Source: an uncultured euryarchaeote (GTDB lineage Archaea; Thermoplasmatota; Poseidoniia; Poseidoniales; Poseidoniaceae). Taken from it: a stretch of DNA of 64,000 bases. Each line of letters opens with the position of its first letter. Within the stretch, counting starts at the first letter, position 1. This document shows, piece after piece, positions 1 through 64,000 of this stretch. A program made the position numbers and the translations under genes. Under the pieces are notes generated by a model. It searched no databases, had not been told where the DNA came from, and saw only the letters and a program-made list of their open reading frames with translations. The stretch is taken from the NCBI GenBank assembly GCA_937899865.1, contig CALBRH010000060.1, positions 1 through 64,000 of the forward strand, given 5' to 3'.

Positions 1-529
1 AATCTGAATAAATCCAACGTAATTGTGCAACACTGAGGCCGCCAATTGATTGTATACAACGATCAGCATCGCCTCCACGGGCAACAATGAGAGTTACCCC
101 GTCCATGGCAATTGGCATTTGAGTGAGCACGATATCACTCGGTTTGCAAGAAAAATACCTGGTGCCAGATTCGAGAGTTGCCTCAATTGGTTTGAATGTT
201 CGACTCATTGAACCAATATCGACATGGTCATTAGAAGTTGAACATACTGCAGAAGCCCCTACTCCCGAGCCGCCGCTAGCAACTGAGACTTGGATAGAAC
301 CGATTTCTTCCCTAAAGCCTTCTGCCCATCCAGTTGCTAGCGGATAAACTGTTGAAGACCCGGCAATCCTTATGTTGCCACTAGATTGTTCAATTTGAGT
401 ACTTCCATCAGTTACTGAATAATCTCCGTTAGAGTCTTGCTTGCCTTCATCGTTGGAAATACACCCTGATAGCATGGTAAAAACAAGTAGTGCCATTATA
501 GTGAAGCAGCGAAAATAATACTTCTCCAT
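1..529 (-). CDS. pstS: Phosphate-binding protein PstS (second paralog), lipoprotein; 3' end runs off the window
   Basis: Manual translation from ATG 529: MEKYYFRCFTIMALLVFTMLSGC (lipobox) ... IRIAGSSTVYPLATGWAE ... VASGGSGVG ... VDIGSMSR. Not in the ORF track because there is no stop inside the window. Confidence 0.85.
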   Translation of the reverse strand, partial: MEKYYFRCFTIMALLVFTMLSGCISNDEGKQDSNGDYSVTDGSTQIEQSSGNIRIAGSSTVYPLATGWAEGFREEIGSIQVSVASGGSGVGASAVCSTSNDHVDIGSMSRTFKPIEATLESGTRYFSCKPSDIVLTQMPIAMDGVTLIVARGGDADRCIQSIGGLSVAQLRWIYSD

Positions 530-680
530 AGTTAAGGTATAATGGACATGTAGATTCATGCCCCGCCTATAGAATATTTATCGCTATATAGTGCTAAGTA
601 TCAAAATATAGTTTCCATGCATGTTGATAGTATAACTGTGACCGTTAGTCATGGATACCTAAAATATAGGAGTGACTAAA

Positions 681-2159
681 ATGAAAATAAACGAAAGAGA
701 AAAATTTGAAAAAGCGGTAAGTCCAGTAATTGCAACCATTTTGATGGTTGCTATAACGGTAGTACTTTCTGGCGTACTTTACGTATGGGCTGCAAACCTA
801 GCAGAAACAAACACAGATGGTGAGTTGAATCTATACAACTTCAGTGTAAGGGATGCCCCTGGTAGCCCTTCAAGCGGCGCAACTGACGATTTAGTAATCG
901 TAACTATGGATATTGGTGAGGAGATCGGTTGGGCTACATTAACTGTTAAACTGTCTATTGACGGTGCGGCATCAAGTACCTGTGCAAATCCTGGTTCAAC
1001 CACCGGGGTTTGTATATTAACCGAAACCAGTGCAAATGATGGTGGTTGGCAAGTTGGAGAATCTGTCACAATATCAGAAAATTCAGTTGATCTTTGTAAC
1101 AGCGCAACCTGTGAGATTACCGTTACCATTCTTGATAGTAGAGAAGGAACAACTCTAGACACCTCAACCACAACCTCTGAAGGTGACTCAGCTGCTAGCA
1201 GCGGTGGCTCTACAAACGGTGGCAACACTGGTGGCAACACTGGCGGCTCTACTGGAGCACCTGCTTGTACTGCAAATGAGGTTTCAGTAACTGAAGCCCA
1301 TGCTGACGGCGATAGCGCTATTGATCCATCCACAGGCGTTTTCTTTGATGACGATTACATCGAATTATACAATAGTGGTGCAACATGCTCCATGGATGGA
1401 GTTTTGATGTACGATTCTTCTGGAATGGAGAATGATGGTACTACTTTTGCAATAGATCTTGCTAGCGGATACACTTTGTTCCAGAAGAATGACAACGCAG
1501 TAAAAGATGGTACTGACGGATTATTTGGTTTCGGGCTAGGTAAGGGCGGAGATTCTGTCAGCCTTGATTTTGATGCTGATGGCACTCCTGAGCAGACATT
1601 TGTTCTACCATCATACTCCGACAACGGTGCTGCTGAACTCTGTAATGGAGTAATTCAACCGACTGGCCCAGGTGCAGAAACCCCAGGTGCGGCTAACAAC
1701 TGTCATGCAACTGTCGCAATTACCGAGATTGCTAACAAAGGAAGTTCTGGAATTTGTTTGTTCAACGATGATGGTTCAATGGACGGTACCGCAGACTGGG
1801 TGGAAATCTGGAATTATGGTGCAACAGATGTTGATCTAAGTGGATTTATTCTTCATGATGACAAAGGTGCGGGTGATTCAAAGGCATTTGGCCTATCAGG
1901 AACTATTGCTGCAGGCGACTATATGTTGTTGTGTAATGACGACTCTGCACAAGGTGCGCTACAATTTGCCTTTGGAATAGGTGGCGATGATACTGTAACC
2001 TTGACTGATGGAACCAATGAAATCTGGACTTCTGGAGCTCTCCCTGAGGCTGATTGTGAAGCAGATGCTGCATGTAATCCTGATGATGTCTATGCTATGG
2101 ATGGTAAAGGCGCTTGGTCTTATGTACCTGGTGCAGAGACCCCTGGTGCAGAGAACTGA
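681..2159 (+). CDS. Archaeal type IV pilin-like N-terminus fused to two lamin-tail-like domains
   Basis: Class III signal peptide EKA/VSPVIATILMVAITVVLSGVLYVW; two LTD-like motifs (VSVTEAHADG..DYIELYN and VAITEIANKG..DWVEIWNYGATDVDLSGFILHD); GGNT linker repeat. ATG 681 follows GGAGTGA; the ORF track starts at GTG 672. Confidence 0.7.
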   Translation: MKINEREKFEKAVSPVIATILMVAITVVLSGVLYVWAANLAETNTDGELNLYNFSVRDAPGSPSSGATDDLVIVTMDIGEEIGWATLTVKLSIDGAASSTCANPGSTTGVCILTETSANDGGWQVGESVTISENSVDLCNSATCEITVTILDSREGTTLDTSTTTSEGDSAASSGGSTNGGNTGGNTGGSTGAPACTANEVSVTEAHADGDSAIDPSTGVFFDDDYIELYNSGATCSMDGVLMYDSSGMENDGTTFAIDLASGYTLFQKNDNAVKDGTDGLFGFGLGKGGDSVSLDFDADGTPEQTFVLPSYSDNGAAELCNGVIQPTGPGAETPGAANNCHATVAITEIANKGSSGICLFNDDGSMDGTADWVEIWNYGATDVDLSGFILHDDKGAGDSKAFGLSGTIAAGDYMLLCNDDSAQGALQFAFGIGGDDTVTLTDGTNEIWTSGALPEADCEADAACNPDDVYAMDGKGAWSYVPGAETPGAEN

Positions 2160-2201
2160 TACAAAATAAATCATATTTTGTCCCCAAAACTTGAGATTAT
2201 G

Positions 2202-2223
2202 CTCGGGGGTTTCGGCCCCCGAG
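2202..2223. terminator. GC-rich hairpin between convergent genes
   Basis: CTCGGGGGT-TTCG-GCCCCCGAG: 9-bp stem with a UUCG loop when read on the + strand. Confidence 0.55.
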
Positions 2224-2256
2224 TATACTCATTTTACCTATTATTGCTAAACAATG

Positions 2257-3339
2257 TTAAGAAGCAATGTTAGTGACTCTCGAATCGAGGAAATTCTGAA
2301 TAGCATTGTATGCCCCTTCAACCCCATTATCGAAGATTATTGTTGGTGATTCAATGTTAGCCGATAATAGTGCAGCGTCTAAATCATCTACAGTGATTTT
2401 GCGCTTATTCAGCATTGCAACATTGGCATAGGCTTTGCTCGCTAGTACTGCATTAATCTCCTGCTCAACTTGCCCAGGTTCTGGAATGCACAAAGATGGA
2501 AGTCCTAACACACCAACTTCGCCGAGTAGTTGACTTCCCGCGGTTTGATAAATTAAATCACAACTAAGTAAATCATCAATAAAACCCTGATTGGAAATTG
2601 GGCAAGAAATGACATCTTCTGGTATTTCTTCTGGTTTGTGACCGTATAATTTTACTTTCAAACCGCGTTTTCTGGCATGATCGACTATTGCATCAAAATG
2701 ACAAAGTACGCTTTTTCTCATGTAAGCAACAGCATGGGTGCCTTGTGGCTGCCATGCGCCAGGGAAAAACTGCGGCCTAAGCATAGGTCCAACAAGATGC
2801 ACATCATCTTTTTTTGGCTCTAAATTAAAGCCCTTTGAAATAACGCTCAAAGCAGGCCTTGGGGTGAAGATTTTGCACAATAACCTTACTGGAAAAAGTC
2901 GTGCTCGTTGGCTTATTGACAACCTATCAGCAAGTTTTGTGTCAAGTGAGAAACGTTGGCTGTTGAAGGAAATTATTGGTTTATCGAGCTTTTTTGCTGC
3001 TCTGGCAAATGTCGGTTCAAAATCTGAGATTAAAGCATCGGGCTGATAATGTTGTAATTGCTTTATACAATCCTTGACTCTATTACGATGGCCTTTGATG
3101 AATTTAGCAGTGGCATAGGCAGTGCCAAAGTAAGATATTCCTCGTTTTCCCAGTACAAATCTTGGGGTTTCTAGATAAGTCACTGATTCAGCTCCGTAAC
3201 GTTTCTCTAACAAATCTACAGCATCGCCACAAGTAAAGAATTGAATCTTGTGACCGGCTTCAATCAGCCGGTCTGCTAAGCCGATAGCACGGGTAGTATG
3301 TCCCCTGCCTTCACCTGCTAGAGCATAGGCGATATTCAT
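2257..3339 (-). CDS. Glycosyltransferase, MJ1255-like (GT-B fold, related to GT28)
   Basis: N-terminal YALAGEGRGHTTRA; PDALISDFEP; C-terminal TAGSQLLGE..PEPGQVEQEINA; ATGA overlap with the upstream phosphoesterase. Confidence 0.8.
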   Translation of the reverse strand: MNIAYALAGEGRGHTTRAIGLADRLIEAGHKIQFFTCGDAVDLLEKRYGAESVTYLETPRFVLGKRGISYFGTAYATAKFIKGHRNRVKDCIKQLQHYQPDALISDFEPTFARAAKKLDKPIISFNSQRFSLDTKLADRLSISQRARLFPVRLLCKIFTPRPALSVISKGFNLEPKKDDVHLVGPMLRPQFFPGAWQPQGTHAVAYMRKSVLCHFDAIVDHARKRGLKVKLYGHKPEEIPEDVISCPISNQGFIDDLLSCDLIYQTAGSQLLGEVGVLGLPSLCIPEPGQVEQEINAVLASKAYANVAMLNKRKITVDDLDAALLSANIESPTIIFDNGVEGAYNAIQNFLDSRVTNIAS

Positions 3340-4184
3340 ACAATCACCTCTGCAGCACGCTCCATTTTTGCCTCTAATTCGTCGAATTCAAGACTAAATT
3401 CTGCTTCGAAAGATTGCTGGTTGCTGGCACTTTGTTTCGCTCTTTCTCTCAGTAGTGAAATTGTTGATATCTTAGGCGAATACTCCAAGATTTCCATGGT
3501 TCCATCCATCGCTTCTGCAATTGCAGTACAAGATTCTAGCCAATCTCCATCATTCCAATATTCCACGCCGTTTTTTACTTGGAATTCTGCTTTGTGAATA
3601 TGCCCACATACAACTCCATCATAACCGAGTCTAGCAGCTTCTCGTGTTACAGTGTTAACGTAATTTTTGAATGTCTTGGAGTTTCTTTGCATCGCCCTTC
3701 TGGCAGCGGTTGCTAATGACCAATTGGGTAATTTCAGCAATCTCCTTATCCAAGCAATGGGACGATTTATTTTCATTAATAGCTGAACGCTAAAATGGCC
3801 TAAGTGGCATAGCCAGCGATGATTTTTGATAAATAAGTCAAATTCGTCGCCGTGTATTACCCAAAGATTTCGGCCATCTGCGGTAGTATGTTCAGCCTGT
3901 TTTATTATTTCTATACCGTGAATTTTTGTTGAGCACCAATCGCGAAATGCCTCATCATGATTGCCGGGTATGTAGTAAATCTTCGTGCCTTTATTGGCTT
4001 TTGAAATTAGATTTTGAATTATTAGATCTTCAGTTTCTGTCCAATGCCACTTCTTGCCTTTGCACCAGTGGTCAACAATGTCGCCAACAAGATAGATTTT
4101 CTCTGCGTCATTTGATTGTAAAAAGGCCAACAACTTATTGCTTTGAACGCCTTTAAGTCCAAGATGGCAATCTGAAATGAACAA
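3336..4184 (-). CDS. plcP: Metallophosphoesterase of the PlcP/LpxH2 (UDP-2,3-diacylglucosamine hydrolase-like) family
   Basis: Motifs ISDCHLG, LVGDIVD, IPGNHDE, IHGDEFD, CGHIH, NDGDWLESCTA. The conserved HYRTLFISD extends upstream of the called TTG, so the true start may be CTG 4214. Confidence 0.8.
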   Translation of the reverse strand: MFISDCHLGLKGVQSNKLLAFLQSNDAEKIYLVGDIVDHWCKGKKWHWTETEDLIIQNLISKANKGTKIYYIPGNHDEAFRDWCSTKIHGIEIIKQAEHTTADGRNLWVIHGDEFDLFIKNHRWLCHLGHFSVQLLMKINRPIAWIRRLLKLPNWSLATAARRAMQRNSKTFKNYVNTVTREAARLGYDGVVCGHIHKAEFQVKNGVEYWNDGDWLESCTAIAEAMDGTMEILEYSPKISTISLLRERAKQSASNQQSFEAEFSLEFDELEAKMERAAEVIV

Positions 4185-4296
4185 TGTTCGATAGTGTGTG
4201 ACCTCTTGTAACAGAAATAGCGCCCCGATTGGGCTAGTCGAGGAGAATACTATATCTCACCCCATAGAAAGTAAATCGTAGTATATAAGATATATA

Positions 4297-5412
4297 TCAA
4301 CCAAATCTTCCTGAAATATACCTCGCAGTCAATTCTTTTGAGGGGTCACCAAAGATTTTCGAGGTCTTGTCAAACTCAACTAGTCTACCTAGGTACATGA
4401 AACCGGTATAGTCACTCACACGTTGAGCTTGACTCATAGAATGAGTAACAATTACCACTGTGAAATGTTTTTTCAGTTCTAAAATTAATTCTTCAATTTT
4501 TGCGGTAGCAATAGGATCTAATGCTGAACAAGGTTCGTCCATAAGAATCACTTCAGGTTCAACTGCAATTGTTCTAGCAATACAAAGTCGTTGTTGTTGT
4601 CCGCCAGATAGACTGGTTCCCAACTCGTGAAGTCGGTCGTTTACTTCGTCCCAAATTGCCGCCCGTCGCAACGACTCTTCGACTATTTTATCCAACTCCC
4701 TCCTACTTGGAGTGTAGTGAAGTCTAACGCCGTATGCGACGTTATCGTAAATTGATTTAGGGAATGGGTTTGGCTTTTGAAATACCATACCAACTCTTCG
4801 TCGGATAGTAACCAAATCTGCACCGCGCCCCATTATTTCCTCGCCGTCGAGTTCGATTGAACCATCCACTTTACAAATAGGGATTAGATCATTCATTCGG
4901 TTTAAACAACGCAATAAAGTAGACTTACCGCAACCTGAAGGACCGATTAAAGCTGTCACTGAGTTACGTTTGAATGGGATGGATACATTGTAAATCGCTT
5001 GGGCGTTACCATAGTGTAAATCCAAGTCCCGAATCCACATATGAGCATCGCCATCGATTTCTAAATCTCTGGTTGAATCTGGTATTTCTTCATGGATATC
5101 TGAATCATTGCTAATTTCATCCGGTAATGATGCTAAATATTCTTTGATGATTGTAGATTCCTCAAGATCTGCTTTGCCATCAACCTTAGACATTGAAGTT
5201 AAGATACCTCTGATTTGAGATTTTTTGGGCTGTTCCGAATCGCTAGAAAGCAGTTGTTTTAGTTGATCGAATAGTTGTTCCTCCTCGTCAGAAATTTCCC
5301 CGTCGGCCGCCATCAGCTCTTGCAGTGTCTCAAGTAAAGACTCGTGGGTATCACTAACCTCAGTCTCTTCAACGACTTCTTCATCTTCTGTTTTTTCTTG
5401 TTTTTTCGTCAT
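4297..5412 (-). CDS. pstB: Phosphate ABC transporter ATPase PstB with a ~120-aa acidic TerB-like N-terminal extension
   Basis: Walker [65 protein letters not shown]-terminus. Confidence 0.95.
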
Positions 5413-8400
5413 GTGCTTGAATACCTCCTAAAGTGTGCACGGAGTAAAATTGCTGCTGAGTTAACAATAACTAAAGTACCTAACAACACGATTGAAGCAC
5501 CAGCAGCTGCGACCTTAAAGCCTATTTTTGGCATATCTGTCCAGCGATATACTTGAACTGGTAATACGGTGTAAAATCCTCTATCATTAGAGTCTGGCCC
5601 GACATATTCTGCCGGATCTGCAGACATTGGGCCTCGGTCAGCCCATAATGGAATGTTTTGCAAGTGAGGCTCAATACCAGGGAACCAACTAGCAAATCCA
5701 TCTAACGATGGAGTATACTGATATGATACGTAAAAGAATGCGTCTGGTTCAGTAAATACTGAAGCAACTGCACCAACTAGGATAAGAGGCGCTGCCTCTC
5801 CCATAATTCGTGACATGGCTAAAATGGTCCCAGTCATCATACCAGGCATTGCGTGTGGCAATACGTGGTCTTTAGTCACCTGCCATTTGGTACAGCCTAA
5901 ACCAAATGCTGCATTTCGTAACGATGGTGGAACTGCCCTGAGTGCCTCTTGTGAAGAGATTACAATCGTAGGCATTGCCATCGTTGCCATTGTCATACCA
6001 GCGGTCATCACGGTTCCTCCTAACCCTAGACCAATTCCTCTATCAGTCAAAAAGAGGGCTAATCCAAATAACCCGAATACAATCGCTGGAACTCCAGCAA
6101 GGTTAGTAATGAGAGCTTGAATTCCTCTTCTGAACGAATTATTTGGCGCATACTCTTCTAGCCAAATTGCTGCGCCAATTGAAAGAGGAATAGCAAACAA
6201 CATCGTGTATCCAACAACATAGACGCTACCCCAAAATGCCGCCCTTAAACCCGCTTTATACGGTTCTGAGGACGTGTAGTCTGACCATACAAATGGAATG
6301 TGAATATTCATTGGAATGGTAAACAATGCTATCACCATGACCACTAGTGCTGCGGTCATCCATCCGTCTCGCCCCTTGATTACTAATCCTAATCGATCTT
6401 CCTGAATCTTGTTGGTTCTAGTCAATTGTAGTGCTGCAATTACCAACTTTTTAGCCCCGACAAATGACATCAATAATAGAACCGCCCCTACAACCCATCC
6501 TTCGATTAAAATCCATGAAAGGGCAATATACCAGACGATTACGTTCAACACCAACACCCCGAAATCTACCAGCCCGTCTGCTAAAGGAACATTTTCATCA
6601 GGACGCATCTTAATAATATCTGAAATTGCAGTGATTAGGGCGATGAAGCTCATCAAGGATACCGCACCACCAATTGTGAATGAGAACGGGACCAATAATA
6701 CTGGTTGGTTTTCATTAAATGTACTAATGAAAATTAACAATGCTCCGATGAAGATAAGTAACCTAATTAGAACACCAAATAATCTGCTTAATACTTCTGA
6801 AGAAAATGATAACCACGACCATGGTGTTTTCGTTCCAGTATCGAGTTCCTTTGAGCCTATTTTAATGAGTCCTGAACGTAGGGATAGCAGAACTCTATTT
6901 GGATATCTGACGACAAAAAACATCCCGATCAATCCCAGGTAAGCAAACATCGGCAGATAAGGGTCTCGTTCTTCATACATATCCAAGCCACTCTCAAGTC
7001 GATTTGAGGCTCCGCAATATTGCAGCCATGATAACTGGTCAAGATATCTGATTGTATCACACCATTCTTCGGAGTCCATTATTTGATTTGATACTAAAGT
7101 AGTGGCTTTATCGCAGTCAAAGTCTGCATATTGAGGGTCATTTTGTTTGTATGATTCTGAACATTTTATAGAATATAGGTCTGAAGTAATTTGCCAAACC
7201 ACAGGTATTGAAGAAATATTGGTTTTAGAATAATTAAACAATTTTCCTGCAGAAATCCCTTGCCCTTGAACCAAGTTAGCAATACCGTCTCCGTCTATGT
7301 CTCTGTCTTTTACTTCATCATGAACTCCATCGCCATCTGCATCGTTTACTGATATCCATTCACCTATTGACATTGGTTGGCCGCCGAACTCATATCGGCC
7401 AACCTCTGGACAATATTTTGGATGGCCGATTATTGGATTTTCGTCATTATCGCCATCAATATCAAGATCACAAACATCGATTGTTCCATCATTATCCAAA
7501 TCATCATCATCAATAAATCGGAATTGGAACCAATCTGCGGGAGAGCCGAGAGCAAAATCGCCGATCTCTCTGTATGAGGTTTCTAGAGCGTCATTAGCAG
7601 GACCTGATGTTTGAGAATAGGTAACAGTGTAATTCATTGTATGGTTGATATATAGCCAGTTTGTAGTTACCCCTCCTGACGGTTTTAGGGTTATATGTGA
7701 GTCTCTCTCAAAGTAATTCCATTCGCCTAAAAAGCCATTTGATAATGAAGGGGCAGCAATTCGGCTAGATGTGCTGAAATATGGGCCTGTTGGGTCATCC
7801 ACTAGGTTGACATACACTACATCGTGGCCTGTATTAGAAATAGTTACTCGGAATTCAGTTGACCGGGTTTTGGTAAAAATTGATGGTTGGATTTCATAGC
7901 CATCATCGTTTTTGAATTCTCCTACTACTGCCTCACCAGTCAAACCTGCCGATAGGATGTATGCTGATGTTTCAGCCTTAGTACAGAATTCTGGGGTAAA
8001 CGTTCCAATGAATTCTTGGGGCCGTAATATCTGTTCTGGAATTTGTTCCACATTTAGTGGGCGCCATTCTCTATCTGTTTGATTGTAAATCGAAGCAACT
8101 GTTATTTCTGAAAATTCGCCTATTCCAATTGCGCTTCTGTTGAGCCAAATATCCCCATCGCCGCGGAAAATTGGCGTTACTGGTGTATAATGTAGCCATA
8201 ATTTACCATCTTTGAAAGCGTGCGGGTAATCATCTGAAAAGTCTAGTACGCTGTTCAAGAATTCGTCGCCCTCTGCGGAATCCCAGCGTAGGCCTTTCCA
8301 TACCCATTGGCTTCCATCATCTGAATCGACCCAATAATCTCCCATCCCAGGAGTAGGTGCTTCTGGCCGCTTGAAGATGTTGATTCGCTCTTCTTCTCCG

Positions 8401-9101
8401 GTGCTGTATTCCTTAGTATCTTGACTAATTCCGGGCAATATATCCAGAACCTTCCATGGCTCAACAGGTTTGTAAGTATACTCTGCTAAGTCCTCATTAC
8501 AAAGCGCCCGCTCTAAGTCAGTGTCTAGATCCCATACAGATTGCCCATCTATGCTGGTGAATATATCTGTATCATTTTCTATACCAGTGAAAGCACCGTT
8601 AGAGAGTATTGGACTTGGGTTGTAATTGTCTCGAGTTGCAACATAGTGAGTCTCTTCCCATTTTGCCTCTATAGTGATATTCGACCGATCAATGCGCAAG
8701 TCTGCATCAAAGTATTCAACTGTTGCATCGCTAGGTACTGACAAACCAGACGGTATTTGGTCGGTTCTGTACTCTACTGTATTACCAGAACTATCTGACC
8801 ATCTTGTTATGCTGTATGCTTCCCAAGAAGGATTCCAACTTTCCGCTTTCCAAGAGAGTTGTGTTTGGGCAACTGGTTTACTGCCTTCTCTTATCCCATC
8901 AACTTCAATTTCTTGTTCAGGAACAAATGCCTCCTCTGTGATTTGTGTCAATAGAGTAACAAGAGCTAAACCGCAAACTAAAGCAATTGAAATAAACACG
9001 GATTTGCCAATTTTAGCGGTTGCATAACGGCGCTTTAGGGAGCGTTGTGGAAGCAGGGATGTGCCAAAAAGGCCATTGTAATCGCTCGGTCGTTCTTTCA
9101 A
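5409..9101 (-). CDS. pstA: Phosphate ABC transporter permease PstA, giant (1230 aa) with a large ectodomain and extra TM helices
   Basis: C-terminal core [58 protein letters not shown]; ATGA overlaps with pstC and pstB. Confidence 0.9.
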
Positions 9102-11557
9102 TCGTATTCCTCCCTAAAACGAGTCATTATCTTGTGTCCGACCATGTTTAATGATAATGTAATGACGAATAGGTATAATCCTACTGCGAATAATGAATAA
9201 TATGGTGTCGTACCAATCGGTAATTCGCCCCCGATTCGTTGAGCAATATATGCAGTCATTGTTTGAGCAGACCTAAACATGTTATCTGAGTAAACAGCTA
9301 ATGTCCCCACAGACAATGTCACGGCCATCGTCTCACCTATTGCTCTTGATAAAGCGAGAATAATTGATGCCAATATACCAGAGAGAGCTGATGGAATTGT
9401 TACCCTTGCCGTTGTTTCGGTGGGTGTTGCACCTAGAGCATAAGACGCCTGTCTCAAATTGTCTGGCACCGCTCTCAAAGCATCTTCAGATAATGAAGCA
9501 ATCAGGGGAGTAATCATTATTCCCACTACAATTGCTCCGTTTAGAGGATTGAATAGTTGGGGTTCTTGCGAAATCCACCCACGTTCAAGAAATGATGTGC
9601 CTATGTCAACCACTATTGGAGCGATGACTACGAAAGCAAAAAACCCGTAAACTACTGAGGGGATGCCTGCTAATAGTTCAAGGATCGGTTTGACAATGTT
9701 TGCAACTCTAGGGCTGGCATATTCTGACAAAAATATGGCTGTCCCAAGTCCTACGGGAATGGCTATAACCAATGCGCCTAATGCAACTTGCAAAGTTGTT
9801 TGCAGCAATGAATTTACCCCCATATGGAGGTTGGAATCTACAGTTACTAGGCCAACTGTTGTTATGTCTGTCTTCCACCATGTTTGCGTGAAAAATTCTC
9901 CTAGTGAACCATTGACTCGAGCAACTACATCCAAATACATCAACAGAATAGTTACTATCACTGCAATATTCATTGCTAGTCTACTATCTGAGTCAACGAT
10001 TGCAAACTTGTTACTACCGGATTGATTCCTAGAGTCATTGATTACTTTGGTAAACATTAACACTGCTACGCAAAGCGCAATGGTATGCCCTATTTGAATG
10101 AAATAAAAGTTTGTGAATGAGATGATAAGTGAGAATATCCCTAGAGTTAAAGTGGAATAGGGTAACTTTCCATCTAATTTCCAGCCAAAAAATGTCAATA
10201 TGAAGCTTAATGCAGAGACTAAAAGAATGATTGACAAACTAGGTGGAACTAACATAGACATGGTACTTATAGTTGCCAAAAATGCAAAATTTGTTCTTAA
10301 TACTGGCACTATCAAGTCTATTCGTTCAACTGGGATATTAACTAACCAGCGAGGAGAAAAAATTGTTAGTCCTACGACAAGGATGGTGATTACTCCTAAC
10401 AACAGACCAAAGTAATCTCTATCGGGAGTGTATGGGTTTGGATCGTAAGCATTGGGCAATCCATCACTGTCGATATCTTCGTCAATATTATTTGTTATAC
10501 CATCGCCATCGATATCATTATCCAGAAGTTTACCTGCTCCGTCAACTTGCTCATTTGCTACACCATCATTATCGTAATCAAACGGCAAATCCTTGATGTC
10601 CAGCTCCCTCAAATTATCCAGTAAGTCTTGATGTGAATTATTACCGCCTGTTGTGAAATCGGAGGTAAAAATGTACGAAGTCACCTCGTTTGAAAAATTA
10701 TATGATGCTGAACTAAAACGTGAAATTGATTCTCCTTGATAATCAAAAAATGAATACTGTTCAATGGTGAAACATCCGTTACTAGATTTCTCCACACCGC
10801 GGGTAACAAATTCATCCTCGAGTTGTTGGAGTATTGGTTGCCCTTCGTTATGGCATAACGTTACTTGATTGATATTTATTTCATCGTTCTTGTTGTATTC
10901 GGTGTTATTTTCATAATAAGGCAGCAGCACTTGATAATCTTCCATACTAAGTCTCGCACTATCATCACCAACCCAAACCGTCACCCACCATTCACGGGCA
11001 AGTTCAGGGTCTTGTTTGTGTAATATCAGAGCATTTTCATTATCTGCTATGTATTGTAATGGTATTTTTGGATACTCGTCATCCCAATGTTCCGGGTTTT
11101 GATCAAAGTATTCTGATAAATATGAACGATCTGAATCTAATCTTGGTCCAACGATTATTGTCCCATCAGCAAGTTGAAAAGCACTGCCTTCTCTATCGCT
11201 ATCGTCTGTATAGGTTTCGCTACTAGGGTCCCAACCGTAGGTATCTATCATTGGGTCTGATAGAACGACCATGTGTTCCATATCCCAATCAACTATACAA
11301 AAAGAATCAAGCCACAAAGGATCAGATATTTTCCCATCATCATATATCGCAGCATCTTTGATACTTGCTTTCAAATCTTCATCCCAATCCTGAGGCGGGG
11401 TGAACGAATCGGCACCGCAAGCAAACCCTCGATAGAATTTCGAACCGGATTCAAATAATACGAATACAATACCGGCAGTGATCATTACCACGGTAGCAGC
11501 AAGGGCAAATAGGACAATTCCTGGAGCGCTTTCTTCTATCCTGCCTCGCCAACGCAT
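9098..11557 (-). CDS. pstC: Phosphate ABC transporter permease PstC, enlarged (819 aa) with an ectodomain and extra TM helices
   Basis: Core IAIPVGLGTAIFLSEYA..ILELLAGIPSVVYGFFA..SEDALRAVP..SRAIGETMAV..SLFAVGLYLF. Confidence 0.92.
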   Translation of the reverse strand: MRWRGRIEESAPGIVLFALAATVVMITAGIVFVLFESGSKFYRGFACGADSFTPPQDWDEDLKASIKDAAIYDDGKISDPLWLDSFCIVDWDMEHMVVLSDPMIDTYGWDPSSETYTDDSDREGSAFQLADGTIIVGPRLDSDRSYLSEYFDQNPEHWDDEYPKIPLQYIADNENALILHKQDPELAREWWVTVWVGDDSARLSMEDYQVLLPYYENNTEYNKNDEININQVTLCHNEGQPILQQLEDEFVTRGVEKSSNGCFTIEQYSFFDYQGESISRFSSASYNFSNEVTSYIFTSDFTTGGNNSHQDLLDNLRELDIKDLPFDYDNDGVANEQVDGAGKLLDNDIDGDGITNNIDEDIDSDGLPNAYDPNPYTPDRDYFGLLLGVITILVVGLTIFSPRWLVNIPVERIDLIVPVLRTNFAFLATISTMSMLVPPSLSIILLVSALSFILTFFGWKLDGKLPYSTLTLGIFSLIISFTNFYFIQIGHTIALCVAVLMFTKVINDSRNQSGSNKFAIVDSDSRLAMNIAVIVTILLMYLDVVARVNGSLGEFFTQTWWKTDITTVGLVTVDSNLHMGVNSLLQTTLQVALGALVIAIPVGLGTAIFLSEYASPRVANIVKPILELLAGIPSVVYGFFAFVVIAPIVVDIGTSFLERGWISQEPQLFNPLNGAIVVGIMITPLIASLSEDALRAVPDNLRQASYALGATPTETTARVTIPSALSGILASIILALSRAIGETMAVTLSVGTLAVYSDNMFRSAQTMTAYIAQRIGGELPIGTTPYYSLFAVGLYLFVITLSLNMVGHKIMTRFREEYD

Positions 11558-11630
11558 GATTCATCCTCCAACATCCTGCGTTGTGTTGTGATGTCGTAAT
11601 GCTATCGGACTCTTTTATGTTCCTAAATAA

Positions 11631-11650
11631 ACTATATATTGCTATATAGT
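11631..11650. promoter_or_regulatory. Palindrome ACTATATA-TTGC-TATATAGT upstream of pstC (candidate operator or internal promoter)
   Basis: Perfect 8-4-8 inverted repeat in the pstS-pstC spacer; the same CTATAT/ATATAG core occurs in the other island spacers. Confidence 0.4.
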
Positions 11651-11656
11651 TGGGCC

Positions 11657-11687
11657 AAGTGGGAGGGGATTGCTCCCCTCCACACTT
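11657..11687 (-). terminator. Hairpin downstream of pstS (partial terminator or mRNA stabiliser)
   Basis: 8-bp GGAGGGGA/TCCCCTCC stem plus an AAGTG/CACTT extension; the loop reads GCAA (GNRA) on the - strand; ~30 nt after the pstS stop. Confidence 0.55.
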
Positions 11688-11715
11688 AGTTCGGAGGGTT
11701 TATGTTAGATATCAC

Positions 11716-14700
11716 TCAGCTAAAGTCGCCTTCAGCGGAAATTCTGCGCCACATCTCTTGCCATGTTGCGTCATCTAGTGGAACGTATCCTACTTCAGAA
11801 ATCTCAGCGGTTCCGTCTCCTGAGTAAGCCCAGGTTAGGAAAGCCGAAACTTCGTCCCAAACATCGTTGTTGACATTCATGAATAGTGGCCTAGATAGTG
11901 GTGCATATGATCCGTCTCTTACTGTGCCTGCATCTGGTATTACTGCAGTTTCGGTGGTGTCGCCCATACCATATACATGGTCGTTAGCAACGCCTGCGGC
12001 CGATAGAGTTGCTTGGTTTTCCGCATAGTATGCGAAGCCAAAGTAACCGATAGCAGTATCATCACCGTTTAGAGTGTTTACCAGTACATTGTCGTCAGAA
12101 GATTGAGTTCCTGCTCTGAATCCTTGGGATGCTTCGTCAAGTATTGACTCAAAGAAGTATTCGTAGGTGCCAGACGCTGCGTCTGGATAAGCAAGAACAA
12201 TTTCTGCGTCTGGACAGTTTGCGTTTAGCTCAGACCACTTATGGGTGCTGTCATCGTTGTCTCCGTTTGGTGTTACCGATGACATGTCAAGGCCTGCTGT
12301 AGTCAATTCTGCTGCAGTTTCAGCAGAGAAGATCCAGCGCAGTTGCGCAACTGTAAGTCCACCCATTTGTTGAATACACATATCAGCTGCGCCGCCTTTC
12401 TTGGTAACCACGGACAAACCGTCAACAGCAACTACAAGTTGGGTTACAGTGATTGAAGTGTCACCAACTGCGCACTCAACTTGTCCGTTTGCGTCAACGC
12501 CATCTTGTGTCTCTGTGGCCTTCCAGTCCCTAGACATGTCTCCAATGTCTACTTGGGAGCCCTTTGCTGAGTTAGCACAAACTCTACCTGCACCTGAGGA
12601 TGACCCACCGGATTCTACAGTGATTGTTGTATCGCCACAAATTTCGGTGTACGCTTCAGCCCAGGCTTCTGCAAGTGGTAGAACCGTTGAGGAACCTGCG
12701 ATTGAGATGCTTTGTGCGCCGCTACAGAATGCGTCGTCAAAGATATCTGAATTGCCGCCTGCGGTCATTCCCTTCAAGTATGCATATCTGCTGAGGAACA
12801 TCTGAGCTTCTTGGTTGTCGTTTAGGCTAACATATCCTACTTCTCCAACCTTGTCTTGGCCCATTTCAGTGAACAGTCCATACGCCATGAATGGTAGCGT
12901 GTTTTCAAGTGAAGCTGCATCGATTAGCAGATTCATAAACAGAGGTCTGGATAATGGGTTGTAAGAGCCGTCTCTAACTGTTGTTGCATCAGGAGCAACC
13001 ATGTTACCTGCATCATTTTGAACTGGAGCAGCAGTTAGTGTTGCTAGGTTCTCTTGGTAGTAAGCGTAGCCAAAGTAACCGATTGCGGTCTCGTCACCAA
13101 TTAGCGCATTAACTAGAACGTTGTCGTCACTGGATTGTTGGCCGGATCTGAATCCTTGTTCTGCTTCGTGTAGAATTGCTTCAAAGAAGTATTCGTAGGT
13201 ACCGGATGCTGCATCTGGGTATGCCAGATTAATTTCGGCATCTGGACAGTTTGCGGATAGTTCAGACCACTTGTGGGTGCTGTCATCGCCGTCTGCATTC
13301 GGAGTTACAGTTGACATGTCTAAACCTGCTGCAACCAATTCTGCTGCAGTTTCTGCGGAGAACATCCAGCGTAGTTGGTCAGGAGTTAGACCGCCCATTC
13401 CGTTTACACAGGTTTCAGCAGCGCCGCCCTTCTTCATTACAACGGATAGCCCATCAATTGCAACTTGGAATTGGGCAACATCTCTGCTGCTGTCACCAAC
13501 TAAACAGTCAAGAACGAAACCGTTTGCTTGTCGGTTTGCTTCGGTTGCCTTCCAGTCTCTGGACATGTCGCCGATGTCTACTGGTGTACCCTTGGCAGAG
13601 TTTGCACAAACTCTGCCTGCACCGGAGGATGAACCGCCGGATTCTACTGTAATTGTAACATCGCTACACTCTTCGGTGTATTGTTCTGCCCATGCCTCAG
13701 CAAGTGGTAGAACAGTGGAGGAACCTGCGATGCTGATTGAGCCTGCTGGACCGCAGATTACTGGTTGTGTTCCTGCTAGTCTTGCTTCCATAGTTGCCTG
13801 AATATCGGCTGGAATCGGGACATATCCTACTGAATTAACTAGTAGGTCGCCACCGTCTCCAAGACCAAACTTGAGGAATGGTACTGTGTTTGCAAGCGAT
13901 GCATCTTCAACAAGTAGGTTCATGAACAGAGGTCTTGATAGTGGGTTGTAGGTTCCATCGGCAACTGTTGAGCCACTTGGAGCAACCATGTTACCTGCAT
14001 CGTTCTTTACTGCAGCTGCAGTCAGAGTTGCTAGGTTCTCTTGGTAGTAAGCATAGCCGAAGTATCCGATAGCGGTCTCATCACCAATTAGCGCATTAAC
14101 TAGAACGTTGTCGTCACTGGATTGTTGTCCGGATCTGAATCCTTGCTCTGCTTCGTGTAGAATTGCTTCAAAGAAATACTCGTAAGTACCTGATGCTGCA
14201 TCTGGATATGCTAGATTAATTGCTGCGGATGGGCAATCGGAGGAGAGTTCACTCCATAGATGGGTTGAGTCATCATTATCACCGTTAGGAGTAACTGTAG
14301 ACATATCAAGGCCGGCAGCAGTTAGTTCGGCTGCAGTTTCTGCGGAGAACATCCAGCGTAGTTGGTCAGGGGTTAGACCGCCCATTCCGTTTACACAGGT
14401 TTCAGCAGCGCCACCTTTCTTCATAACGACTGAAAGGCCATCAAACGCAACTACGATTTGTCTTGCACTTCTTGAAGTGTCTCCAACTAGACAATCCATA
14501 GTGTAACCATCTTCGTCAATGGTTCTCTCGGTGTCTTTCCAATCCCTGGACATGTCACCAATGTCTACTGGTGTACCCTTAGCAGAGTTTGCACAAACTC
14601 TGCCTGCACCGGAGGATGATCCTCCAGATTCGACTGTGATGGTAACTCCCTCACAAGCCTCTGTGTAATATTCTGCCCATGCTTCTGCAAGAGGTAGAAC

Positions 14701-14940
14701 GGTAGATGACCCAGCGATGCTAATTGAGCCATCTGGGCCACAGACTACTGTTCCGACGTCAATTGTGTCGTCGGGTACAGTTTCATTTACAGTAGAATTA
14801 GTGCCGTCCCCTGGGGTAGTGACGGTGTCTGTGTTGTCGTCTTTATCATCGTCATCATTTCCTAGACATCCAGCCATGGCTGAGACCATCATAAGTAAGA
14901 TCAGTGTTATTGCTTTCATTTTGGTGCTTTGAGTTATCAT
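11716..14940 (-). CDS. pstS: Phosphate-binding lipoprotein with three tandem PstS domains
   Basis: Lipobox AMAGCLG; three copies of SISIAGSSTVLPLAEAWAE..VESGGSSSGAG..DIGDMSRDWK..YPDAASGTYEYF..IGYFG..YNPLSRPLFM..VGYV. Confidence 0.93.
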   Translation of the reverse strand: MITQSTKMKAITLILLMMVSAMAGCLGNDDDDKDDNTDTVTTPGDGTNSTVNETVPDDTIDVGTVVCGPDGSISIAGSSTVLPLAEAWAEYYTEACEGVTITVESGGSSSGAGRVCANSAKGTPVDIGDMSRDWKDTERTIDEDGYTMDCLVGDTSRSARQIVVAFDGLSVVMKKGGAAETCVNGMGGLTPDQLRWMFSAETAAELTAAGLDMSTVTPNGDNDDSTHLWSELSSDCPSAAINLAYPDAASGTYEYFFEAILHEAEQGFRSGQQSSDDNVLVNALIGDETAIGYFGYAYYQENLATLTAAAVKNDAGNMVAPSGSTVADGTYNPLSRPLFMNLLVEDASLANTVPFLKFGLGDGGDLLVNSVGYVPIPADIQATMEARLAGTQPVICGPAGSISIAGSSTVLPLAEAWAEQYTEECSDVTITVESGGSSSGAGRVCANSAKGTPVDIGDMSRDWKATEANRQANGFVLDCLVGDSSRDVAQFQVAIDGLSVVMKKGGAAETCVNGMGGLTPDQLRWMFSAETAAELVAAGLDMSTVTPNADGDDSTHKWSELSANCPDAEINLAYPDAASGTYEYFFEAILHEAEQGFRSGQQSSDDNVLVNALIGDETAIGYFGYAYYQENLATLTAAPVQNDAGNMVAPDATTVRDGSYNPLSRPLFMNLLIDAASLENTLPFMAYGLFTEMGQDKVGEVGYVSLNDNQEAQMFLSRYAYLKGMTAGGNSDIFDDAFCSGAQSISIAGSSTVLPLAEAWAEAYTEICGDTTITVESGGSSSGAGRVCANSAKGSQVDIGDMSRDWKATETQDGVDANGQVECAVGDTSITVTQLVVAVDGLSVVTKKGGAADMCIQQMGGLTVAQLRWIFSAETAAELTTAGLDMSSVTPNGDNDDSTHKWSELNANCPDAEIVLAYPDAASGTYEYFFESILDEASQGFRAGTQSSDDNVLVNTLNGDDTAIGYFGFAYYAENQATLSAAGVANDHVYGMGDTTETAVIPDAGTVRDGSYAPLSRPLFMNVNNDVWDEVSAFLTWAYSGDGTAEISEVGYVPLDDATWQEMWRRISAEGDFS

Positions 14941-15020
14941 AGTATACTCTCTCCAAACCGTGGGAGGTAACCATAGTATTGTGTAATGTGTCCGGAAACT
15001 ATTTACTTCAATATATTAAT

Positions 15021-15034
15021 ATATAGGTCTATAT
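15021..15034. promoter_or_regulatory. Inverted repeat ATATAG-GT-CTATAT between divergent pstS and AbrB-phoU
   Basis: Read directly in the sequence; preceded by ATATATTAATATAT. Confidence 0.4.
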
Positions 15035-15086
15035 ATAATTAGTGTGGCATGGGTATCTATCCGGAGTTATACGGAGGTGCGTTAAC

Positions 15087-16124
15087 ATGGAGATTTTAGG
15101 CAATATCGAATATCGAAAATTACAGGTTACCGGCGGTTCTACCTTCATTGTTAGCCTACCAAAGAAGTGGATAAAAAGTAACAATCTATCGTCTGGAGAT
15201 GTAGTGGGCGTTGAATGTTTAGCAAGCGGAGAGGTGCAAATAACCCCGCACGAAGTAAAACAAATCAGACGTAGTGTGTCTATTGACTTAAGCAAGTATC
15301 CAAAGAGTGCCCTTTATGATTACCTAATCGGAGCATATGTAAGCGGAGCTGATGTTATTAATGTCTCAATGAAAGAAGGAATCCCTATTCAACAAAAAAG
15401 AATCGTTAGGAGATTTTTAAGAGATACTAGGGGAATGGAAATCTCAGAGGATGAAGATAAAAAAATTTCAATCATTTCGTTACTGAATCCGAATGAATTG
15501 CCACTACAAACTAGTTTGAATCGGATGTATTTACTTGTAACAAGCCTAGTCGAAGATACACTAGGTGTGCTTTCGGGGGATGATCGAGACACTATTTCTG
15601 ATTATGAAGATAGGGAGCGACAAATTGATGCTAGACGCTTACTTATCGACCGGCAAGTTGCTATGGCTTTGCATTCGCCACAAATCGAAAGAGGTTTAGG
15701 TATTGATAGATACCAAGCGATGGAGCATGCAGTCATGGCTCATTACTTAGAAAGGATGGGTGACCACGCTCAAACCTTTGCTAGTTTAGTTGCTGATGAG
15801 CAAAACAACATTGAGTTTGAGGAAAATCAAATGCCAATGGCAGCGATACCGATATGGTTATCTTCATTAAGAGCAATTATTAGAAACACATACTCAAAAG
15901 ATATTTCTGTGTTAATCAAAGCAAAACAAGACCTGGCGAAAGCAACTATTGATTTAGAACAACATGAGAACGACTTAATGTCCTCGCGAGCACGAGCAAC
16001 TAGCGTTCTTTCTGAATTCAGGATTTCTGAAATCGTTAGGAGGTTATGTGGTTATAGTATAGACCTTACAGAGACTCTAATCAATATGCTTATTGCGGGA
16101 AAGACTGAGGCCTCTGATAAGTAG
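15087..16124 (+). CDS. Archaeal phosphate uptake regulator: AbrB-type N-terminal domain plus PhoU domains
   Basis: YRKLQVTGGSTFIVSLPKKW (AbrB/SpoVT-like); AHYLERMGDHA (PhoU repeat); ATG 15087 follows GGAGGTG. Confidence 0.85.
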   Translation: MEILGNIEYRKLQVTGGSTFIVSLPKKWIKSNNLSSGDVVGVECLASGEVQITPHEVKQIRRSVSIDLSKYPKSALYDYLIGAYVSGADVINVSMKEGIPIQQKRIVRRFLRDTRGMEISEDEDKKISIISLLNPNELPLQTSLNRMYLLVTSLVEDTLGVLSGDDRDTISDYEDRERQIDARRLLIDRQVAMALHSPQIERGLGIDRYQAMEHAVMAHYLERMGDHAQTFASLVADEQNNIEFEENQMPMAAIPIWLSSLRAIIRNTYSKDISVLIKAKQDLAKATIDLEQHENDLMSSRARATSVLSEFRISEIVRRLCGYSIDLTETLINMLIAGKTEASDK

Positions 16125-16126
16125 GT

Positions 16127-16810
16127 GTGAATATGGTGCCACCGATAAGAACAAACTTAGATAACCGAATGAATACGTTAAGATCAGCAATTTCTGAATT
16201 TTTTGATTCAATAATTTCATCATATAATCTAGCAATCAACGGAATAAAAATTTTCAATGAAGGAGACTTAAAAGAAATTTACAAGTTGAGAAAAAATGCG
16301 CAAAAACAAGCGGAATATCTCTCTCAAGATTTATTGTTAGTCCTAACCCTTAACCAGCCCCTGTTGCAAGATTTGAGAATCATTGCTTCATACCTTAGAG
16401 GAGTCGACGTAATTGAAAGGCTTGCCCGTCATGCAAGAGATATCGCGGATGCTCAGGCTCTATGGCACGATATTGAAGATACTGATACGCCTCTGCTATC
16501 CGAATTATCCTCACTTGGGCATGAGACGGTCGCTTTGATTGAAATAATGCGTGGTTGTTTAGTAGACCAAGAAGGGGTACCTGAAGAATTATTAAAAGAA
16601 AAGTGGATAACTATTTCCGAGTTATTTGGTAAAATATCAACTGAAATTCTTGAGGTTCAAGGTCAATCTATTGGCGGCCGCGAAGGTCGAATTTTGCTAA
16701 ACACTATGGCGAAAAGATTTGAACGCTCATCATATAACTTGATGAGGCTTGCAGATTTATGGCATTATGCGCTTGAAAACGAATGGATACATTTAGAATC
16801 GGTAGCATAA
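16127..16810 (+). CDS. phoU: PhoU family protein
   Basis: LTLNQPLLQDLRIIASYLRGVDVIERLARHARDIA and KRFERSSYNLMRLAD. Confidence 0.8.
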   Translation: MNMVPPIRTNLDNRMNTLRSAISEFFDSIISSYNLAINGIKIFNEGDLKEIYKLRKNAQKQAEYLSQDLLLVLTLNQPLLQDLRIIASYLRGVDVIERLARHARDIADAQALWHDIEDTDTPLLSELSSLGHETVALIEIMRGCLVDQEGVPEELLKEKWITISELFGKISTEILEVQGQSIGGREGRILLNTMAKRFERSSYNLMRLADLWHYALENEWIHLESVA

Positions 16811-17400
16811 CACAACTGCGAGGGATTAATCTGGGTTATGGCGTAGAAATTGAACGTAGATTTCTTGTCGATGGTAGAGGTTTAAAGCCGTGGCGAAATG
16901 TGCCAAATCTGTCTAACATAAAGCAGTTTTATTTGGATCTCGATTTGTTCGAAATAGGGGAATTCCAACTTTCCTACGATTCAACTCCAATAGTACCAAT
17001 AAGCGAGGCAGAAGAGAATTTAATCAGTAAGGATAATTTCTCGAGTGGAAGATTAAGATTTATTGACGACAAGATTATTTTGAGTATCAAAGGAAGAAGA
17101 AATTACGACACTGCAATGGAGTTTGAATGGGAATTATCAGAAGTCCCTAGAGGCATTGATCTAGATAATTACCCCTTCGTCGAGAAAACCCGATACTTTT
17201 GGCCCAGCGAAGATGGTTTTACATGGGAGATTGATGAGTTTGAAGGAGAGTTGGCTGGCTTAATTTTAGCAGAGGTCGAATTAAGTAATTCCACACAGGT
17301 TGTTGAAATTCCAGAATGGATTGGTTCTGAGATTACCGGTTTGCCAGGATGGTCTAATTCCGCTTTAGCGAAGACTATTAAATCGTTTAAACAGGACTAA
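16783..17400 (+). CDS. CYTH-domain protein (triphosphate tunnel metalloenzyme); start uncertain
   Basis: EIERRFLV, LSIKG, EFEW, EKTRY, WEIDEFEGELAGLILAEVEL, PEWIGSEITG..SNSALA. Confidence 0.85.
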   Translation: MDTFRIGSITQLRGINLGYGVEIERRFLVDGRGLKPWRNVPNLSNIKQFYLDLDLFEIGEFQLSYDSTPIVPISEAEENLISKDNFSSGRLRFIDDKIILSIKGRRNYDTAMEFEWELSEVPRGIDLDNYPFVEKTRYFWPSEDGFTWEIDEFEGELAGLILAEVELSNSTQVVEIPEWIGSEITGLPGWSNSALAKTIKSFKQD

Positions 17401-18493
17401 ATGAATTAACTGCCGAAATTATTCTTTCAATTTCTAAATCTGTTAATTCATGCATCACCGGTATAGCAACTAACGATTTAGCAAGGTGATTTGTGTTGCT
17501 TAACTCGTCTCCATGTTGTGGATGTTCAGCAAATAATTGCTGTTTGTGACAAGGAATTTGGTAATATCTTCGAGCATCGATTGCATGTTGATCAAGGTGC
17601 TCTACTAGTTGATTAGCATATTTCGTCGAAAGGCAATATTGATGCCACGCATGTCTAGTGTTTGGCCTCACCTTCGGAGTTAGTAAGTGAGGGTGATTGG
17701 TAAATTGTTCATTGTACCTCTGAGCGATAGCTCTACGTCGTTCTACCCACCTATCGAGGTTCTTTAGTTGCTCAATTCCAATTGCAGCAGATACTTCTGA
17801 CATTCTCAAGTTACTTCCTAGTTGCATAGATTCTAAACTTGGTGAACGGCCATGGTTTATCACTCCCTTAACTAATTCAGTCAAATGATCTCGAGTGGTT
17901 GTCAACATCCCCCCTTCGCCACCAACGGCCATATTCTTGGAAGGGAAGAAAGAAAAGCAGCCAATATCACCTAAAGAGCCAGCCATCAATATTTCATTAC
18001 CAGTTGTCTCTAATGCCGCGCCGTGTGCCTGTGCGGCATCTTCGATAAGTGCAATTGATTGCTCTTGGCAGAATTTTATAATTTCTGGATTGTAAATTTG
18101 CCCGTATATGTGGACTGCGATTACTGCCTTGGTTCTCTCGGTTAATGCCGCTTTTATTGAGTCTAGATCTACACACCAATAGTCCGGCTCAACGTCGACA
18201 AAAATAGGTTTTGCACCGACTAATGATATCGCGGTGACTGTCGAAATGAAGGTGTAAGATGGAACTATTACCTCATCGCCAGGGCCAATTTCGAGTATTT
18301 TTAGTGCCGCCCACAGAGAAGATGAGCCATTTTGACAAGGAACCGCGGTTAGTGAACCACAATAATCTGCAAACAGTTCACCAAACTGCTTACCCTTTGG
18401 CCCTTTGACCCAGTGCTTTGAGTCTAAAGTTTCCAACGCCGCCTTACGCATCTCATCATTCCAAGATGGTCTGGCAGTGGGTATCCTTTCCAT
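17387..18493 (-). CDS. DegT/DnrJ/EryC1/StrS family PLP-dependent sugar aminotransferase
   Basis: GPGDEVIVPSYTFIST, AVHIYGQ, IEDAAQAHG, FSFFPSKN (PLP Lys), GSNLRMSE. Confidence 0.9.
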   Translation of the reverse strand: MERIPTARPSWNDEMRKAALETLDSKHWVKGPKGKQFGELFADYCGSLTAVPCQNGSSSLWAALKILEIGPGDEVIVPSYTFISTVTAISLVGAKPIFVDVEPDYWCVDLDSIKAALTERTKAVIAVHIYGQIYNPEIIKFCQEQSIALIEDAAQAHGAALETTGNEILMAGSLGDIGCFSFFPSKNMAVGGEGGMLTTTRDHLTELVKGVINHGRSPSLESMQLGSNLRMSEVSAAIGIEQLKNLDRWVERRRAIAQRYNEQFTNHPHLLTPKVRPNTRHAWHQYCLSTKYANQLVEHLDQHAIDARRYYQIPCHKQQLFAEHPQHGDELSNTNHLAKSLVAIPVMHELTDLEIERIISAVNSFSPV

Positions 18494-18586
18494 GAGCCTC
18501 GCTAAAACTTGGACCTCTAATACTATGTGTATTTATGTTATAATCTTCCGCATTCTTCAATACTATTGACATAATTAGACCCTCTA

Positions 18587-21019
18587 ATGGTGTCCGATGA
18601 TGGGACATCCAACTCCAAAGATTTAGGGGCGGATGTGGACGAGAAAGTTGGCGGTCTAGCAAGGATCGTCGGTGACATTTTCTCAACCGATTCTGCGATG
18701 GCTGAAAGCAGTAAATCCAATGCTAACTTCAAACCAAAAGGCATGTTTCTTGGTAGTCGAAGAGATGATGCAAGGCCAATTGATATCCCCCCACAGGTAC
18801 TTGCCAGACACGCAGCTATGCTTGGTTCAACCGGGTCTGGTAAGACGGTAATGGCCAAGGCGCTAATCGAAGAAGCAGCAATCGCCAAGATTCCTTCACT
18901 AATCATCGACCCTCAAGGGGACTTAGCGAGATTAGCATTGGGCATTGATGAAAAGGATTTGACCGCTCAAGGCGGTGATGTTAGCCGGGCTCGCAAGCTA
19001 CTTGACATGTGCGAGGTAAGAATTTGGACGCCGCTGCGAAGCAAGGGTCTGCCGCTTTGTATCGACCCATTTAGAGCACCTCCGGCTGATTTAGACCCTG
19101 AAGAAGCGATTACTGCTTGGGATATGGTGGCAGCTGGATTTACCAGTTTGGCTGGCTATGATGTTGAAAAAGCCCAAGGAAAAGTCATCAAACCATTCCT
19201 GTATGAAATCTTAGTTGAAGGAACTAAACTTGGTGTTGATGTTGGTGATTTTAGATCATTGGCAAAAGTGGTTAGAGAGCCACATCACGAGTTCATTCGT
19301 CAATTATACCCTCAGTGCTTCGTCGAAGAAGATGAAGATGGCAAGATGGACGTTCCTACATGGGAAGAGGTGATGATCGAATACGGCCTTGCCGACTTTG
19401 AGGAAAGGTTGCCGAAATCTACCAGAAATGACCTAGCAAGACGGTTGTCAGCGTTTTCCTCAGGAGTAAATCAGCTACTATTTTCGAATGGCGTCCCTAT
19501 CGATATTGACTCATTTGTTGAACCGGCAATACCAGGTAAAATACCATTGAATATTGTCTACCTAAATACCATCCAAGATGAGGCGCAGAAGCAATATTTC
19601 GTTCAGGAGTTATCTCGAGAATTATACGATTGGATGTTGACTCAACAACCCGCAGACGGGGAATTAAAACTACTATTCTTCATGGATGAAGTTGCTCCTT
19701 ATCTGCCCCCACATCCTAGAAATCCTCCAGCAAAAGACCTCATCAAACTGATTTTCAAACAGGCAAGAAAATATGGTGTAGCCTGCGTTTTAGCAACACA
19801 AAACGTCAGCGATGTTGATTACAAAATTCTAGCTCAAGCCAATACCACATTCATCGGCCGGTTCACCCAGCCACAAGATGTTGAGAAAGTACGGCATCTA
19901 CTCAAAGAAAGCGGCGGCGACCAAGATTTAGTTGCTCAATTACCCACCCTTGGCCCTGGACAATTCCAGATGGTCGCTCCTGACGTAGACCCTGCACCAG
20001 TTCCTATTCAGTGTCGTTGGTTGTATACCGACCACGGTGCTCCGCTCAATGAAGATCAAGTTGAGGAATTGATTGGTGAAGAGATTCGTGCTTGGGCAAA
20101 AACAAGGTCTGCTGGTAAATCGAAAAACCGTGGCGCTGGTGCGGCAAAGGCTGCCAGCCGTGGCTCTTCATGGAACAAATCTGATGTCAGAGATGAAGTT
20201 GGTCTTGTTGAGGCCGCTCGAATAAAATCAATCGGTGGCATGACTGCTGCTGCACACGGAGTAGTGGATGATTCAGCATTTGAAGTTCGATTAATGGGCG
20301 GACTGGCCGTGCTGAAAGATGGCCGTGACCCGCTTTACACAATGCAAGCAACTGCAAATACTGCCTCAGTAATTGCCCTCGGTTGGACTTTGATTGCTCT
20401 AATGTTAGCCTGGCGGGATAGGGATTTAGATTGGTGGTGGATCTTAGCTGGTGCTGCGATTTCAACAATAACTGGTCTGGTAATTGCGCTTGAAGGATTG
20501 TTGTCACACGATACAGAATTATTGAGAAAATTAACTAAATTCGCCAGAACATTTCAATTATTCTTAGTCGCTTGGTTATGGATACTCGTTTTGTGGTCTG
20601 AATTTGGCGATTTGAATTTGAGAGGGGCGCAGCCGGTCTTGGAAATCGTCGTAGTATGGGTTTCAGTGTTCGCAATTATTGAATTTGTTAATCGCTTTAG
20701 ACTAGGCAAGATACGTTGGAATGGCGGAACTGCATTAGACAAAATCGTTGGGTTTTCAGCTGTATTAACCGGTGCGCAGATTACTGAGATGAAATCTAAT
20801 TCTTCACAAATTATGTCTGGTCTAAGACTTGGGTTGCATTGCTTTACCTTTGTTTGGTTATGTTCACTGTTGATGCTAACTGAGGGTGTATTGCCTGATT
20901 CAGCGACGATTACATCTAATTGGGGAAGGCCAACACTGTGGTTGGCATCGTTATACGGTCTAATTGTCGTCTCAGAGTTGTGGCTTAGAATGCGTGGCCG
21001 TATGCCTGCTGAATATTGA
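18587..21019 (+). CDS. HerA/FtsK-superfamily (DUF87/DUF853-like) ATPase with a C-terminal multi-pass membrane region
   Basis: HAAMLGSTGSGKT, IIDPQGD, FFMDEVAPYLPP, KQARKYGVACVLATQN; about 6 hydrophobic helices after residue ~590. Confidence 0.75.
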   Translation: MVSDDGTSNSKDLGADVDEKVGGLARIVGDIFSTDSAMAESSKSNANFKPKGMFLGSRRDDARPIDIPPQVLARHAAMLGSTGSGKTVMAKALIEEAAIAKIPSLIIDPQGDLARLALGIDEKDLTAQGGDVSRARKLLDMCEVRIWTPLRSKGLPLCIDPFRAPPADLDPEEAITAWDMVAAGFTSLAGYDVEKAQGKVIKPFLYEILVEGTKLGVDVGDFRSLAKVVREPHHEFIRQLYPQCFVEEDEDGKMDVPTWEEVMIEYGLADFEERLPKSTRNDLARRLSAFSSGVNQLLFSNGVPIDIDSFVEPAIPGKIPLNIVYLNTIQDEAQKQYFVQELSRELYDWMLTQQPADGELKLLFFMDEVAPYLPPHPRNPPAKDLIKLIFKQARKYGVACVLATQNVSDVDYKILAQANTTFIGRFTQPQDVEKVRHLLKESGGDQDLVAQLPTLGPGQFQMVAPDVDPAPVPIQCRWLYTDHGAPLNEDQVEELIGEEIRAWAKTRSAGKSKNRGAGAAKAASRGSSWNKSDVRDEVGLVEAARIKSIGGMTAAAHGVVDDSAFEVRLMGGLAVLKDGRDPLYTMQATANTASVIALGWTLIALMLAWRDRDLDWWWILAGAAISTITGLVIALEGLLSHDTELLRKLTKFARTFQLFLVAWLWILVLWSEFGDLNLRGAQPVLEIVVVWVSVFAIIEFVNRFRLGKIRWNGGTALDKIVGFSAVLTGAQITEMKSNSSQIMSGLRLGLHCFTFVWLCSLLMLTEGVLPDSATITSNWGRPTLWLASLYGLIVVSELWLRMRGRMPAEY

Positions 21020-21081
21020 TTGGTAAAAATTAACTGATTGTTGGCTATTTGCTTATAAACTGTATAACTATAGTTGGCTTC

Positions 21082-21582
21082 ATGCAACCACAAGATGCAC
21101 AAATGATGGGGCAAGTAGCCCCTGCAGGAGCCATGGGCCAACAAGTGATTATAGTACAGAATAAAAGCGGTGGACCGAAAGTCTTCGGTATCGTCGCAAT
21201 TATTCTTGGTGGATTAGGTGTTTTAGGCAGTATGCTGAACCTAACTACTGATCTAGAAGGTTTGGATGGTGGCGTCAAAGCAATGTACTATGTTACAACT
21301 CTAATGGGATTGGCTTCAGCCGGTCTGTTTGCCTACGCTGGTGTCTTGCTGATGCAATACAAGAAAGCCGGTGTCTGGTGGGGATTCGGTGCAGTCGGAA
21401 TTACTGTTCTTAGCGGCCTGATTCAAACCTTTTTCGTCGCATCAGCATTTGAAGATGCATTAGGAGAAGATGCTGGTGGATTTATGGCAACTCTAGGACT
21501 AGTTATGGTCGGTATTCAAGCGGTATGTTGCAGCATGATTGTTGCTCTACCTCTGCTAATGAATGGCGCAGACCTTGAGTGA
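21082..21582 (+). CDS. Hypothetical 4-TM membrane protein
   Basis: Four hydrophobic segments; ATG 21082 preferred over TTG 21049. Confidence 0.65.
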   Translation: MQPQDAQMMGQVAPAGAMGQQVIIVQNKSGGPKVFGIVAIILGGLGVLGSMLNLTTDLEGLDGGVKAMYYVTTLMGLASAGLFAYAGVLLMQYKKAGVWWGFGAVGITVLSGLIQTFFVASAFEDALGEDAGGFMATLGLVMVGIQAVCCSMIVALPLLMNGADLE

Positions 21583-21657
21583 AACTCAGTCTGGAAATAG
21601 TCTAAATCCACATCCTCGGATGTGTTGATATACACGAGTGATTCCGTTTAGATTACT

Positions 21658-21744
21658 GCAGAAGTCGCCCAGCTTGGTCAAAGGCGCTGGGATGAGGTCC
21701 CAGTCCGTAACGGTTCGCAGGTTCGAATCCTGCCTTCTGCACCA
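21658..21744 (+). tRNA. tRNA-Leu(GAG), CCA encoded
   Basis: Acceptor GCAGAAG/CTTCTGC+ACCA; anticodon arm CTGGG-ATGAGGT-CCCAG; long variable arm; T-loop GGTTCGAATCC. Confidence 0.95.
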
Positions 21745-21786
21745 ACATGATAGTGATTTATTTACCCTCAAGTCTCTAATACACAC

Positions 21787-24072
21787 ATGAAAGATAGTCC
21801 ATTTGAGCCGGTTGGTGAAAAAAAATACGCTGTTTTAGAAGTAGAAAAACAAAAAAAGAGCCATATAGCGATTGGAATGGTAATGTTGTTGATTTTTGTT
21901 TCAATGATGGCTTATATGATTTCGACAGTAGAAGAAAACAATATGGCAACCAATGAAGAAATGGTAACAGAATTAGGCAACTGGGACACATATTATGTTG
22001 AGAGTGCTGATGGTTTGCCGGTTTGTAATGAAGATACAAATGGAAGATTATACTATGTTGAATCCTCTGAATCTTTTGAAACCTGTACTTCTACTGGATG
22101 GAATACTGTAGAAATTAAGGGTAAAGATGGTGTTGATGGTGTGAATGGACTAGATGGTCAAGCAGGTATGGACGGTCAAGATGTCGATGAAACATACTTA
22201 CAGAATTTAGAAAATGAGCTGTTAAATCTACAATTGGCAATCGCTGATCTTGAAAATCAAAATTCTGAATTAAATGATACTTTAGTTAATGCCACAAGTT
22301 GTCAATTAGTACCGTATGCTTACTGTGTAAATACAAATCTCAGTGGAATGGATCTCTCAGGAATGGACTTGACTGGTATTGACTTACGTGGTGCTAATTT
22401 ACAAAATACAACCTTCGATTACGCAACTTTAGATCGTGCTGATTTGCGCTCAATAGTTGCATTTAATGCTACATTTATTCACACAGGGATGAATAATACC
22501 TACTTACAAAATGCTGAATTCAATAGATATTCTTTTTTTGAATGTGGTGGCTATTGTGGCGGCGAGACTAACCTGAGTAATGCAAAGTTCTTGGATGCCG
22601 TCTTGACCAATGCGGATCTAGATTATGCTAATTTAACCAATGCGGACCTTAGATATACCGACTTGACCAATGTGAACTTCGATAATGCTAATTTAACCAA
22701 TGCGGACCTTAGATATGCCGACTCGACCAATGCGGACTTCTATAGTGCTGACTTGACCGATGCGATGATCTACTACGCCGATATGACGGGTGTAAAGTTC
22801 TTGGATGCTGAATTAACCGGTGCGTCCCTCTGGCGTGCCGACTTGGCTGGTACGGACTTCCGTTATGCTGACTTGATTAGTACCGATTTCGAAGAAGCAG
22901 ACTTGAGCAATGCGCGCCTCAACAGCGCTAACTTAACTGGTGCGGACTTAACGAGAACAGATTTAACCGATGCATCGCTTATGAATACCGACTTGACTAG
23001 TGCACGTCTCTGGGGTGCCGACTTAACCGATGCATTCCTCTACGAAGCCAACTTAACTGATGTGAACTTAAGGAATGCCGACTTAACCGATGCATTCCTT
23101 AAGGATGCTGACTTGACAAATGCAGACTTTGGTTCTGCTATTGTAAAATATGTTGTTTTTGATGGCACTATCTGGGCAAACACAATATGGATTGATGGAG
23201 AAATTTATGATTCACAACCACTTATGATTATGACTGATTGTGAACTTGTACCTTATGCTTACTGTGTAAATGCCGACCTCAGTGGATTAGATCTCTCAGG
23301 AATGGACTTGACTGGTATTGACTTGCGTGGAGCTAATCTACAAAATACAACCTTCGATTATGCCACTTTAGACCATGCCGATTTGCGCTCAATAGTTGCA
23401 ATGAATGCCACCTTTATATACACAGGGATGAACTATACCTACCTACAAAATAGTGAATTCAATAGATATTCTGTTGAATTTTGTGGAGGTTGGTGTGGTG
23501 CGGCTAACTTGAGTTATGCGGGCCTCAGATATTCTGACATGAGTGATACGGAACTAAGAGATGCTGACTTGTATAATGCGGAACTAGCTTTTGTCGACTT
23601 GCGCGGTGCGAGACTCCAAAATGCAAACTTGAGCAGTTCGGTTTTGTTCCATGCCGACTTGAGCTATGCGGCTCTCTATGATGCCAACTTGGCTGATGCA
23701 TCCCTTACGTATGCTGACTTAACCAATGTAGACTTATGGTATGCAGACTTGTCCAATGCGAACCTCTACAATGCTGACTTGACCGGAGCGGACTTCACCT
23801 GGGCCGACTTGACCAGTGTGGACCTCAGAAATGCCGACTTGACCGATGCGACCTTCTGGATTACCGACTTGACCAATGCGCTTCTCAACGGTGCAGACTT
23901 GACCAATGCGTACTTCAAATTTGCCGACTTGACCAATGCGGTAATCGCTGCGGCTGACTTGACCAATGCGAACTTCGCTAATGCGGATGTAACAAATGCT
24001 GATTTTATAAACACTAAATGGTTTAACACAATATGGACAGATGGCGTTGCTTACAATACTAATCAAGCCTAA
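21787..24072 (+). CDS. Membrane-anchored pentapeptide-repeat protein with collagen-like and coiled-coil stalk and two duplicated repeat modules
   Basis: TM IAIGMVMLLIFVSMMAYMI; GKDGVDGVNGLDGQAGMDGQD; A(D/N)LxxA repeats; the cap CxLVPYAYCVN..FNRYS..CGGxCG occurs twice. Confidence 0.85.
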   Translation: MKDSPFEPVGEKKYAVLEVEKQKKSHIAIGMVMLLIFVSMMAYMISTVEENNMATNEEMVTELGNWDTYYVESADGLPVCNEDTNGRLYYVESSESFETCTSTGWNTVEIKGKDGVDGVNGLDGQAGMDGQDVDETYLQNLENELLNLQLAIADLENQNSELNDTLVNATSCQLVPYAYCVNTNLSGMDLSGMDLTGIDLRGANLQNTTFDYATLDRADLRSIVAFNATFIHTGMNNTYLQNAEFNRYSFFECGGYCGGETNLSNAKFLDAVLTNADLDYANLTNADLRYTDLTNVNFDNANLTNADLRYADSTNADFYSADLTDAMIYYADMTGVKFLDAELTGASLWRADLAGTDFRYADLISTDFEEADLSNARLNSANLTGADLTRTDLTDASLMNTDLTSARLWGADLTDAFLYEANLTDVNLRNADLTDAFLKDADLTNADFGSAIVKYVVFDGTIWANTIWIDGEIYDSQPLMIMTDCELVPYAYCVNADLSGLDLSGMDLTGIDLRGANLQNTTFDYATLDHADLRSIVAMNATFIYTGMNYTYLQNSEFNRYSVEFCGGWCGAANLSYAGLRYSDMSDTELRDADLYNAELAFVDLRGARLQNANLSSSVLFHADLSYAALYDANLADASLTYADLTNVDLWYADLSNANLYNADLTGADFTWADLTSVDLRNADLTDATFWITDLTNALLNGADLTNAYFKFADLTNAVIAAADLTNANFANADVTNADFINTKWFNTIWTDGVAYNTNQA
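22621..22740 (+). repeat. 60-nt tandem duplication (one 20-aa pentapeptide coil) within the CDS
   Basis: 22621-22680 and 22681-22740 align with only a few mismatches. Confidence 0.85.
23713..24000 (+). repeat. 30-nt-period coding array: conserved 18-mer GCCGACTTGACCAATGCG alternating with a variable 12-mer
   Basis: About 9-10 units encoding ADLTNA-xxxx. Confidence 0.8.
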
Positions 24073-24153
24073 ATCAATTGTTCTCGCCCCGTGTTGCGAC
24101 CATCAACCTCGTTGTTGCGAATCCTAAAGCAGTATGAATAGTGACATTACATC

Positions 24154-24399
24154 ATGCGCCGAAGGTGGAGTGAGGAGCGGCGAAGCAACCAACAGCAAGC
24201 TGAATGGATTGTTGCCTGGTTACGAGAAAACGGTCCTGCAACCATACGCCAAATTGTTAGCGCTTTGAATGATGCTGGGCGTGAGGTTAAAGCCCATATC
24301 ATTCAGCGTGCGCTCATTAAATCTCCATTCGTGGCCAAGACTGGTGAGACCAGCATCGACGGGGAAATTCATTCCCTCTGGGTATTTTCTACCGACTAA
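24154..24399 (+). CDS. Small winged-helix-like hypothetical protein
   Basis: WLRENGPATIRQIVSAL..IIQRALIKSPFV..WVF pattern. Confidence 0.55.
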   Translation: MRRRWSEERRSNQQQAEWIVAWLRENGPATIRQIVSALNDAGREVKAHIIQRALIKSPFVAKTGETSIDGEIHSLWVFSTD

Positions 24400-24401
24400 G
24401 T

Positions 24402-25841
24402 TCACAGAACCTTGTCGAAGATCCAACCGAAGGTTGAGAAATCTCCTGGACCAAGGTAGAACATGGTCATGAAGATTGCAATACCGTACATGATTGGTCC
24501 TGGCTCGTCGAACTTGCCCATACCCATCTTGATTAGTACGTAGGAGATTACACCCCATGCGATACCATCAGCAATAGAATATGTGAATGGCATTAGTACC
24601 ATAGTCAAGAATGCTGGTAGAACTATTTCCTTGTCATCCCAGTTAATCTCTGTTGCTTGCTTCATCATCATAGCACCAATGACTACTAGAGCACAAGCAG
24701 CAGCGAAAGTTGGAATTGCTTGGAATAATCCAGACAAGAATAGTCCAGATAGCATCAATACACCTACTACTACTGCTGTAAGCCCGGTTCTGCCGCCTTC
24801 TTCAACACCTGCTGCGGATTCAATGTAAGTGGTTGTTGTGCTGGTACCAACTGCTGCACCAACGATTGTTGCTGCTGCATCTGACATGAATGCTTCTTCA
24901 GAGTCAATTAGATTGCCTTCTTCGTCGAGATCGCCTGCTTGGCGGCCTACTGAGTAAAGTGTTCCTGCTGTGTCAAAGATATCGACGAACAGGAAAGCAA
25001 TCATTACGAGCATGAATCCTGCTAAATCATCTCCAATGTCACTAAACGCACCAAATGCTGCTCCAAGGCTTTCCTCAGGCATTCCGACAAAGCCGAAAAT
25101 GTCCTTAGCTACTGGCCAATCTGCAGTGGATGAACCCCAACCTGCGCCACCTGCTGCGAAATCGTTGTAAGGGTCGTAGGCACCTACTGCCCAACCATAG
25201 ACAGAAGCTGCTAAAATACCGTAAATAATTGCGCCTTTGATGCCTCTTGCCATCATAACAGTGATGGCGATTAATGCAACCATGCTGATTAAGGCGCCGT
25301 GGTCGTATCCAAAGCCTTCAGTTGTTGCAAGATTGACTAGTGTTGCACCATCATCTTGAATCCAACCCATCTCTCTTAGACCAATTATGGCCAAGAACAT
25401 ACCAATACCTGCTCCAGTAGCAATCTTTAGGTCTCTTGGAATGGCATTGATCATCTTGGTTCTCCAACCGATTTGTGGCAGAGATATAATTAGGAAAATG
25501 ATACCTTCAATGAATACTGCTGCTAAAGCGACTTCCCATGGAATACCCATGGCAATTACTACTGAGAATACGAAATACGCATTCAGCCCCATACCGGGTG
25601 CTAATGCATATGGTTTGTTAGCCCATAATCCCATAACTACACAACCAACAAAGGCTGCGATAGCAGTTGCAAATAATGCATCATCAAACGGTATTCCTGC
25701 CACAGCCAACATTGATGGGTTAACCACCAATATGTAAGCCATGGTCAGAAACGTCGTCATACCTGCTCTTAGTTCTCCATTCAGCGTTGCTCCTTTTTCT
25801 TCGAACTTGAAATAGTTCGCTATATTCTTTTCAAAACTCAT
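24402..25841 (-). CDS. NCS2/AzgA family nucleobase permease
   Basis: ELRAGMTTFLTMAYILVVNP, ALAPGMGLNAYF, FVDIFDTAGTL, TTTYIESAAGVEEGGRTGL, MPFTYSIADGI. Confidence 0.92.
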   Translation of the reverse strand: MSFEKNIANYFKFEEKGATLNGELRAGMTTFLTMAYILVVNPSMLAVAGIPFDDALFATAIAAFVGCVVMGLWANKPYALAPGMGLNAYFVFSVVIAMGIPWEVALAAVFIEGIIFLIISLPQIGWRTKMINAIPRDLKIATGAGIGMFLAIIGLREMGWIQDDGATLVNLATTEGFGYDHGALISMVALIAITVMMARGIKGAIIYGILAASVYGWAVGAYDPYNDFAAGGAGWGSSTADWPVAKDIFGFVGMPEESLGAAFGAFSDIGDDLAGFMLVMIAFLFVDIFDTAGTLYSVGRQAGDLDEEGNLIDSEEAFMSDAAATIVGAAVGTSTTTTYIESAAGVEEGGRTGLTAVVVGVLMLSGLFLSGLFQAIPTFAAACALVVIGAMMMKQATEINWDDKEIVLPAFLTMVLMPFTYSIADGIAWGVISYVLIKMGMGKFDEPGPIMYGIAIFMTMFYLGPGDFSTFGWIFDKVL

Positions 25842-25958
25842 GTTTTTTAACCCCCCCGTTATAAACGGTTAACTGTTTTATAAATTGGAGGCTCTATATA
25901 GGTTTAGAGAAAAATCGACTGTTTTAAAGAAAAATAGCAAATTTTCCGCGAAGCGAAT

Positions 25959-26471
25959 TTAGTAATGCACAAGTGATTTACAAGGTACTGATAGATTGTT
26001 TCTACCGCTTAAAAAATCCAATTCAATTACGACTGTGCAGCCGACGACCTCGCCTCCAACTTTTTGGCAGAGTTTAATCGATGCTTCCAATGTCCCTCCT
26101 GTCGCAAGAAGATCGTCAACAATTACTACTCTTTGGCCTGCTTGGATTGCATCAGCTTGAATCTGAATTGTATCAGTTCCGTATTCAAGGTCATACTCGT
26201 AACTAACAACCTCGCCTGGAAGTTTGCCTGCCTTTCTTATCATCATCATTGGAAGTCCCATACCTAGGGCTAAAGGTGTGGCAAAAAGAAAGCCTCGACT
26301 TTCAATTCCAGCAATGACATCTGGCTTCCAATCTTTGATTTGGCTATGTAATGATTCGATTACAAATTCCATCGCTTCACTGCTTTTCATAATCGTTGAA
26401 ATGTCATAGAATAAAATACCAGGTATTGGAAAATCCGGAATTCCGCGAATGTGTTCTTTGAGGTCCATCAA
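25959..26471 (-). CDS. apt: Adenine phosphoribosyltransferase
   Basis: IPDFPIPGILFYDI, GIESRGF, RKAGKLPG, YDLEYG, VDDLLATGGT. Confidence 0.95.
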   Translation of the reverse strand: MMDLKEHIRGIPDFPIPGILFYDISTIMKSSEAMEFVIESLHSQIKDWKPDVIAGIESRGFLFATPLALGMGLPMMMIRKAGKLPGEVVSYEYDLEYGTDTIQIQADAIQAGQRVVIVDDLLATGGTLEASIKLCQKVGGEVVGCTVVIELDFLSGRNNLSVPCKSLVHY

Positions 26472-26509
26472 CCAATTGTTTGATTGTCGGTTGATGAATC
26501 TGTCTCTTG

Positions 26510-27265
26510 TTATTCATTCGAAACTGTTGTGCTGGTAATTATTATTGGAACTACTGGGCGATCTGGGTTTACTGTTTCGACTTCAGATAGAGTTGTAATA
26601 TGCTCGCAACCAGAAATTACCTTGCCGAAAACCGTGTGTACTTCATTGAGCCATTCATGTTCAGTAATATCGTCTGGCATAATGAAAAACTGTGAGCCAC
26701 CAGTATTTGGCTCGGCGGTTTTGGCCATTGATACCATACAAGGCAGGTGTCTAAGACCATTCTCTGCTTCATCGGGAAGTGTGTAAAGAGTCTCGCTACT
26801 ACAATCATCAGCCCAATTCATTGATTCGCCATCGCAATAACCATACCATTGAGCAGCATGTCCTCCCAAGCCGTTATTCTTTTCAAAATCCCCACCTTGA
26901 ATCATAAAATCGTCAATGATTCGGTGAAAAGTTACATTATCATACATGCCTGTTTGAGCAAGTCGGCGGAAATTATCTGCGTGATATGGTGCATCTTCGT
27001 GATATAATTCAATGGTAATTGTGTATGTAAGGTTGGCTTCAGTTGTGCTATTTGCATGGATTATTTGCATGGTTACAGTACTATAGTTTCCCTCGAACAA
27101 AGGAATAGGTGTTTTACCAATTATGCATTTTTCGGCGTCCGAATCCCATTTAGTGCCTTCTCCACAGAAACTGCTTCCATCAGCATCGCCAATACAACCT
27201 GGGGTTGCAATAACAATCAAAATCAAAGTAATGATAGAAAATGCCTTCTTATTCTGTCCGTCCAT
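26510..27265 (-). CDS. Cyclophilin-type peptidyl-prolyl isomerase, lipoprotein
   Basis: Lipobox TPGC; FHRIIDDFMIQGGD, SMAKT..GGSQFF, HTVFGKV. Confidence 0.9.
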   Translation of the reverse strand: MDGQNKKAFSIITLILIVIATPGCIGDADGSSFCGEGTKWDSDAEKCIIGKTPIPLFEGNYSTVTMQIIHANSTTEANLTYTITIELYHEDAPYHADNFRRLAQTGMYDNVTFHRIIDDFMIQGGDFEKNNGLGGHAAQWYGYCDGESMNWADDCSSETLYTLPDEAENGLRHLPCMVSMAKTAEPNTGGSQFFIMPDDITEHEWLNEVHTVFGKVISGCEHITTLSEVETVNPDRPVVPIIITSTTVSNE

Positions 27266-27320
27266 GACACGCCTAATTGCTTGGCGTTTTTAACCATAAT
27301 ACTGGTTTAGTAAATCAAAA

Positions 27321-28334
27321 TCATGCTGATTTTGTTGTGGTAATGATTACTGCTGCAATCTTATATGGGTCTCCATTTGAAGCTGGTCGGCGATCTTCAA
27401 GTCTACCTTTCCAGCCGTCTTCAATGGTTCCAATTGGAATTCTAATTGATGCCCCTCTATCTGATACACCATAAGAAAATTCATCGATTGATTGAGTTTC
27501 ATGCTTTCCGGTTAATCTCATGTGATTATCTGCACCATAAACATCGATATGTTTCTTGATATTCTTGCCAAATGCTTCACAAATTTTAGTGAAAACTGCT
27601 TCGTCGCCAGATTCCCTCATTGCTGAGTTGGAAAAGTTTGCATGCATTCCGCTACCATTCCAATCTGTATCGCCTAGAGGTTTTGGATGCCAATCAATGG
27701 TCAAGCCATATTTCTCAGCATTTCTTTCTGCTAAATATCTTGACACCCATATTTGGTCTCCTGCATCCTTTGCGCCCTTGGCAAATATTTGGTATTCCCA
27801 CTGACCAGCTGCTACTTCTGCATTGATTCCTTCTACATTCAAACCGGCTTCAAGGCACTGGTTTAGATGGTCTTCGATTATCTCTCTACCAAAAGCATTC
27901 ATGCCCCCAACAGAGCAGTAAAATTGTCCTTGAGGTGTTTGATCTCTTGGGAAGCCAAGCGGTAGGTTTGTATCTGGATCCCATAGGAAATATTCTTGCT
28001 CAAAACCAAACCAAAAATCATCATCATCTTCATCGATAGTTGCTCTTCCATTTGATTCGTGAGGCGTTCCATCTGCATTCAATACTTCACACATTACCAA
28101 ATATCCATTGATTCGGTCTGGGTCTGGGTAAATTGCTACTGGCTTCAATAGGCAATCTGAATCGCCTCCATCTGCTTGTAGTGTGGAGGAACCGTCAAAT
28201 GACCACATAGGGCACTCTGCAACTGTGCCGCCAAAATCGCTACGAATCATGGTTTTGCTACGCATGCTTTGGGTTGGTTTGTATCCGTCTAGCCATATAT
28301 ACTCTAACTTCGCTTTATCTGTCATAGTTATCAT
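27321..28334 (-). CDS. glnII: Glutamine synthetase type II
   Basis: KLEYIWLDG..RSKT, WSFDGSST, WFGFEQEY, GINAEVAAGQWEYQIF, DWNGSGMHANFS, RGASIRIP, LEDRRPASNGDPY; 337 aa. Confidence 0.9.
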   Translation of the reverse strand: MITMTDKAKLEYIWLDGYKPTQSMRSKTMIRSDFGGTVAECPMWSFDGSSTLQADGGDSDCLLKPVAIYPDPDRINGYLVMCEVLNADGTPHESNGRATIDEDDDDFWFGFEQEYFLWDPDTNLPLGFPRDQTPQGQFYCSVGGMNAFGREIIEDHLNQCLEAGLNVEGINAEVAAGQWEYQIFAKGAKDAGDQIWVSRYLAERNAEKYGLTIDWHPKPLGDTDWNGSGMHANFSNSAMRESGDEAVFTKICEAFGKNIKKHIDVYGADNHMRLTGKHETQSIDEFSYGVSDRGASIRIPIGTIEDGWKGRLEDRRPASNGDPYKIAAVIITTTKSA

Positions 28335-28587
28335 TCGCGTCGGAATGAGGACGGTATATTAAACATACGCACAATAATAAATCAAAAAATTGTGTAAATG
28401 ATGAGTTGTTTGGCAAAATTTTTACTCGATTGTTTATTTTAGTATTATTATTTTGTTAATTATTGGGCAATTGCGCGGTATTTTGTTAAGAATTGAACAC
28501 TTGAATAAATCGTTAATCTTTGGACATAGTTCTAGTTTGTTTGGCGCCGGGGGCAATATCTATGCTCTCTCTACCATTGGTAAAGAC

Positions 28588-28803
28588 ATGGATGAAGATG
28601 TAATGAGTATTGAGAACACGCTGCAGATGAGACAATTCATGCAGTTGTGGATGATGAGTGGGGGTATGGTCCTTGCCACTGTCAAAGGCATACTTGATGA
28701 TGGGCGTCAAATCGAGATTCCAGACATGCCTGGTCGTGATTTTAAAGCTGAAATAATTGAACTAAGCGCATCTTTTAATGAAATTGTTTCGAGGTTAAAG
28801 TAA
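28588..28803 (+). CDS. Hypothetical protein
   Basis: ATG 28588 is in frame with the track ORF (28453); the stop overlaps the next ATG (TAATG). Confidence 0.55.
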   Translation: MDEDVMSIENTLQMRQFMQLWMMSGGMVLATVKGILDDGRQIEIPDMPGRDFKAEIIELSASFNEIVSRLK

Positions 28804-29363
28804 TGGAAGTTCCTACTGGAAACCACATCAGAAGATGGCGTAAATCGCTTGATATAACTCAAACAAAGTTATCTGAAATGAGTGGTGTGGCTCAATCAAT
28901 AATTGCCAAAATCGAAAATGAATCCGTTGACCCGCGTGTATCAACATTAAGAAAATTGACTGAGGCCTTATCGAGATTTGAAAACCCTGAATTATTGCAT
29001 ACCGTTAAAGATATCATGACTACTGATGTTGCGGCATTAAAATTCGAAGATACTATTCAGGTTGCAATCGATAGGATGGTTAAGGATGGGATCAGTCAAT
29101 TACCTGTATTATCAGAAGAAGGTGGGATTTTAGGCATAGTATCAGAAGATAGTATCTTACAAAAAGGCGCTCATAGAAATGGTGTAGTGGGACAGGTGAT
29201 GCATACTAGTCCAGCGATTGTTGACATCCGACTTTCTGTTGCTGAAGCGAGAAGGAGATTGACTGAGGTTGATGCTTTACTGGTGATTGAAGGTGATTTA
29301 TTGGTTGGTTTAGTTAGCAGAATGGACCTGGTTAAAGCGCTTAGGTTGAACAGCATTGCATAA
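28803..29363 (+). CDS. XRE-type HTH plus CBS-pair transcriptional regulator
   Basis: IRRWRKSLDITQTKLSEMSGVAQSIIAKIENESVDPRVSTL; CBS motifs VKDIMT..SQLPV, GLVSRMD. Confidence 0.9.
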   Translation: MEVPTGNHIRRWRKSLDITQTKLSEMSGVAQSIIAKIENESVDPRVSTLRKLTEALSRFENPELLHTVKDIMTTDVAALKFEDTIQVAIDRMVKDGISQLPVLSEEGGILGIVSEDSILQKGAHRNGVVGQVMHTSPAIVDIRLSVAEARRRLTEVDALLVIEGDLLVGLVSRMDLVKALRLNSIA

Positions 29364-31169
29364 TTATTGATTATTAGCAGCATCTTCCCCTTGTGGAGTT
29401 ATCAATGTATTACTGCCGTCTCGATAAATTACTGGCATCTCAACGTCAGAAACGCTTGGGATTACATGCATAGAACACGCTGGCGTACATGCTGGAGGAA
29501 GGTAGTCTTCTCCAGACTCGGACATTACAAATGTGATGCCGTGATTTGCTGGCAATAAAGCATCAATGCCTTGGAACTCCATCAGCATGGTAATTGTTTG
29601 ACCGGGGATTACTGTTTGGGCTTCATACCCCCCAGCATGGTAACGCACGTCCATTGTTGCGTGTCCGATTCTGATTCCTGTTTCTGAATCTTGCATTTCA
29701 ATAAATACTTGGCCGCCATCAAAGGATGGAACTGCAGATAGGTGGAATGTTGCGAGTCCAGAAATATGTGTGTCATTCTCAGTTGACATTGGTGGACAAG
29801 TTACTGTTACAGTGGAGTCTCCTCCAAGAACTAGGCCTCCGGTACCAGTGAAGGTACCTGAAAAATCACATTCTGACATGTCAAGTGGAACTCGTTCTGC
29901 ATCGAGTGGGGGCCATGTTTCTTCAATACGCCATTCTCCGTCATTTCTTTGAATTTGAGCGTGGAGTGCTGGTTTTGGCCCAACTCCTTTGAGATAATAT
30001 TCCATCCATTCAAACAAATCTTGGCCCCAATCCCAGCGAGTCATATTATGGATCGCTTCACCACCATACCCAGAATCTTGGTTGTTATGTTTTGTCCATT
30101 GATCTGGATAATTGTGCTCCCATTGACCAAGCATCCCTGCTACATCATAACCTGCATCGATGTATGCTTGATACCAGATTGTTCCATGCGGCCCACCAAA
30201 CACTTGATGTGGGTCTACGTTCCAATCTTGCATTCCTTGAACCCAATATATGCTGCCGTTATATTTGCCGAGAGCTTTGTCAATATGACTTCGCTCGTCG
30301 TAATAATTTGCCATATAGGGGTCTAATTCACCAAGACCATACCTTGTTGGGCCTGCAAGGAATCCTTCTACAACATCTGAACACATATTATCTAAATCAT
30401 CATCATCATAATCTAGAATGCTGCTTCCGTAATTGGAATGCATAATTTGGGACCTTGCCTCTGCACTACCATTCTTGTAAAGTAATGGTCCTAATGCAGT
30501 AGTGCCCGAGATTGGTACTATTGTCTTTAGGTGTTCACTGCCTAAAGCTGCGGCTTCCCAAGCAGTTGCTCCCTCGTATGATTTACCATAAATAGCAACA
30601 TTACCGTTACTCCAATTTTGATCGCCCAACCATTCAACTGCAGAATGTATACCAAGGCCTTCGCCATCTCCCCGATAGTCAAAACAGCCTGTACTTTCTT
30701 CAGTAGCAAAAACTGCGACTTGGGCTAATGCATAACCATGTGGAACAAAATTGTCGTAAATGAATTCGCCTCGGCCTGCAGCTACGATGTTTGTTGGATT
30801 AGATTCGTCTCCGGGTTGACCGTATGAGAAATAAGGGCTGACGACTGCTATTACTGGTACTTTTTCACCAACTTCTGTATTGGATGGTAGCCAGTAAGAA
30901 AGGTGTACATCTGCACTATTTGGTCCCCCGCCCCAAATTCCAGTAGTATCGACCGTTATTGTCGCTTCTTGAACTCCGAGCGCTTCATGAGGTCCTGGTT
31001 CAAGCACCATTGCATACGAACCGGTCCAATTCCACTCTAATTCATATCTTTCATATATGTCTGGATAAAATGAGTTGTCATCGCTTGAAATAACGGAATC
31101 GTTGGATGAAAAACAACCTGATAGAGGTAGCGTCAAACACATCATTGCCAGCAATATCGCCTGACGCAT
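29364..31169 (-). CDS. CocE/NonD (S15 X-Pro dipeptidyl-peptidase-like) hydrolase, lipoprotein
   Basis: Lipobox LSGC; WSNGNVAIYGKSYEG nucleophile motif; GMQDWNV; GQWEH. Confidence 0.85.
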   Translation of the reverse strand: MRQAILLAMMCLTLPLSGCFSSNDSVISSDDNSFYPDIYERYELEWNWTGSYAMVLEPGPHEALGVQEATITVDTTGIWGGGPNSADVHLSYWLPSNTEVGEKVPVIAVVSPYFSYGQPGDESNPTNIVAAGRGEFIYDNFVPHGYALAQVAVFATEESTGCFDYRGDGEGLGIHSAVEWLGDQNWSNGNVAIYGKSYEGATAWEAAALGSEHLKTIVPISGTTALGPLLYKNGSAEARSQIMHSNYGSSILDYDDDDLDNMCSDVVEGFLAGPTRYGLGELDPYMANYYDERSHIDKALGKYNGSIYWVQGMQDWNVDPHQVFGGPHGTIWYQAYIDAGYDVAGMLGQWEHNYPDQWTKHNNQDSGYGGEAIHNMTRWDWGQDLFEWMEYYLKGVGPKPALHAQIQRNDGEWRIEETWPPLDAERVPLDMSECDFSGTFTGTGGLVLGGDSTVTVTCPPMSTENDTHISGLATFHLSAVPSFDGGQVFIEMQDSETGIRIGHATMDVRYHAGGYEAQTVIPGQTITMLMEFQGIDALLPANHGITFVMSESGEDYLPPACTPACSMHVIPSVSDVEMPVIYRDGSNTLITPQGEDAANNQ

Positions 31170-31257
31170 GTTGTGGGGGCTGTGTCATCTTCAATAAACT
31201 GATGCTTGGTGAATTTACTCCGTAAGTTATGAGTTGTAGCACCTTCTCGCGTTAACT

Positions 31258-32052
31258 ATGCAGCCGGGCGAGGTATGGGGGAACCGTTGGTCAAATGCAG
31301 TACTGCCAATGGCTCGGCGCTATATGGAAGTAGCAACTCAAAAACAAAGTCTAGTTTGCTTGGCTGCCGATAGAAACACTATGTCTGGTTTGATGGAATT
31401 GGTAAATGAGGTTGGACCATATATTGCTGCATTAAAGACACATGTAGATTTAGTCGATGATTGGTCTCCTGAGGCTTGGGAAGGTTTCTGTGAAGCCGCA
31501 AAACAACATAATTTGTTAATATTTGAAGATAGAAAATTTGCCGATATTGGTAAAATTACTAAGAATCAGATGAGTGGAATATATGATATTCGCTCATGGT
31601 CAGATATTGTCACAGCACATTTGATTTCTGGCCCTGATATTGTTGATGGTTTACAATCCGCTTGGCAGGATGTAAACAGAGAAGGTGGGGTTTTATTGCT
31701 TGCTCAAATGTCAAGTCGTGGGAATTTATTGACTGAAGAATACTGTGGAAAGGTTGTTGAAAAAGGCATTCAAAGCGACGGTGTATTGGGATTCATTGGA
31801 AATGGTTCAAGGCCTGATGAATTGAAAGAATTGCGCCTGCGCGTGGGTGAGCAAAAGATGATTTGGACACCTGGAGTAAACATTGCTGTGGGAGATGGTG
31901 AAATGGGCCAACGCTATGGTAGCCCTTATGATGCGGTAATCGCTGGATCAGATTGTATTATTGTTGGTTCTGGAATTCATCGTAGTGAAAATCCATCAGA
32001 AGTTGCAAAACAATATGCACAATTATCCTGGCAAGCTTTACTTGATAGGTGA
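31258..32052 (+). CDS. pyrF: Orotidine-5'-phosphate decarboxylase
   Basis: CLAAD, ALKTHVD, IFEDRKFADIG, LLAQMSSRGN, TPGV, GQRY, IIVGSGI. Confidence 0.92.
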   Translation: MQPGEVWGNRWSNAVLPMARRYMEVATQKQSLVCLAADRNTMSGLMELVNEVGPYIAALKTHVDLVDDWSPEAWEGFCEAAKQHNLLIFEDRKFADIGKITKNQMSGIYDIRSWSDIVTAHLISGPDIVDGLQSAWQDVNREGGVLLLAQMSSRGNLLTEEYCGKVVEKGIQSDGVLGFIGNGSRPDELKELRLRVGEQKMIWTPGVNIAVGDGEMGQRYGSPYDAVIAGSDCIIVGSGIHRSENPSEVAKQYAQLSWQALLDR

Positions 32053-32056
32053 TTTG

Positions 32057-32296
32057 ATGTTTGAATTGTTTTTGTGGTTTATTGCCTTTGTCTGTCTTGC
32101 CTTGCCAAGTTGGCTATTGTATAATTCTTGGAATAAAAGCAGATTGTTAAACGAGCGACTTGCTCAATGTGATGATAATTTACTAACAGATTCTGGTGTA
32201 AAGGTAAGTCAAATTATCTCGGCACCAATGGGCACAACAGTTACTGAAAATGCCAAACTCGTAATGGCTCCTTCGAACTCAAATGAGATTGGTTGA
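32057..32296 (+). CDS. Small hypothetical single-pass membrane protein
   Basis: ATG 32057 follows AGGTGA; N-terminal hydrophobic helix; 3' end overlaps the convergent gene by 18 nt. Confidence 0.45.
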   Translation: MFELFLWFIAFVCLALPSWLLYNSWNKSRLLNERLAQCDDNLLTDSGVKVSQIISAPMGTTVTENAKLVMAPSNSNEIG

Positions 32297-32974
32297 ATAC
32301 GCATAGTAGCCTGCAGCTGCAGCCCCTAGTAAAATTATTACAAGCAATAATTTGCCTTTTTTCTTCTTTTTTGGTGAAGTTTCATTCGCTATAGGGAGTT
32401 GAACTTCTAATGGAGGTGATTCGCCCACTGGTGGAAGTGCCCCTCCTTCCATTCCTGGTAAATCTGGAAGTGGCATTCCTGGTAAGGCTGGTAATGGCAT
32501 TGGGCCATCATCTTCCTCTGGTTTGATTCGGTCAATTGGATACAGTTCATCTAAATCTTCCAGCCCGGGCGCCTCGGGGATTTTACCAAGTATCGTATCC
32601 CATTGTTCATCTAAAACGGATTTTGTAATCGGCTTTTGTAACCATGCAACGGCTCCAGCAGAGAATTTCGCATCTGCTGCCACGGTAGCAAGTCGTCTTG
32701 GGGCTACGAAAACAATTCTTGCATCGCCGCCATGTTCACGCATTTCAAGTGCGGTTAGATGACCATCTAAAGATGGTATATCGAGTGAAATAATTACTAA
32801 CTCTGGATCGAGTCTAATATATTCGTCAACTGCTTTATCTCCATCTTGGCAAATTTCGATATTGAAATCTTTAATTTTGAAGATAGAAGAAAGTCGCTGA
32901 ATGGACATAGCGTTTGATTCTACAATAAGGACGGTTGGGGAATCCTCATCCGAATTATTTGAGACGTAAGCCAT
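32279..32974 (-). CDS. Pseudo-receiver (CheY-like) domain, Pro-rich linker and C-terminal membrane anchor
   Basis: VLIVES..DGDKAV..LVIISLDIPSLDG..AGAVAWLQKP fold pattern with Ser at the phospho-Asp position; KKKKKGKLLLVIILLGAAAAGYYAY tail. Confidence 0.75.
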   Translation of the reverse strand: MAYVSNNSDEDSPTVLIVESNAMSIQRLSSIFKIKDFNIEICQDGDKAVDEYIRLDPELVIISLDIPSLDGHLTALEMREHGGDARIVFVAPRRLATVAADAKFSAGAVAWLQKPITKSVLDEQWDTILGKIPEAPGLEDLDELYPIDRIKPEEDDGPMPLPALPGMPLPDLPGMEGGALPPVGESPPLEVQLPIANETSPKKKKKGKLLLVIILLGAAAAGYYAYSTNLI

Positions 32975-33029
32975 GTCAATCTGTCCTTCCGAAATATAAC
33001 TAACAAATCAATCAACCGGATGATTTACC

Positions 33030-33404
33030 CTATTCCTCTTCATTATTGGTGGAAAGGTCTTCCACCGGTCCGTCTCTTGGATTGGCAAATGTCTCGCGGA
33101 TTGTTTCTGATTGGGCTTGGTCGTCGTCTGATTGGCGTTTTAATGTCGGGGCACGGGTAAATTGTAATTGTAATTCACTGATGACGCTGCGTAATAATTG
33201 GGTTTCTTTATCGGTTAGATTGCCTTTGGTTTTATTCTGGAGCATGGATAAGAGATCTATTGCTTCTTTAGCTTCAGCCATGTCAAAATATTTGTTACCA
33301 TTTTGATCTGGAATATAGCCCATGTGCAATAGTGCACTTCGCTGGAACATGTGCACTAATTGGAATAATCTGGTTGTGTCTTCATCAGAAAAAATCTCTG
33401 TCAT
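33030..33404 (-). CDS. DUF1844-like protein
   Basis: ALLHMG..DMAEAKEAIDLLSMLQNKTKGNLTDKETQLLRSVISELQLQF. Confidence 0.75.
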   Translation of the reverse strand: MTEIFSDEDTTRLFQLVHMFQRSALLHMGYIPDQNGNKYFDMAEAKEAIDLLSMLQNKTKGNLTDKETQLLRSVISELQLQFTRAPTLKRQSDDDQAQSETIRETFANPRDGPVEDLSTNNEEE

Positions 33405-33486
33405 TGATTTACCGTGGGGATTAATATTTTTTTATCTGTCGAATTATATTTGCAATACTCTTTTTAAAAAAATATAAGTATCTACA

Positions 33487-36400
33487 ATGTTTAATAGTTA
33501 TATGAGCGTTAATAAAACGGGAATAAAAGCAATTTTTTTAATCATGATAATGATAACAATGAGTACAGGACAATCAATATCCAATGATAGCAATTTTGAA
33601 GAAAATGACAGAGAAGAAATCAGTAAAATAGATATTTCATATCTAAATTATTTGAACGAGGAGCCTAATCTAGATTATGCTTTATCTCAAACTAGAAATT
33701 TCGCAGTTTTAAGAATTGATTTCCCTGATGAGTCTGCATCGAGAAATCGGGCTGATACAATCGCTCTTTTTGATGAAGTCGAGTCATTCTTTGACGAGGC
33801 CACTTATGGTGGTGCAAATCTGAATTTTGACATTCTACCTGCCGATGGGGTGCCATTAAGACCAGTTAATAGAATCAACGCAGATGGTACTGGAGACACA
33901 ACTCCTACCAAGGCATCTTATGGCAATTTTAGAGGTTGTACTGGTAATGACGACGTCATGTCAGACAGTATTATTGCTGCATTGATTGACGGTATCGACC
34001 TCTCTAGATACGATGGTCTCGTTCTGGTACATTCAGGCTCAAATAACGGATGTAGCAGCGGCCCTAACGACTATTATGCGATTTCAAGCCTCGATGAAGC
34101 GCAAGAGGTTAGCTGGCATGGAGATGATGGAGATTTGGATGCACATTGGGGTGGATCATCGGCAGATAAGTCATTTACTTGGTTAGGTGAATATTACAGC
34201 TCAACGGAATCTTCCGTAGCCACATGGGGGAGGTGGGCGCACGAAATAGGTCATGCCGTGGGACTTCCTCACCTTGCATATGATTATGCACACTGCCATG
34301 ATGTTATGGGATCTTCTTGTGCTTATCCTGTAATGCCGAGTTCTTGGACGCGTGCTCTTGAATCTGACCCTGGGCTACAATCAATGGACCCGAGTACTGA
34401 CTTTACAATCGTTGGTACTGGGGCGAGTACATATTTAATTAAAGATATAAATGAAGACCCTAATTTGATTTCTGAAGATCAGGTATTAAAGATTCCAATC
34501 AGTGCTGATGAGTCACTATACTATCTTGTAGAGGTTCGATTTGATACTCTTCATGATGCCGATTTGCCAATACCGAGCGAAGGCGTACTTATCTACCGAG
34601 TTAACGAATGGGCTGGATATGATCCTGCTGAAGATCTTGTATGGGGTGATACAGCTCTAGCAGATGCTGTTTCGGTTATGGCCCCTCCCTCTACTACACA
34701 CCTAAAGTTTGCAGCTTGGGATGTCGGAGAAGTATTTGAGGATTCAAATTATGGTTTAGAAATTGAAGTTTTATCTATTGATCCTGTAGCCCATACTGCA
34801 GAAGTTAGTATTAATCATAATCCTACTGGAGCCTCTCCAGCAGACATTCACATTAGTGATTGGGGTCAACCACCTGGTGAACCGGGCCCATATGAGACCA
34901 TCGATATATGGATTGATAGTCGTTTAAATAATAATGATGTAGATGGGGATGGGGATGCTGATTGGGATGGTATGAATGGAACTACTTTTGCGCAGCAGTA
35001 TAAGTGGCATGTACCTGGTGATGATGAATTGCCTACTGGAAGAGGAGATATGCCGTGGGTTGATGAAATAAATCGATTTTATGTGAAAATATCAAATAAT
35101 GGTGAAACTACCTTAGGTAATGGAATGGTAAAGATATTGTTCCAATGGAAAAAGCCAACTGCTGGCGGAGATTTGGCTGATTCTTGGACTACTATTGGAA
35201 GAATTGTTTGTGGCGACGATGCAGCATCAATATCGCAGCAAACGGGCACTGGTATGTGTCTAGATTTTGGTGATTTCCCTGAGGATTCGAATGAAAATAA
35301 TGAATTAAAAAGCAACAAGCCGTTAGTTGCTTACATTGAGTGGACTCCGGAATCTAGTGACTTCCCAGATGACTCTGGCATTGATACGAGTACTAATCAA
35401 ACGCATAAAATTCATTCATGTATTAGGGTTGTTGTAGAACCTGTGGGAGACGAGCCTACTATATCTAACAACGACGCTCAAGAAAATCTGAATTATTTTG
35501 AAACTAGTCCTGGAAGTCCATACCATCCATTAATGGGAAGCTTTACCTTGGACAATCCATTTAATCAAGATGTGAAAGTAATCTTGCAAACCGATGGGTT
35601 GCCAAAAGGATGGGATAGCAATTTGTCGTGGGTTGGTGGAGATTTAGCCTCAGGAGATTCTGTATTTGTTGAATGGGAAATAAGTCCTTCAGATGGGTAC
35701 CCATTGGGAATGACTGAAAATGTTGATTTCTCTATGATTGTATTTATGGACGATAGAGGTTTCAATTATTCTGATCATGGTCACAGGTATAAAATCGGCG
35801 GAACTACAAATCAAATAAATACGGTCGAGAGGGTGCTAGTAGACACGGTTGTAACCTCGCAGACCCCTGGTGTTGTAACTGTTTTTGGCGATCTTACTCC
35901 TTATGGTTCTAGTGGCACAGATAGAACTTTTTATGAAAATGACCGGATTTCAATAATTCTAACCTCGCCCGACCAAACTAAATATGTTACAAGCACCTCT
36001 GTGAACATCAACAATGGTGAGTTTTACACAAATATCTCATTATCTGGGATGGCTGCTGAAGAAGTGGTATCTAGTGGAGGATTATGGAATGTGCAGGTTT
36101 ATTTCAGTGGAGATACATACTACAGAACTGCTTGGGGGACGGTTGAATCTATTCCTGTTCAGCCAATCATCAAAGAAATAGATATTGGAGATATAAATCT
36201 AGATACTGGAATTGGAACTGGTAACACTATAGGTTATGGGGATGAATATGTTTCTTCCGGCAGATTGCCAACATTAAGTTCGCCTGAAAGTTATCTAGAA
36301 ATTACTTACACTAGCCCCTCTGGACAAAGATGGATTACTGACGTAATGGTTGACAAGGAAGGTAACTATAATGATAAATTTACAATGGGGGAAAGTGGAA

Positions 36401-36576
36401 ATTGGAGAGTCGATTATAATTACGAAGATGCTGGAGGAAACTTGCAATCTTGGAATGAGTCAGTCACTGTAGAAAAAGAAAGTGATGAGGTTACTCCTTT
36501 TGTTGGTTTGATTGCATCTATAATTACTATGGCTTTCGCTGCCGTCATTATTAGCCGTAGAAAAAATGATTTGTAA
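33487..36576 (+). CDS. Secreted M6 (immune inhibitor A-like) zinc metalloprotease with a C-terminal sorting/TM anchor
   Basis: Signal peptide; VLRIDFPD; WAHEIGHAVGLPHL; DVMG Met-turn; YYLVEVR..EGVLIYRV; tail VTPFVG-TM-SRRK. Confidence 0.8.
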   Translation: MFNSYMSVNKTGIKAIFLIMIMITMSTGQSISNDSNFEENDREEISKIDISYLNYLNEEPNLDYALSQTRNFAVLRIDFPDESASRNRADTIALFDEVESFFDEATYGGANLNFDILPADGVPLRPVNRINADGTGDTTPTKASYGNFRGCTGNDDVMSDSIIAALIDGIDLSRYDGLVLVHSGSNNGCSSGPNDYYAISSLDEAQEVSWHGDDGDLDAHWGGSSADKSFTWLGEYYSSTESSVATWGRWAHEIGHAVGLPHLAYDYAHCHDVMGSSCAYPVMPSSWTRALESDPGLQSMDPSTDFTIVGTGASTYLIKDINEDPNLISEDQVLKIPISADESLYYLVEVRFDTLHDADLPIPSEGVLIYRVNEWAGYDPAEDLVWGDTALADAVSVMAPPSTTHLKFAAWDVGEVFEDSNYGLEIEVLSIDPVAHTAEVSINHNPTGASPADIHISDWGQPPGEPGPYETIDIWIDSRLNNNDVDGDGDADWDGMNGTTFAQQYKWHVPGDDELPTGRGDMPWVDEINRFYVKISNNGETTLGNGMVKILFQWKKPTAGGDLADSWTTIGRIVCGDDAASISQQTGTGMCLDFGDFPEDSNENNELKSNKPLVAYIEWTPESSDFPDDSGIDTSTNQTHKIHSCIRVVVEPVGDEPTISNNDAQENLNYFETSPGSPYHPLMGSFTLDNPFNQDVKVILQTDGLPKGWDSNLSWVGGDLASGDSVFVEWEISPSDGYPLGMTENVDFSMIVFMDDRGFNYSDHGHRYKIGGTTNQINTVERVLVDTVVTSQTPGVVTVFGDLTPYGSSGTDRTFYENDRISIILTSPDQTKYVTSTSVNINNGEFYTNISLSGMAAEEVVSSGGLWNVQVYFSGDTYYRTAWGTVESIPVQPIIKEIDIGDINLDTGIGTGNTIGYGDEYVSSGRLPTLSSPESYLEITYTSPSGQRWITDVMVDKEGNYNDKFTMGESGNWRVDYNYEDAGGNLQSWNESVTVEKESDEVTPFVGLIASIITMAFAAVIISRRKNDL

Positions 36577-36595
36577 TTTGAAATTGGTTAGAAAT

Positions 36596-38041
36596 TTATT
36601 CGAACAACTGGTCGAGTAACCAATCTGGATCGAATTGTTTCAAATCATCATAGCCTTGTCCGACCCCGGCAAAGACGATTGGTCGGCCTGTTGCAAAAGC
36701 GATAGAAAGCCCTGCTCCGCCTTTAGCGTCGGTGTCTAATTTGGTTAAAACGGCCCCGTCAAATTTCATTATTTCTTGGAACATTCTTGCTTGGTCAACC
36801 GCATCATTCCCAGCCAATGAGTCTCCGACAAACAGTGTAAGGTGGGGATTGGCTACTCTCCTGACTTTGTTCAATTCATTCATTAAATTGGTTTTGTTTT
36901 GCATTCTTCCCGCTGTATCAACAAGAACAACGTCGATTCCTTTTGCTTGAGCAGATTCTACAGCGTCTCTAGCAATAGCCGCTGTATCTCCGCCCCGTTG
37001 ACTAGAGATACATCTTATTCCAAGATTTTCACAGTGGGCTTCCAATTGTTGGATTGCTCCTGCCCTAAAAGTATCACCAGCAGCAGCAATAACTGAATGC
37101 CCATTATTTTGTAAACGCTTAGCGATTTTTGCTGCTGTTGTTGTTTTACCCGTACCATTGACTCCGACAAGCATGATTACTACAGGAGTGTCACCCGAAT
37201 CAATATATGACTGGACTGATGCATCAAAATCCCAATATCCTGCATTCAAAATACTGCTAAGTGACCTTTTCAACGCCGCTTCTACTACCTTTGATAAATC
37301 TGCTCCTTTACGTAGCCTCGAGCCAACTAAATTATCTCTAAGTGTATCGATAACTGTTGAAACTGCATCGCTTGAAATATCAGATTCTAACAAAACCCAC
37401 TCAAGTTCTTCAAGAAGATTATCGAGTGCAGAACTAGATTTAATCAATCTACCGCCCTGTTCAACAACTCCTCCTCCTAAATCAACCTCAATTATTGAGC
37501 CGGTTTCAGTTTCAATACTAGCAGATTTGACTGAACCTTTTGGTGCTTGAGCTACTTCGACCAATTTTCTACCTGTTGTAGTCCTCATCATAGATAGGTC
37601 TACTTTAGACCCCTGGGGTCTTGCTACTTCGGTAGCGCCGCGCTTTTTCATGGCCTTTGTATGGGCTTTCTTTGCCTTCTCTAGTTGTTTTTGTTCCTTC
37701 TGCAAACGCTTCTTTTCTTTGCGAGTAAGTTGTTGAGGCAAATAATAGTCATCGTCATCATCCAAGTCTTCCCAATCATCATCTGAATCTTGTGTGGATG
37801 GGTTCTCTTGGACTTCTTCTTCATCAAAAACTTCCCAATCATCATCGTCGGTTTGAATTTGATCTTCTTGGTTATCTGTTAGATTTTGGTCATCATTTTG
37901 TTGGATTTCTTCTTGCTCCTGAGTTTGAGCGGCAACTATCTCTTGGCCTTCTAAAGAGTCTTCTGTAACTGTTAATTCTTCAGTATTAACTTCATCTGCC
38001 ACTTCTTTTACTCGGCGCTTGAATCTATCGAATAATCCCAT
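36596..38041 (-). CDS. ftsY: Signal recognition particle receptor FtsY with an acidic N-terminal region
   Basis: GVNGTGKTTT, AGDTFRAGAIQQL, DTAGRMQ, TKLDTDAKGGAGLS, GVGQGYDDL. Confidence 0.96.
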   Translation of the reverse strand: MGLFDRFKRRVKEVADEVNTEELTVTEDSLEGQEIVAAQTQEQEEIQQNDDQNLTDNQEDQIQTDDDDWEVFDEEEVQENPSTQDSDDDWEDLDDDDDYYLPQQLTRKEKKRLQKEQKQLEKAKKAHTKAMKKRGATEVARPQGSKVDLSMMRTTTGRKLVEVAQAPKGSVKSASIETETGSIIEVDLGGGVVEQGGRLIKSSSALDNLLEELEWVLLESDISSDAVSTVIDTLRDNLVGSRLRKGADLSKVVEAALKRSLSSILNAGYWDFDASVQSYIDSGDTPVVIMLVGVNGTGKTTTAAKIAKRLQNNGHSVIAAAGDTFRAGAIQQLEAHCENLGIRCISSQRGGDTAAIARDAVESAQAKGIDVVLVDTAGRMQNKTNLMNELNKVRRVANPHLTLFVGDSLAGNDAVDQARMFQEIMKFDGAVLTKLDTDAKGGAGLSIAFATGRPIVFAGVGQGYDDLKQFDPDWLLDQLFE

Positions 38042-38050
38042 ATTGCGCCC

Positions 38051-38614
38051 TCAGTCATCCAAAGTAAGTTCATTACCAAACATCCCGCCTCTTCTACGGG
38101 TTTTGGTCTTGGTCTTTTCATTATCATTAGTATCAGGGGTTGAATCGGTGTCTAGTTGGGATTGTGGAGTTGTTGTTGCCTGAAGTTTCTCTGCTGCCTC
38201 ATTAAATTCTTGGGCAAGGGTCCCAAGTTTTTCCTCGATTGCCGCTGCTTGTTTGAGTAATGTTTCATGTAAGTCATTAAACTCGTCCCGCCTTGAAGAG
38301 AGTAATTGGATAACGTCGCTCCATTTTCTTTCACCGAAGATTCCTGCGCCTAAATCTACCACTGCTGTGCCTTCTCCTTCATCTTGGTGTTTAAAATTCA
38401 AAGTAACACCGGCACCGATTGAAACATGTGCCTTTGCATCTCCGGAGTCTGACATACTTACTAATCTGGAAAGTATTTCTTCGGTAATCTGATGTTCGTT
38501 AATCACGCCTATGATTTGATCCATACGTCGCTGGAGCTCTTCTAAGTGTTGTCTGTGACTCTCAACAAGCCTAGCCTTGTTTTGTAATTCACTGCGATCA
38601 ACCATAGTCTTCAA
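38051..38614 (-). CDS. pfdA: Prefoldin alpha subunit
   Basis: Coiled coil / beta-hairpin (VSIGAGV..VVDLGAGIFGE) / coiled coil; sits in the conserved position between rpl18a and ftsY. Confidence 0.8.
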   Translation of the reverse strand: MKTMVDRSELQNKARLVESHRQHLEELQRRMDQIIGVINEHQITEEILSRLVSMSDSGDAKAHVSIGAGVTLNFKHQDEGEGTAVVDLGAGIFGERKWSDVIQLLSSRRDEFNDLHETLLKQAAAIEEKLGTLAQEFNEAAEKLQATTTPQSQLDTDSTPDTNDNEKTKTKTRRRGGMFGNELTLDD

Positions 38615-38649
38615 CCCTTAGACGGAGTGGGATTAGAAAAAGGCGTCGG

Positions 38650-38922
38650 CTACTCTTCTTCATTAACTGGTGCGATTGGGCCACCGGCTAATTCAATTTC
38701 CTCTCTAAATGTATGGAGGATTCTTGGTTCTGTTGAAGTACGCGGGTCTATTTCTTCCACGGTATCAATTTGAATAGCGCGTCGCTTGGCTTTATGTCTC
38801 GAGCCAAGTATTGAGTAAGCTATGTGCTCAGCATCGTCCTTAGATTCTGCTGGAAGGTCAAGACTGAACTTGTTTCTAACACTACCAAATGGTGCTATTC
38901 CGGATACTCGATATGCCTTCAT
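38650..38922 (-). CDS. rpl18a: 50S ribosomal protein L18Ae/LX
   Basis: MKAYRVSG..F..AESKDDAEHIAYSILGSRHKAKRRAIQIDTVEEI. Confidence 0.85.
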   Translation of the reverse strand: MKAYRVSGIAPFGSVRNKFSLDLPAESKDDAEHIAYSILGSRHKAKRRAIQIDTVEEIDPRTSTEPRILHTFREEIELAGGPIAPVNEEE

Positions 38923-39015
38923 CGAGTCGCCGACTTACATGGTTGGTTTAAACTTCCCGTCGCGACAAAATGGTTGTTTTCTTGCGAGAGATTGACTAAT
39001 ATTGAGGTTTTGAGC

Positions 39016-42000
39016 ATGTTCATGCGGGGGGTTGTTTTGTGTATTTTGATGGCGCTTGCACCTTTTGCTAGTGCTATTTCCTTGCCGCCAGAAGTCATTG
39101 AAGAGATTGATGATGGGAAATGGTCCGAGGTTGTGATTATATCGCATTCTGAAGCATGGGATTTAGCAATGTGGAATGATGTCAAAAATGCTGGAGGCCA
39201 CCCTATTAGAACGCTCAATAGCCATGAGTTGTTAGTTTGGCAAAAATCTGATTTGAATCTTGACTCACTATTCTCTACAGTTCAATCCAAAGACGCTGAA
39301 TGGAAGTCGGATGTTAAATTCAATCGTGGCGATTATGAAGAAATCAAAATTTTATTCGAACCAAGATTGCCGGTTGAAGCATATTCTCAAATTCAAAATG
39401 ATTTGAGTTTGGTTGGAATTAATGCCCCTGAATTATCTTCATTGCCGTACTCTGTAATGCCGCACAAAATTATCGTAGACTTGTCTGATTCGATTCACTT
39501 TGATGCAATCAGTAAAATTCCTGGCATTTTGTGGATTGAGCCAGTCTTATCTGCTGAAGGACGTAATTTAGTCGCATCAGCATATCTTAGCGATGGTGAT
39601 GTTACAACACAACCTCATTGGGATTTTGGATTGAATGGTGAAGGTGTGGTTTTGGGTATTGCTGATAGTGGGCTTGATGTTGATCACTCTTGTTTTAGGA
39701 ATGGGAGTGATTCAATCGGCGAGTTTGGTAGCACTCATAGGAAGGTTTTGATTAGTAACATAAGTCTTGATGACGGGGATAACCCTGGAGAAACTGACTA
39801 TCGTCACGGAACTCATGTTGCCGGTTCGCTTGTCTGCCATGATGTTTACAATTTCCTAAATGATGAAGAGCCGATAAATGGAACCACTATGTCATATGGT
39901 GCGCAATTGGTTTTCCAAGACATTGTTTCAAATGAAGGTTGGATTCCACCAGAAAATATTACTGAATTATTATTGGAAAATACGCTATCGGGAGGGGTTA
40001 TTCACTCAAACTCATGGGGCGATGATACCACTGCTTACACCGATAGAACCGCTGATTTTGACTTGTGGGCAATTGAAGTTCCTTGGTCTCTAGCCTTTAT
40101 TGCCCCTGGTAATACTGGTGGACAATTATTAGAGCCATCAAATGGGCGCAATGTCGTTGCAATTGGCGCTTCAACAAAGTCTGCAACGCCTGAGATGTGG
40201 CAATCGTCATCAGTTGGCCCAACTGAACTTGGAACGTTTGGTATTTTTGCGGTAGCGCCTGGGGTTTCAATTAATTCGGCTAAAGCTGATGGTTTTGATG
40301 ATTCTATGAATAATGCACTAAGGTCTTCCAGCGGCACCAGTATGGCCACTCCTATTGCTGCTTCATTCAGTGGGATTGTACAACAAATGGTCGAGCAAGG
40401 TTGGATTTTAAGTTCTAACGAAGAGACTACAGAACACAATCTATCAGATATCAAACCTTCTTGGTCTTCTTTGCCAAATGAAACGATAAGTCTAGGAGAG
40501 GGATTTACTCCTTCAGGGCTTTTACTAAAATCACTACTTGTTTTAGCAACTCAAGATATTGTTGAAAACGAGCAGTATTTCTTGAGAAATAATGACTCTG
40601 GTTGGGGAGTGTTAGACCTATCTAAATTGATTGATTTTGAAGACTTAGAAGCGTCTCTTGGGGAAGAAAATCTTACCCCAACCACAAACATTTGGATTCA
40701 TGACAGTTACCGAAACTCGTTCGATGTAACAGAATGGTTAATGCAGCGATTTAATTCCAGTAATACATCAAATATTGAAGATAGTGTTTGGAATGGTGTT
40801 GGTGCTGAAGGACCATTTTTACAGTCTGGAGAAAGTTGGACAAAACGCCTAGTGCCAAATCAAAATGAAGACTTGGAAATCGTAATGTCTTTTCCAGCCA
40901 AACCAGAACCGTTTATTGTCGATGATCTAAGACTAGTTGTAACATTATCTAATGGATATATTGCAACTGGACAGGTTTACGATCCTGATGGATACTCATC
41001 GCTATTTAGCAATGAAAGTTTCAACGTTACTCAAATTCAGAAATCCAACGAAACAAGTGTTGCTGTGAAAATCTCAATGCTTGATTTAACAGATGTTGAA
41101 TGGATTGATATTGAAATTCAAGCCAACTATATTTCTCCTGGAAATAGCCCGGGGGGTGTTGGTGTAGATGGTGACCGTACGGGATTTGCATTGGCTGCAA
41201 AGGGTGTAATTAGAGATTCCATTAATTGGGAGGATTCGGATGGAGATGGGTTGCCAAATGCTGTTGATTTGTGTCCAAATCAAAATCCACAATCATATGA
41301 TTCAAACATGGATGGTTGCCCAGATGATAGTGATGATGATGGTGTTATCGATCAATATGACTTATGTCCAAGCATCAATGCTCAGGGGTTTGATAATGAT
41401 TTGAACGGTTGTATAGATGATTCGGATAATGATGGAGTTGGGGATGATATAGATGTGTGTGTAACAGAAATTATCGACATAAATTATCCTGTTGACCTTC
41501 AAGGATGTCGGCCGGTAGATTCGCCTATAATGATTGCAGAAACGGAAATTATTGGTTTGGAAAATAGTATCTGGGCTTCCACTTTAGAAGTTCGTTGGGA
41601 GATTAATGATGCAGATTTCGACCCCTATCTTACCGGTTCAAGAATAATGATTAATCAAAGTGATAATAATTCATTCTTCCCTATTGTAACATGTACAGCT
41701 GAAGATATCGAAATAATCGATAATACTCATATTTGTATTTGGAATGCAGTAGAAGATTTGCCAATATTTGATGTTACAGGCTATGGAATGCATGTACAAT
41801 TTTTTGCTCAAAGCCTAAACGCTTCACCAGAGAGTAATAATGAAATTATTTATCTTGATTCGGAATTATATTTCTCTTCAAATCGTGGAATAAATATGGA
41901 AATTATTCAAGATAAGGATAGCCATGGTTCTGCGAGTGTAATTCGTTCAATTGGCTGGGGAATAATTACTATTTTTTCTATCGCACTTATTTGTCGGAAA

Positions 42001-42090
42001 TTATGGTCTGTAATTCAAGAAGATGGGGGAGAAATTAAAAATAAACGATTTTTTACTGCGAACCCTTTTGTTGATGTTGAAAACGAATGA
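39016..42090 (+). CDS. Secreted S8 subtilisin-like serine peptidase with thrombospondin-type-3-like repeats and a C-terminal TM
   Basis: Catalytic GIADSGLD, HGTHVAG, GTSMATP; DSDGDGLPNAVDLCP / DSDDDGVIDQYDLCP / DSDNDGVGDDIDVC. ATG 39016 preferred because the track start 38824 overlaps rpl18a. Confidence 0.88.
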   Translation: MFMRGVVLCILMALAPFASAISLPPEVIEEIDDGKWSEVVIISHSEAWDLAMWNDVKNAGGHPIRTLNSHELLVWQKSDLNLDSLFSTVQSKDAEWKSDVKFNRGDYEEIKILFEPRLPVEAYSQIQNDLSLVGINAPELSSLPYSVMPHKIIVDLSDSIHFDAISKIPGILWIEPVLSAEGRNLVASAYLSDGDVTTQPHWDFGLNGEGVVLGIADSGLDVDHSCFRNGSDSIGEFGSTHRKVLISNISLDDGDNPGETDYRHGTHVAGSLVCHDVYNFLNDEEPINGTTMSYGAQLVFQDIVSNEGWIPPENITELLLENTLSGGVIHSNSWGDDTTAYTDRTADFDLWAIEVPWSLAFIAPGNTGGQLLEPSNGRNVVAIGASTKSATPEMWQSSSVGPTELGTFGIFAVAPGVSINSAKADGFDDSMNNALRSSSGTSMATPIAASFSGIVQQMVEQGWILSSNEETTEHNLSDIKPSWSSLPNETISLGEGFTPSGLLLKSLLVLATQDIVENEQYFLRNNDSGWGVLDLSKLIDFEDLEASLGEENLTPTTNIWIHDSYRNSFDVTEWLMQRFNSSNTSNIEDSVWNGVGAEGPFLQSGESWTKRLVPNQNEDLEIVMSFPAKPEPFIVDDLRLVVTLSNGYIATGQVYDPDGYSSLFSNESFNVTQIQKSNETSVAVKISMLDLTDVEWIDIEIQANYISPGNSPGGVGVDGDRTGFALAAKGVIRDSINWEDSDGDGLPNAVDLCPNQNPQSYDSNMDGCPDDSDDDGVIDQYDLCPSINAQGFDNDLNGCIDDSDNDGVGDDIDVCVTEIIDINYPVDLQGCRPVDSPIMIAETEIIGLENSIWASTLEVRWEINDADFDPYLTGSRIMINQSDNNSFFPIVTCTAEDIEIIDNTHICIWNAVEDLPIFDVTGYGMHVQFFAQSLNASPESNNEIIYLDSELYFSSNRGINMEIIQDKDSHGSASVIRSIGWGIITIFSIALICRKLWSVIQEDGGEIKNKRFFTANPFVDVENE

Positions 42091-42202
42091 CTGAAGGCGT
42101 TTTTTGGCTAATTTAGCAGGTTTTTAGCCGAGTCATGACAAGGTGAACCTTGAAGTTCAATGTCGTTTTGGCTTAGATATCCCCAAGCGGATGGTGAATG
42201 AA

Positions 42203-43207
42203 ATGAGTGACCGCCTTTATGTTGGAATTGACCTAGGAACATACCAATCTACTATCTCTTCAAGTGCTGGTGCAAGCCACACAATTGAGACTATTGTAGG
42301 TAGACCGAAAGACCCAGTAGCAAGAAACTTTCTTGGACGTGATGTGCTATTTGGCAATGATGCTTTGAAAAATAAATTAGCATGTAATTTATATCGCCCA
42401 ATGGCTGCTGGAGTTGCTCAAGATGATGAAGCAAATCTAGCTGCTGCTAAGGCTTTTGTTTCACATCTTCTCGAAACTGTTGACCCTGAAGAATTTGACG
42501 AAGTGTTTGGTGTGATTTGTTCCCCAAGTCACGTTTCATTTACTGACAAGTCCAATCTCGTTGCTACCTTGAGAGGTCAAGTTAATGCAATTATGGTCGT
42601 TACAGAACCTTTTGCAACCGCTTATGGAATTGAAGAAATCGCTGGGTCAATTGTTGTTGATATCGGCGCAGGTACAACTGATATCGCCCGTATTCACGGA
42701 ACTTTCCCGTCTGATGAAGATCAAGTCACCATTCAAGAAGCAGGTGATTGGTTGGACTTGGCATTGATGGAATTAGTCCAGAAGAAGTATACCGGTGCTC
42801 AAGTTACCAAAGATATGGTTCGCCGATGGAAAGAAGCTTCCTCATATGTTGGTAAAGATGTCAAAGAAGTAATGGTTGAGTTATCTGTTGAAGGTAAAAA
42901 GCAAGTTGTTGATATCGGCGATCTAATCGTTGAGGCTTGTGAATCAATTGTACCTCTTGTTGCAGCTGCTATCAAAAAGATCGTTGCAACTGCTGACCCT
43001 GAATATCAACCAGTACTTAGAAACAACATCATCCTATCTGGTGGCGGCTCATTGATTGATGGTATTGCAGCAAGAATGGCCGAAGAAATCTCAGATATTG
43101 GTGATGTCAATGTATGGTGTGTTGAAGATGCAATAAACAGTGTAGCAAATGGTGCACTAAAACTTGCTAGTGAAATGCCAGACGACATGTACACTGCAAT
43201 TAACTAA
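42203..43207 (+). CDS. MamK/Salactin-like actin-family ATPase
   Basis: VGIDLGT; IVGRPKD; VVTEPFATAYG; IVVDIGAGTTD; EDQVTIQEAGD; PEYQ..LRNNIILSGGGS; NGALKLA; ATG 42203 follows GGTGA. Confidence 0.85.
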   Translation: MSDRLYVGIDLGTYQSTISSSAGASHTIETIVGRPKDPVARNFLGRDVLFGNDALKNKLACNLYRPMAAGVAQDDEANLAAAKAFVSHLLETVDPEEFDEVFGVICSPSHVSFTDKSNLVATLRGQVNAIMVVTEPFATAYGIEEIAGSIVVDIGAGTTDIARIHGTFPSDEDQVTIQEAGDWLDLALMELVQKKYTGAQVTKDMVRRWKEASSYVGKDVKEVMVELSVEGKKQVVDIGDLIVEACESIVPLVAAAIKKIVATADPEYQPVLRNNIILSGGGSLIDGIAARMAEEISDIGDVNVWCVEDAINSVANGALKLASEMPDDMYTAIN

Positions 43208-43224
43208 AGTAAGTTATGACTTTT

Positions 43225-43254
43225 TCAATAAGGTCGAAAATATGGCCTTATTGA
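43225..43254. terminator. Hairpin between the actin-like and coiled-coil genes
   Basis: TCAATAAGGTC-GAAAATAT-GGCCTTATTGA: 11-bp stem with one G-T pair. Confidence 0.45.
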
Positions 43255-43305
43255 CCTAATATTATTGGGAAAGTTCAAGAGTGGTTGATTACCGATAGGC
43301 GTCGT

Positions 43306-44571
43306 ATGACAGTCGGCTCCTCGTCGCCCAGCGGAATAAAACGTGTTGGTGACACCTCTTCTGAAGAACGAGCAGCATTGGAAGGAATGCTACAAGGATA
43401 CCCTGTTGAACAACTTGTTGAAGAGGTATTGATCGCTTGGGATGAGTTGGCAAAAAGAAATGATGAAATGGTATCTGTTAAGCAACGATTGCGAGTTTTG
43501 GAACTTGACCTTGCTGAAAGAGAAGACATGGTAGCGCCTGAAATCGCTCGAATGAATGATTTAGAGGCGGAATTAGAAGAACGTCGTAGCCAAATGGCCC
43601 ATCTTGAAAGATTGTTATCAGATGCTAGACAAGATTTAGCCGCACAACAAGCCTCACTATCCAGTGAAGAAAAAACTCGGTTAGAAGATGAAGTTGAAGC
43701 GTTGAAGGGACTTACCTCTGAACAAGATGAGATAATAGGTGAAATGGAAGGTCGCGTTTCTCAAATGGTTGAAGCATTAGAAAGAGCTGCTGATGCTGGA
43801 TTAACATCAGTAACTGCTGATGAAGTTAGAAGTCTTAAATCTCAAGTTGACAATATGACAAAGCAGTATGAAGTGGAAGCTTCTGCTAACAAAGCATTAG
43901 AAGAAGAACGTCAAAGACTACGTGATATTGCTGATAGATTGCGTGGATTATTGGATGCTAGAGATAATCGTCTAACAGAACTTGAAGAACAATTAGAGCG
44001 GGTAATGCAAGGACCTCGTTCTGTTTCTGCTGAACATGACTACCTTGTTGAGCAAATTGAAGAATTAAAGCGTCGATTGTTAGAGAGAAATAGAGAATAT
44101 GAATCTCTAAGAAGGAGAGAAAGGCGTCTTCATAGTGATGTCTTTGAAAGAGATGAAAGAGTTCAACAAATGTCACTAACAATGAGTGATTTAGAGTCGG
44201 CTTTACAAGATAGAACTGCTGAATTGAGGGAGTTAGAAAGTATTAGAGAAACCATGTCTAATGAATTAGATTCAGTTAGAAGAGGAGAGCGTACAAGAGA
44301 AGTTGTCGGACGTGTCTTTGCTGATTCACTCTCTTTGGTGAGGGGGCATGATGAGCGAGAAATAAAGCGAGAAGCTTATGCTAACTCGCCAGATGTTGAA
44401 AGAAAGTTGTCCACGCCAGATTTGGAAGATATGGCAAACCTTGCAGAAGGTGGACGAGTAGACCTTGATGTTGAAGAAACTGTAATTGAGCCTGGTATGG
44501 ATGTAGACACTAATCGTCCTGCAGCCCCTGGAGGAAGTGGCGACCCCGTTATCTTCGAAGATGAAGATTAA
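43306..44571 (+). CDS. Long coiled-coil protein with an acidic C-terminal tail
   Basis: About 300 aa of E/R/L-rich heptads; no TM and no recognisable ATPase motif; ends GDPVIFEDED. Confidence 0.8.
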   Translation: MTVGSSSPSGIKRVGDTSSEERAALEGMLQGYPVEQLVEEVLIAWDELAKRNDEMVSVKQRLRVLELDLAEREDMVAPEIARMNDLEAELEERRSQMAHLERLLSDARQDLAAQQASLSSEEKTRLEDEVEALKGLTSEQDEIIGEMEGRVSQMVEALERAADAGLTSVTADEVRSLKSQVDNMTKQYEVEASANKALEEERQRLRDIADRLRGLLDARDNRLTELEEQLERVMQGPRSVSAEHDYLVEQIEELKRRLLERNREYESLRRRERRLHSDVFERDERVQQMSLTMSDLESALQDRTAELRELESIRETMSNELDSVRRGERTREVVGRVFADSLSLVRGHDEREIKREAYANSPDVERKLSTPDLEDMANLAEGGRVDLDVEETVIEPGMDVDTNRPAAPGGSGDPVIFEDED

Positions 44572-45110
44572 TTGCCTTTTGAAAATGCTATCAGTTCATC
44601 AATCGATAGGTGATCAACCGTATCTTTACAGTAATGTGCTTTGACAACCTTGCCTTGTTCGTCAATCAAAATGTCTACAGGAATAATTGATAATTTAGAT
44701 AGCGACATTGTTAGAGGAAAGTAGCCTTTCAAAGTTGCTTGCATGAAAGTAATTGGAGACCTCATGGCGCCCCACAAGAATTTTCCGAATGACTTGACCA
44801 CAGAGTTTCTTTCAAAATGCTCGTATGATTCATCTGCTACGATCATGAATGGTGCGTTGTGTTTTTTCATGCGTTTGGTTAATTCTCCTATTTTTGCATC
44901 AAACACTCCGACCATTACAGTATCTTTAGAAAACTCATTCCATCGCTTAACTATTCTATTTATTCTAATGTTACAAAACGGGCATGTAGAGAATCTAAAA
45001 AACGTTAAGATTACTCTTTTTCCGAGATAATCACTCATGTTGAAGGTTGTTCCATCGGTGGCTGGTAATGATATGTTAGGGGCTTCCGCACCGTTTACTA
45101 GTTTAGTCAT
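44568..45110 (-). CDS. AhpC/TSA-family redoxin (peroxiredoxin-like)
   Basis: APNISLPATDG..ILTFFRFSTCPFCN..ILIDEQGKV. Confidence 0.8.
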   Translation of the reverse strand: MTKLVNGAEAPNISLPATDGTTFNMSDYLGKRVILTFFRFSTCPFCNIRINRIVKRWNEFSKDTVMVGVFDAKIGELTKRMKKHNAPFMIVADESYEHFERNSVVKSFGKFLWGAMRSPITFMQATLKGYFPLTMSLSKLSIIPVDILIDEQGKVVKAHYCKDTVDHLSIDELIAFSKGN

Positions 45111-45140
45111 AGTAGAGCCAAATTAGTTGGTGTTTTGAAA

Positions 45141-45953
45141 TTAATTATTCAATGCTGTACAAATGCTAGAAATTTTCTGGGCTAAATCTGTCAAATCGGT
45201 TGCGTCCTCAGTAAGTGTGCCAGTTACAATCCAATCTGCCCCAGCATCTGCAGCAGTTTTAGCTTGTTCTGACGTCCTTATTCCTCCACCAACAACAATT
45301 GTAAGTCCTTCCGTGGTGCTTGCTGATTCGATTAATTGTGGATTTACTTGTTTGTCTGCGCCGCTGCCCGCCTCAAGGTAAAACAATTTGAAACCATACA
45401 TGGCAGCCGTTAACGAGTAGGCTTTTACCAAATCAATATCATCTGGCATTATCAAATCAGCACTGCCAACTTCTCCAACCTTACCGCCTGGGTGGCAAAC
45501 CACATAACCAGTAGGTAAGGCATCTACGCCAAATTTGTCTATGTATGGTGCACCCCTAACTTGTTCACCAACTAAGAATCTGCGATCGGTTGAATTCATC
45601 AACATCATGAAAGTAATCGCATCTGCAGCTGGTGAAAGTGCGTGAGAGCCCCCAGGAAACAAGACGACTGGCACTTTCCATTTTTCTTCATCACCGTCTG
45701 GCGATTGGCTAGCAGCAAAGGCTCGTAACTCGAGACCTTCTTGTATTGCAACACAAGTAGCGTGAACTATTTCATCTGGAGTATCTGTCGAGCCCCCGAC
45801 AAAAATCATTGCTGAGCCTGATTCTATGGCAACGCAGGCTCTATCAGCGGCAACTTGAGGTGATTGTTTATCTGGATCAATTAAGGTAACATGTCTTGTT
45901 GCACCCTTGGTATTAGTGACATAAGATAGGATTGATTCCTCGTCTCGACGCAT
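45141..45953 (-). CDS. Geranylgeranylglyceryl phosphate synthase
   Basis: TLIDPDK, FVGGST, VVLFPG, LPTGY, FYLEAGSG, VGGGIR, IVTGT. Confidence 0.9.
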   Translation of the reverse strand: MRRDEESILSYVTNTKGATRHVTLIDPDKQSPQVAADRACVAIESGSAMIFVGGSTDTPDEIVHATCVAIQEGLELRAFAASQSPDGDEEKWKVPVVLFPGGSHALSPAADAITFMMLMNSTDRRFLVGEQVRGAPYIDKFGVDALPTGYVVCHPGGKVGEVGSADLIMPDDIDLVKAYSLTAAMYGFKLFYLEAGSGADKQVNPQLIESASTTEGLTIVVGGGIRTSEQAKTAADAGADWIVTGTLTEDATDLTDLAQKISSICTALNN

Positions 45954-46057
45954 GCCAATCAATCACTGCTTCAACCTACATCGCATATTAGTTGCGGAGA
46001 TTAAATTGGCTAATGGCCTAATCACATAGTTATCAATGACTACCGTTTGGACTAACC

Positions 46058-47827
46058 ATGGGCGAAGTTGGTCCTTTCAGAAGACTATTGTCCCATATGA
46101 AAGACCATAGGAAGACTATCCGTCTTGCTTCACTATGTTCTGTTACCAACAAAATTTGGGACTTAGCACCGCCTTTACTGATTGGTCTTGCAGTAGATGT
46201 TGTGGTGTTGAAAGAAGACTCGTTTCTAGCAAGTATGGGGTATAGTGATCCGTGGAATCAATTGATTTTGTTATCGGTTTTGACTTTTGCAATATGGGGG
46301 CTAGAGTCATTGTTTGAGTATTTTTATGGAGTTTTATGGCGAAATCTAGCACAAACTGTACAGCATGAATTAAGATTGGATACTTTCAATCATGTCCAGA
46401 AACAAGGAATGGGTTGGTTTGATGAGAGGCAGAAAGGAGATATCTTAGCGATATTAAATGATGATATCAACCAGTTAGAGCGATTTCTCGATAAAGGCGC
46501 TAATGATTTGCTGCAGGTTTCAACCACTGTATTAGTAGTCGGCGCAATTTTCTTGTTTATTTCATGGGAAGTTGCATTATTTGCCATTATTCCAATTCCG
46601 CTAATTGTCTGGGGTTCGTTCAAATATCAACGAAGTCTTGAACCAAAATACGCTGATGTTAGAAATGCGGCTGGAAAAATGAATGCTTTATTGGAAAACG
46701 ACTTATCTGGAATGTCTACTATCCAATCATTTACCTCAGAAGAAATTGAAGTTGATAGAGTTAGAAATCTAAGTGATGATTATCGTGAAGCAAATAGAAA
46801 GGCTATTCGCCTATCTGCTGCATTTACTCCATTAATTCGTATGGCAATACTTTGTGGATTTACTGCAACTTTGTTATTGGGTGGATGGTATACATTAGAG
46901 GGAGATTTAGCGGTTGGTGCTTATTCAGTTTTAGTTTTCATGACTCAAAGACTGCTTTGGCCATTGACCCGTCTTGGTGAAACATTTGACTTGTATCAAA
47001 GAGCGATGGCATCATCTACCAGAGTTTTAGATGTATTAACATCTGAAATAGAAATTAGTGAAGGCGCTTTTACTCCAAAGAGAGATATGATTGAAAATAG
47101 TGAAATTGTTTTTGAAAATGTAGATTTTTCATATACTGGCAGAGAAAATACATTCTCAGATCTATCACTAACTCTTTCTGCCGGAAAAACCACTGGTATT
47201 GTCGGCTCTACTGGTGCTGGAAAAACTACTCTTACACGCTTGCTGCTTAGATTTGCTCAACCAAACTCTGGCAGAATAGTTTGGGCAGGAAAGGGTATTG
47301 ATGAGTGGTCTTTGAAACATCTTCGCTCTTCAATAGCTTTAGTTGAGCAACATATCACATTATTTCCAACATCGATTCTTGAAAATATAAGATACGGTGA
47401 CGCTAATGCAACTGATGAAGAAGTGTATGAAGCGGCAAAGATTGCGGAAGTTAGTGAATTTGTCAACTCTCTACCGGAAAAATGGGATACTATGGTTGGT
47501 GAAGGCGGATACCGGTTATCTGGTGGCCAAAGGCAACGTTTGGCAATTGCTAGAGCAGTACTAAAGAATGCCCCGTTGCTTATCCTTGATGAGGCAACAT
47601 CTGCGGTTGATAATGAAACTGAAGCCGCACTTCAAAGATCGATTGAATTGGTTGGTAAAGACAGAACTACTGTAATTATCGCTCACCGGCTGTCAACCAT
47701 AAGGAGTGCAAATACGATTTTAGTTATGGATAATGGGAAAATTGTCGAACGTGGAACTCATGATGATTTAATTCAAAAAGAGGGCATATACCAAAAGTTA
47801 TGGAAGGTTCAAACGGGGGAAAAGTAG
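46058..47827 (+). CDS. ABC exporter, fused permease/ATPase (MsbA-like)
   Basis: 6-TM N-terminal half; GSTGAGKT, LSGGQRQR, ILDEATSAVD, IAHRLST. Confidence 0.92.
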   Translation: MGEVGPFRRLLSHMKDHRKTIRLASLCSVTNKIWDLAPPLLIGLAVDVVVLKEDSFLASMGYSDPWNQLILLSVLTFAIWGLESLFEYFYGVLWRNLAQTVQHELRLDTFNHVQKQGMGWFDERQKGDILAILNDDINQLERFLDKGANDLLQVSTTVLVVGAIFLFISWEVALFAIIPIPLIVWGSFKYQRSLEPKYADVRNAAGKMNALLENDLSGMSTIQSFTSEEIEVDRVRNLSDDYREANRKAIRLSAAFTPLIRMAILCGFTATLLLGGWYTLEGDLAVGAYSVLVFMTQRLLWPLTRLGETFDLYQRAMASSTRVLDVLTSEIEISEGAFTPKRDMIENSEIVFENVDFSYTGRENTFSDLSLTLSAGKTTGIVGSTGAGKTTLTRLLLRFAQPNSGRIVWAGKGIDEWSLKHLRSSIALVEQHITLFPTSILENIRYGDANATDEEVYEAAKIAEVSEFVNSLPEKWDTMVGEGGYRLSGGQRQRLAIARAVLKNAPLLILDEATSAVDNETEAALQRSIELVGKDRTTVIIAHRLSTIRSANTILVMDNGKIVERGTHDDLIQKEGIYQKLWKVQTGEK

Positions 47828-47898
47828 TTTTTTTTCGATAGTTAAAGAGATTAACACCGTTTTATAAGTATTAAGTCGTCGAGGCCGGTTTGAGAAAT

Positions 47899-48705
47899 AT
47901 GTTTAAATCAAACTTGAAGAGAACATCGAGCCTGCTTTTGATCGGAACCCTCGGCCTATTGGCGTTAGGAAACGTTAGTGCTAATGTTGCTGGAGATGGA
48001 TACATGGATGAGACCGATATGGTCGCTGTAACTTTCTGGCTTGCAACTGCTATGATGTTAGCATCTACCGTTTTCTTCATGTTAGAGCGCCAAAATGTAG
48101 CGCCAAAATGGCGAACTTCAATGACTGTTGCTGCACTGGTAACTGGTGTTGCTTGGTACCACTACACTTACATGAGGAAGCATTGGGAAGCTTTCGAAAC
48201 TTCTCCACTAGTTATGAGGTATATTGATTGGTTGATCACTGTACCACTTCAAGTTTCTGAGTTCTACCTAATACTTGCAGCAATTGGTGCTGCAACAGCC
48301 GCATTATTCTGGAGATTGTTTGGTGCTTCTCTAATTATGTTGCTTACTGGTTTCTTAGCAGAATCTGGTGAGTTGGATGATGGATTAACTTGGCCATTGT
48401 TCGTTATCGGTTGTGTTGCATGGATTTACATAATCTATGAAATATGGGCTGGTGAAGCAAAGAAGAATGTCGGTGATGCTAGTGAAGGTACTCAATTCGC
48501 TTTCAAAGCAATGGCTTTCATTCTAACATTTGGATGGGCCATCTATCCAATTGGTTTCATGATGGGAGAAAGTGGAGACGCTGGCGATATTGAAATGTTA
48601 AACATTCTATACAATGTTGCTGACGTAGTCAACAAGACTGCTTTTGGTCTAATGGTTTGGTATGCTGCTACAATGGATACCAAAGCATCTGGATCTGAAG
48701 AGTGA
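47899..48705 (+). CDS. Proteorhodopsin, DTE proton pump, blue-tuned (Gln105 equivalent)
   Basis: WYHYTYMR (His75 equivalent), RYIDWLITVPLQVSEF, GWAIYPIG, ADVVNKTAFG (retinal Lys). Confidence 0.95.
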   Translation: MFKSNLKRTSSLLLIGTLGLLALGNVSANVAGDGYMDETDMVAVTFWLATAMMLASTVFFMLERQNVAPKWRTSMTVAALVTGVAWYHYTYMRKHWEAFETSPLVMRYIDWLITVPLQVSEFYLILAAIGAATAALFWRLFGASLIMLLTGFLAESGELDDGLTWPLFVIGCVAWIYIIYEIWAGEAKKNVGDASEGTQFAFKAMAFILTFGWAIYPIGFMMGESGDAGDIEMLNILYNVADVVNKTAFGLMVWYAATMDTKASGSEE

Positions 48706-48774
48706 TGCCCATTAAGTTTGAGATATGTCATTGATAGTTAGCTATTGATGCTTGCTTTTGACATAATTTAAATT

Positions 48775-48873
48775 TCTACAACGCAGTAAAGGTGGCGTTA
48801 TTCCTTGGTAATATTCCCCCCCCCTCCGTGATTAAGTTCCCAGGGAATGCGCCAACCACTGTGCTATTGTAGA
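48775..48873 (+). ncRNA. Putative structured RNA: rod-like hairpin with a C-rich loop
   Basis: Nested complementary blocks TCTACAA/TTGTAGA, CGCAGT/ACTGTG, GGTGGCGT/GCGCCAACC, ATTCCTTGG/CCAGGGAAT, TAAT/ATTA; three G-U pairs favour the + strand. Confidence 0.4.
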
Positions 48874-48893
48874 ATGTCATTAGATTATTGGGT

Positions 48894-49736
48894 TTAGGCG
48901 TTTTTTGAAATAGTATATTCAATCGCATTTCTAAAAATCTGCAAGCCTTGTCCTTCCCAATCAATTTCAGATTCAGTTTGCGGCGCTGTGCCTCTAGTGA
49001 AATCTGGATGAAGCCATTGGGCGTAGATGGCTTCTGGGTGTGGCATTAAGCCAAAGACAAGGCCTGTTTTGTCGCAAATTCCTGCAATGTTCATCATACT
49101 CCCATTGGGTGAAATTGGGAATGGTAAAACTTGATTGTTATCTACATCATCATTACTATTTGGATCAATATATCGTACGGTAATCTGGTTATTGGCTGAT
49201 AGTTGAGTCAAACTCTCTCTGTCAGGCATTACATATTTCCCTTCACCATGCCTTACCGGGCAATCTATTCTAGTCATGCCCTTAGTCCAAATACAATTGC
49301 TATCTTGATTAAATTCTAATGTCACCCATCGATCTTCATATCTACCTGAGTCATTAAGTGTAAGGCTTGCTCTTTGAATGAAATCTGGCTCATTGCCATC
49401 AGGCCCCGGTAATAATCCTGTTTTTACTAAGACTTGGAAGCCATTACAAATACCAATTATCGGTTTATCTGCTTGAATAAATTTGGTTAATTCATCTCTA
49501 AGAGAAAATCGCATCCTATTACCCATCAATCTTCCACTACCAAGGTGGTCACCAAATGAGAATCCCCCTGGCACTGCAAGGATGTCGTAATTTGCTAAGT
49601 CGTCAGCCCCTGAGATAAATGAATTCAGATGTACTCTCGTAGAATTGCCACCAACCATTTCGAAAACCGCTGCGGTTTCATGATCGCAATTTATCCCAAA
49701 ACCAAACAACACTGCAACTTTTGGAATATACATCAT
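48894..49736 (-). CDS. purQ: Phosphoribosylformylglycinamidine synthase subunit PurQ
   Basis: GFGINCD, PGGFSFGD, GICNGFQVL, PVRHGEG, GLMPHPE. Confidence 0.95.
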   Translation of the reverse strand: MMYIPKVAVLFGFGINCDHETAAVFEMVGGNSTRVHLNSFISGADDLANYDILAVPGGFSFGDHLGSGRLMGNRMRFSLRDELTKFIQADKPIIGICNGFQVLVKTGLLPGPDGNEPDFIQRASLTLNDSGRYEDRWVTLEFNQDSNCIWTKGMTRIDCPVRHGEGKYVMPDRESLTQLSANNQITVRYIDPNSNDDVDNNQVLPFPISPNGSMMNIAGICDKTGLVFGLMPHPEAIYAQWLHPDFTRGTAPQTESEIDWEGQGLQIFRNAIEYTISKNA

Positions 49737-52700
49737 ATCTCACCCCCGGTCATATCAAGAGTGCTTTGCCAAGATTGTACCATTTGAGATACGTCGGCTG
49801 ATATTATCTCATCAAATCCATCTGTTATGGATAATGATTGGGTGTTTTCGATAGTGCCTAGATATGTTGTTGTGCTGCCTGCCATTTGTTTTAGGAAATC
49901 TGTTTCATTTTCAGGAGAGACTGCAATAACAATTCTACCGAGTGACTCTCCCCATAAACGGGACCAAAGGGTGCCTTTTCCTGTTCCATCAATGTCTATT
50001 TTAGCACCGATTCTTCCACCGATGCACATCTCTGCAAGTGCAACTCCCAAGCCACCTTCTGAACAATCGTGAGCTGTTTTTACTAGACCAGAATTGATAG
50101 CAGAACTTAGGGAATGATATGATTTGAACAATTTTTCTGGATTATCTAGGCTAGGAACTTTACCTCCGATTCCTTTTGCTTGGCCTCTTTCTTTGAGCAT
50201 AAAGGAAACTTCTGAAGCACCCAATTCGTCCATCGATTCGCCAACCAAATATATTCTATCACCAGGGTTTTTGAAATCACTAGTTGCTGTGTTTCTAACG
50301 TCAGGATGGTCGCCAAATAGCGAGAATAGTAATGTAGGTGGAATAGAAATCTTATCAGCTCCTTTACCATAATCATTCTTCATTGAGTCTTTACCGCTAA
50401 CGCAAGGTAAACGATAAGCGCGACAAATTCGTTCTAATTCTCTATTGGCTCGAACTAATTGGGCAAGTTTGAATTTACCATCTGGGGTTTTCTCGGATTG
50501 GATTGGATCTGGCCAGCAAAAGTTGTCAAGTCCAGCGATTTTGTTGACATCTACTCCAACGCAGACAGCATTTCTAACCGCTTCATCAATGGCTGCAGCC
50601 GCCATTGCTCCAGCATCAATATCTGAATAACGAGGAGAGATCCCGCATGAAACTACTAAACCTCTAGGATTGCCGTGAATTGGTGCAATTACTCCCGCAT
50701 CACCCGGCCCATCTCTTTCAATTCCAACAAATGGTTTCACCGCAGTTTGAGCGATGACTTCGTGATCATATTGCCGTACCCAGGTTTCCTTACTAGCAAT
50801 ATTTGGCCGAGCCAATAAATCGAGTAAGATGTTGTTGTGGTCTGCGTTTATTGGAGCCTCAAATAATTCATGTTGGGGTGGGTTCCATTCGGATTCTAAT
50901 TCTAATTGAGGGACTCCATCATGTAAAAATTCGATTGGTAAGTATGCTACTGTTTCATCATCATATTGTACATGGAACATACCTGTAGAGGTGAATTCGG
51001 CAACTGCTGTTGCTTCAACCTCATGTAGTGAGGCGAGGTTTTCAAAGGCGTCTACATCCTCTGGTTTTACCGCTACAGTCATCCTTTCTTGGCTCTCTGA
51101 AACCAATATTTCCCAAGGTGAAAGCCCTGGTTGTTTTAGTGGTACTTTGGCTAAATCAATTTTACAACCATTAGTATATTCTGCCATTTCTCCTATCGAA
51201 GAAGATAGCCCGCCTGCACCATTATCTGTAATACAGGTAATCAAACCAATATCTCTTGCTTCAAGAATCATGTCTATCATTTTCTTTTGGGTGATTGGGT
51301 CGCCTATCTGAACCGCGCTGGATGGAGATTCTTCTGTTAATTCAAGTGATGAAAAGGTGGCTCCATGAATTCCATCATATCCAACCCTTCCTCCAACCAT
51401 ATAGACTACATCTCCAGCGCTTGGCGTCTTGATATGAGATTCTCTACCATCTGGAAGTTTTCTTGGCATTAGACCTACAGTACCACAATAAACCAATGGC
51501 TTGCCCAAATACCTCTCATCAAATATGATTGCTCCATTAATTGTCGGAATTCCAGATTCATTACCTCCTACTCGGACTCCTGAATGGACGCCACGTAATA
51601 CTCGAGAGGGGTGAAATAAATTCTCAGGAATTTCTCCTTGCCAATCAGGTGGGCCGAAACAGAAAACATCTGTATTAGCGATTGGTCTTGCACCAAGTCC
51701 GGTTCCAAGTATATCTCTATTGACACCAACGATGCCAGTCATCGCACCGCCATAAGGGTCTAATGCAGAGGGGGAGTTGTGTGTTTCAGCTTTCATGCAT
51801 ACGCTCCATTCATCATCCCAAGCAATAACTCCAGAGTTATCGTGGAATACTGAAAGTAGCCAATCTACCTCTTTTTGCATATCATGAGTTGGTTTCATAA
51901 TATGGGTTTTGAAAATTGAATCTACAACAGAATCTTCTCCGGTTTCCAAATCTTTGTGATGGATTTTTGATGCGAATATCTTGTGTTTACAGTGTTCGCT
52001 CCATGTCTGTGCTAAGCATTCTAACTCGACGTCTGTTGGTTTGTTTTCAACAATACCAACGCCGCGACGTGAATTTTGTATTGCTTCATCGCGATAGTGT
52101 GATTGTATGGCTTTCATCTCTTCGAGATTAAGAGCTAATAGTCCCGTTTCTGAAATATCAATAAGTTCATTGTCACCTATTTCTAAATCTATATGCGCTG
52201 GTTGCTTGAATTCTTGTGGGGGTTTTTCTGGATATTCGATCATTGGCCAATTATTTTGTTGGCACATTTCACTATCAGAAACCACTGCTCTTTCAATCAA
52301 ATTATTGTATAATTTTGATGCAATGAATTCTGGTGTTGCTTGCCCGTTGACCCCATAAAAGGCATAAGTGATGTAAGTCGAAATGTCTGAATCGATACTT
52401 GCATCTGGAAAAATAGTTCTGAACCCATCTAGTGCAGCCTTGCCTGGGTTATCTGTAACACCAGGTTTGAAACCAACTGAAATTACTGCATCGGGAGTTG
52501 ATTCGAAAATATCTTTTGACTCCAAAAAGGTTTGATTTAATGTCGAATGTTCAATAATAGGATCTGCAAATAAATCATCGGCCCTTTCCGATATGGAACT
52601 GGAATCAATATCTGAACTAATTAGAAACCCAACTATACTTCTAACTTCACTAAAAGTAATACCATAATCGGCTTGTAATCTACGCCTAACTACATCTCCT

Positions 52701-52759
52701 CGTACATCTCTAAGTCCTTCGCCTGACTTAGGTGTTGCTTCAACTCGAGTGATTTGCAT
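49733..52759 (-). CDS. purL: Phosphoribosylformylglycinamidine synthase PurL with an N-terminal PurS-like extension
   Basis: AQTWSEHCKHK, KAETHNSPS, GGAMTGIVGVNRD, DNGAGGLSSS, SESQERM, SGKDS, HDCSEGGL. Confidence 0.93.
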   Translation of the reverse strand: MQITRVEATPKSGEGLRDVRGDVVRRRLQADYGITFSEVRSIVGFLISSDIDSSSISERADDLFADPIIEHSTLNQTFLESKDIFESTPDAVISVGFKPGVTDNPGKAALDGFRTIFPDASIDSDISTYITYAFYGVNGQATPEFIASKLYNNLIERAVVSDSEMCQQNNWPMIEYPEKPPQEFKQPAHIDLEIGDNELIDISETGLLALNLEEMKAIQSHYRDEAIQNSRRGVGIVENKPTDVELECLAQTWSEHCKHKIFASKIHHKDLETGEDSVVDSIFKTHIMKPTHDMQKEVDWLLSVFHDNSGVIAWDDEWSVCMKAETHNSPSALDPYGGAMTGIVGVNRDILGTGLGARPIANTDVFCFGPPDWQGEIPENLFHPSRVLRGVHSGVRVGGNESGIPTINGAIIFDERYLGKPLVYCGTVGLMPRKLPDGRESHIKTPSAGDVVYMVGGRVGYDGIHGATFSSLELTEESPSSAVQIGDPITQKKMIDMILEARDIGLITCITDNGAGGLSSSIGEMAEYTNGCKIDLAKVPLKQPGLSPWEILVSESQERMTVAVKPEDVDAFENLASLHEVEATAVAEFTSTGMFHVQYDDETVAYLPIEFLHDGVPQLELESEWNPPQHELFEAPINADHNNILLDLLARPNIASKETWVRQYDHEVIAQTAVKPFVGIERDGPGDAGVIAPIHGNPRGLVVSCGISPRYSDIDAGAMAAAAIDEAVRNAVCVGVDVNKIAGLDNFCWPDPIQSEKTPDGKFKLAQLVRANRELERICRAYRLPCVSGKDSMKNDYGKGADKISIPPTLLFSLFGDHPDVRNTATSDFKNPGDRIYLVGESMDELGASEVSFMLKERGQAKGIGGKVPSLDNPEKLFKSYHSLSSAINSGLVKTAHDCSEGGLGVALAEMCIGGRIGAKIDIDGTGKGTLWSRLWGESLGRIVIAVSPENETDFLKQMAGSTTTYLGTIENTQSLSITDGFDEIISADVSQMVQSWQSTLDMTGGEI

Positions 52760-52827
52760 CGCGGTCGCCTACTGGGGGGGTCATATTGATGGCGGCCAAT
52801 ACGCTCTTTGAACAATACGGAAGAATG

Positions 52828-55758
52828 TCAAAGTATTTCTTTAAGATATTGTCCAGTAAAACTGTGTATATTATCGGCGATTTTTTCTGGCGTTCCATGT
52901 GCGATTAGTTGGCCGCCGCGGTCGCCTCCTTCAGGGCCTAAATCAATGACCCAGTCACTGGATTTAACAACATCTAAATGGTGTTCAATGACTATTACCG
53001 TGTGCCCTTTGCCACGTAATTCTAACAACACATCAATCAGCATTTGAACATCTGATAGTGCTAGCCCGGTTGTCGGTTCGTCAAGGATGTAAACTGTGTG
53101 TTTGTTAGGAGGTCTGCGTAGTTCACTAGCGAGTTTTACTCTTTGCGCTTCACCACCAGATAATGTTGTAGCAGGTTGGCCAAGTCTAACATAAGATAGT
53201 CCTACAGCGCATAGGGTGTCTAAAGTTCGATGAATTTTTTTATGATTTTCAAAGAATTTTGTAGCTTCACCAATCGGCATCTCAAGGATATCGTGGATGG
53301 TTTTGCCTTTCCACGTCACTTCAAGACATTCTCTGGTGTATCTTTTCCCTTCACAAACATCACAAGTGATCCAAACATCGGGTAAGAAGTTCATTTCCAA
53401 CTTAATTGAGCCTGCGCCACTACAAGCTTCACACCTGCCCCCCTTTACATTGAAACTGAAGTTTCCTGGAGTATAACCTCTTTCTTTAGACAAGGTTGTT
53501 TGGGCAAATAATTTTCTAATTTCATCGAATACTTTTGTGTAAGTTGCTGGATTGGAGCGGGGGGTTCGACCAATTGGGGATTGATCTATGATAATCGCCT
53601 TGTCTATTTTCTCAATTCCTTCAACACTCTTGTGCTTTCCAGGAGAAGTATCCGCATTATGTAATGACCGTTGCAGGATTGGTGCAAGAATACCAGAAAC
53701 AAGTGATGATTTTCCAGAGCCAGAAACTCCTGTTACAGATGTCATACAGCCTAGTGGAAATTCAACATTTATCGATTGTAAATTATTATGTTTAGCACCT
53801 TTAATTTTTATTTTATCTTTGGTTGGTTTCTTTCTTTTAACAGGAGGTTCTATGGCTTTTCTACCACTTAAGTAGGCTCCTGTAATGGATTCTTCAGCCT
53901 TCATTACTTCTTCTGGCGGCCCATTTGCAACAACGGTTCCTCCTTCTAATCCCGCCCCTGGTCCTAAGTCACAAAGCCAATCTGCTTGTCTTAATGTGTC
54001 TTCATCGTGTTCAACTACGATTAGGGTGTTTCCTAAATCGCTTAACTCTCGAAGTGTTGCAAGTAATCTTGAATTATCTCTTTGGTGTAAACCAATTGAT
54101 GGTTCGTCAAGAACATACATCACACCTGTCAACCTGCTACCGATTTGAGTTGCCAATCTAATTCTTTGACTTTCACCACCAGATAATGTGTTGGCTTTTC
54201 TATCTAAAGTAAGATAATCAAGCCCAACGCTGTTAAGGAAATCAAGTCGGCTTTCGATTTCTTTCAAAATTTCATTGCCGATGAATAGGCTCTTTTCATC
54301 CAGTATCTCTAATTGGTCGGCATACATTTCCGGTGGCCCGTTCTCATTTTCTGGACGCCATGCTTTGACTAATTCTAAACTATCATGGATAGAACATGAA
54401 GAAACTTCTGGGAGTCTAATTCCCCCAACAGTTACATGTCTGGCTGCTGCGTTTAATTTCTCACCATTACAATCAGCACAAGGTAAATCTGTCATGCAAT
54501 TAATCAGCCGACCTCTGGTTCTATCCGATGAGGTTTCAGTATAGGTTTTCTCAAGCCTTGGGATTATTCCCTCCCATGGACGATTCATTTTGTAAACAGA
54601 GCCATTATCTGATTCAAAATGGAAGTTAATTACAGTAGATCCTGAGCCATGTAATAGAATGTCTTGCTCATCATCTGATAGTAATTTGAATGGTACATGT
54701 GATGGTATACTGTAGTGTTCTGCGACTTGCTCAAGCAATCTTCGGTACCAAGATGGTGACATTGAGCGCCTCCATGGCCTAACACACCCATTACTAATGG
54801 TCATTTCATAATCGATTACTAATTCAACGTTGAATTGTCTTTGTACACCTAAACCTTGACAGCTGCTACAAGCACCGAGTGGAGAATTAAATGAAAATAC
54901 TCTAGGAGATAATTCAGGCATAAATGCACCGTGTTCCGGACAAGCAAAATCTTCTGACCATGAGATTATTGCACCCGCTTTGTGTTCTCTTGACTTGCTG
55001 CCTTTTGGTAGTGATAAATTCTCAGAAGGTTGTTTCAAACTCTCTATTGCAAGAGCCCCTCCACCCAATTTAAGAGATGATTCTACTGCTTCAGTAAGCC
55101 TCTGTCGGGATTTCCTACGACAAACAAAACGGTCAATTCTCACATCAATATCGTGACGGAAGTTTTTGTCTAAATCTGGTGGTGACTCGAACTCAGCATC
55201 GTGGCCATTTACCTTACCATTCAGAAAACCTTGTTCTACTAACTGCCTGAACAAATCTTGGTGAGTGCCTTTTCTTGCTCTAATGACTGGTGACCAAACT
55301 GCAATTGTATGTTCTTCGAGATTCCATAAAATATCGTCGACTATTTCCTGTACGGTTCGGCGCGCAACCTCTACACCGCATGTAGGACAGTGTGGCTTGC
55401 CGATTCTCGCCCAAAGTAAACGTAAGTAATCTTGAATTTCCGTTACTGTTGCAACTGTTGAACGTGGATTGTGGCTACCTTGTTTTTGATCTATTGAAAT
55501 GGCTGGAGATAGCCCTTCTATTCCATCACAATCGGCTTTTTTCATCTGCCCGATGAATTGCCTTGCATATGATGAAAGGCTCTCAACATATCTTCTCTGG
55601 CCTTCAGCGTATAGAGTATCAAAAGCCAAACTAGACTTGCCTGAACCTGAAACCCCCGAGACTACAACAAATTTACCTCTTGGTAATTTAACATCGATAT
55701 TTTTCAAGTTGTGAGTTCGAGCACCGCGCACGGTTATCCAATCTTGATTATCACTCAT
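52828..55758 (-). CDS. uvrA: Excinuclease ABC subunit A
   Basis: GARTHNLKN, SGVSGSGKSSLAFDT, LSGGESQRIRLA, TGVSGSGKSSL, LSGGEAQRVKL, LGPEGGDRGG. Confidence 0.97.
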   Translation of the reverse strand: MSDNQDWITVRGARTHNLKNIDVKLPRGKFVVVSGVSGSGKSSLAFDTLYAEGQRRYVESLSSYARQFIGQMKKADCDGIEGLSPAISIDQKQGSHNPRSTVATVTEIQDYLRLLWARIGKPHCPTCGVEVARRTVQEIVDDILWNLEEHTIAVWSPVIRARKGTHQDLFRQLVEQGFLNGKVNGHDAEFESPPDLDKNFRHDIDVRIDRFVCRRKSRQRLTEAVESSLKLGGGALAIESLKQPSENLSLPKGSKSREHKAGAIISWSEDFACPEHGAFMPELSPRVFSFNSPLGACSSCQGLGVQRQFNVELVIDYEMTISNGCVRPWRRSMSPSWYRRLLEQVAEHYSIPSHVPFKLLSDDEQDILLHGSGSTVINFHFESDNGSVYKMNRPWEGIIPRLEKTYTETSSDRTRGRLINCMTDLPCADCNGEKLNAAARHVTVGGIRLPEVSSCSIHDSLELVKAWRPENENGPPEMYADQLEILDEKSLFIGNEILKEIESRLDFLNSVGLDYLTLDRKANTLSGGESQRIRLATQIGSRLTGVMYVLDEPSIGLHQRDNSRLLATLRELSDLGNTLIVVEHDEDTLRQADWLCDLGPGAGLEGGTVVANGPPEEVMKAEESITGAYLSGRKAIEPPVKRKKPTKDKIKIKGAKHNNLQSINVEFPLGCMTSVTGVSGSGKSSLVSGILAPILQRSLHNADTSPGKHKSVEGIEKIDKAIIIDQSPIGRTPRSNPATYTKVFDEIRKLFAQTTLSKERGYTPGNFSFNVKGGRCEACSGAGSIKLEMNFLPDVWITCDVCEGKRYTRECLEVTWKGKTIHDILEMPIGEATKFFENHKKIHRTLDTLCAVGLSYVRLGQPATTLSGGEAQRVKLASELRRPPNKHTVYILDEPTTGLALSDVQMLIDVLLELRGKGHTVIVIEHHLDVVKSSDWVIDLGPEGGDRGGQLIAHGTPEKIADNIHSFTGQYLKEIL

Positions 55759-55825
55759 GGCCTCACCTAATTATGATTGGATGGCAAGAGTTCAATAAGT
55801 CCTCTATTTGAATTGATGGTTTGTA

Positions 55826-56698
55826 TCATAATTTGCCAAAATTATGTTTAGCCTCAAACCGCATCGGTTCATCGCTTTGTGGATGAAGGAATTCCAAAGA
55901 TGTTGCATGTAAACATATTCGTGAGACTGGGTTGGTTTGTGCGCCGTGTAAAGTGTCGCCAACTATTGGGTGACCTATTGATTTCATCGCCATGCGAATT
56001 TGGTGCCTACGACCGGTTTCAATCATTAATCTAACAAGTGATGATGAATCATGAGTGGACAAAACCTCCCAATGAGTTATTGCTAGTTTGCCGTGTTTAT
56101 TTGTCTTAGATGTTGGGTTGATGTTGAGATGTTTGTCTTCTATGAGATATTGTTCTACGGTTCCAGATTTTGGGAGTAATTTTCCTTCAACTAAAGCGTG
56201 GTAGATTCGATAAACTGAGCGTGTGGAAAATTGTTCTTGGAGGTATTCTTTACCAGATTTGGTTTTTGCGAGAAGCATTATTCCTGATGTTTCTTTATCC
56301 AATCGGTGAACTATGTAAGCCCAAGCTTTGACATCGTTTTGTTTTAAGTAATCTACACATTTTGAATGAAGTGTGTTGTCCTCTAATTTATCGGTTGCCA
56401 CAGACAATAATTTTGCCGGTTTTTCAACAACTAAGATATAATCATCTTCATAAATTATATCGATTGATAGATTCTTTACTTTGATTTTTGATTGAGAGGT
56501 TTGTACTTGTGTTGGATTATCGAGTAGTTCGAAAATATCATTTTTCTGTAGTTTGTATTTAGCCTTATGAACTATTTCTGAATTTATTTTAATGCGCCCA
56601 TTGGACAACATTTTTCGCAATTTATTGGTTGATGATTTGGGGAAGATTTGTTTAAGCAGATCTAATAATTCTATTTCATCGGTGATTGTTTTTTTCAT
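55826..56698 (-). CDS. RluA-family pseudouridine synthase
   Basis: IIYEDD..VVEKP, IVHRLDKETSG, ETGRRHQIR, PIVGDTLHG, LHA. Confidence 0.9.
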   Translation of the reverse strand: MKKTITDEIELLDLLKQIFPKSSTNKLRKMLSNGRIKINSEIVHKAKYKLQKNDIFELLDNPTQVQTSQSKIKVKNLSIDIIYEDDYILVVEKPAKLLSVATDKLEDNTLHSKCVDYLKQNDVKAWAYIVHRLDKETSGIMLLAKTKSGKEYLQEQFSTRSVYRIYHALVEGKLLPKSGTVEQYLIEDKHLNINPTSKTNKHGKLAITHWEVLSTHDSSSLVRLMIETGRRHQIRMAMKSIGHPIVGDTLHGAQTNPVSRICLHATSLEFLHPQSDEPMRFEAKHNFGKL

Positions 56699-56706
56699 TA
56701 TCTCAC

Positions 56707-57912
56707 CTACAATAATATAATTTTACATCGCTCGCCTTTACGCCCTTTTGCTGCTGGTTCAATCACTGTTAAACCATCACTCATAGCGATTCCTGCAATA
56801 TTTCCAGAGCCTTGATGGCCTTTTAACCGAGCGTAGGTAATACCGTTTGATTCGAATAATTCTACTCGTCTAAAAGTGGTAAATCCTTCTTGGGTTTTGA
56901 TATCTTCATCTAAGATCGCGTGGGTAAATTTGTTATTGACATCTTTGGATTTAGTAAGTGATGTTAGCCATTTCCCAACAATTGCTCTAAACACAACGTG
57001 ACTACTTACTGGATTTCCAGGTAATCCAAAAATTGGAGTGTTTTCCCACATACCAAATATTGGTGGTGAGCCAGGTCTCATCTTAACCCTCCAGAATTTG
57101 ATATCTCCTTCTTGCTCCATTAAGATTCTAACAAAGTCTTTGTCACCCATAGATACTCCTCCTGAAGTGATTATGCAATCATGGGTTTTTGATGCTTCAT
57201 TCAGCGTGTCGCGAAGAATATCTATATCATCTATAACATTGGAGAAACGGGTTACTTCGTGGCCATAAATTTCTACTAAAGCAGCCAAACCATAAGAATT
57301 AGATTCGTATATTTGCCCGTGCTCTAAATCATCATCTAGAGATTTGAGTTCATCGCCAGTTGATATTACTGCAATCTTGAGTTTTTTGAAAACGGAGATT
57401 GTTGATATCCCTGCGGCTGCGCACAAAGCTATTTTTTCTGGAGACATCGTTTCTCCGGGAGAAAAAATTGTTTGGTTTTTTGCGAAATTTTCGCCCAATT
57501 TACGGATAAAATGGGGTTTTGATGGTTTATTGAGAGTTACTTTGTCACCCGCTACAGTACAATCTTCTATTGGAATTATAGAGTCCGCTCCTTGTGGTAT
57601 TGGTGCTCCTGTCATGATTCTTATCGCTTGACCAGATGATAATGTGCGGCTTTCTGTAGAGCCTGCCATTGAAGCGCCGATAATAGATAATTGGGAGGGA
57701 GGTGATGTTGTGTCTGAATGCACAACTGCAAATCCATCCATCGCTGAATTATCAAACCCTGGATCGTTTACTTTGGCCTTAATATCACTAGAAACTATAC
57801 GATTAATCGATTGTGAAATTGGTATTATCTCAGATCCTACATCTATGGATGTTTTTTGGCACAAACTAATTGCTTCGTTTAGAGAAACAAAGTATGGGTA
57901 TGGTTTGGCCAT
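56707..57912 (-). CDS. moeA: Molybdopterin molybdotransferase MoeA
   Basis: FDNSAMDGFA, RIMTGAPIP, STGDEL, TSGGVSMGDKD, GLPGNPVS. Confidence 0.93.
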   Translation of the reverse strand: MAKPYPYFVSLNEAISLCQKTSIDVGSEIIPISQSINRIVSSDIKAKVNDPGFDNSAMDGFAVVHSDTTSPPSQLSIIGASMAGSTESRTLSSGQAIRIMTGAPIPQGADSIIPIEDCTVAGDKVTLNKPSKPHFIRKLGENFAKNQTIFSPGETMSPEKIALCAAAGISTISVFKKLKIAVISTGDELKSLDDDLEHGQIYESNSYGLAALVEIYGHEVTRFSNVIDDIDILRDTLNEASKTHDCIITSGGVSMGDKDFVRILMEQEGDIKFWRVKMRPGSPPIFGMWENTPIFGLPGNPVSSHVVFRAIVGKWLTSLTKSKDVNNKFTHAILDEDIKTQEGFTTFRRVELFESNGITYARLKGHQGSGNIAGIAMSDGLTVIEPAAKGRKGERCKIILL

Positions 57913-57936
57913 ATACTCCCCAAAACAAAATTTACT

Positions 57937-58722
57937 TTGATATTATGGAAGGTAATAGGGATAATACTGCAGTATGAATTGTATTTGTTGTTTGCTGGAT
58001 TAGTTATTATTTCAGCATTATATTCGAGTGTTGGACATGGTGGTGCATCTGGCTATCTTGCTATATTATCAATTTCCTCTTATGGATTGATGAGTCATAT
58101 TTGGTTAAAGCAACATGTATGGGTAATGAATCTAGTCGTTGCTTCAATTGCTTTTTATCATTATAATAAAGCAGGTTATCACATACCAAAACTTACCATT
58201 CCTTTCATAATTGCTAGTATACCAATGGCATTCATCGGAGGTATGTTAGATATTGATGCTGAATTATATGATATATTATTGTCAATTACTTTATTTTGGG
58301 CTGCGTATAAAATTGTAAATTACGTAGATGTTAATCATACTAAACTGAATAATCCAGGAAAATTTGAGCCTTATTTTTGGGGCGGGGGTATTGGATTTTT
58401 TAGTGGACTGATAGGAGTCGGGGGGGGAATTTTTCTATCTCCAATAATCTTACTTAAGCGGTGGGCTACAGTAAAGTCTGCTGCCGCTACTGCGGCTGTA
58501 TTCATATTTGTGAACTCGCTTTCTGGATTAGTTGGTATGGGTGTATCGAATCAATTAAATCTAGATTATTCTTTATTGGCAATTTTTGTGATTGCGATAA
58601 TTATTGGTGGTTATTTAGGTTCATTATATGGAGCTAAATACGCTGATAATAATAGAGTTAGGAATTTGTTAGCAGTTGTTTTGATTATCGCTGCAGGAAA
58701 ACGATTTTTAGAACTATTGTGA
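57937..58722 (+). CDS. TauE/SafE-family (sulfite exporter-like) membrane protein; start may be TTG 57979
   Basis: YSSVGHGGASGYLA, GFFSGLIGVGGGIFLSP, FIFVNSLSG. Confidence 0.85.
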   Translation: MILWKVIGIILQYELYLLFAGLVIISALYSSVGHGGASGYLAILSISSYGLMSHIWLKQHVWVMNLVVASIAFYHYNKAGYHIPKLTIPFIIASIPMAFIGGMLDIDAELYDILLSITLFWAAYKIVNYVDVNHTKLNNPGKFEPYFWGGGIGFFSGLIGVGGGIFLSPIILLKRWATVKSAAATAAVFIFVNSLSGLVGMGVSNQLNLDYSLLAIFVIAIIIGGYLGSLYGAKYADNNRVRNLLAVVLIIAAGKRFLELL

Positions 58723-59925
58723 TTGGAATAATTTGTGTATTTTTTCTGCCTGCTCTTGTGGTGATAATTTAAGATCAATAATTCTGTTCCTGCCAGCAGT
58801 AGCCCATTTTTCGCGCTGGTTTTTATCTCGGCATTCATTTAATGCTTCATGCCATTTTGTATAATCGTACCTTGGTAATAACCTACCGCATTCGCCATCG
58901 ATTATTGAATCTCTAAAACCGCCATCATCAACAAAAATTGCTGGCGTGCCGATTGAAAAAGCCTCAATAGGAGTTAATCCGAATGGTTCTTTGTGAGCCA
59001 TACTAATTATTGCTAAGGAATTTTTCATTAAACTTGATAATTCTTGAGATGATAATCTTGGAGCGACCCAAAGTTTGACTTTTTTAGTTGAAGCATGCTC
59101 CTGGAGAATTTTGATTTCTACATCACTACCGCCACCGACATGCACTAGAGAAATATTGGTGCCAGATAACATAGATATGGCCTCCATTGACCCTTTTGCC
59201 CAATTTGCTGTTCCAATAGTTACAACATATTCTAATTCTTTTCCTTCTATATATGGATTAGTTGTTTGGTCTGTGTTATCTGTGTATTCTTCTCTATCAA
59301 CACATGGGTGGATGAAGTCGCATTTGATGCCATAGACTTCCTCTATTCTCTGTGATGTATAAGATGAGTTACCAGATATTATTGAATTGTTATTTTTGGA
59401 AAATTGTTTGACTATTCTAATATCATTTTTCCTACCCTTTGAAAGTAATAAATTGGTAATAAATTTAGGTCTTTGAAATTTCCCATTTAGATTTCTATGT
59501 AATGAGTCTTCGTGGAAACCTCGATGTGGTTCTAATAGATATAAGTGGGATTTTTTTGCTTTTGGAATTATATCTAGCATCCCTAAATATCCATCACCAC
59601 TAATTATGTGGAAATAATCGAATGTGTCTAACCTTTCTATTAGATCATTACAGCTTAACCATGCTTTTTTTGAAGATGTGTGGATTTTGTCAAATATTTG
59701 TGAAGATGATGAGTAATTGGGAATCCATTTGTTTTCTGGTTTGAATAAATGGATGTTGTTGGTTTTACATATTTCTTCCAATTCACCACAGGAGGATAAT
59801 GTTGCTACTGATACATCATACCACTTCGTTAGATGTGGTAATCTACGTAACAAATCTCTCTCAGCACCACCCATCCTGGAAATAATTCCTTTTGCGATGA
59901 GTAGGGATGGTTTTTCATCAGCCAC
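58714..59925 (-). CDS. Glycosyltransferase family 4
   Basis: GGAER near the N-terminus; EPFGLTPIEAFSIGTP..DDGGFRDSI. Confidence 0.85.
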   Translation of the reverse strand: MADEKPSLLIAKGIISRMGGAERDLLRRLPHLTKWYDVSVATLSSCGELEEICKTNNIHLFKPENKWIPNYSSSSQIFDKIHTSSKKAWLSCNDLIERLDTFDYFHIISGDGYLGMLDIIPKAKKSHLYLLEPHRGFHEDSLHRNLNGKFQRPKFITNLLLSKGRKNDIRIVKQFSKNNNSIISGNSSYTSQRIEEVYGIKCDFIHPCVDREEYTDNTDQTTNPYIEGKELEYVVTIGTANWAKGSMEAISMLSGTNISLVHVGGGSDVEIKILQEHASTKKVKLWVAPRLSSQELSSLMKNSLAIISMAHKEPFGLTPIEAFSIGTPAIFVDDGGFRDSIIDGECGRLLPRYDYTKWHEALNECRDKNQREKWATAGRNRIIDLKLSPQEQAEKIHKLFQSQ

Positions 59926-59975
59926 GAATAGAGGTGGTAGCGTCCAGTATATTTCAACAACTCAAAAATGTCTGG

Positions 59976-60821
59976 TTAATTGTGAAAAATTATACCGTCA
60001 TCACCAGTTCCGGATTTGAACATTTCTTGTAAGGTAATCAAACCAATATCTATAGGATAGGTTTCGTTTTTCGATGGGATTGTTAATGTGGTTAGGTGAT
60101 TGGGTATGTTGCTAATAAAATCGTCAAAAGTTACACCAGCTACATTTGTTATATGGTGGGGTAAAAATTCAACAATTAGCGTTTTTGTTGAATTCAAAAT
60201 ATTGGTCATACCTTTCATTGCAAAATACTCAGAACCTTCGATATCAATTAACACTAAATCAAAAATTTCATCCGACAAATATTCGTCAAGTGAATATGCT
60301 TGAACATCAATCACTTCGGGGTTATCATATGTGTAAATGTATTTATTATTCTGTGGAACTCTTTTGCTACCACCTGAATTTACTGTATTAAGTTGAAATT
60401 TGATTGTTTCTTGTTTATCGCTAGCAGCAATATTGTGTGGTGTAATATTACTTATGTCATTCAATTTTATATTGGTTTGCAGCAAACTGTAATTGTTTGG
60501 ATTGGCTTCTATAGCAACTAATTTTTCACATTTTTTAGAAATTGGTATTGCTAAGGAACCGATATGTGCACCTAAAATTAACACTGATGATTTTTTGTCA
60601 ATATATTTTGAAATTGTATTGATCTCATTAATCCCATACTCTCCTTTTGTTCTCAGTTTTTCCCCTACCTCTAAATCAGCAGGATCAACTGCAAATACTC
60701 CATTATTTGTATTGACTATGATTGAAGAAATATCTTTACCAAGATTTTGTTTTAATCTCTTTGATTTCCTATTTTTTAGGAAAAAATTGAGTCGCCAATA
60801 TAGCGATTTAAGCATTTGCAA
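59976..60821 (-). CDS. FkbM-family methyltransferase
   Basis: LGAHIG, IEANP, LIDIEGSE..KGM. Confidence 0.85.
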   Translation of the reverse strand: MQMLKSLYWRLNFFLKNRKSKRLKQNLGKDISSIIVNTNNGVFAVDPADLEVGEKLRTKGEYGINEINTISKYIDKKSSVLILGAHIGSLAIPISKKCEKLVAIEANPNNYSLLQTNIKLNDISNITPHNIAASDKQETIKFQLNTVNSGGSKRVPQNNKYIYTYDNPEVIDVQAYSLDEYLSDEIFDLVLIDIEGSEYFAMKGMTNILNSTKTLIVEFLPHHITNVAGVTFDDFISNIPNHLTTLTIPSKNETYPIDIGLITLQEMFKSGTGDDGIIFHN

Positions 60822-60824
60822 TCC

Positions 60825-61130
60825 TCAATCAAATTTCATTATATGGCCACATTCTGGATAGGAGCAGCTAACTGTATATCTTTGCTTCTTTGGTTTTGGA
60901 ATTTTCAATCTGCACCCACACATCTCACATTGGATAACAAGTGTTTCTGGCTCAGTTGGTTTTGGAGCATCTTCTAAAACACGACCTGAAGAAGTTTTTG
61001 ACCAACCTAGTGAATCAGTATAATCATCGGTTTTTCTGATTTTCTTTTGTTTTAGTGAAAGGCGCATTTTTCTTTTCTTTTTACGTGGCCTTGGGGCTTT
61101 TCCGCCTCGGTTTGGTCTTCTTGCAGCCAT
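60825..61130 (-). CDS. Small basic protein with a C-terminal Cys4 zinc ribbon
   Basis: R/K-rich N-terminus; CEMC...CSYPEC. Confidence 0.6.
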   Translation of the reverse strand: MAARRPNRGGKAPRPRKKKRKMRLSLKQKKIRKTDDYTDSLGWSKTSSGRVLEDAPKPTEPETLVIQCEMCGCRLKIPKPKKQRYTVSCSYPECGHIMKFD

Positions 61131-61232
61131 GCCAATCGATACTCGGTAAGGGTATAACTATTCAATCGCTTCGCAATAAGGATTGTAGGAGTTTTTACAT
61201 TAATTGATAAACTGAATAGGTAATGAGTATAC

Positions 61233-61724
61233 ATGAAAAGAGGTATTTTACTGTTGGTTTTGTTTTCAATTTTCCTTTCTGGAGATATTGAGTTTAATGA
61301 AAATAATAGTGAAGTGCATACTATAACTGTTGATGGTACTAATTTGAGATTTTACCCCGACTCATTAACAATAAATGAGGGAGATAGTGTTAGATTTCTT
61401 TGGGGTGGAGAGCTTTTACCCCATAATTCGGTAGAAGAAAATGGTGTTTTTGATAGTGGTGAGCCTGAAAGAGAGGTGGATTATTTGTATAATTTTGATT
61501 TTGATCAAGCGGGAACTTATGATTTCTTTTGTGAACCACACCAATCTGTGGGAATGGATGGAACGATTACTGTTTTAGATGTAGAACAAATTATTGAGGT
61601 TTCAAATGAAAATGAGGAAGATAGTAGTGGTGGTTTTATTATAATTGTTGGATTTGTTTTAGGATTAGGGTTATTATTATTGATTTATTTTAGGACAAGA
61701 ATTGGTGATTTAGATATTTTGTAA
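61233..61724 (+). CDS. Plastocyanin/halocyanin-like type 1 copper protein, membrane-anchored
   Basis: PHN and FCEPHQSVGM ligand set; N-terminal signal and C-terminal TM. Confidence 0.85.
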   Translation: MKRGILLLVLFSIFLSGDIEFNENNSEVHTITVDGTNLRFYPDSLTINEGDSVRFLWGGELLPHNSVEENGVFDSGEPEREVDYLYNFDFDQAGTYDFFCEPHQSVGMDGTITVLDVEQIIEVSNENEEDSSGGFIIIVGFVLGLGLLLLIYFRTRIGDLDIL

Positions 61725-61771
61725 TAATGTAATTATTTGAATTAGTTCGGGATATATTTTATCAATTATAG

Positions 61772-61788
61772 ATGATAATAATTATCAT
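61772..61788. promoter_or_regulatory. Perfect 8-1-8 palindrome matching the Fur-box 7-1-7 core
   Basis: ATGATAAT-A-ATTATCAT, 15 nt upstream of the next CDS; AT-rich context weakens the match. Confidence 0.3.
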
Positions 61789-61803
61789 TAAGGGGGCTTA
61801 AAT

Positions 61804-62298
61804 TTGGTAAGAGTGTTAGAGATTCCACCCCCTGTTTCAAAAGAAAATGCTGATGAATATTTTGAAGTCTTAGAAAAAAGGGAATCTGAGAAAGAAGCTG
61901 AAAAATGGATTGAAAAACATTCTAATGAAGATAGACATTATACTATTGGTAATGATTCTTCAGATAATATAATTCAGGAAATTAAGCCTCCGCCAAATTT
62001 ATTTGGTATTTTTATTGTTGATCTTCTACTTTGGGGACCAATATGGATAATATTAGGATTAAATTTTATTTTGGCGATAATAGTTTGCGCAGTATTTAGT
62101 GTAGGTGTTTATGTTGTGTCAGTTAATGGTTATAATAAAAAAATAAAAAATGCTGAATTGGGAATCTATTCAAAGAATGAGAAAAGTTGGGTAAAAGATG
62201 TTGTGGTGTTTTCATTAAGTTTCATAATAATATTATTTTTATTCTTCATATGGTTTGTGATATGGTTTATTAAAAACTTTAAGATGTCAGGTTTGTAA
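61804..62298 (+). CDS. Hypothetical membrane protein
   Basis: Acidic N-terminus followed by 3 hydrophobic helices. Confidence 0.55.
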   Translation: MVRVLEIPPPVSKENADEYFEVLEKRESEKEAEKWIEKHSNEDRHYTIGNDSSDNIIQEIKPPPNLFGIFIVDLLLWGPIWIILGLNFILAIIVCAVFSVGVYVVSVNGYNKKIKNAELGIYSKNEKSWVKDVVVFSLSFIIILFLFFIWFVIWFIKNFKMSGL

Positions 62299-62312
62299 AT
62301 ATTAGATGATGA

Positions 62313-63626
62313 TTATTCAATAATATATGATTTACCGTTCTCTGGTGAATGGGTTTTTATCCCATTTTTTCCCAATTCATCTACTAAGTGAGGCCTTGCA
62401 GTGTCGGGATCTGTGTGATAAATTACTACGTCTTCTGGATCGCATGAATAAATAAAATTTGTAATCTCTTTGTGTCCAGCGTGGGTTGAAAATGAGAAAC
62501 TCTCCCAATTTAATGGAATATCTACTTGTTTACCAAATATATCTATTTTAGATTCTGTTTGTAATTTCCTGCCACCTGTATCCTTTGCTTGATAACCGGT
62601 AAAAAATATCTCATTTTCAATATCGTGTCTAAGTCTATTTAGATACCAAATCGCTGGACCACCTTGTAACATTCCAGAAGTTGAAATAATTACATCTGCA
62701 TCCAGTGCTTTCTTTCTATCTGATTTACTAGATACTCTTCTTGACCAGTTCCATGCATCATTCAATAATTTTGGATCTCTAATAAATTGATTATTTTCAA
62801 GATATAATTTTGTTATTCTTTTACCCATACCATCTACATGAACATCTAGTTCTGGACATTTTTGATAAAGACGTATTAACATGTCTTGGGTTCTACCGTT
62901 GGCAAAGGCTGGAATTAATACAGTACCTTGTTTATCAGTAACCCTGATTACATTTTCAATAAATCTATCTAATTCTTCTTCTTGATTAGCATGATCCTTT
63001 CCACCATAAGTTCCTTCAATAAATAATAAATCTACATCTGAAGGTTTAGCTCCATTTGTTAATGGTGAATTTCTTGTATCAAAATCTCCTGTGAATAATA
63101 TATTTTTGTTATCGGTTTCCAATCTTAACATTCCAGCACCAGGTATATGGCCTGCATTATGAAGTGATAATTGCCAATTTTCTTGTTTCCATGGTTGTTC
63201 AAATTCATGAGTTATCCAAGAATCCATTGCTAAATCAATATCTCTTTTATCCCATGGTAAAGGATATTTCTCAATACTACTAATTTTGTAACAATCATTC
63301 CACATCATATGAGATATCTCTGCAGTTAATTTAGTTCCATGTAAATTAGTATTGTAATTTGCTGGAAGCCATGGTGCCATTCCTAAGTGATCAACGTGTG
63401 AATGAGTAATTATTGCATTTTTTACTGGTGGTGATTCTTTAGGATATTTTGGTGGTGATGTTGGAGCTATTCCATAATCTAAAAGTAATCTGTTAGTAGT
63501 ATGATCTTCCAATATAATACCAACATTACCTACTTCATTACCACCACCAAGGTAATGATATCGATATCCTGATTTAATTGGGTCTTGTGGATAATCGGTT
63601 GTTCGGCCTGGATTGTAAAATACCAT
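62313..63626 (-). CDS. MBL-fold beta-CASP ribonuclease (archaeal CPSF-like)
   Basis: LLDYG, ITHSHVDHLG, AGHIPG, FTGDF, EGTYG, STHAG. Confidence 0.9.
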   Translation of the reverse strand: MVFYNPGRTTDYPQDPIKSGYRYHYLGGGNEVGNVGIILEDHTTNRLLLDYGIAPTSPPKYPKESPPVKNAIITHSHVDHLGMAPWLPANYNTNLHGTKLTAEISHMMWNDCYKISSIEKYPLPWDKRDIDLAMDSWITHEFEQPWKQENWQLSLHNAGHIPGAGMLRLETDNKNILFTGDFDTRNSPLTNGAKPSDVDLLFIEGTYGGKDHANQEEELDRFIENVIRVTDKQGTVLIPAFANGRTQDMLIRLYQKCPELDVHVDGMGKRITKLYLENNQFIRDPKLLNDAWNWSRRVSSKSDRKKALDADVIISTSGMLQGGPAIWYLNRLRHDIENEIFFTGYQAKDTGGRKLQTESKIDIFGKQVDIPLNWESFSFSTHAGHKEITNFIYSCDPEDVVIYHTDPDTARPHLVDELGKNGIKTHSPENGKSYIIE

Positions 63627-63680
63627 TCTGATTCATTTCTTCCAGATTGTCATCTAACATTTAGTTGATGGAAATAAAAC

Positions 63681-63866
63681 ACCCCCACCCCATTATTTCC
63701 ATTGGAAGTAAAATTGAGTTGGAGTAAGTAAACTTCTGGTGTAAATTTAGAATATATTATAGGCTACTTTCAAGATAAAACAAATGACGTTTTCACATTT
63801 TTTGATATAATTCATTTATTTTCACATTTAATCAACAATAATAAATTCCATAGGAAATTAGGGGGT
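63681..63866. other. Candidate replication origin: two inverted ORB-like boxes with G-strings flanking an AT-rich spacer
   Basis: - strand 63708-63681 CTTCCAATGGAAATAATGGGGTGGGGGT; + strand 63846-63866 TTCCATAGGAAATTAGGGGGT; 137-bp AT-rich spacer; no ORF. Confidence 0.65.
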
Positions 63867-64000
63867 CTAAGGATAACATCTTCTTCATTTTAATTTAATG
63901 AGAAAATAATTTCCACTGTATTTTTTCTTAACTTATTTTTTCCAATATATTTCTTTAGGAATCACATAAACTCAAAATGTAATTGATTTTTCCCAAATAT

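Follow-up and report, generated by a model that had tools for sequence, protein, structure and literature searches.

A flexible genomic island of Marine Group II archaea probably packages a phosphate-scarcity toolkit, with putative regulation and lipid remodelling

The core of the bacterial Pho regulon consists of pstSCAB-phoU, the PhoBR proteins and the Pho box. The archaeal locus analysed here has the same S-C-A-B gene order with PhoU-family genes alongside, and likewise has a repeated short promoter element common to its uptake, scavenging and lipid genes. It differs in several respects. It is without PhoB or PhoR, and its candidate regulator is an AbrB-PhoU fusion. The Pho box is CTGTCAT-N4-CTGTCAT, but the element of the island consists of AT-rich ATATAG units that recur every 10 bp. 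Compared to bacterial Pst, the transporter has a three-domain PstS, ectodomains of 350 and 720 amino acids in PstC and PstA, and an acidic N-terminal extension on PstB. To our knowledge, archaeal phosphate sensing without PhoBR is poorly understood.

The PlcP-Agt system of lipid renovation, described in Sinorhizobium, Phaeobacter, SAR11 and Pseudomonas (PMC4796936, PMC8528852), is likewise a two-gene unit of an LpxH-like GNHD phosphoesterase and a glycosyltransferase (GT); the likeness extends to the position of the island pair, which adjoins phosphate genes and follows a phosphate-type promoter element, and to the patchy occurrence of the PlcP-like gene among relatives. However, the host here is an archaeon, the GT partner is GT1/GT28-like (Glyco_trans_1_3) rather than an Agt of the GT4 family, as is the bacterial partner of PlcP (PMC8231724), and the putative substrate lipids are possibly ether lipids on a G3P backbone. 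Archaeal SpoVT/AbrB-PhoU proteins, such as the chromosome-associated TK2245 of Thermococcus kodakarensis (PMC7325993), have the same two-domain architecture as the island fusion, but the Poseidoniales protein is paired with Pst or PiT order-wide and has a conserved candidate site in its own promoter; we found no functional study of this archaeal family in the literature searched. Within Marine Group II (MGII), a phosphate-binding ABC subunit has been reported in some subclades only (Tully 2019, PMC6336850), in a paper without mention of the island structure, the empty site, the two operon types or the PlcP-like/GT pair, and from which the phytase-like partner, the motif and the loss of PiT are likewise absent.

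The host genome is a 2.01-Mb, 91%-complete MAG of MGII (Poseidoniaceae). In surface waters of the ocean, MGII rank among the most abundant archaea. We assessed the gene content of the window, which is the whole 64,000-nucleotide stretch of DNA analysed, with Pfam and NCBIfam profile searches, and compared it across an order-wide sample of 121 Poseidoniales genomes. The sampled genomes are MAGs of 83-97% completeness and absences are therefore provisional; counts in this sample are raw and ignore kinship. The features of the locus are listed in Table 1. Nearly all genes named in an earlier note on this DNA were confirmed, with small exceptions; these include two pstS genes with four binding domains in total (three in PstS and one in pstS2, which is cut at the contig start), a phosphoesterase-glycosyltransferase pair directly after pstB, and two PhoU-family genes, both of which bear a PhoU domain.

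Table 1. Features of the phosphate locus and its right-hand neighbour, in window coordinates
Feature	Coordinates	Strand	Evidence or content
pstS2, 5' part (N-terminal 186 aa)	2-559	-	PBP_like_2, TIGR02136
pstS2/pilin-LTD divergent promoter spacer	560-671		4 hexamer copies
Pilin_N+LTD protein	672-2159	+	Pilin_N, LTD and arch_flag_Nterm matches
GC-rich hairpin of convergent spacer	2198-2227		terminator-like in both directions; no motif
GT-B glycosyltransferase, MJ1255/Glyco_trans_1_3 kind	2257-3339	-	PF13528, 126 bits
PlcP-like (LpxH-related) metallophosphoesterase	3336-4184	-	Metallophos match
pstB-plcP spacer	4185-4296		ATATAG (minus strand) at 4250-4255
PstB ATPase	4297-5412	-	TIGR00972, 389 bits (cut-off 343), residues 125-371
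Giant PstA, 1230 aa	5409-9101	-	TIGR00974, 204 bits (cut-off 193), core residues 928-1225
Giant PstC, 819 aa	9098-11557	-	TIGR02138, 247 bits (cut-off 196), core residues 532-814
pstS-pstC spacer	11558-11715	-	hairpin and CTATATAG/ATATAG
PstS, membrane-anchored	11716-14940	-	three PBP_like_2 domains; TIGR02136, 458 bits (cut-off 207)
pstS/abrB-phoU divergent promoter region	14941-15086		ATATAG-N2-CTATAT at 15021-15034
AbrB/SpoVT-PhoU fusion	15042-16124	+	MazE_antitoxin (AbrB-type) and PhoU domains
PhoU-family protein (227 aa), right edge of island	16127-16810	+	PhoU domain, 28.2 bits (Pfam cut-off 23.5)
CYTH/TTM-like protein, 205 aa, backbone gene	16783-17400	+	profile match to NeuTTM 2fbl

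Our main reading, which we regard as probable, is that the locus is a flexible MGII genomic island which packages a toolkit for phosphate scarcity, with putative regulation and lipid remodelling. The low-phosphate adaptation island proposed in the earlier note stands insofar as the locus is an accessory insertion block with a shared motif, but not with respect to its CYTH gene, which is core, or to the rebuilding of its parts, which did not take place here. A bolder reading, with a probability of roughly 0.35, is that Poseidoniales would run an AbrB-PhoU/ATATAG-repeat regulon, and that low-phosphate lineages would swap PiT for the giant Pst described below and acquire, in addition, a PlcP-like enzyme of bacterial origin and a GT, by which phosphorus would be stripped from their G3P-based lipids.

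All four Pst parts score above their NCBIfam cut-offs, and the genes form an operon in the order pstS-pstC-pstA-pstB, in which the pstC/pstA and pstA/pstB overlaps are 4 nt each. PstS has one N-terminal hydrophobic segment followed by three tandem binding domains, the number of which is 2-4 in relatives. PstC and PstA are enlarged, as had been claimed, and their permease cores are confined to the C-terminal part; each begins with one TM helix, continues with an ectodomain (~350 aa with three DxDxDG motifs in PstC, and ~720 aa, residues 53-773, with four such motifs in PstA) and has extra TM helices ahead of the core. Neither ectodomain has a match in Pfam or the PDB, and a fold search with that of PstA gave no match. 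The PstA ectodomain is 35-59% identical among relatives and has matches in 17 protein clusters worldwide and no more. These are transporter ectodomains without a recognised fold that are conserved across an order. The ‘fused’ pstB of the earlier note does have an N-terminal extension, of ~120 aa ahead of the ATPase, but this is acidic, and its similarity to TerB, seen in PstB and two orthologues, is weak and below threshold.

There are two Pst operon types in Poseidoniales, giant and medium. The giant type (multi-domain PstS, PstC of ~800 aa and PstA of ~1200 aa) is found in both large Poseidoniales families with 35-77% identity, which contradicts the claim that the core parts had each been rebuilt in this island. 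Judged from these sequence comparisons, the giant Pst operon is an old, Poseidoniales-specific operon type.

The locus as a whole is accessory, a true insertion/deletion block. Two congeners (G003 and G012) have the empty site, in which the same two flanks, the CYTH-like gene and a beta-propeller gene, are joined within less than 1 kb, while ~27 kb lie between these genes in G000 and G121. The island is ~24-27 kb in size and extends ~6.4 kb past the start of the window (position 1), where it continues on contigs C53 and C28 of the same genome; these hold the rest of pstS2, an LTD protein and a 1488-aa choice-of-anchor-I/phytase-like protein. The complete pstS2, found in L042 (98%-identical relative LRMED-012), encodes a 434-aa single-domain protein, and lies in an operon with the LTD protein and a large MSP130-like/phytase-like surface protein. 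Of the 121 genomes, 33 have a PstA match, 11 have the PlcP-like/GT pair and 14 the phytase-like gene; the last is found in 12 of the 15 giant-Pst genomes but in none of the medium type. The empty site and this patchy distribution bear out the earlier description of the island as accessory; across Poseidoniales, its genes are not universal core. The pilin-LTD gene, which had been counted as part of the island, is present in the window, but among the loci examined it is limited to the closest relatives (L015, L042, L044 and, with 51% identity, L043). A ParB_N-like gene and two Tmk genes travel with the island block, and the modules usually lie beside Tmk/ParB_N genes.

It is possible, if doubtful, that the block goes back to the ancestor of Poseidoniales and has since been lost repeatedly, without lateral movement, so that its patchiness reflects genome streamlining. 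The giant operon is indeed present in both large families with identities of 42-77% that roughly track taxonomy, no integrase was found among the ORFs scanned, and no tRNA flanks the edges of the island (the nearest, at 21658, is 4.8 kb off); yet in genus g1 the giant type is confined to G000 and G034, the medium type is seen in three genomes and the remainder lack a PstA match, the PlcP-like gene of G028 in this genus is nearly identical to that of G006 in genus g2, and the modules, although clustered, are reshuffled in order between genera. The block is accessory under either history, and this alternative therefore concerns its origin and not its function.

The island usually stands in for PiT (PHO4), the ordinary low-affinity transporter of relatives: PiT was not found in 11 of the 15 giant-Pst genomes, compared to 12 of the 106 others. 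The giant Pst and its partner genes versus PiT could serve as a presence/absence marker for low-phosphate ecotypes.

The gene for the AbrB-PhoU fusion (probable start, the ATG at 15087) is a neighbour of the pst operon, of either type, in almost all loci of sufficient reach; besides this pst-linked orthologue there is a core paralogue that stands apart. The fusion is the candidate DNA-binding regulator. With respect to the full PhoU equivalog TIGR02135 (cut-off 130 bits), the 227-aa protein scores 42 bits and the AbrB fusion 23 bits, and we therefore refer to both as PhoU-family proteins. The absence of PhoBR, pointed out in the earlier note, is borne out to the extent that the PhoB-type output domain PF00486 has no match in this 91%-complete genome, but it is not specific, as archaeal control genomes are equally without a match. 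According to our main reading, the ATATAG/CTATAT element would be the operator of AbrB-PhoU regulators, or overlap it, and PhoU would pass the status of the transporter to the AbrB-PhoU regulator, in a circuit that may be the archaeal counterpart of PhoB and the Pho box.

The island promoters share a rare, conserved motif, ATATAG/CTATAT, often as CTATATAG, in palindromic form or as units 10 bp apart. An AT motif had been reported for every intergenic spacer; it is present in 4 of the 5 window spacers and absent from the convergent terminator spacer (2160-2256). Genome-wide, 610 of 654 intergenic gaps are without the hexamer, 44 have it, and five have at least two copies, three of which belong to this locus. 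The sequence CTATATAG occurs five times in 2.01 Mb, and the palindrome GCTATATAGT is found at window positions 583 (583-592, in the pstS2/pilin-LTD spacer) and 11641 only. The frequency of the motif at the locus is far above chance. The motif is also kept at the pstS, pstC, abrB-phoU and plcP promoters of relatives, where it is present in 28 of 36 target spacers compared to 6 of 116 other spacers. Upstream of pstS, the unit is present two or three times at a spacing of 10 bp. The pstS-pstC spacer has a strong hairpin (11655-11689), then CTATATAG/ATATAG (11632-11649), then ~80 nt to the pstC start, and this order is kept in nearly all giant-type operons; in phosphate scarcity, the hairpin and the internal promoter would raise PstS above PstCAB. 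The ATATAG ahead of the PlcP-like gene sits 66-71 nt upstream of its start, and in several relatives, including ones whose plcP is unlinked to pst, the motif precedes plcP by 70-105 nt; no exact hexamer was found upstream of plcP in L036, L037, L040 and L041.

It is rather unlikely that the genes are phosphate-related but the AT motif is only the TATA box of strong promoters, without an operator or common regulon, any regulation running via PhoU-transporter contacts alone. No hexamer is more enriched in the upstream regions of this genome than TATATA (10.9 times expectation), and the motif may therefore be a flavour of TATA box rather than an operator; however, the motif hexamer itself is found in just 44 gaps, and in at least two copies in five. 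While the distances from motif to start are consistent with a TATA box and a subsequent leader, the repeated units at pstS are not expected of a single TATA box, and the C and G that flank the motif are conserved across two families. Similarly, although CTATATAG is also upstream of thyA-DHFR and of a xanthine/uracil permease gene, it is present in all six PiT/AbrB-PhoU spacers of Pst-less genomes, where PiT and the core AbrB-PhoU paralogue flank the element. The AbrB-PhoU fusion and the ATATAG element are a candidate regulator/cis-element pair for an archaeal phosphate regulon.

The start of the GT gene overlaps the stop of the PlcP-like gene by 4 nt, and the two are neighbours in every one of the 11 loci fetched and of the 20 named loci. 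The metal motifs of the PlcP-like protein (DxH, GD, GNHD, HGD and GHxH) are invariant (alignment A3), and its nearest bacterial relatives are Sphingomonadales homologues, with 45-48% identity. It is not LpxH, based on a score of 52 bits against the equivalog cut-off of 134 and on the GNRD that solved LpxH chains have in place of its GNHD; similarly, the GT is not an orthologue of Agt (GT4), since it scores 22 bits with Glyco_transf_4, below the cut-off of 28.5, and its best family is PF13528. Its nearest solved chains are MurG and YjiC. The pair is found in 8 of the 15 giant-Pst genomes and in three genomes without a PstA match (G028, G015 and G004).

We infer that the PlcP-like/GT pair spares lipid phosphate. 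In the main reading, organic phosphate would be hydrolysed at the cell surface, the PlcP-like enzyme would strip phospho-head groups off glycerol-3-phosphate-based lipids, and the GT would glycosylate the product, yielding a phosphorus-free glycolipid. The host genome has a GGGPS match and three PlsC-like matches, and no match for G1PDH; no G1PDH was reported in 270 MAGs, while G3P dehydrogenase is present in all genera but one (Rinke et al., PMC6461757). MGII are uncultured and their lipids uncharacterised (PMC6962369), and we found no paper that brings PlcP and MGII together in the literature searched. It is improbable that the pair instead serves cell-envelope glycan synthesis (e.g. the processing of lipid-linked sugar carriers) and merely shares a variable region, because, although the surroundings of the island are rich in glycan-synthesis genes (DegT aminotransferase, GT2, TupA-like ATP-grasp and GFO/IDH/MocA oxidoreductase), the nearest solved relatives, LpxH for the esterase and MurG for the GT, use lipid-linked sugar substrates, the GT is not an Agt and three genomes have the pair without PstA, the pair lies directly after pstB or beside the phytase-like gene/pstS2 in most loci, shares its upstream motif with the pst promoters in several genera, co-occurs with giant Pst in 8 of its 11 genomes and has its nearest bacterial relatives in the order of Erythrobacter sp. 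NAP1, one of the strains in which an agt homologue follows plcP (PMC4796936). The pair is a candidate for phosphorus-sparing lipid renovation in an archaeon, and would bear on the question of G3P-based mixed membranes. If true, the AbrB-PhoU regulon and the PlcP-like reading would open a first genetic route to the lipid head groups of MGII and to phosphate sensing in archaea.

The CYTH enzyme that had been placed in the island does have similarity of the TTM type. The profile of the 205-aa ORF matches 2fbl (NeuTTM) and 3typ at E 1.6e-13 and Saci_0718 at E 0.012, although it has no match in Pfam, the CYTH family included; its N-terminal ExExK strand reads EIERR, with Arg replacing Lys. However, the gene belongs to a CYTH-DegT-HerA backbone and not to the island: it is a core gene, present in 56 of 59 family genomes, and adjoins DegT-HerA in the island-free genomes.

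The function of this island as a low-phosphate toolkit rests on its gene content, on the co-occurrence of the genes, on a shared promoter element and on the replacement of the low-affinity phosphate transporter PiT (PHO4) in most genomes with the giant Pst. The earlier observation is confirmed, and the ORF listing and the family scans bear out the set of genes that it claimed. The source genome is a 2.01-Mb assembly of 65 contigs that is 91% complete, and the window begins at base 1 of contig C60. The 205-aa ORF next to PhoU has no Pfam match, but a profile built from it matched NeuTTM, a CYTH/TTM enzyme, at E 1.6e-13. A PhoB-type output domain was not found in the genome, and archaeal control genomes in the same search were equally without a match.

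Features of the window discussed in the text
Feature	Position	Strand	Evidence
pstS2, cut off by contig end	2-559	-	ORF listing, family scans
Pilin_N + LTD protein	672-2159	+	ORF listing, family scans
GT-B glycosyltransferase (GT)	2257-3339	-	PF13528
Calcineurin-like phosphoesterase (PlcP-like)	3336-4184	-	family scans
PstB	4297-5412	-	family scans
PstA, 1230 aa	5409-9101	-	family scans
PstC, 819 aa	9098-11557	-	family scans
PstS, three domains, 1074 aa	11716-14940	-	family scans
AbrB-PhoU fusion	15042-16124	+	family scans
PhoU	16127-16810	+	family scans
205-aa ORF (CYTH-like)	16783-17400	+	profile match to NeuTTM
tRNA-Leu	21658-21744
Pentapeptide-repeat protein	21787-24072	+
GGGPS (PcrB family)	45195-45683	-

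The island is a real insertion. Two congeners, G003 (a single contig) and G012, lack every island gene, and in both the HerA-DegT-CYTH-like genes immediately adjoin the beta-propeller/GFO/T2SSE genes, while ~27 kb separates these flanks in the source genome and in LRMED-012, a 98%-identical relative; thus, the junction in the two congeners is the empty site. On its right side the island ends with the stop codon of PhoU (16810). The CYTH-like gene, found in 56 of 59 genomes of the family, is therefore core. To the left of window position 1, LRMED-012 carries a complete 434-aa single-domain pstS2, a 313-aa LTD protein and a protein of 1488 aa that combines choice-of-anchor-I, phytase-like and LTD domains, and beyond them one ParB_N-like and two thymidylate kinase genes; the counterparts of these genes in the source genome lie on contig C53 and the end of contig C28. 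A choice-of-anchor-I domain folds as an MSP130-like propeller of seven blades, for which calcium sites are predicted (PMC11878542), and the 1488-aa protein is a putative surface phosphoesterase. The island reading in the earlier note was thus largely right, since the block is accessory and has an empty site, but its borders and membership needed correction: the CYTH-like gene does not belong to it, and it extends past the start of the window. Just past HerA and the tRNA-Leu gene, we noted a large, membrane-anchored protein with 13 Pentapeptide stretches.

Among 121 genomes drawn evenly from the order, PstA was matched in 33 (17/56 of the high-quality ones), the phytase-like gene in 14 and the PlcP-like gene in 11. 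Patchiness of Pst in itself is not new, because PstS is on the list of subclade-specific genes in MGII of Tully (2019) (PMC6336850). All loci retrieved with the GT alignment, that of LRMED-012 included, came from MAGs named Poseidoniales, Poseidoniaceae or Poseidonia, except for one labelled Flavobacteriales bacterium NAT179 (PAHN01000009.1, locus L058). The gene content of this contig (phytase-like, LTD, pstS2, PlcP-like, GT, ParB_N, Tmk and PstB, the last 81% identical to the window PstB) is plainly that of Poseidoniales, and it seems to be a Poseidoniales contig that was mis-binned. Carrier MAGs have names that refer to the Mediterranean, the Red Sea and the North Atlantic, but also to the Black Sea, which is only a hint of a phosphate-poor habitat.

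The Pst operons of the order fall into a giant type (15 sampled genomes from both large families; PstS of 2-4 domains, PstC of 700-840 aa, PstA of 1160-1400 aa) and a medium type (17 sampled genomes; PstS of 1 domain, PstC of ~450 aa, PstA of ~600 aa). In the giant transporter encoded here, the cores of PstC and PstA occupy just the C-terminal 280-300 residues, each preceded by one TM helix, an acidic ectodomain (~350 aa with 3 DxDxDG motifs in PstC, ~720 aa with 4 in PstA) and then additional TM helices. PstB bears an acidic extension of ~120 aa, and it and two orthologues gave TerB-like matches, all below threshold. The PstA and PstC extensions had no match in Pfam (E up to 10) or the ESM Atlas. 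For the PstA ectodomain, AlphaFold2 produced a model (mean pLDDT 66.5) that had no Foldseek match in the PDB at E ≤ 0.001 and whose best VIA-align Z of 5.0 was limited to a helical stretch; the better-predicted half, refolded by itself, yielded a poorer model (pLDDT 59). The giant ectodomains share 35-59% identity across genera and families, and matches to the PstA ectodomain comprise only 17 clusters in 5.8 billion proteins, each a giant PstA. The accretions are therefore old and lineage-specific, and the proposal that the core parts were rebuilt in this island does not hold.

Tandem PstS is not confined to archaea: the diatoms Epithemia, Seminavis and Nitzschia (P0186, P0195, P0198, P0200) have tandem PstS-domain proteins of 740-1270 aa that share 32-40% identity with the triple PstS of the archaea. 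In the long-read genome LRMED-012 the triple PstS is seemingly divided between two ORFs, 514 and 267 aa long (G121:C6:199482-201406), possibly due to sequencing frameshifts or to a real break.

The PlcP-like and GT genes are adjacent in 11/11 fetched loci and 20/20 named loci, after pstB in genera g1 and g2 and after the phytase-like gene in g4 and others, usually with Tmk and ParB_N genes alongside. The esterase keeps every metal motif, and its closest non-archaeal relatives are Sphingomonadales proteins (45-48% identity). By comparison, the PlcP of Pseudomonas shares 46-47% identity with those of Phaeobacter and Sinorhizobium (PMC8528852). Its sole PDB relatives are solved LpxH chains, but assignment as LpxH was rejected, as the equivalog score is far under the cut-off and the esterase has GNHD where LpxH has GNRD. 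Similarly, the GT is not a GT4 Agt (PMC8231724), its closest relatives being MurG and GT1 UDP-glycosyltransferases. Erythrobacter sp. NAP1 is listed as one of the strains in which plcP has an agt homologue on its downstream side (Sebastian et al., PMC4796936), and we found no paper covering both PlcP and Marine Group II in the literature searched. Because bacterial sampling was biased, the PlcP tree neither groups nor splits the archaeal copies decisively. Two PlcP-like proteins, from L039 (G028:C70, g1) and L038 (G006:C14, g2), are almost identical in the tree, which reflects either a recent inter-genus transfer or wrong binning of a contig of 4.9 kb.

The pair may act in lipid renovation. 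Poseidoniales lipids are probably built on glycerol-3-phosphate, according to published reports (PMC6461757, PMC6962369), and the content of this genome (no G1PDH-family match, one GGGPS and three PlsC-like acyltransferase genes) fits them. Given such a backbone, a bacterial-type PlcP-like enzyme would be stereochemically compatible with the lipids.

CTATAT/ATATAG is rare in the genome, with a density of 0.33 per kb, and is missing from 610 of the 654 intergenic gaps; only five gaps hold at least two copies, three of them in this locus. In relatives from both families, the motif lies in the pstS/abrB-phoU spacer, often as 2-3 units at 10 bp spacing, and in the pstS-pstC spacer, where a strong GC hairpin (z -2.9 to -7.1) immediately precedes it and pstC starts ~80 nt further on. 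It is also found 70-105 nt upstream of plcP, even in genomes in which plcP is far from pst. Across relatives, 28/36 target spacers but 6/116 other spacers contain it, counts that ignore relatedness. As a caveat, TATATA ranks first among upstream hexamers across the genome, and thus the motif overlaps TATA-like sequence.

Six genomes without Pst (G003, G012, G054, G052, G064 and G037; loci L069-L074) provided an independent check. In these, an AbrB-PhoU paralogue is paired divergently with a fusion transporter, PiT(PHO4)-PhoU_div, that is 703-707 aa long. One form of the motif, CTATATAG, lies within the shared spacer in all six; thus, the motif tracks phosphate transporters and AbrB-PhoU genes, whatever transporter is in use. 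AbrB-PhoU is a candidate regulator. PHO4 was matched in 98/121 genomes. Of the 15 genomes with giant Pst, 11 gave no PHO4 match, including the source genome, compared to 12 of the 106 others, absences that are provisional in incomplete MAGs; this difference is repeated in several genera from both families.

An extended motif, ATATAG-N2-4-ATT[GT]A, was rejected, as among intergenic sites it picks out only the pstC promoter. The remaining CTATATAG sites in the genome are upstream of a xanthine/uracil permease gene (window 25842-25958) and of thyA-DHFR, and were left out of the regulon because no recognised phosphate gene adjoins them. The thyA-DHFR site (G000:C54:29642-29655, L067) lies within a PlsC-like gene, at its 3′ end, and both downstream genes belong to nucleotide metabolism.

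Follow-up and report, generated by a model that had tools for sequence, protein, structure and literature searches.

What a metallophosphoesterase gene and a glycosyltransferase (GT) gene would do for an archaeon in which they directly follow the phosphate-uptake operon is the question raised by contig CALBRH010000060.1 of an uncultured euryarchaeote of the order Poseidoniales, of which positions 1 to 64,000 (64,000 nucleotides, hereafter the window) were analysed. Marine Group II is among the most abundant planktonic archaea, and bacteria and phytoplankton are well known to exchange their phospholipids for glycolipids when phosphate runs short; we know of no genes assigned to the lipid shifts of archaea under nutrient limitation. 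Such shifts have been seen in archaea (PMC4302986). The gene pair is read here, with a fair degree of confidence, as a phosphate-stress lipid-remodelling module. The first-pass annotation of the locus knew of no earlier account of such a pathway in planktonic archaea, and no description of the archaeal pair was found in the literature on PlcP or lipid remodelling in Marine Group II or Poseidoniales. The pair and its downstream boundary were located as follows.

3336..4214, minus strand: PlcP-type (LpxH-like) metallophosphoesterase, with two candidate starts, CTG at 4214 (292 aa) and TTG at 4184 (282 aa)
2257..3339, minus strand: Glyco_trans_1_3 GT (GT-B, MJ1255-like), 360 aa, ATG start
2192..2231, minus strand: stem-loop just 3' of the GT stop codon, likely transcript end (from folding)

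Both ORFs were confirmed, as was the earlier statement that they lie on the same strand as, and directly after, pstSCAB and are coupled through ATGA, in which the GT start overlaps the esterase stop on the minus strand. In all 15 related loci fetched the two genes were neighbours, and a 4-nt stop/start overlap (ATGA, GTGA or TTGA) was present in 14 of the 16 copies, including that of the window, across two families, the other two copies having gaps of 2-3 nt instead. As adjacency was found in every related locus and the overlap is retained despite a changing start codon, the pairing is not a matter of chance; the esterase and GT trees also gave the same groupings within a family. The stem-loop has a folding energy of -23.2 kcal/mol (z -3.7), and 0 of 200 shuffles folded as well. 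The upper limit of 4214 proposed earlier for the esterase corresponds to an in-frame CTG, at exactly which codon the orthologues carry TTG, GTG or ATG, and the residues between the two candidate starts (..HYRT-LFISD) are conserved as far as the bacterial homologues. Position 4214 is therefore a reasonable start, with the TTG at 4184 as the alternative candidate.

The esterase matched Pfam Metallophos (7e-12), and the motifs D5, H7, G34-D35, G74-N75-H76-D77, H111 and G194-H195-x-H197 (TTG-start numbering) were invariant in an alignment of 37 homologues, which bears out the complete PlcP/LpxH2 motif set claimed for it, with all metal-binding motifs present. In the structural model (pLDDT 85), residues 114-186 form a helical cap, and the top 25 PDB matches were all LpxH (E about 1e-10), with Mre11/Vps29 at 1e-5. 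The modelled fold is LpxH-like and includes the helical lipid-binding cap. LpxH, the closest solved fold, cleaves the pyrophosphate bond in a lipid-linked sugar nucleotide, and in this respect it favours a role in surface-glycan or polyprenol metabolism, in which a polyprenyl (dolichyl) diphosphate or phosphate-linked intermediate would be the substrate of the esterase and a polyprenol carrier or glycan would be the acceptor of the GT, the linkage to pst being an incidental effect of island hitch-hiking. This role is considered rather unlikely, as the esterase is far nearer to the PlcP group than to LpxH.

The identity of the esterase was 24% to E. coli LpxH, which stood on a very long branch in the tree, versus 40-46% to 79 bacterial homologues (among the matches listed), 43-48% to homologues from Sphingomonadales and other bacteria and 44% to a Rhizobium homologue in a gap-free alignment over 248 residues. 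The LpxH equivalog cut-offs of NCBIfam were not reached (NF003743, 52 vs 134 bits; TIGR01854, 42 vs 190), and LpxC (PF03331), the sole lipid A pathway gene searched, was not found in the genome of the window (91% complete), the search being positive in 4 Gram-negative genomes serving as control. On the basis of these scores, the low identity and the missing LpxC hit, LpxH was ruled out as the identity of the esterase, and the earlier view of a PlcP-type enzyme for which an LpxH role is unlikely was upheld.

Judged by sequence, the esterase is a member of the bacterial PlcP group and not an LpxH. The placement rests on neighbours of characterised PlcPs, on the published operon type and on published identity levels. 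In pairwise comparison, PlcPs validated by experiment in different bacteria are 46-47% identical (PMC8528852), and the identity of the esterase to its bacterial homologues is at about this level, which supports placement in the family. In the published plcP-agt operon an Agt-type GT follows plcP (PMC4796936), and an Agt-type GT4 was found directly downstream in 43 of the 79 bacterial homologue loci (among the matches listed); that bacterial relatives of the esterase pair with diacylglycerol glycosyltransferases also speaks against the glycan role. In the tree, all 16 Poseidoniales copies of the esterase formed a single clade amid bacterial sequences, which suggests that the gene was imported from bacteria, the most likely donor being Alphaproteobacteria. 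Of the phylogenetic check against PlcP and LpxH that had been suggested earlier, the grouping with bacterial PlcP-type sequences was thus obtained, while the characterised PlcPs themselves (SMc00171, MED193_17359, PB7211_983 and PA3219) stand outside the tree and the comparisons.

The GT was assigned to PF13528, Glyco_trans_1_3 (2.6e-36; 125.9 bits vs a cut-off of 25). Its best NCBIfam match was TIGR00661 (MJ1255/VC2487), but at 68 bits vs a cut-off of 195.9, and it falls into a subfamily separate from TIGR00661 and composed mostly of Poseidoniales sequences. The nearest solved folds to the model (pLDDT 91) were YojK (Z 27.2), UGT51, a sterol 3-beta-glucosyltransferase (Z 25.5), and MurG (Z 24.9), with rmsd 3.2-3.7 over 301-329 residues at 14-19% sequence identity, whereas GT4 structures ranked lower (Z 17-18). 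The loop G11-R12-G13-H14 was invariant or nearly so (H14 nearly invariant), D106, E292 and Q293 were invariant, and the GH and D align with UGT109A1. According to the model, the GT is probably an inverting, GT1/GT28-like GT-B enzyme. Agt/GT4 identity was tried and rejected, since BLASTP against Sphingomonas Agt gave no similarity (E 3.2), Pfam Glyco_transf_4 remained below its cut-off (22 vs 28.5 bits) and the GT4 structures had the lower Z scores. A Glyco_trans_1_3 GT was absent from all 79 bacterial esterase loci (among the matches listed), versus the 43 with Agt, in agreement with the first-pass annotation, which had held the GT not to be of the Agt (GT4) type and the pairing to be a distinct one.

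The nearest folds of the GT act on lipophilic acceptors, including those of the sterol glucosyltransferase and MurG, and its gene directly follows and overlaps that of the esterase; its family has no known lipid function. The glycan role gains here from the presence of MurG, with its polyprenyl-linked acceptor, among the top three fold matches, and from unpaired GT paralogues, i.e. those lacking an esterase, which adjoin glycan genes (a PMT_2-type transferase and a polysaccharide flippase). On account of these paralogues the GT family as such is not tied to lipid cores. As a side observation, GT relatives were also present among the unannotated ORFs of two possibly viral contigs, on which the only PHROGs matches were a DNA methyltransferase and an exonuclease.

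Upstream of the pair, the following genes of the island were identified.

4297-5412, minus strand: pstB (Pfam ABC_tran)
5409-9101, minus strand: pstA (Pfam BPD_transp_1)
9098-11557, minus strand: pstC (Pfam BPD_transp_1)
11716-14940, minus strand: pstS, three fused PBP domains (Pfam PBP_like_2, three stretches)
15042..16810, plus strand: two genes divergent from pstS, namely an AbrB/MazE-PhoU fusion (15042-16124; Pfam MazE_antitoxin and PhoU) and a further PhoU gene (Pfam PhoU)

The pst operon (4297..14940) belongs to a 'giant' type in which PstC and PstA carry large ectodomain inserts, and the spacer from pstB to the esterase gene measures 82-112 nt. From their domains and position, AbrB/MazE-PhoU and PhoU are candidate regulators of the island. 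The same arrangement beside pstS was found in the related genomes G030 and G020; in G062, where the fetched stretch begins at the contig end, the AbrB-PhoU gene alone was visible there.

The pair was present in 16 of the 201 genomes of the order Poseidoniales and absent from about 306 other genomes of the phylum, and is an accessory unit within Poseidoniales. The first-pass annotation had supposed a native archaeal counterpart of the bacterial system; this did not hold, as the esterase looks like a bacterial import, confined to one order and rare there. A mis-binned bacterial contig was rejected, the pair being flanked by archaeal-type genes in several independent assemblies, with contigs as long as 227 kb.

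The gene order pstB-esterase-GT was shared by the window and 6 of its 15 relatives, and two more pairs had pst or phoU genes at a distance of 4 kb or less. The pair occurred in 12 of 19 genomes with a giant pst operon, in none of 34 with an ordinary pstC only and in 4 of 148 without a pstC match, counts that come from genomes which are not phylogenetically independent. This co-occurrence with one pst operon type is a further point against the glycan role, and together with the adjacency to pst and the promoter repeat described below it sustains the link to phosphate uptake that had been claimed for the pair.

Scavenging would account for the link to phosphate acquisition genes just as well. 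In such a catabolic role the esterase would degrade imported foreign phospholipids or lysolipids for their phosphorus, the GT would dispose of or store the diacylglycerol, and the cell's own membrane lipids would not be replaced. Poseidoniales are indeed thought to degrade lipids (PMC6962369), but neither protein has a signal peptide or a transmembrane helix (the top 19-residue hydropathy of the esterase was 0.70), which indicates that both act inside the cell. Moreover, no lipid importer is encoded beside the pair, and the PlcP family in bacteria works on the cell's own membrane (PMC4796936; PMC8528852). We regard the catabolic role as unlikely.

A possible regulatory connection between the pair and pst was found in two non-coding stretches of the island.

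4215..4296, minus strand: spacer between pstB and the esterase gene, AT-rich promoter-like stretch (from sequence)
11632..11650, minus strand: direct repeat TATAGCAATATATAG, located upstream of pstC; TATAG-N5-TATAG occurs nowhere else in the genome (2.0 Mb)

The esterase spacer contains a sole perfect copy of ATATAG (4250-4255, minus-strand reading), accompanied at intervals of about 10 nt by the weaker copies ATATAC (4281-4286) and ATTTAC (4271-4276), and orthologous esterase promoters have two (T/A)ATAG copies at 10-nt spacing. ATATAG/CTATAT is rare in the non-coding DNA of the window's genome (79 matches, 0.45 per kb), and 10 of these 79 fall in the four spacers of the island. In G062, where the pair is 130 kb away from pst, two of the four genome-wide WATAG-N5-WATAG matches were the pstS and esterase promoters; the corresponding share for pst and esterase promoters was 2 of 5 in G030 and 1 of 2 in G020. 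The pst-type repeat is thus kept even when the pair is unlinked from pst, which speaks against the glycan role.

Other matches in the relatives were inside genes or next to a thiolase gene in a convergent spacer, and further ones precede purA, a TFB gene and the genes of an unknown protein and a TPR protein. As no recognisable phosphate gene was found at these remaining matches in the related genomes, a wider regulon is not claimed. Regular-expression searches of the window's genome for arrays of three or more repeats returned nothing coherent, and plain CTATAG counts were uninformative. The pair and pst probably answer to the same regulator through the 10-bp-periodic TATAG repeats, and low-phosphate induction of the pair would be in keeping with the genomic evidence, namely the pst linkage, the pst-type co-occurrence and the promoter repeat in common with pstS and pstC.

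As to the lipids on which the pair would act, the window's genome encodes GGGP synthase, CDP-archaeol synthase and two CDP-alcohol phosphatidyltransferases, the latter two activities indicating that phospholipids are made. A GpsA-like G3P dehydrogenase and three PlsC-type acyltransferases are encoded as well, and G1P dehydrogenase was not found in this genome (91% complete), on which grounds the lipids could be G3P-based or mixed; the ether-lipid substrate supposed in the first-pass annotation is one candidate beside these. Lipids of this kind have already been proposed for Marine Group II, which is uncultured and of unknown membrane lipid composition, known archaeal polar lipids being undetected in the waters that it dominates (PMC6962369).

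The tight coupling of esterase and GT would also suit de novo glycolipid synthesis, in which the esterase would dephosphorylate an intermediate (of the phosphatidate/archaetidate type or a CDP-activated lipid) to yield the acceptor of the GT, thereby providing the missing step of archaeal glycolipid formation. According to a 2022 review, the phosphate headgroup is only 'likely eliminated' in archaeal glycolipid synthesis, and the word glycosyltransferase is absent from its text (PMC9385802); that no gene is assigned to headgroup removal is our own reading of that review. Characterised PlcP relatives, on the other side, hydrolyse finished phospholipids (PMC8528852), and a core pathway is impossible with the pair in only 16 of the 201 genomes of the order. 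De novo synthesis, which appears quite improbable, would differ from remodelling only in the substrate; the outcome, less phosphorus in lipids, would be the same.

In the favoured reading, lipid remodelling, the esterase would be a phospholipase C of the bacterial PlcP family, located in the cytoplasm as a peripheral membrane protein. It would strip phospho-head groups off glycerophospholipids of the cell itself, giving free phosphorus and a glycerol lipid core with a free hydroxyl, onto which the co-translated GT would move a sugar from a nucleotide sugar to form a phosphorus-free glycolipid. A bacterial esterase gene would have been joined in Poseidoniales to a GT of another family than Agt, its bacterial partner, and the unit would travel with a particular high-capacity pst operon, probably under the same regulator via the TATAG repeats. 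We infer in this the action of the esterase as a phospholipase C, the use of a lipid acceptor by the GT, the induction at low phosphate and the type of substrate (ester, ether or mixed).

A more specific version is offered tentatively, as a possibility of clearly lower standing: phosphorus-limited ecotypes of Marine Group II might have G3P-based (bacterial-handed, ester or mixed ether/ester) phospholipids, hence the imported phospholipase C would work on them, and under phosphorus stress these would be replaced by beta-glycosyl glycerolipids made by the GT, whose family has no known function, within an archaeal Pho regulon acting through AbrB-PhoU and the 10-bp-periodic TATAG repeats. Should the G3P-lipid reading be true, the lipids of the abundant, uncultured Marine Group II would become approachable through genes for the first time, and archaea would account for part of the non-phosphorus glycolipids in oligotrophic surface waters.

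Both genes are clonable, and assays of the two enzymes on ester, ether and mixed lipids would probe phosphorus-saving remodelling in an archaeon, the handedness and linkage of the lipids, and the role of the MJ1255-like GT family. The patchy distribution together with a special pst operon identifies the locus as a phosphate-adaptation island, for which SAR11 and Prochlorococcus offer comparable cases.

Among known systems, LpxH is the best solved match to the esterase and has the same fold, helical cap and metal ligands, but the archaeal enzyme is 24% identical to it, lies below the NCBIfam cut-offs and comes from a genome in which LpxC was not found. The GT matches YojK/YjiC (B. subtilis), UGT51 (yeast) and MurG (E. 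coli) in fold over its whole length, and like GT1/GT28 enzymes it keeps the His-bearing N-terminal G-x-G-x-G-H loop, the donor-domain E-Q pair and an Asp that follows strand 4; in sequence it is only 14-19% identical to these enzymes, and no Glyco_trans_1_3 member was among the solved structures matched. It shares the Pfam family PF13528 with MJ1255/VC2487 (TIGR00661), uncharacterised GTs, the MJ1255-type family being present in Methanocaldococcus jannaschii and Methanosarcina acetivorans.

The bacterial Pho box consists of PhoB-binding direct repeats with an 11-bp period. The archaeal repeats differ from it in sequence, (T/A)ATAG, in their period of 10 nt and in that no PhoB is encoded in the island; as putative sites they resemble it in being about one helical turn apart and upstream of pstS, pstC and the remodelling genes.

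The closest system is the bacterial PlcP-Agt operon of Sinorhizobium meliloti, Phaeobacter sp. MED193, SAR11 HTCC7211 and Pseudomonas aeruginosa (PA3219/PA3218). Unlike that operon, the present one has an archaeal host, a Glyco_trans_1_3 GT (probably inverting) in place of the retaining GT4 enzyme Agt, a candidate AbrB-PhoU regulator instead of PhoBR, and a substrate lipid that may not be diacyl. The logic and gene order are the same, with an LpxH-like metallophosphoesterase followed at once by a GT, and so are the phosphate-regulon link and the promoter with direct repeats, here from genomic data alone; the archaeal pair would be a variant of the PlcP-glycosyltransferase module with a different GT family.

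The window is part of the genome of a Marine Group II archaeon (2.0 Mb in 65 contigs, 91% complete). Open reading frame and domain searches were made on it, and the features of the locus, in window coordinates, are as follows.

11716-14940, minus strand: pstS, with three fused binding domains
9098-11557, minus strand: pstC, enlarged
5409-9101, minus strand: pstA, enlarged
4297-5412, minus strand: pstB, followed by a spacer that separates it from the next gene
3336-4184 when read from TTG, minus strand: metallophosphoesterase (esterase)
2257-3339, minus strand: glycosyltransferase (GT)
2192-2231, minus strand: strong stem-loop 3′ of the GT gene (-23.2 kcal/mol, z -3.7)

Two genes are divergent from pstS, one an AbrB-PhoU fusion and the other a further PhoU gene. 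The gene pair was present as the first-pass annotation had described it, with both ORFs located behind pstB and the esterase stop overlapping the GT start (ATGA). Position 4214, which that annotation gave as the upper limit of the esterase, is an in-frame CTG; the same codon is TTG, GTG, ATG or CTG in orthologues of the family, and the ten residues thereby added (..HYRT) are conserved also among bacterial homologues. On these grounds 4214 is probably the start codon, with 4184 as the less likely choice, and gene callers limited to ATG, GTG and TTG starts would cut ten residues off the esterase.

The esterase contains the full, invariant set of metal-binding motifs of the calcineurin-like superfamily, and scored 52 and 42 bits against the NCBIfam LpxH models, far short of the cut-offs (134 and 190). 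With E. coli LpxH it shares 24% identity over 175 residues, and a search for LpxC in the window's genome returned no match, in keeping with the earlier opinion that an LpxH role is unlikely. Bacterial matches numbered in the thousands (E-value about 1e-70, 43–48% identity, Sphingomonadales at the top), and the Rhizobium lusitanum homologue aligned over 248 residues with 44% identity and zero gaps. As the validated PlcP enzymes of Pseudomonas, Phaeobacter and Sinorhizobium are 46–47% identical to each other (PMC8528852), the archaeal esterase is as near to the PlcP group as its members are to one another. An Agt-like gene (GT4 diacylglycerol glycosyltransferase) was directly downstream in 43 of the 79 nearest bacterial loci, and in Sphingomonas endolithica a GT4 gene comes next after the esterase homologue. 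Together, these features uphold the assignment to a PlcP-type enzyme.

In the predicted structure (pLDDT 85), the 25 best solved matches were LpxH (E-value about 1e-10, versus 1e-5 for Mre11 or Vps29), and the helical cap, the part holding lipid in LpxH, was included. Neither a signal peptide nor a membrane helix was found in the esterase sequence. The C-terminus (window 3336-3470) forms a Glu/Ser/Gln-rich helix of ca. 45 residues (residues 239–281, pLDDT 57–78), which falls outside the region aligned with the Rhizobium homologue.

A tree was built from 16 archaeal and 79 bacterial sequences, with E. coli LpxH as root; in it the archaeal esterases formed one clade (SH-aLRT 98) amid alphaproteobacterial sequences, with a weakly supported sister group (88). 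The bacterial sequences were picked by similarity to the query esterase, and therefore the tree names no established donor. The phylogeny against PlcP and LpxH that had been proposed was obtained in part, with LpxH as the root and, around the archaeal clade, bacterial homologues that are neighbours of the characterised PlcPs rather than those proteins themselves. The gene was found in 16 of 201 genomes of Poseidoniales, in 9/61 high-quality genomes, in 6/24 genera and in 3/33 other genomes of the window's genus; about 306 genomes from the phylum's other families yielded no copy. The esterase is an accessory gene, limited to Poseidoniales among the genomes searched; the idea of a native archaeal counterpart gave way to that of an import from bacteria, carried by a minority of the genomes.

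Esterase and GT were neighbours in all 15 related loci, with a 4-nt stop/start overlap (ATGA, GTGA or TTGA) in 13 and gaps of 2–3 nt in the remaining two. Four groups were common to the esterase and GT trees within the family. Paired GTs occupied three places of the GT tree with weakly supported branches between them; the pairing may have arisen once or more than once. Since this GT type was beside bacterial PlcP in 0/79 loci, the pairing is specific to this archaeal order, as far as searched.

The GT matched Pfam Glyco_trans_1_3 (2.6e-36) and is MJ1255-like, yet under the cut-off of that NCBIfam model. As previously claimed, it is not of the Agt type: no sequence similarity to Agt was found, and the best Foldseek matches of its model (pLDDT 91) were GT1 enzymes. 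Exhaustive structural search placed YojK (Z 27.2), yeast sterol 3-beta-glucosyltransferase (Z 25.5) and MurG (Z 24.9) at the top, whereas GT4 enzymes, PimA and WaaG among them, reached just Z 17–18. The conserved G-R-G-H14 loop, D106 and E292-Q293 fall, in the alignment, where GT1 enzymes have their His/Asp pair and donor motif; we take H14/D106 to be this pair and E292-Q293 the donor motif, and the chemistry would be inverting.

The GT family comprised about 1,400 cluster representatives at E-value up to 0.001 and just 44 at up to 1e-30, the nearest relatives being for the most part from Poseidoniales. One unpaired paralogue adjoins a PMT_2-type transferase and a flippase, and further ones had surroundings that look bacterial or were on contigs whose ORFs are mainly unannotated. 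Two tandem paralogues without esterase (L036:4919-7059) were on 1.2–1.9-Mb contigs also bearing ftsZ and hisS. GT relatives with 34–37% identity (L135:4001-5074, L136:4001-5050) were located on 116-kb and 33-kb metagenome contigs, whose ORFs are nearly all unannotated apart from a DNA methyltransferase and a 5′-3′ exonuclease, and which may be viruses; in the GT tree the sister group of these relatives was that of the paired GTs from the window's family (support 83). The order's second family has a YdjM-family gene (putative membrane-bound hydrolase; L032:7128-7691) directly 3′ of the GT. This GT-bearing record (L032, GCA_002170365.2, and L035) is named “Flavobacteriales bacterium” by one source; its contig carries Poseidoniales-type giant pstA, PstS and LTD genes, a similar place was found in a genome of the window's order (G129:C95), and the label is probably wrong.

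The phosphate context noted earlier was borne out by the order pstB-esterase-GT in the window and 6/15 relatives, and by a pst-type promoter repeat common to the esterase. Two more copies of the pair were ≤4 kb from pst or phoU genes. The pst operon is patchy, and as pstC was found in just 53 of the 201 genomes searched, high-affinity phosphate uptake is an accessory trait in the order. Two operon forms occur, the ordinary with pstC of about 450 aa and the giant with a roughly 330-aa ectodomain (window 5409-11557). The pair was present in 12/19 genomes with giant pst, 0/34 with only the ordinary form, and 4/148 without a pstC match, which is a pattern and no statistical test because the genomes are related.

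More telling for the phosphate link than these counts is the shared cis-element. In four related genomes, arrays of (T/A)ATAG-type words with 10-nt period were found 5′ of both pstS and pstC, and two or three such words, again 10 nt apart, stand 5′ of the esterase. Several Poseidoniaceae genomes have up to five words per array in front of pstS, pstC and the AbrB-PhoU gene (window 567-669, 11632-11650, 15021-15034; L138:700-760; L139:5440-5500; L141:690-740). In the pstS2/pilin spacer the period was about 20 nt. WATAG-N5-WATAG occurred genome-wide four times in the related genome G062, where 130 kb separate the pair from pst, two of the four being the pstS and esterase promoters, five times in G030 with both promoters included, and twice in G020, once in the esterase promoter. 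In the window's genome, TATAG-N5-TATAG had a single occurrence, 5′ of pstC; of 79 non-coding ATATAG/CTATAT hexamers in the whole genome, 10 were within the island's four spacers, and one of these is 36 nt 5′ of the esterase CTG start. The arrays are a candidate archaeal Pho box, new in this analysis as to periodic-repeat form and cross-genome counts, and one guess is that the AbrB-PhoU protein might bind them. An identical TATAGACGAATATAG was observed in two genomes of one genus (L142:1691-1705, L143:3072-3086) in a convergent spacer beside a thiolase gene; it is conserved, yet its position is not that of a promoter.

Regarding the lipid, a GGGP synthase gene is inside the window, and the window's genome encodes CDP-archaeol synthase, two CDP-alcohol phosphatidyltransferases, one GpsA-like glycerol-3-phosphate dehydrogenase and three PlsC-type acyltransferases, a family matched in zero archaeal control genomes (PlsC-type and GpsA-like genes at C54:29071-29457, C63:31202-31627, C38:4990-5400 and C63:8824-9294). 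Searches of this genome for G1P dehydrogenase and PlsY found neither. Marine Group II has been suggested to make G3P-based or mixed lipids, and known archaeal polar lipids were not found in waters dominated by it (PMC6962369). For such lipids a bacterial-derived phospholipase C would be a better match than for G1P ether lipids of the classical kind.

The first-pass interpretation was right in outline as to PlcP-type enzyme, non-Agt partner and phosphate context; the esterase may act on something other than an ether lipid. We lean towards a function of the pair in lipid remodelling, as the somewhat more probable reading. A literature search found no paper that treats PlcP or the remodelling of lipids in Marine Group II, and for archaea a move toward glycolipids when nutrients are limiting is known at phenotype level only (PMC4302986). 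The mixed lipid gene set of published Marine Group II analyses agrees with that of the window's genome (PMC6962369), and the plcP-agt arrangement known from marine bacteria (PMC4796936) is the same as in those 43 bacterial relatives of the archaeal esterase.

Follow-up and report, generated by a model that had tools for sequence, protein, structure and literature searches.

Type I ABC importers are regarded as compact, with permeases that have short outside loops. In one of them, the maltose importer of E. coli, the permease MalF has a periplasmic domain of ~180 residues, the P2 loop, which embraces the binding protein. The Poseidoniales (Marine Group II archaea), of which we know none in culture, rank with the most abundant archaea of surface seawater, an environment that is often phosphate-limited. 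The phosphate importer PstSCAB of E. coli (entries 9k3s, 9k3x and 9k3y; PMC12976172) has a PstA of 296 aa whose six-helix core, coupling region (EAL..VP..LR.AA..LG), P1 and P3 loops and operon order are all shared by the Poseidoniales locus described here; its P3 loop enters the cleft of PstS. Compared with this system, the PstA reported here carries 890 extra N-terminal residues and an insert of 45-50 aa in P3, PstC is likewise enlarged, PstS has three domains per chain and PstB is extended at its N-terminus. Literature searches gave no paper describing such a giant Pst of Marine Group II.

The locus lies in a window of 64,000 nucleotides (positions 1 to 64,000 of contig CALBRH010000060.1, assembly GCA_937899865.1) from a metagenome-assembled genome of ~2 Mb in 65 contigs, 91%-complete, in which it is the sole Pst system and its PstA the sole copy found. 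The operon reads pstS-pstC-pstA-pstB on the minus strand and displays the following features (coordinates of the window; residues of PstA):

4297..5412, minus strand: pstB, 371 aa, with an acidic N-terminal extension of ~120 aa found only in giant-type operons (sequence and operon comparison)
5409..9101, minus strand: pstA, giant form, 1230 aa (open frame; TIGR00974; TTGA and ATGA overlaps)
5409..6425, minus strand: canonical six-helix PstA core, residues 893-1230 (TIGR00974 and PF00528; E. coli PstA as best solved relative; dN/dS 0.013)
5592..5750, minus strand: conserved, giant-form-specific insert in the P3 loop (core TM5-TM6), residues 1118-1170 (45-residue gap against the medium-form PstA of a congener)
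6426..6965, minus strand: five extra TM helices, residues 713-892, returning the chain to the cytoplasmic side (alignment-averaged hydropathy; dN/dS 0.07)
6966..8945, minus strand: acidic extracellular domain, residues 53-712, with 8 invariant Cys and the invariant sequons N141 and N490 (topology; family alignment; AF2 model)
7002..7250, minus strand: helical juxtamembrane bundle, residues 618-700, with invariant Cys 647, 663, 681 and 696 (AF2 helices, pLDDT 74-90)
7266..7343, minus strand: second DxDxDG pair, residues 587-612 (invariant columns D587...N609; TSP_3 13.7 bits, sub-cut-off)
7434..7514, minus strand: first DxDxDG pair, residues 530-556, with invariant C544 (sequence; invariant columns D534...P556)
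8127..8390, minus strand: phage tail-fibre-type repeat, one clear and one degenerate copy, residues 238-325, consensus ..FYQ..APTAEG.GDLWIDTDDGNKLYRW.G..W (HMMER; phage-only HMM; pLDDT above 90)
8946..9101, minus strand: basic cytoplasmic N-terminus (conserved LFGT..LP.RSL.RRY) and signal-anchor helix 34-52, together residues 1-52 (hydropathy; family-alignment conservation)
9098..11557, minus strand: pstC, giant form, 819 aa, with a TM helix, an ectodomain of ~340 aa bearing DxDxDG loops, extra helices and core (TIGR02138 247 bits; family alignment; TSP_3 24.5 bits)
11716..14940, minus strand: pstS, lipoprotein of 1074 aa with three tandem phosphate-binding domains (three PF12849 matches)

The pstA frame is uninterrupted over its 1230 codons, as the first-pass annotation had stated, and lies on the minus strand; the plus strand has many stops across 5409-9101. 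It starts with TTG, 7-8 nt downstream of GGGAGG. The TTG shares bases with the pstC stop (TTGA) and the pstB ATG with the pstA stop (ATGA), from which the coupling to both neighbours claimed earlier is real. On sequence grounds, residues ~893-1230 are a genuine standard PstA core, expected to do the standard job: TIGR00974 scores 204 bits (cut-off 193.45), residues 928-1225 falling on profile positions 25-271, with the same result in a genome-wide search, PF00528 (BPD_transp_1) scores 64.5 bits, six hydrophobic segments lie within 915-1220 (TM1 915-933, TM6 1202-1220), and a profile search puts E. coli PstA first among solved relatives (9k3x and 9k3s, E 1.8e-18). Phosphate transport by the giant Pst would follow from this family membership together with the operon context.

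Averaged over the family alignment, hydropathy gives 12 helices in all. The first ~890 residues form the signal-anchor helix, the large outside domain and five more helices (713-735, 774-792, 808-826, 848-866 and 870-888), which restore the N-in topology of the core and the last of which aligns with a shorter Pst form described below. The N-terminal helix and a further loop insert of ~50 aa had been correctly read in the first pass, and the insert lies between core TM5 and TM6; the ectodomain had been put at ~680 aa and measures ~660 (~53-712), and extra helices do follow it, five instead of the ~6 given, six being reached with the N-terminal one. Basic residues before TM1, the parity of the helix count, the eight invariant Cys and the two invariant sequons place the domain outside the cell. 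It is a large accessory domain on a genuine PstA.

For a gene taken from metagenomic contigs, one could think of an artefact, either an assembly chimera or a surface-protein gene fused to pstA by sequencing error, but nothing was found in support of it and we give it next to no probability. The same architecture is present in 16 protein clusters, fifteen of 1159-1284 aa and all within 894-1284 aa, and the length distribution of orthologs shows PstA frames of 1195-1403 aa in 14 of the 121 sampled genomes of the order, in two families. At least 86% of sampled words of the pstA DNA are present in 13 runs from 6 studies. Moreover, contigs from two studies, neither of them the likely source, span the whole gene and the pstC-pstA junction without joints or indels, which argues against the mis-join that had been considered. 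Both gene junctions and some stretches of the ectodomain are represented in metatranscriptome contigs, all from runs of one study; that large parts of pstA, pstC and pstB are uncovered in them is not evidence of absence, and their depths cannot rank genes. In one such contig, 13 of the 18 listed differences are at third positions of codons. Purifying selection acts on the extracellular domain, as on the whole frame: against a congener (G034), dN/dS is 0.076 in the ectodomain, 0.07 in the extra helices and 0.013 in the core (the pairs G000-G066 and G066-G014 are unusable because their synonymous sites are saturated), and it is 0.04-0.14 in each part of the ectodomain, where diversifying selection is not apparent at the resolution used. 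The ectodomain evolves ~six times faster than the core, which fits an exposed surface structure of any function.

This ectodomain is composed of beta-rich subdomains, a tail-fibre-type hairpin repeat, four DxDxDG loops and a disulfide-bonded juxtamembrane helical bundle. As first noted, it is acidic and aromatic-rich (D 10.4%, E 7.6%, net charge -71). Identity within the family is 29-52%, with invariant Cys, Trp, Gly and Asp columns and with lineage-specific insertions in the alignment; the Cys of the juxtamembrane bundle are conserved in 15/15. The AF2 model reaches a pLDDT of 68.8 over the whole ectodomain and 80.4 over residues 75-505. When models of both were compared with the PDB (Foldseek) and with 48,161 representatives (VIA-align), none exceeded Z 4.8 or fell below E 0.1. 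The best PDB matches had Z 4.0-4.8, no Foldseek match to the PDB was at E 0.001 or better, and the listed structures are generic helical bundles, beta-sandwiches and zinc fingers; the juxtamembrane bundle likewise has only generic helical-bundle matches (Z 4.8 or lower). An ESM Atlas feature search gave no usable match to the ectodomain, PHROGs gave no family for it, and the fold searches gave no clue to its function. Sequence, profile and structure searches found no enzyme fold or other solved fold, and no phosphate-binding or phosphatase-like fold or family. One match, to the Serratia NucA-type DNA/RNA non-specific endonuclease (E 0.3, residues 91-192), was rejected because Asn141 stands in the place of the catalytic His of DRGH, the alignment depends on an insertion confined to the genus and the match is lost with the family profile; a whole-protein Pfam scan of PstA gave no endonuclease match.

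Both Asp-rich tracts quoted in the first pass are present, at residues 530-554 and 587-609, and contain four DxDxDG loops (534-539, 547-552 with D-I-D-G-D-N, 587-592 and 601-606) whose Asp and Gly columns are invariant. They are the best-conserved part of the ectodomain (mean identity 59.8%). Like thrombospondin type 3 repeats (PF02412), they show DxDxDG..D runs, Cys, Asn-Pro and a TSP3-like spacing, all invariant in the PstA family; unlike them, there are four loops only, and TSP_3 scores 13.7 bits on residues 520-625 (E 0.053), below the gathering cut-off of 25, with no PF02412 match in the whole-protein Pfam scan. The PstC tract reaches 24.5 bits against the same cut-off. In the AF2 model, pLDDT at the loops is below 50, as expected without ion. 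Large frames of the source genome contain 411 DxDxDG motifs, two or more of them in 43 long frames, and thrombospondin genes have been reported as widespread in Poseidoniales, where such modules are read as adhesion modules (PMC6461757). Given the sub-cut-off scores and the frequency of such loops in the genome's large frames, we read them as ordinary Ca-stabilised extracellular structure; they are taken to be putative structural Ca2+ sites and not ligand sites.

Residues 238-325 have a different affinity. An exhaustive HMMER search matched them to ~35 phage tail proteins, and an HMM built from phage copies only recognizes residues 238-276 with 30.8 bits (i-E 6e-8), the second copy (298-321) receiving only 5.2 bits. 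Applied to all frames of the ~2-Mb genome, this HMM found no match outside PstA. The segment fits an unnamed repeat of ~42 aa from tail and tail-fibre proteins of marine phages (PHROG 33754, 25191 and 21973) and is confidently predicted to adopt a strand/hairpin geometry; Foldseek against viral models gave weak tail-fibre matches, the best at E 4.5e-4. Phage tail proteins have as many as 10 copies in tandem. PstA has a good copy and a degenerate one, a relative of 1284 aa has a third, and here the copies sit inside a membrane transporter. A PDB sequence search with a phage repeat protein found no solved relative, and literature searches found no paper on the motif.

Within Poseidoniales, Pst exists in three forms, a fused PstCA, a medium and a giant one, any of them being present in 32 of the 121 genomes. 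The medium system (e.g. locus L005) has PstA frames of 580-676 aa, a PstC of 445-465 aa and a normal PstB of 271 aa. Its PstA shares the plan of the giant (N-terminal helix, outside segment, extra helices, core) and 44% identity with it from the last extra helix to the end, but its outside segment of ~150 aa cannot be aligned to the giant ectodomain and is devoid of DxDxDG loops and tail-fibre repeat; the P3 insert, whose mean pairwise identity within the giant family is 69%, is also missing. PstS is single-domain in the medium and fused forms. Since the medium form works with a single PstS domain and a ~150-aa ectodomain, transport itself does not require the large domain. A tree rooted with PstC groups the giant cores in a single clade (96/99) whose sister is the medium form. 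Within the same genera, some species have the giant form and others the medium one, and the two never occur together in a sampled genome. Giant PstA is accompanied by a PstC frame of 700-838 aa in 14/14 genomes, by 2-4 PstS domains in one frame in 12/14 and by an N-terminally extended PstB, detected only beside giant PstA, in 7/14, counts that reflect one evolutionary event and not 14 independent ones, because this co-occurrence lies within one clade. One giant genome (G066) has a single PstS match, located at a contig start, and another (G113) has none, its pstC lying ~1.5 kb from a contig start. The giant parts of PstA, PstC, PstS and PstB are a co-evolved system.

The reading that we favour, tentatively and aware that it may well prove wrong, is that giant PstA is a subunit of a lineage-specific giant PstSCAB importer whose ectodomain serves as an extracellular scaffold handling the tandem PstS. 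The ectodomains of PstA and PstC, together with the P3 insert, would form, above the pore, a glycosylated structure stiffened by Ca2+, which could hold or guide the lipid-anchored PstS chain with its 2-4 tandem domains and thereby present a loaded domain to the docking site, which might improve phosphate capture and hand-over at very low phosphate. That the domain scaffolds PstS had already been proposed in the first pass; the proposal gains circumstantial support, as giant PstA occurs with tandem PstS and carries its insert in P3, which in E. coli projects into the cleft of PstS, but the PstS in question is a single chain of three domains and not a trimer. Contact of the ectodomain with PstS or PstC is hypothetical. 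A complex prediction for the PstA (75-720) and PstC (40-385) ectodomains with family alignments supplied scored 0.02 against a mark of 0.32, which counts neither for nor against binding, and apart from the Asp loops nothing is alignable between the two. MalF P2 offers a precedent, by analogy only, for handling of the binding protein by a domain of the permease; unlike the PstA ectodomain, it is a much smaller insertion among the core helices and lacks Ca loops. It was not among the structure matches of the ectodomain, and a missing match does not exclude likeness. In a bolder form, which we hold to be rather doubtful, giant Pst would be an undescribed type of ABC importer, in which a Ca2+-rigidified PstA/PstC cage or mast, built partly of a module shared with phage tail fibres, organises 2-4 PstS domains on one lipid anchor while the P3 insert passes them in turn to docking, an adaptation to nanomolar phosphate in abundant archaea of the surface ocean and maybe also a virus target or decoy.

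Other functions can be envisaged for the same parts. The PstA and PstC ectodomains could fasten the transporter to the glycocalyx or S-layer, or set the width of the space beneath, the repeat and the Ca loops being adhesion modules and any handling of PstS incidental. This is in keeping with the occurrence of the repeat otherwise in phage tail fibres, which bind cell surfaces, with the DxDxDG/thrombospondin-type modules common in the genome's large frames, presumably surface proteins, and with their adhesion reading in Poseidoniales (PMC6461757), as well as with the faster evolution and lineage-specific insertions of the ectodomain. We nevertheless consider such a spacer or anchor unlikely, if still to be taken seriously: it leaves unexplained the tie to tandem PstS, the P3 insert and the extended PstB, no other transporter within the window has such a domain, and the tail-fibre repeat is in no other frame of the genome. 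Improbable, in our view, is the antenna put forward in the first pass, in which the acidic, Ca-binding ectodomain would capture phosphorus in mineral or colloidal form, such as Ca-phosphate or apatite-like particles, and feed Pi to the transporter. The strong negative charge and the invariance of the four loops would suit it, and the restriction of Pst to 32/121 genomes would fit a special phosphorus niche. Yet the loops are sub-threshold TSP_3-type elements of a genome-wide stock, the 411 motifs being spread over many unrelated large frames, as expected of common structural Ca sites in proteins exposed to seawater; folds of a phosphate-binding or phosphatase-like kind were not found, and Pi binding is already supplied by three PstS domains. 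The analysis found no specific support for the antenna.

The phage likeness also invites the idea of a module exchanged with viruses, with the ectodomain acting either as a receptor for viruses or as a decoy or shield over an essential transporter that serves them as receptor. Significant and specific homology of residues 238-276 to the phage repeat, unique in the genome, the weak tail-fibre matches among viral models and the alternation of giant and medium forms, never together in sampled genomes, all point in this direction. A history of this kind would however sit poorly with dN/dS of 0.04-0.14 throughout the ectodomain, with only a single good repeat copy and with the nature of the matched phage proteins, whose T7-, lambda-J- and prophage-tail domains are typical of phages of bacteria and not of known archaeal viruses; we regard it as very improbable, and retain the PstS scaffold as the preferred reading.

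In the giant Pst, enlargement affects the two permeases, the binding protein and the ATPase alike, and selection maintains the enlarged versions. Should the ectodomains organise the chain of binding domains, they would represent a new route to higher capture efficiency and a new principle of design for transport that depends on binding proteins, in cells devoid of an outer membrane. Three Pst designs in a single order, in which about a quarter of sampled genomes have any Pst, provide a natural comparison of design with ocean phosphorus regime. The tail-fibre repeat in a host transporter is a puzzling connection between the surface proteins of viruses and those of cells. The repeat was absent from the first-pass annotation.

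Our analysis shows a genuine phosphate permease subunit, PstA, carrying a conserved and constrained extracellular accessory domain. Residues 928-1225 score 204 bits with TIGR00974 (PstA; cut-off 193.45), PF00528 gives 64.5 bits, and the best solved relative obtained with the giant PstA family profile is PstA from the E. coli cryo-EM structures of 2026. No other PstA was found in the same 2.0 Mb, 91%-complete genome. The gene belongs to a minus-strand operon in the order pstS, pstC, pstA, pstB:

11716-14940, minus strand: pstS, 1074 aa, three PBP_like_2 domains
9098-11557, minus strand: pstC, 819 aa
5409-9101, minus strand: pstA, 1230 aa, TTG start
4297-5412, minus strand: pstB, 371 aa

The uninterrupted frame and the coupling to both neighbours described in the first-pass annotation were borne out: 5409-9101 is open on the minus strand only and gives 1230 residues from the TTG, the pstC stop and pstA start overlap in TTGA, and the pstA stop and pstB ATG in ATGA. 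GGGAGG sits 7-8 nt 5′ of the TTG. This start is sound because the stop-to-stop frame offers just four codons 5′ of it and a conserved N-terminal motif, LFGT..LP.RSL.RRY, follows directly. In the pstS-pstC spacer (11558-11715, minus strand), G+C-rich inverted repeats, CCCTCC...GGAGGG and GGAGGGGAGCAATCCCCTCCC, lie right after the pstS stop and are followed by ACTATATAGCAATATATAGT; the spacer might act as an attenuator, or as a site of processing, and so set pstS above pstCAB. RNA-library contigs reach far higher depths over pstS, a measure that cannot rank genes. Adjoining the phosphate genes, 672-2159 (plus strand) encodes a protein whose signal peptide is of the archaeal class III (pilin) type and which has modules rich in Asp and Cys.

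The gene is not a mis-join. Its DNA is present in 13 runs from 6 studies, and contigs of two runs other than the likely source tile pstA and span the pstC-pstA junction with no joints or indels. Sixteen protein clusters have a plan in common; their lengths range from 894 to 1284 aa, and only one falls outside 1159-1284 aa. Compared with G034, a congener, the ectodomain is 94% identical with a dN/dS of 0.076 (44.8 non-synonymous and 128.2 synonymous changes), the extra helices give 0.07 and the core 0.013, no subregion exceeding 0.14. That the giant PstA is an artefact is thus hardly conceivable. Contigs of two metatranscriptome runs from one study cover 7921-8903, 8668-9127, 5257-5514 and other segments, DNA carry-over being possible in those libraries; for the longest of these contigs 18 differences are listed, 13 of them at third codon positions.

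Hydropathy averaged across 15 family members gives 12 helices: one at 34-52, five within 713-888 and six core helices within 915-1220. Basic residues precede helix 1, and Arg and Lys abound in the loops 742-770 and 889-914. Since the added helices are even in number, the core keeps its normal orientation; together with the basic N-terminus and the Arg/Lys-rich loops, this places the 660-residue stretch that separates helix 1 from helix 2 outside the cell, as had been proposed, and not in the cytoplasm. The eight Cys of this domain (kept in 15/15), its sequons (N141 and N490 in 15/15, N340 in 13/15, N321 in 11/15), its net charge of -71 and its DxDxDG loops all fit an outside location. Both the ectodomain and the additional helices announced earlier do exist, with corrected dimensions: the domain measures 660 aa, not about 680, and five helices follow it, not about six.

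An AlphaFold2 model built from 18 family sequences reached a pLDDT of 68.8 for the whole ectodomain and 80.4 for residues 75-505, and distinguishes the following parts:

ectodomain start: N-terminal part, beta-rich and variable, in which 104-140 and 159-176 are insertions specific to the genus
230-330: very confident stretch
up to about 500: beta-sandwich-like part
520-615: Asp-rich stretch, poorly modelled
618-700: confident helical bundle that contains four invariant Cys and immediately precedes helix 2

Structure searches yielded no solved counterpart above the level of chance for any of these parts: Foldseek had no match with an E of 0.001 or lower, and the best VIA-align Z scores were 4.8 (helical bundle) and 4.0 (beta part). 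Pfam, NCBIfam and PHROGs have no match within the ectodomain either, so that an enzyme domain, considered at the outset, did not emerge from structure or family searches. A Serratia nuclease candidate (E 0.3) was rejected, as the catalytic His is missing, a genus-specific insertion carries the match and it is lost with the family profile. The two insertions (8690-8800 and 8574-8627, minus strand), source of this chance-level match, are present solely in the source genome and its congener G034.

PstA was detected in 32 of the 121 genomes sampled from the order Poseidoniales, in three designs:

fused PstC-PstA: 7 genomes of one family, a single frame of about 623 aa
medium: 10 genomes, PstA frames spanning 580-676 aa and PstC 445-465 aa
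giant: 14 genomes in both large families, PstA frames spanning 1195-1403 aa and PstC 700-838 aa

A fused example, a 622-aa frame from the other large family, lies at 6360-8228 (plus strand) of locus L006, in sampled genome G027, with normal PstS, PstB and PhoU. No sampled genome combines two designs, and species within the same genera carry either design. A maximum-likelihood phylogeny of PstA cores, rooted with PstC, groups each design in a single clade (fused 94/84, giant 96/99, medium 84/93) and makes the giant and medium cores sisters (93/81); the PstC tree agrees. The medium PstA follows the same plan as the giant one, with an outside segment of about 150 aa; the two can be aligned from the last extra helix on, at 44% identity, the medium form having 45 residues fewer in the TM5-TM6 loop. 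Outside the order, the ectodomain was not found among 301 genomes sampled from the phylum.

The giant Pst system is thus monophyletic, and all four of its components are enlarged. In 12 of the 14 giant genomes, a single frame adjoining the permease genes contains two to four PstS domains; of the other two, G066 has a single PstS match, located at a contig start, and G113 has none, its pstC lying about 1.5 kb from a contig start. PstS measures 333-406 aa in medium and fused operons. The acidic N-terminal extension of PstB, about 120 aa (5053-5412, minus strand), was detected with a single query in 7 genomes, always directly downstream of a giant pstA, and with the same query in no medium- or fused-type genome; it shows a weak, sub-threshold TerB-like Pfam match (18 bits). 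In the medium operon and the fused operon examined, PstB lacks the extension and is 271 aa and 256 aa long, respectively. The giant-specific PstA insert is located in the P3 loop, which in E. coli reaches, with P1, into the docked PstS cleft (PMC12976172).

The ectodomain was searched exhaustively with HMMER against 1.84 billion representatives, which recovered its few full-length relatives. About 35 long proteins match residues 232-322 alone, often repeatedly; they contain T7 tail-fibre N-terminal, prophage tail, lambda J and Phage-tail_3 domains and also match PHROG tail families. Their units of about 42 residues are in tandem, with the consensus TADGKITTFYQATAPTAEGVGDLWIDTDDGNKLYRWSGSAWVEVQD. 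When an HMM made from 78 phage copies only was run on all genome frames of 60 aa or more, PstA 238-276 scored 30.8 bits (i-E 6e-8), with no match beyond PstA. A degenerate second copy occupies 298-321, and a 1284-aa relative carries a further copy within an insertion. Against viral models, the Foldseek matches to tail fibres were weak, with a best E of 4.5e-4; no solved structure was found for the repeat.

What the enlarged parts do can be proposed tentatively. With the P3 insert, the ectodomains of PstA and PstC may arrange the chain of tandem PstS domains at the pore, a role that we consider plausible, if short of probable. The outside domain might also act as an envelope anchor or spacer, a role that we hold for rather unlikely. 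The first-pass annotation offered an antenna binding Ca-phosphate or particles as one of two readings, the other being a scaffold for PstS. PstA has four DxDxDG loops in two invariant pairs (534-552 and 587-606), in the best-conserved ectodomain stretch (59.8% mean identity). They are like thrombospondin type 3 repeats, yet PF02412 scores only 13.7 bits for a cut-off of 25, and 24.5 bits for the PstC tract. Because the motif is common in this organism (411 occurrences in the source genome, at least two in 43 long frames, up to 28 per frame) and thrombospondin genes are widespread in the order (Rinke et al., PMC6461757), we read the loops as putative Ca2+ sites with a structural role in a protein exposed to seawater; the antenna appears improbable. 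The tail-fibre repeat brings to mind a virus-related receptor or decoy, which we judge more improbable still. The remaining probability belongs to roles not thought of.

Our literature search found no paper describing the giant Pst system, whose proteins are publicly annotated as plain PstC or PstA. Added here are the three-design survey, the rooted tree, the genome uniqueness of the repeat, the selection figures, and the strict link of giant PstA to tandem PstS, P3 insert and PstB extension. Within pstS, three runs (one an RNA library, the other two DNA) have contigs in which 14773 leads back to 13776 across 19 other letters, the two positions being about one PstS domain apart; strains may differ in the number of tandem domains, of which relatives have 2-4, or assembly may be ambiguous at the repeat. 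The PstC ectodomain (in 9098-11557, minus strand) likewise has long and short versions, many relatives (693-763 aa) being without a middle segment of about 125 residues (about 205-330); Cys46, Cys86 and the DxDxDG loops beside helix 2 are invariant.

Follow-up and report, generated by a model that had tools for sequence, protein, structure and literature searches.

The question raised by this locus is what an actin of the MamK type does in a planktonic archaeon, at a locus that has no magnetosome context. The window, i.e. the whole stretch of 64,000 nucleotides that was analysed, represents contig C60 of a 2.01-Mb assembly that is 91% complete. The first-pass annotation had assigned the DNA to a planktonic archaeon, in agreement with the archaellins and the GGGP synthase encoded in the genome and with the names of near-identical database proteins (Candidatus Poseidoniaceae/Poseidoniales). 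Archaea of Marine Group II are uncultured and among the most abundant archaea of the surface ocean, and we know of nothing that has been established about their cell biology. Our reading, to which we give a rough probability of 0.6, is that the gene, here called actA, encodes a cytoplasmic, ATP-driven, filament-forming MamK-like actin, that it belongs to an old pair of paralogues in the Poseidoniales, and that its product acts together with a coiled-coil rod encoded downstream (cc) to organise the cell.

The actA gene and its coiled-coil neighbour

The actA gene is located on the plus strand at 42203-43207, extending from an ATG at 42203 to a TAA stop codon at 43205-43207, and its 334 codons encode a 334-aa MamK-like actin-fold ATPase with a pI of 4.46. 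The reading frame also offers an in-frame GTG at 42143, which would add 20 aa; the ATG is preferred, since the orthologues and MamK align from there. All motifs that had been quoted for the protein were recovered in the translation, i.e. IVGRPKD (residues 31-37), VVTEPFATAYG (132-142), VDIGAGTTD (152-160), EDQVT (172-176), AGD (180-182), PEYQ (266-269), LRNNIILSGGGS (272-283) and GALKLA (317-322). According to the translation and an AF2 model the actin fold begins at residue 4, and neither showed an N-terminal extension, an amphipathic helix, a membrane-targeting helix or a transmembrane segment. The base composition around the gene is even.

The neighbours of actA encode a subtilase, prefoldin, FtsY, AhpC, GGGP synthase, an ABC transporter/exporter and a rhodopsin. 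Neither mam genes nor mreC or mreD were found within ~9 kb on either side, so that the earlier statement that none of them is nearby holds over this distance. The S8 subtilase bears a C-terminal transmembrane anchor (1088 aa; 38824-42090, plus strand), and its position upstream of actA is kept across three families. A functional tie between actA and the subtilase was considered and is not supported despite this order-wide synteny, since the short cytoplasmic tail of the subtilase is not conserved and thus offers no support for a link to the actin. The bacteriorhodopsin-family gene at 47890-48705 (plus strand; Pfam E 9e-46) is consistent with photoheterotrophy, which is known for Marine Group II. 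The genome also carries three tubulin-family genes; two are FtsZ-like, and the third, divergent one (G000:C54:65524-65994, 61.7 bits) may be CetZ-like. ESCRT-III/Snf7 proteins were not found in the 91%-complete genome.

In the same orientation as actA and 113 bp downstream lies cc (43321-44571, plus strand; a TTG at 43285 is an alternative start). Translation, AF2 modelling and heptad analysis describe its product as a 416-aa acidic head-rod-tail coiled-coil protein with a pI of 4.56. The AF2 model showed long helices at residues 29-161, 166-229 and 236-355, followed by a disordered acidic tail, and the helix breaks fall exactly at the conserved motifs AGLTS and GPRS. Hydrophobic residues are enriched at heptad positions a and d (0.518 vs 0.254 +/- 0.027 in shuffled sequences, ~10 sd). 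An alignment covering three families revealed a near-invariant core at 231-279, GPRSVSAEHDYLVEQIEELKRRLLERNREYESLRRRERRLH.DVFERDE; it further showed conservation of AGLTS, of motifs in the N-terminal part and, ahead of the acidic end, of a PGG..P motif in the C-terminal part. The protein has an intermediate-filament-like architecture, i.e. a head, a segmented heptad rod with linkers, and a tail, with no enzymatic or transmembrane domain. Language-model look-alikes outside its own clusters were crescentin rod-domain proteins (0.92), a resemblance that serves as no more than a lead. No Pfam domain, including Rod_CreS (PF19220), was matched at E 1e-3, profile searches of the PDB gave no match, no actin-binding domain of a known kind was recognised, and no homologue was detected outside the Poseidoniales loci in Pfam, in the PDB or in the MamK-like loci searched. 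When the MamK-like loci were subjected to a crude heptad scan, a long coiled-coil neighbour was seen only at the Poseidoniales actA locus.

Between the two genes, a stem-loop with an 11-bp stem and an 8-nt loop (43225-43254, plus strand) begins 18 nt past the actA stop codon. RNA folding of 43205-43275 yielded -19 kcal/mol (z -4.1); none of 200 shuffled sequences was as stable. The element could mark a transcript end or act as an attenuator. Owing to the gap of ~110 bp and the stable hairpin, actA and cc may be transcribed separately, which favours a reading in which the actA filament works alone or with partners encoded elsewhere, while cc merely happens to be syntenic and serves some other structural purpose. 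The same reading gains from the subtilase and the GGGP synthase, which are equally syntenic with no plausible functional link, indicating that gene order in this region is conserved by descent, and from genome G025, which has an A-type actin with no cc downstream. In all other A-type loci examined across the three families, however, cc is found directly downstream of actA, and it follows the patchy distribution of the actin in family f3 down to single genomes, as would not be expected of housekeeping neighbours. Its genus-by-genus tallies equal those of the actin, including the sole positive genome of genus g23 (G152, where both genes are on the same contig) and six of the eight genomes of g11. 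The predicted architecture of cc is likewise that of a cytoskeletal protein. That the two genes are unconnected in function is therefore regarded as unlikely.

We prefer the reading in which actA and cc act together; their adjacency and co-occurrence suggest that the two proteins may bind each other. Complex prediction with actA and full-length cc gave a score of 0.00 with both alignments used, a result that carries no weight either way.

Distribution of the module and the second paralogue

Distribution was surveyed with the MamK model in 201 Poseidoniales genomes that were at least 80% complete. Matches were obtained in 99/99 genomes of family f1 (Poseidoniaceae, the family of the window), in 2/2 of f2 and in 27/99 of f3, and most positive genomes carry both actA and its paralogue actB. 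Within f3 the matches were confined to genera with genomes of 1.6-2.2 Mb; no actin was found in six f3/MGIIb genera with genomes of 1.3-1.6 Mb (0/12, 0/4, 0/15, 0/8, 0/15 and 0/5; 59 genomes). The actA module is dispensable, given that the search did not find it in those MGIIb genera whose genomes are smallest. The loss covers the whole set of actA, cc and actB and could thus reflect general genome streamlining. Between families the identity of actA is 62-74%, and judging from sequence comparison the gene is conserved under constraint and was duplicated early in the Poseidoniales. Among other Thermoplasmatota, a relative was present in 5 of 126 sampled genomes, three of them scoring above the MamK cut-off (430-435 bits).

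A link with the archaellum was considered and rejected: the actin occurs in genera g3, g4 and g21, where no archaellin was found, while g10 and g24 have archaellins and no actin. Genome G027, which has 6% contamination, contains two FtsY-prefoldin-subtilase-actA-cc-GGGPS blocks on C24 and C4 (loci L015 and L019), with actA copies that are 74% and 63% identical to that of the window. This double block probably represents two co-binned organisms and not a duplication.

The distribution also bears on the reading of actA as a DNA-partitioning actin of salactin-like or ParM-like type, whose filaments would separate chromosome copies by pushing or pulling, through an adaptor that could be cc or some other protein. 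MamK and salactin are among the closest cytomotive actins and both segregate cellular contents (PMC10746226, PMC5597319), and actA is chromosomal and conserved. Against this, the 59 genomes of six MGIIb genera in which the module was not found must still segregate their DNA. The cc protein is strongly acidic, consists of coiled coil and has no DNA-binding domain, and a search around actA and cc revealed no centromere-like iteron or repeat array, the only repeats being short two-copy ones within coding sequence. Furthermore, the salactin model NF053533 gave 30.2 bits with actA (cut-off 400), and PF25229 gave 24 bits (threshold 27.1). A role in DNA partition is accordingly considered improbable, and organisation of the cell by actA together with cc remains our preferred reading.

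The paralogue actB (G000:C51:171674-172666) encodes a protein of 341 aa that is 48% identical to actA of the same genome, and its module spans G000:C51:170500-173400 (locus L003:8524-11329). Every B-type locus examined encodes, ahead of actB, a 338-aa protein that carries a zinc ribbon at each end and usually also, after actB and on the opposite strand, a membrane protein whose zinc ribbon is C-terminal. Together with its zinc-ribbon neighbours, actB looks like a further conserved actin module, one that has other partners. Beside the MamK-like genes of other lineages, no homologues of cc or of the 338-aa zinc-ribbon protein were found at E 1e-6. The idea that the zinc-ribbon partner is fused to the actin in long bacterial forms was rejected.

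Modules of the Poseidoniales type were also observed on three contigs with bacterial names, i.e. L061 ('Yoonia sp.'), L074 ('Deltaproteobacteria bacterium' SAG) and L108 ('Verrucomicrobiales bacterium'). L061 and L074 encode actins that share 85-87% identity with actB, together with the zinc-ribbon gene, and L108 carries actA and cc. These contigs are probably mis-binned or contaminant.

Family membership and fold of actA

In phmmer searches of the PDB, actA matched MamK best (5JYG/5LJV, E 4e-63, residues 3-330), followed by BeeR (8R2N, 1e-40), MreB (1e-13) and eukaryotic actins (~1e-7). The NCBIfam MamK model NF040964 gave 337.7 bits (E 7e-101), which is below its cut-off of 400 bits, and the BeeR model NF053558 gave 212 bits (cut-off 530). 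None of the 201 Poseidoniales genomes had a protein reaching 400 bits on the MamK model; actB-type proteins scored ~355-384 bits and actA-type proteins ~330-354 bits. At the level of sequence, the likeness of actA to MamK is far beyond chance, and with its sub-cut-off score and no mam genes nearby actA is classed as MamK-like but not as a strict MamK.

Three maximum-likelihood trees were calculated, in which clades were labelled by NCBIfam scores, PDB identity and organism names. The outgroup consisted of true MreBs taken from three bacteria in which a MamK-like gene is present as well, and six genuine salactins (465-578 bits) were added. The MamK-like superclade, which includes actA, was separated from MreB with 100% support. 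The first-pass annotation had described the gene as a MamK/Salactin-type actin and had named branching with MreB or Hsp70-like proteins as evidence to the contrary, a placement not seen here, where actA falls within the MamK-like superclade. Its MamK part is borne out by sequence, profile, fold and tree. The salactin part is not upheld: besides the low score on the salactin model, the genuine salactins fall inside the MamK-like superclade of the MreB-rooted tree on a separate branch that is 5.3 substitutions/site long.

The orthologues of actA and actB (PosA and PosB) form sister clades (99%). Their common sister (93%) consists of proteins of 523-1232 aa in a bacterial, KSB1-like context. These long proteins (P0129-P0143) have a conserved N-terminal coiled-coil domain of ~110 aa, a low-complexity/disordered linker of 100-800 aa and a C-terminal MamK-like actin; at one of their loci (L036:8001-10364) the Ddl encoded next to the actin gene shares 70% identity with that of candidate division KSB1. 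Among species-representative genomes, no long KSB1-like actin was found at >50% identity. Homology of cc with the coiled-coil domain at the N-terminus of these actins, as in a Rosetta-stone fusion, was rejected (hhalign probability 1.2%, no BLAST match).

A mostly archaeal clade of 36 rows (SH-aLRT 96) holds the Poseidoniales actins together with those of other Thermoplasmatota and of ANME-2/Methanoperedens. Bona fide MamK, i.e. P0172 (508 bits on the MamK model, 463 bits to 5JYG) and its relatives, forms a clade of 10 rows that lies apart from the 36-row clade in the best trees. Forcing the Poseidoniales and the true-MamK clade together was not rejected in an AU test (delta lnL 13.0, p 0.281), and the deep order of the MamK-like tree is soft. 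The BeeR-like proteins form a long-stemmed clade of their own, and a large separate clade contains Planctomycetota, including Kuenenia and Brocadiaceae.

MamK-like actins were common in non-magnetotactic Planctomycetota, anammox bacteria included (loci L038-L117); examples are Kuenenia stuttgartiensis (L089), Brocadiaceae (L087/L103) and Phycisphaeraceae (L096). A MamK-like gene and a true MreB coexist in the three genomes checked, i.e. those of Kuenenia, a Phycisphaeraceae bacterium and a Nitrospirae bacterium. Outside the Poseidoniales, a charged, helix-rich ORF of ~200 aa abuts the MamK-like gene at several loci (L079:6994-7605 and L112:1510-2118, both Methanoperedens; L055:5343-5939; L096:5245-5868) and could encode a small partner.

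Database entries for proteins near-identical to actA, which come from Candidatus Poseidoniaceae/Poseidoniales MAGs, are named 'hypothetical' or 'rod shape-determining protein (MreB)'. Pfam matched broad models only, i.e. Actin and, as the best match, MreB_Mbl (PF06723, 81.7 bits; threshold 27), and both the name and this match speak for actA as an MreB-type determinant of rod shape. The NCBIfam MreB models (TIGR00904/NF010539), however, gave 72-80 bits with cut-offs of 293-365, as compared with 338 bits for MamK, and the true MreBs were the fully supported outgroup of the tree. In addition, actA lacks both the mreC/mreD neighbours and the N-terminal amphipathic helix, and to our knowledge the archaea of this phylum do not synthesise peptidoglycan, so that MreB would have no such process to guide. 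An MreB-type function is thus very improbable, and the public label 'MreB, rod shape-determining protein' is misleading for actA-type genes.

The AF2 model of actA, which was built on an alignment of 64 relatives, reached a pLDDT of 92.8 and a pTM of 0.89. In Foldseek searches the top match was the polymerised MamK protomer 5ljv_A (TM 0.94/0.96, rmsd 1.4 A), followed by BeeR (TM 0.90), with MreB and actins at ~0.8. Residues D10, G12, E135, D153, G155, K210, E211 and G280-S283 are conserved across the 64 family members, G8, G12, D153, G155, K210 and G280 being invariant; conservation also extends to the phosphate-1, phosphate-2 and adenosine motifs, all of them intact. In the phmmer alignment E135 pairs with E143 of MamK and D153 with D161, whose role in MamK was reportedly described by Draper in 2011 and Ozyamak in 2013 with the mutants E143A/D161A. 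From these conserved residues the ATPase site of actA is predicted to be competent. A non-polymerising actin-fold ATPase, be it chaperone-, kinase- or FtsA-like, is the least credible of the readings: the actin/Hsp70 superfamily is rich in enzymes that form no filaments, and actA does show weak matches to EutJ, butyrate kinase and DnaK (E 1e-3 to 1e-5), but these lie tens of orders of magnitude below those to MamK and BeeR, whose capacity to form filaments is proven, and the model superposes best on MamK in its filament state.

Proposed mechanism and comparison with known systems

With its near-constant neighbour cc and a sister copy in the same genome, actA is probably part of an undescribed internal filament system. 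In the mechanism that we propose, ATP-bound actA monomers would assemble into filaments of the MamK type, and hydrolysis via E135/D153 would make these filaments dynamic. Dimeric cc rods would bind to the filaments and bundle them, stabilise them or tether them to some structure, with the invariant core 231-279 or the conserved termini of cc as candidate sites of contact. This role of cc is modelled on the adaptors of MamK (MamJ, Mad proteins) or on crescentin with MreB. In these wall-less cells the most likely role of the module is to organise either the interior or the shape of the cell, and the positioning of some cargo by the filaments is plausible. A wider proposal, which we put forward tentatively as somewhat doubtful, is that a single duplication gave rise to two actin cytomotive systems organising the cell interior, i.e. 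actA with its intermediate-filament-like rod, and actB with the double zinc-ribbon protein and the membrane zinc-ribbon protein.

If this were true, two systems would shape the cells, place the division site or partition the contents of wall-less planktonic archaea. It would also imply an actin cytoskeleton of composite type beyond the Asgard archaea and the Crenarchaeota, with an ancestry shared across domains with the KSB1-like bacterial actins. The two strongly conserved MamK-like actins, with a private partner for each, offer a concrete and expressible handle on the cytoskeleton of Marine Group II. The MamK family itself is broadened from a magnetosome specialist to a group of cytomotive filaments found in Planctomycetota (anammox bacteria included), KSB1-like bacteria, ANME-2/Methanoperedens and Thermoplasmatota. 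A paper of 2009 touched briefly on MamK-branch proteins of archaea (PMC2651865); our literature search found no paper that joins MamK with Poseidoniales or Marine Group II.

The MamK filament is parallel, non-staggered and two-stranded, and it hydrolyses ATP. MamK (5LJV, 5JYG) and actA have the same fold, size and ATP-binding and catalytic residues, and neither is extended; identity is ~40% over the full length, as estimated from the phmmer alignment, and 33-34% when based on structure. Each of the two is also accompanied by an accessory protein that is acidic and/or a coiled coil, although cc is unrelated by sequence to MamJ or the Mad proteins. Unlike MamK, actA scores below the family cut-off, falls into another, mostly archaeal clade in the best tree (although the AU test did not reject a joint clade), has no magnetosome context and belongs to an aerobic planktonic archaeal host; it is no magnetosome system. 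Filament formation is established for MamK (PMC5597319) and also for two MamK-like actins of non-magnetotactic bacteria, i.e. BeeR (PMC11929497) and saltatorellin (bioRxiv 10.1101/817700). BeeR of Verrucomicrobiota (8R2N), the second-best match of actA in both structure and sequence, has a disordered N-terminal extension of 30-50 aa that actA lacks. Like actA, BeeR and saltatorellin of Saltatorellota, the latter as judged from its published description, are relatives of MamK outside magnetotaxis. Salactin of Halobacterium, an archaeal actin with MamK as its closest subfamily (PMC10746226), shares the superclade of actA when the tree is rooted on MreB; its charged, disordered N-terminal tail is absent from actA.

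Crescentin is a coiled-coil rod that acts with MreB. Unlike crescentin, cc matches neither Rod_CreS nor any other coiled-coil family, and it has no sequence match in the PDB. MamJ/LimJ act on MamK filaments (PMC13170167), and MamK and Mad28 work with the coiled-coil proteins Mad20/23/25/26 (PMC12748827). Crescentin/MreB and the MamK/Mad28 networks thus combine an actin-like filament with intermediate-filament-like rods, and cc is similar to these rods in architecture.
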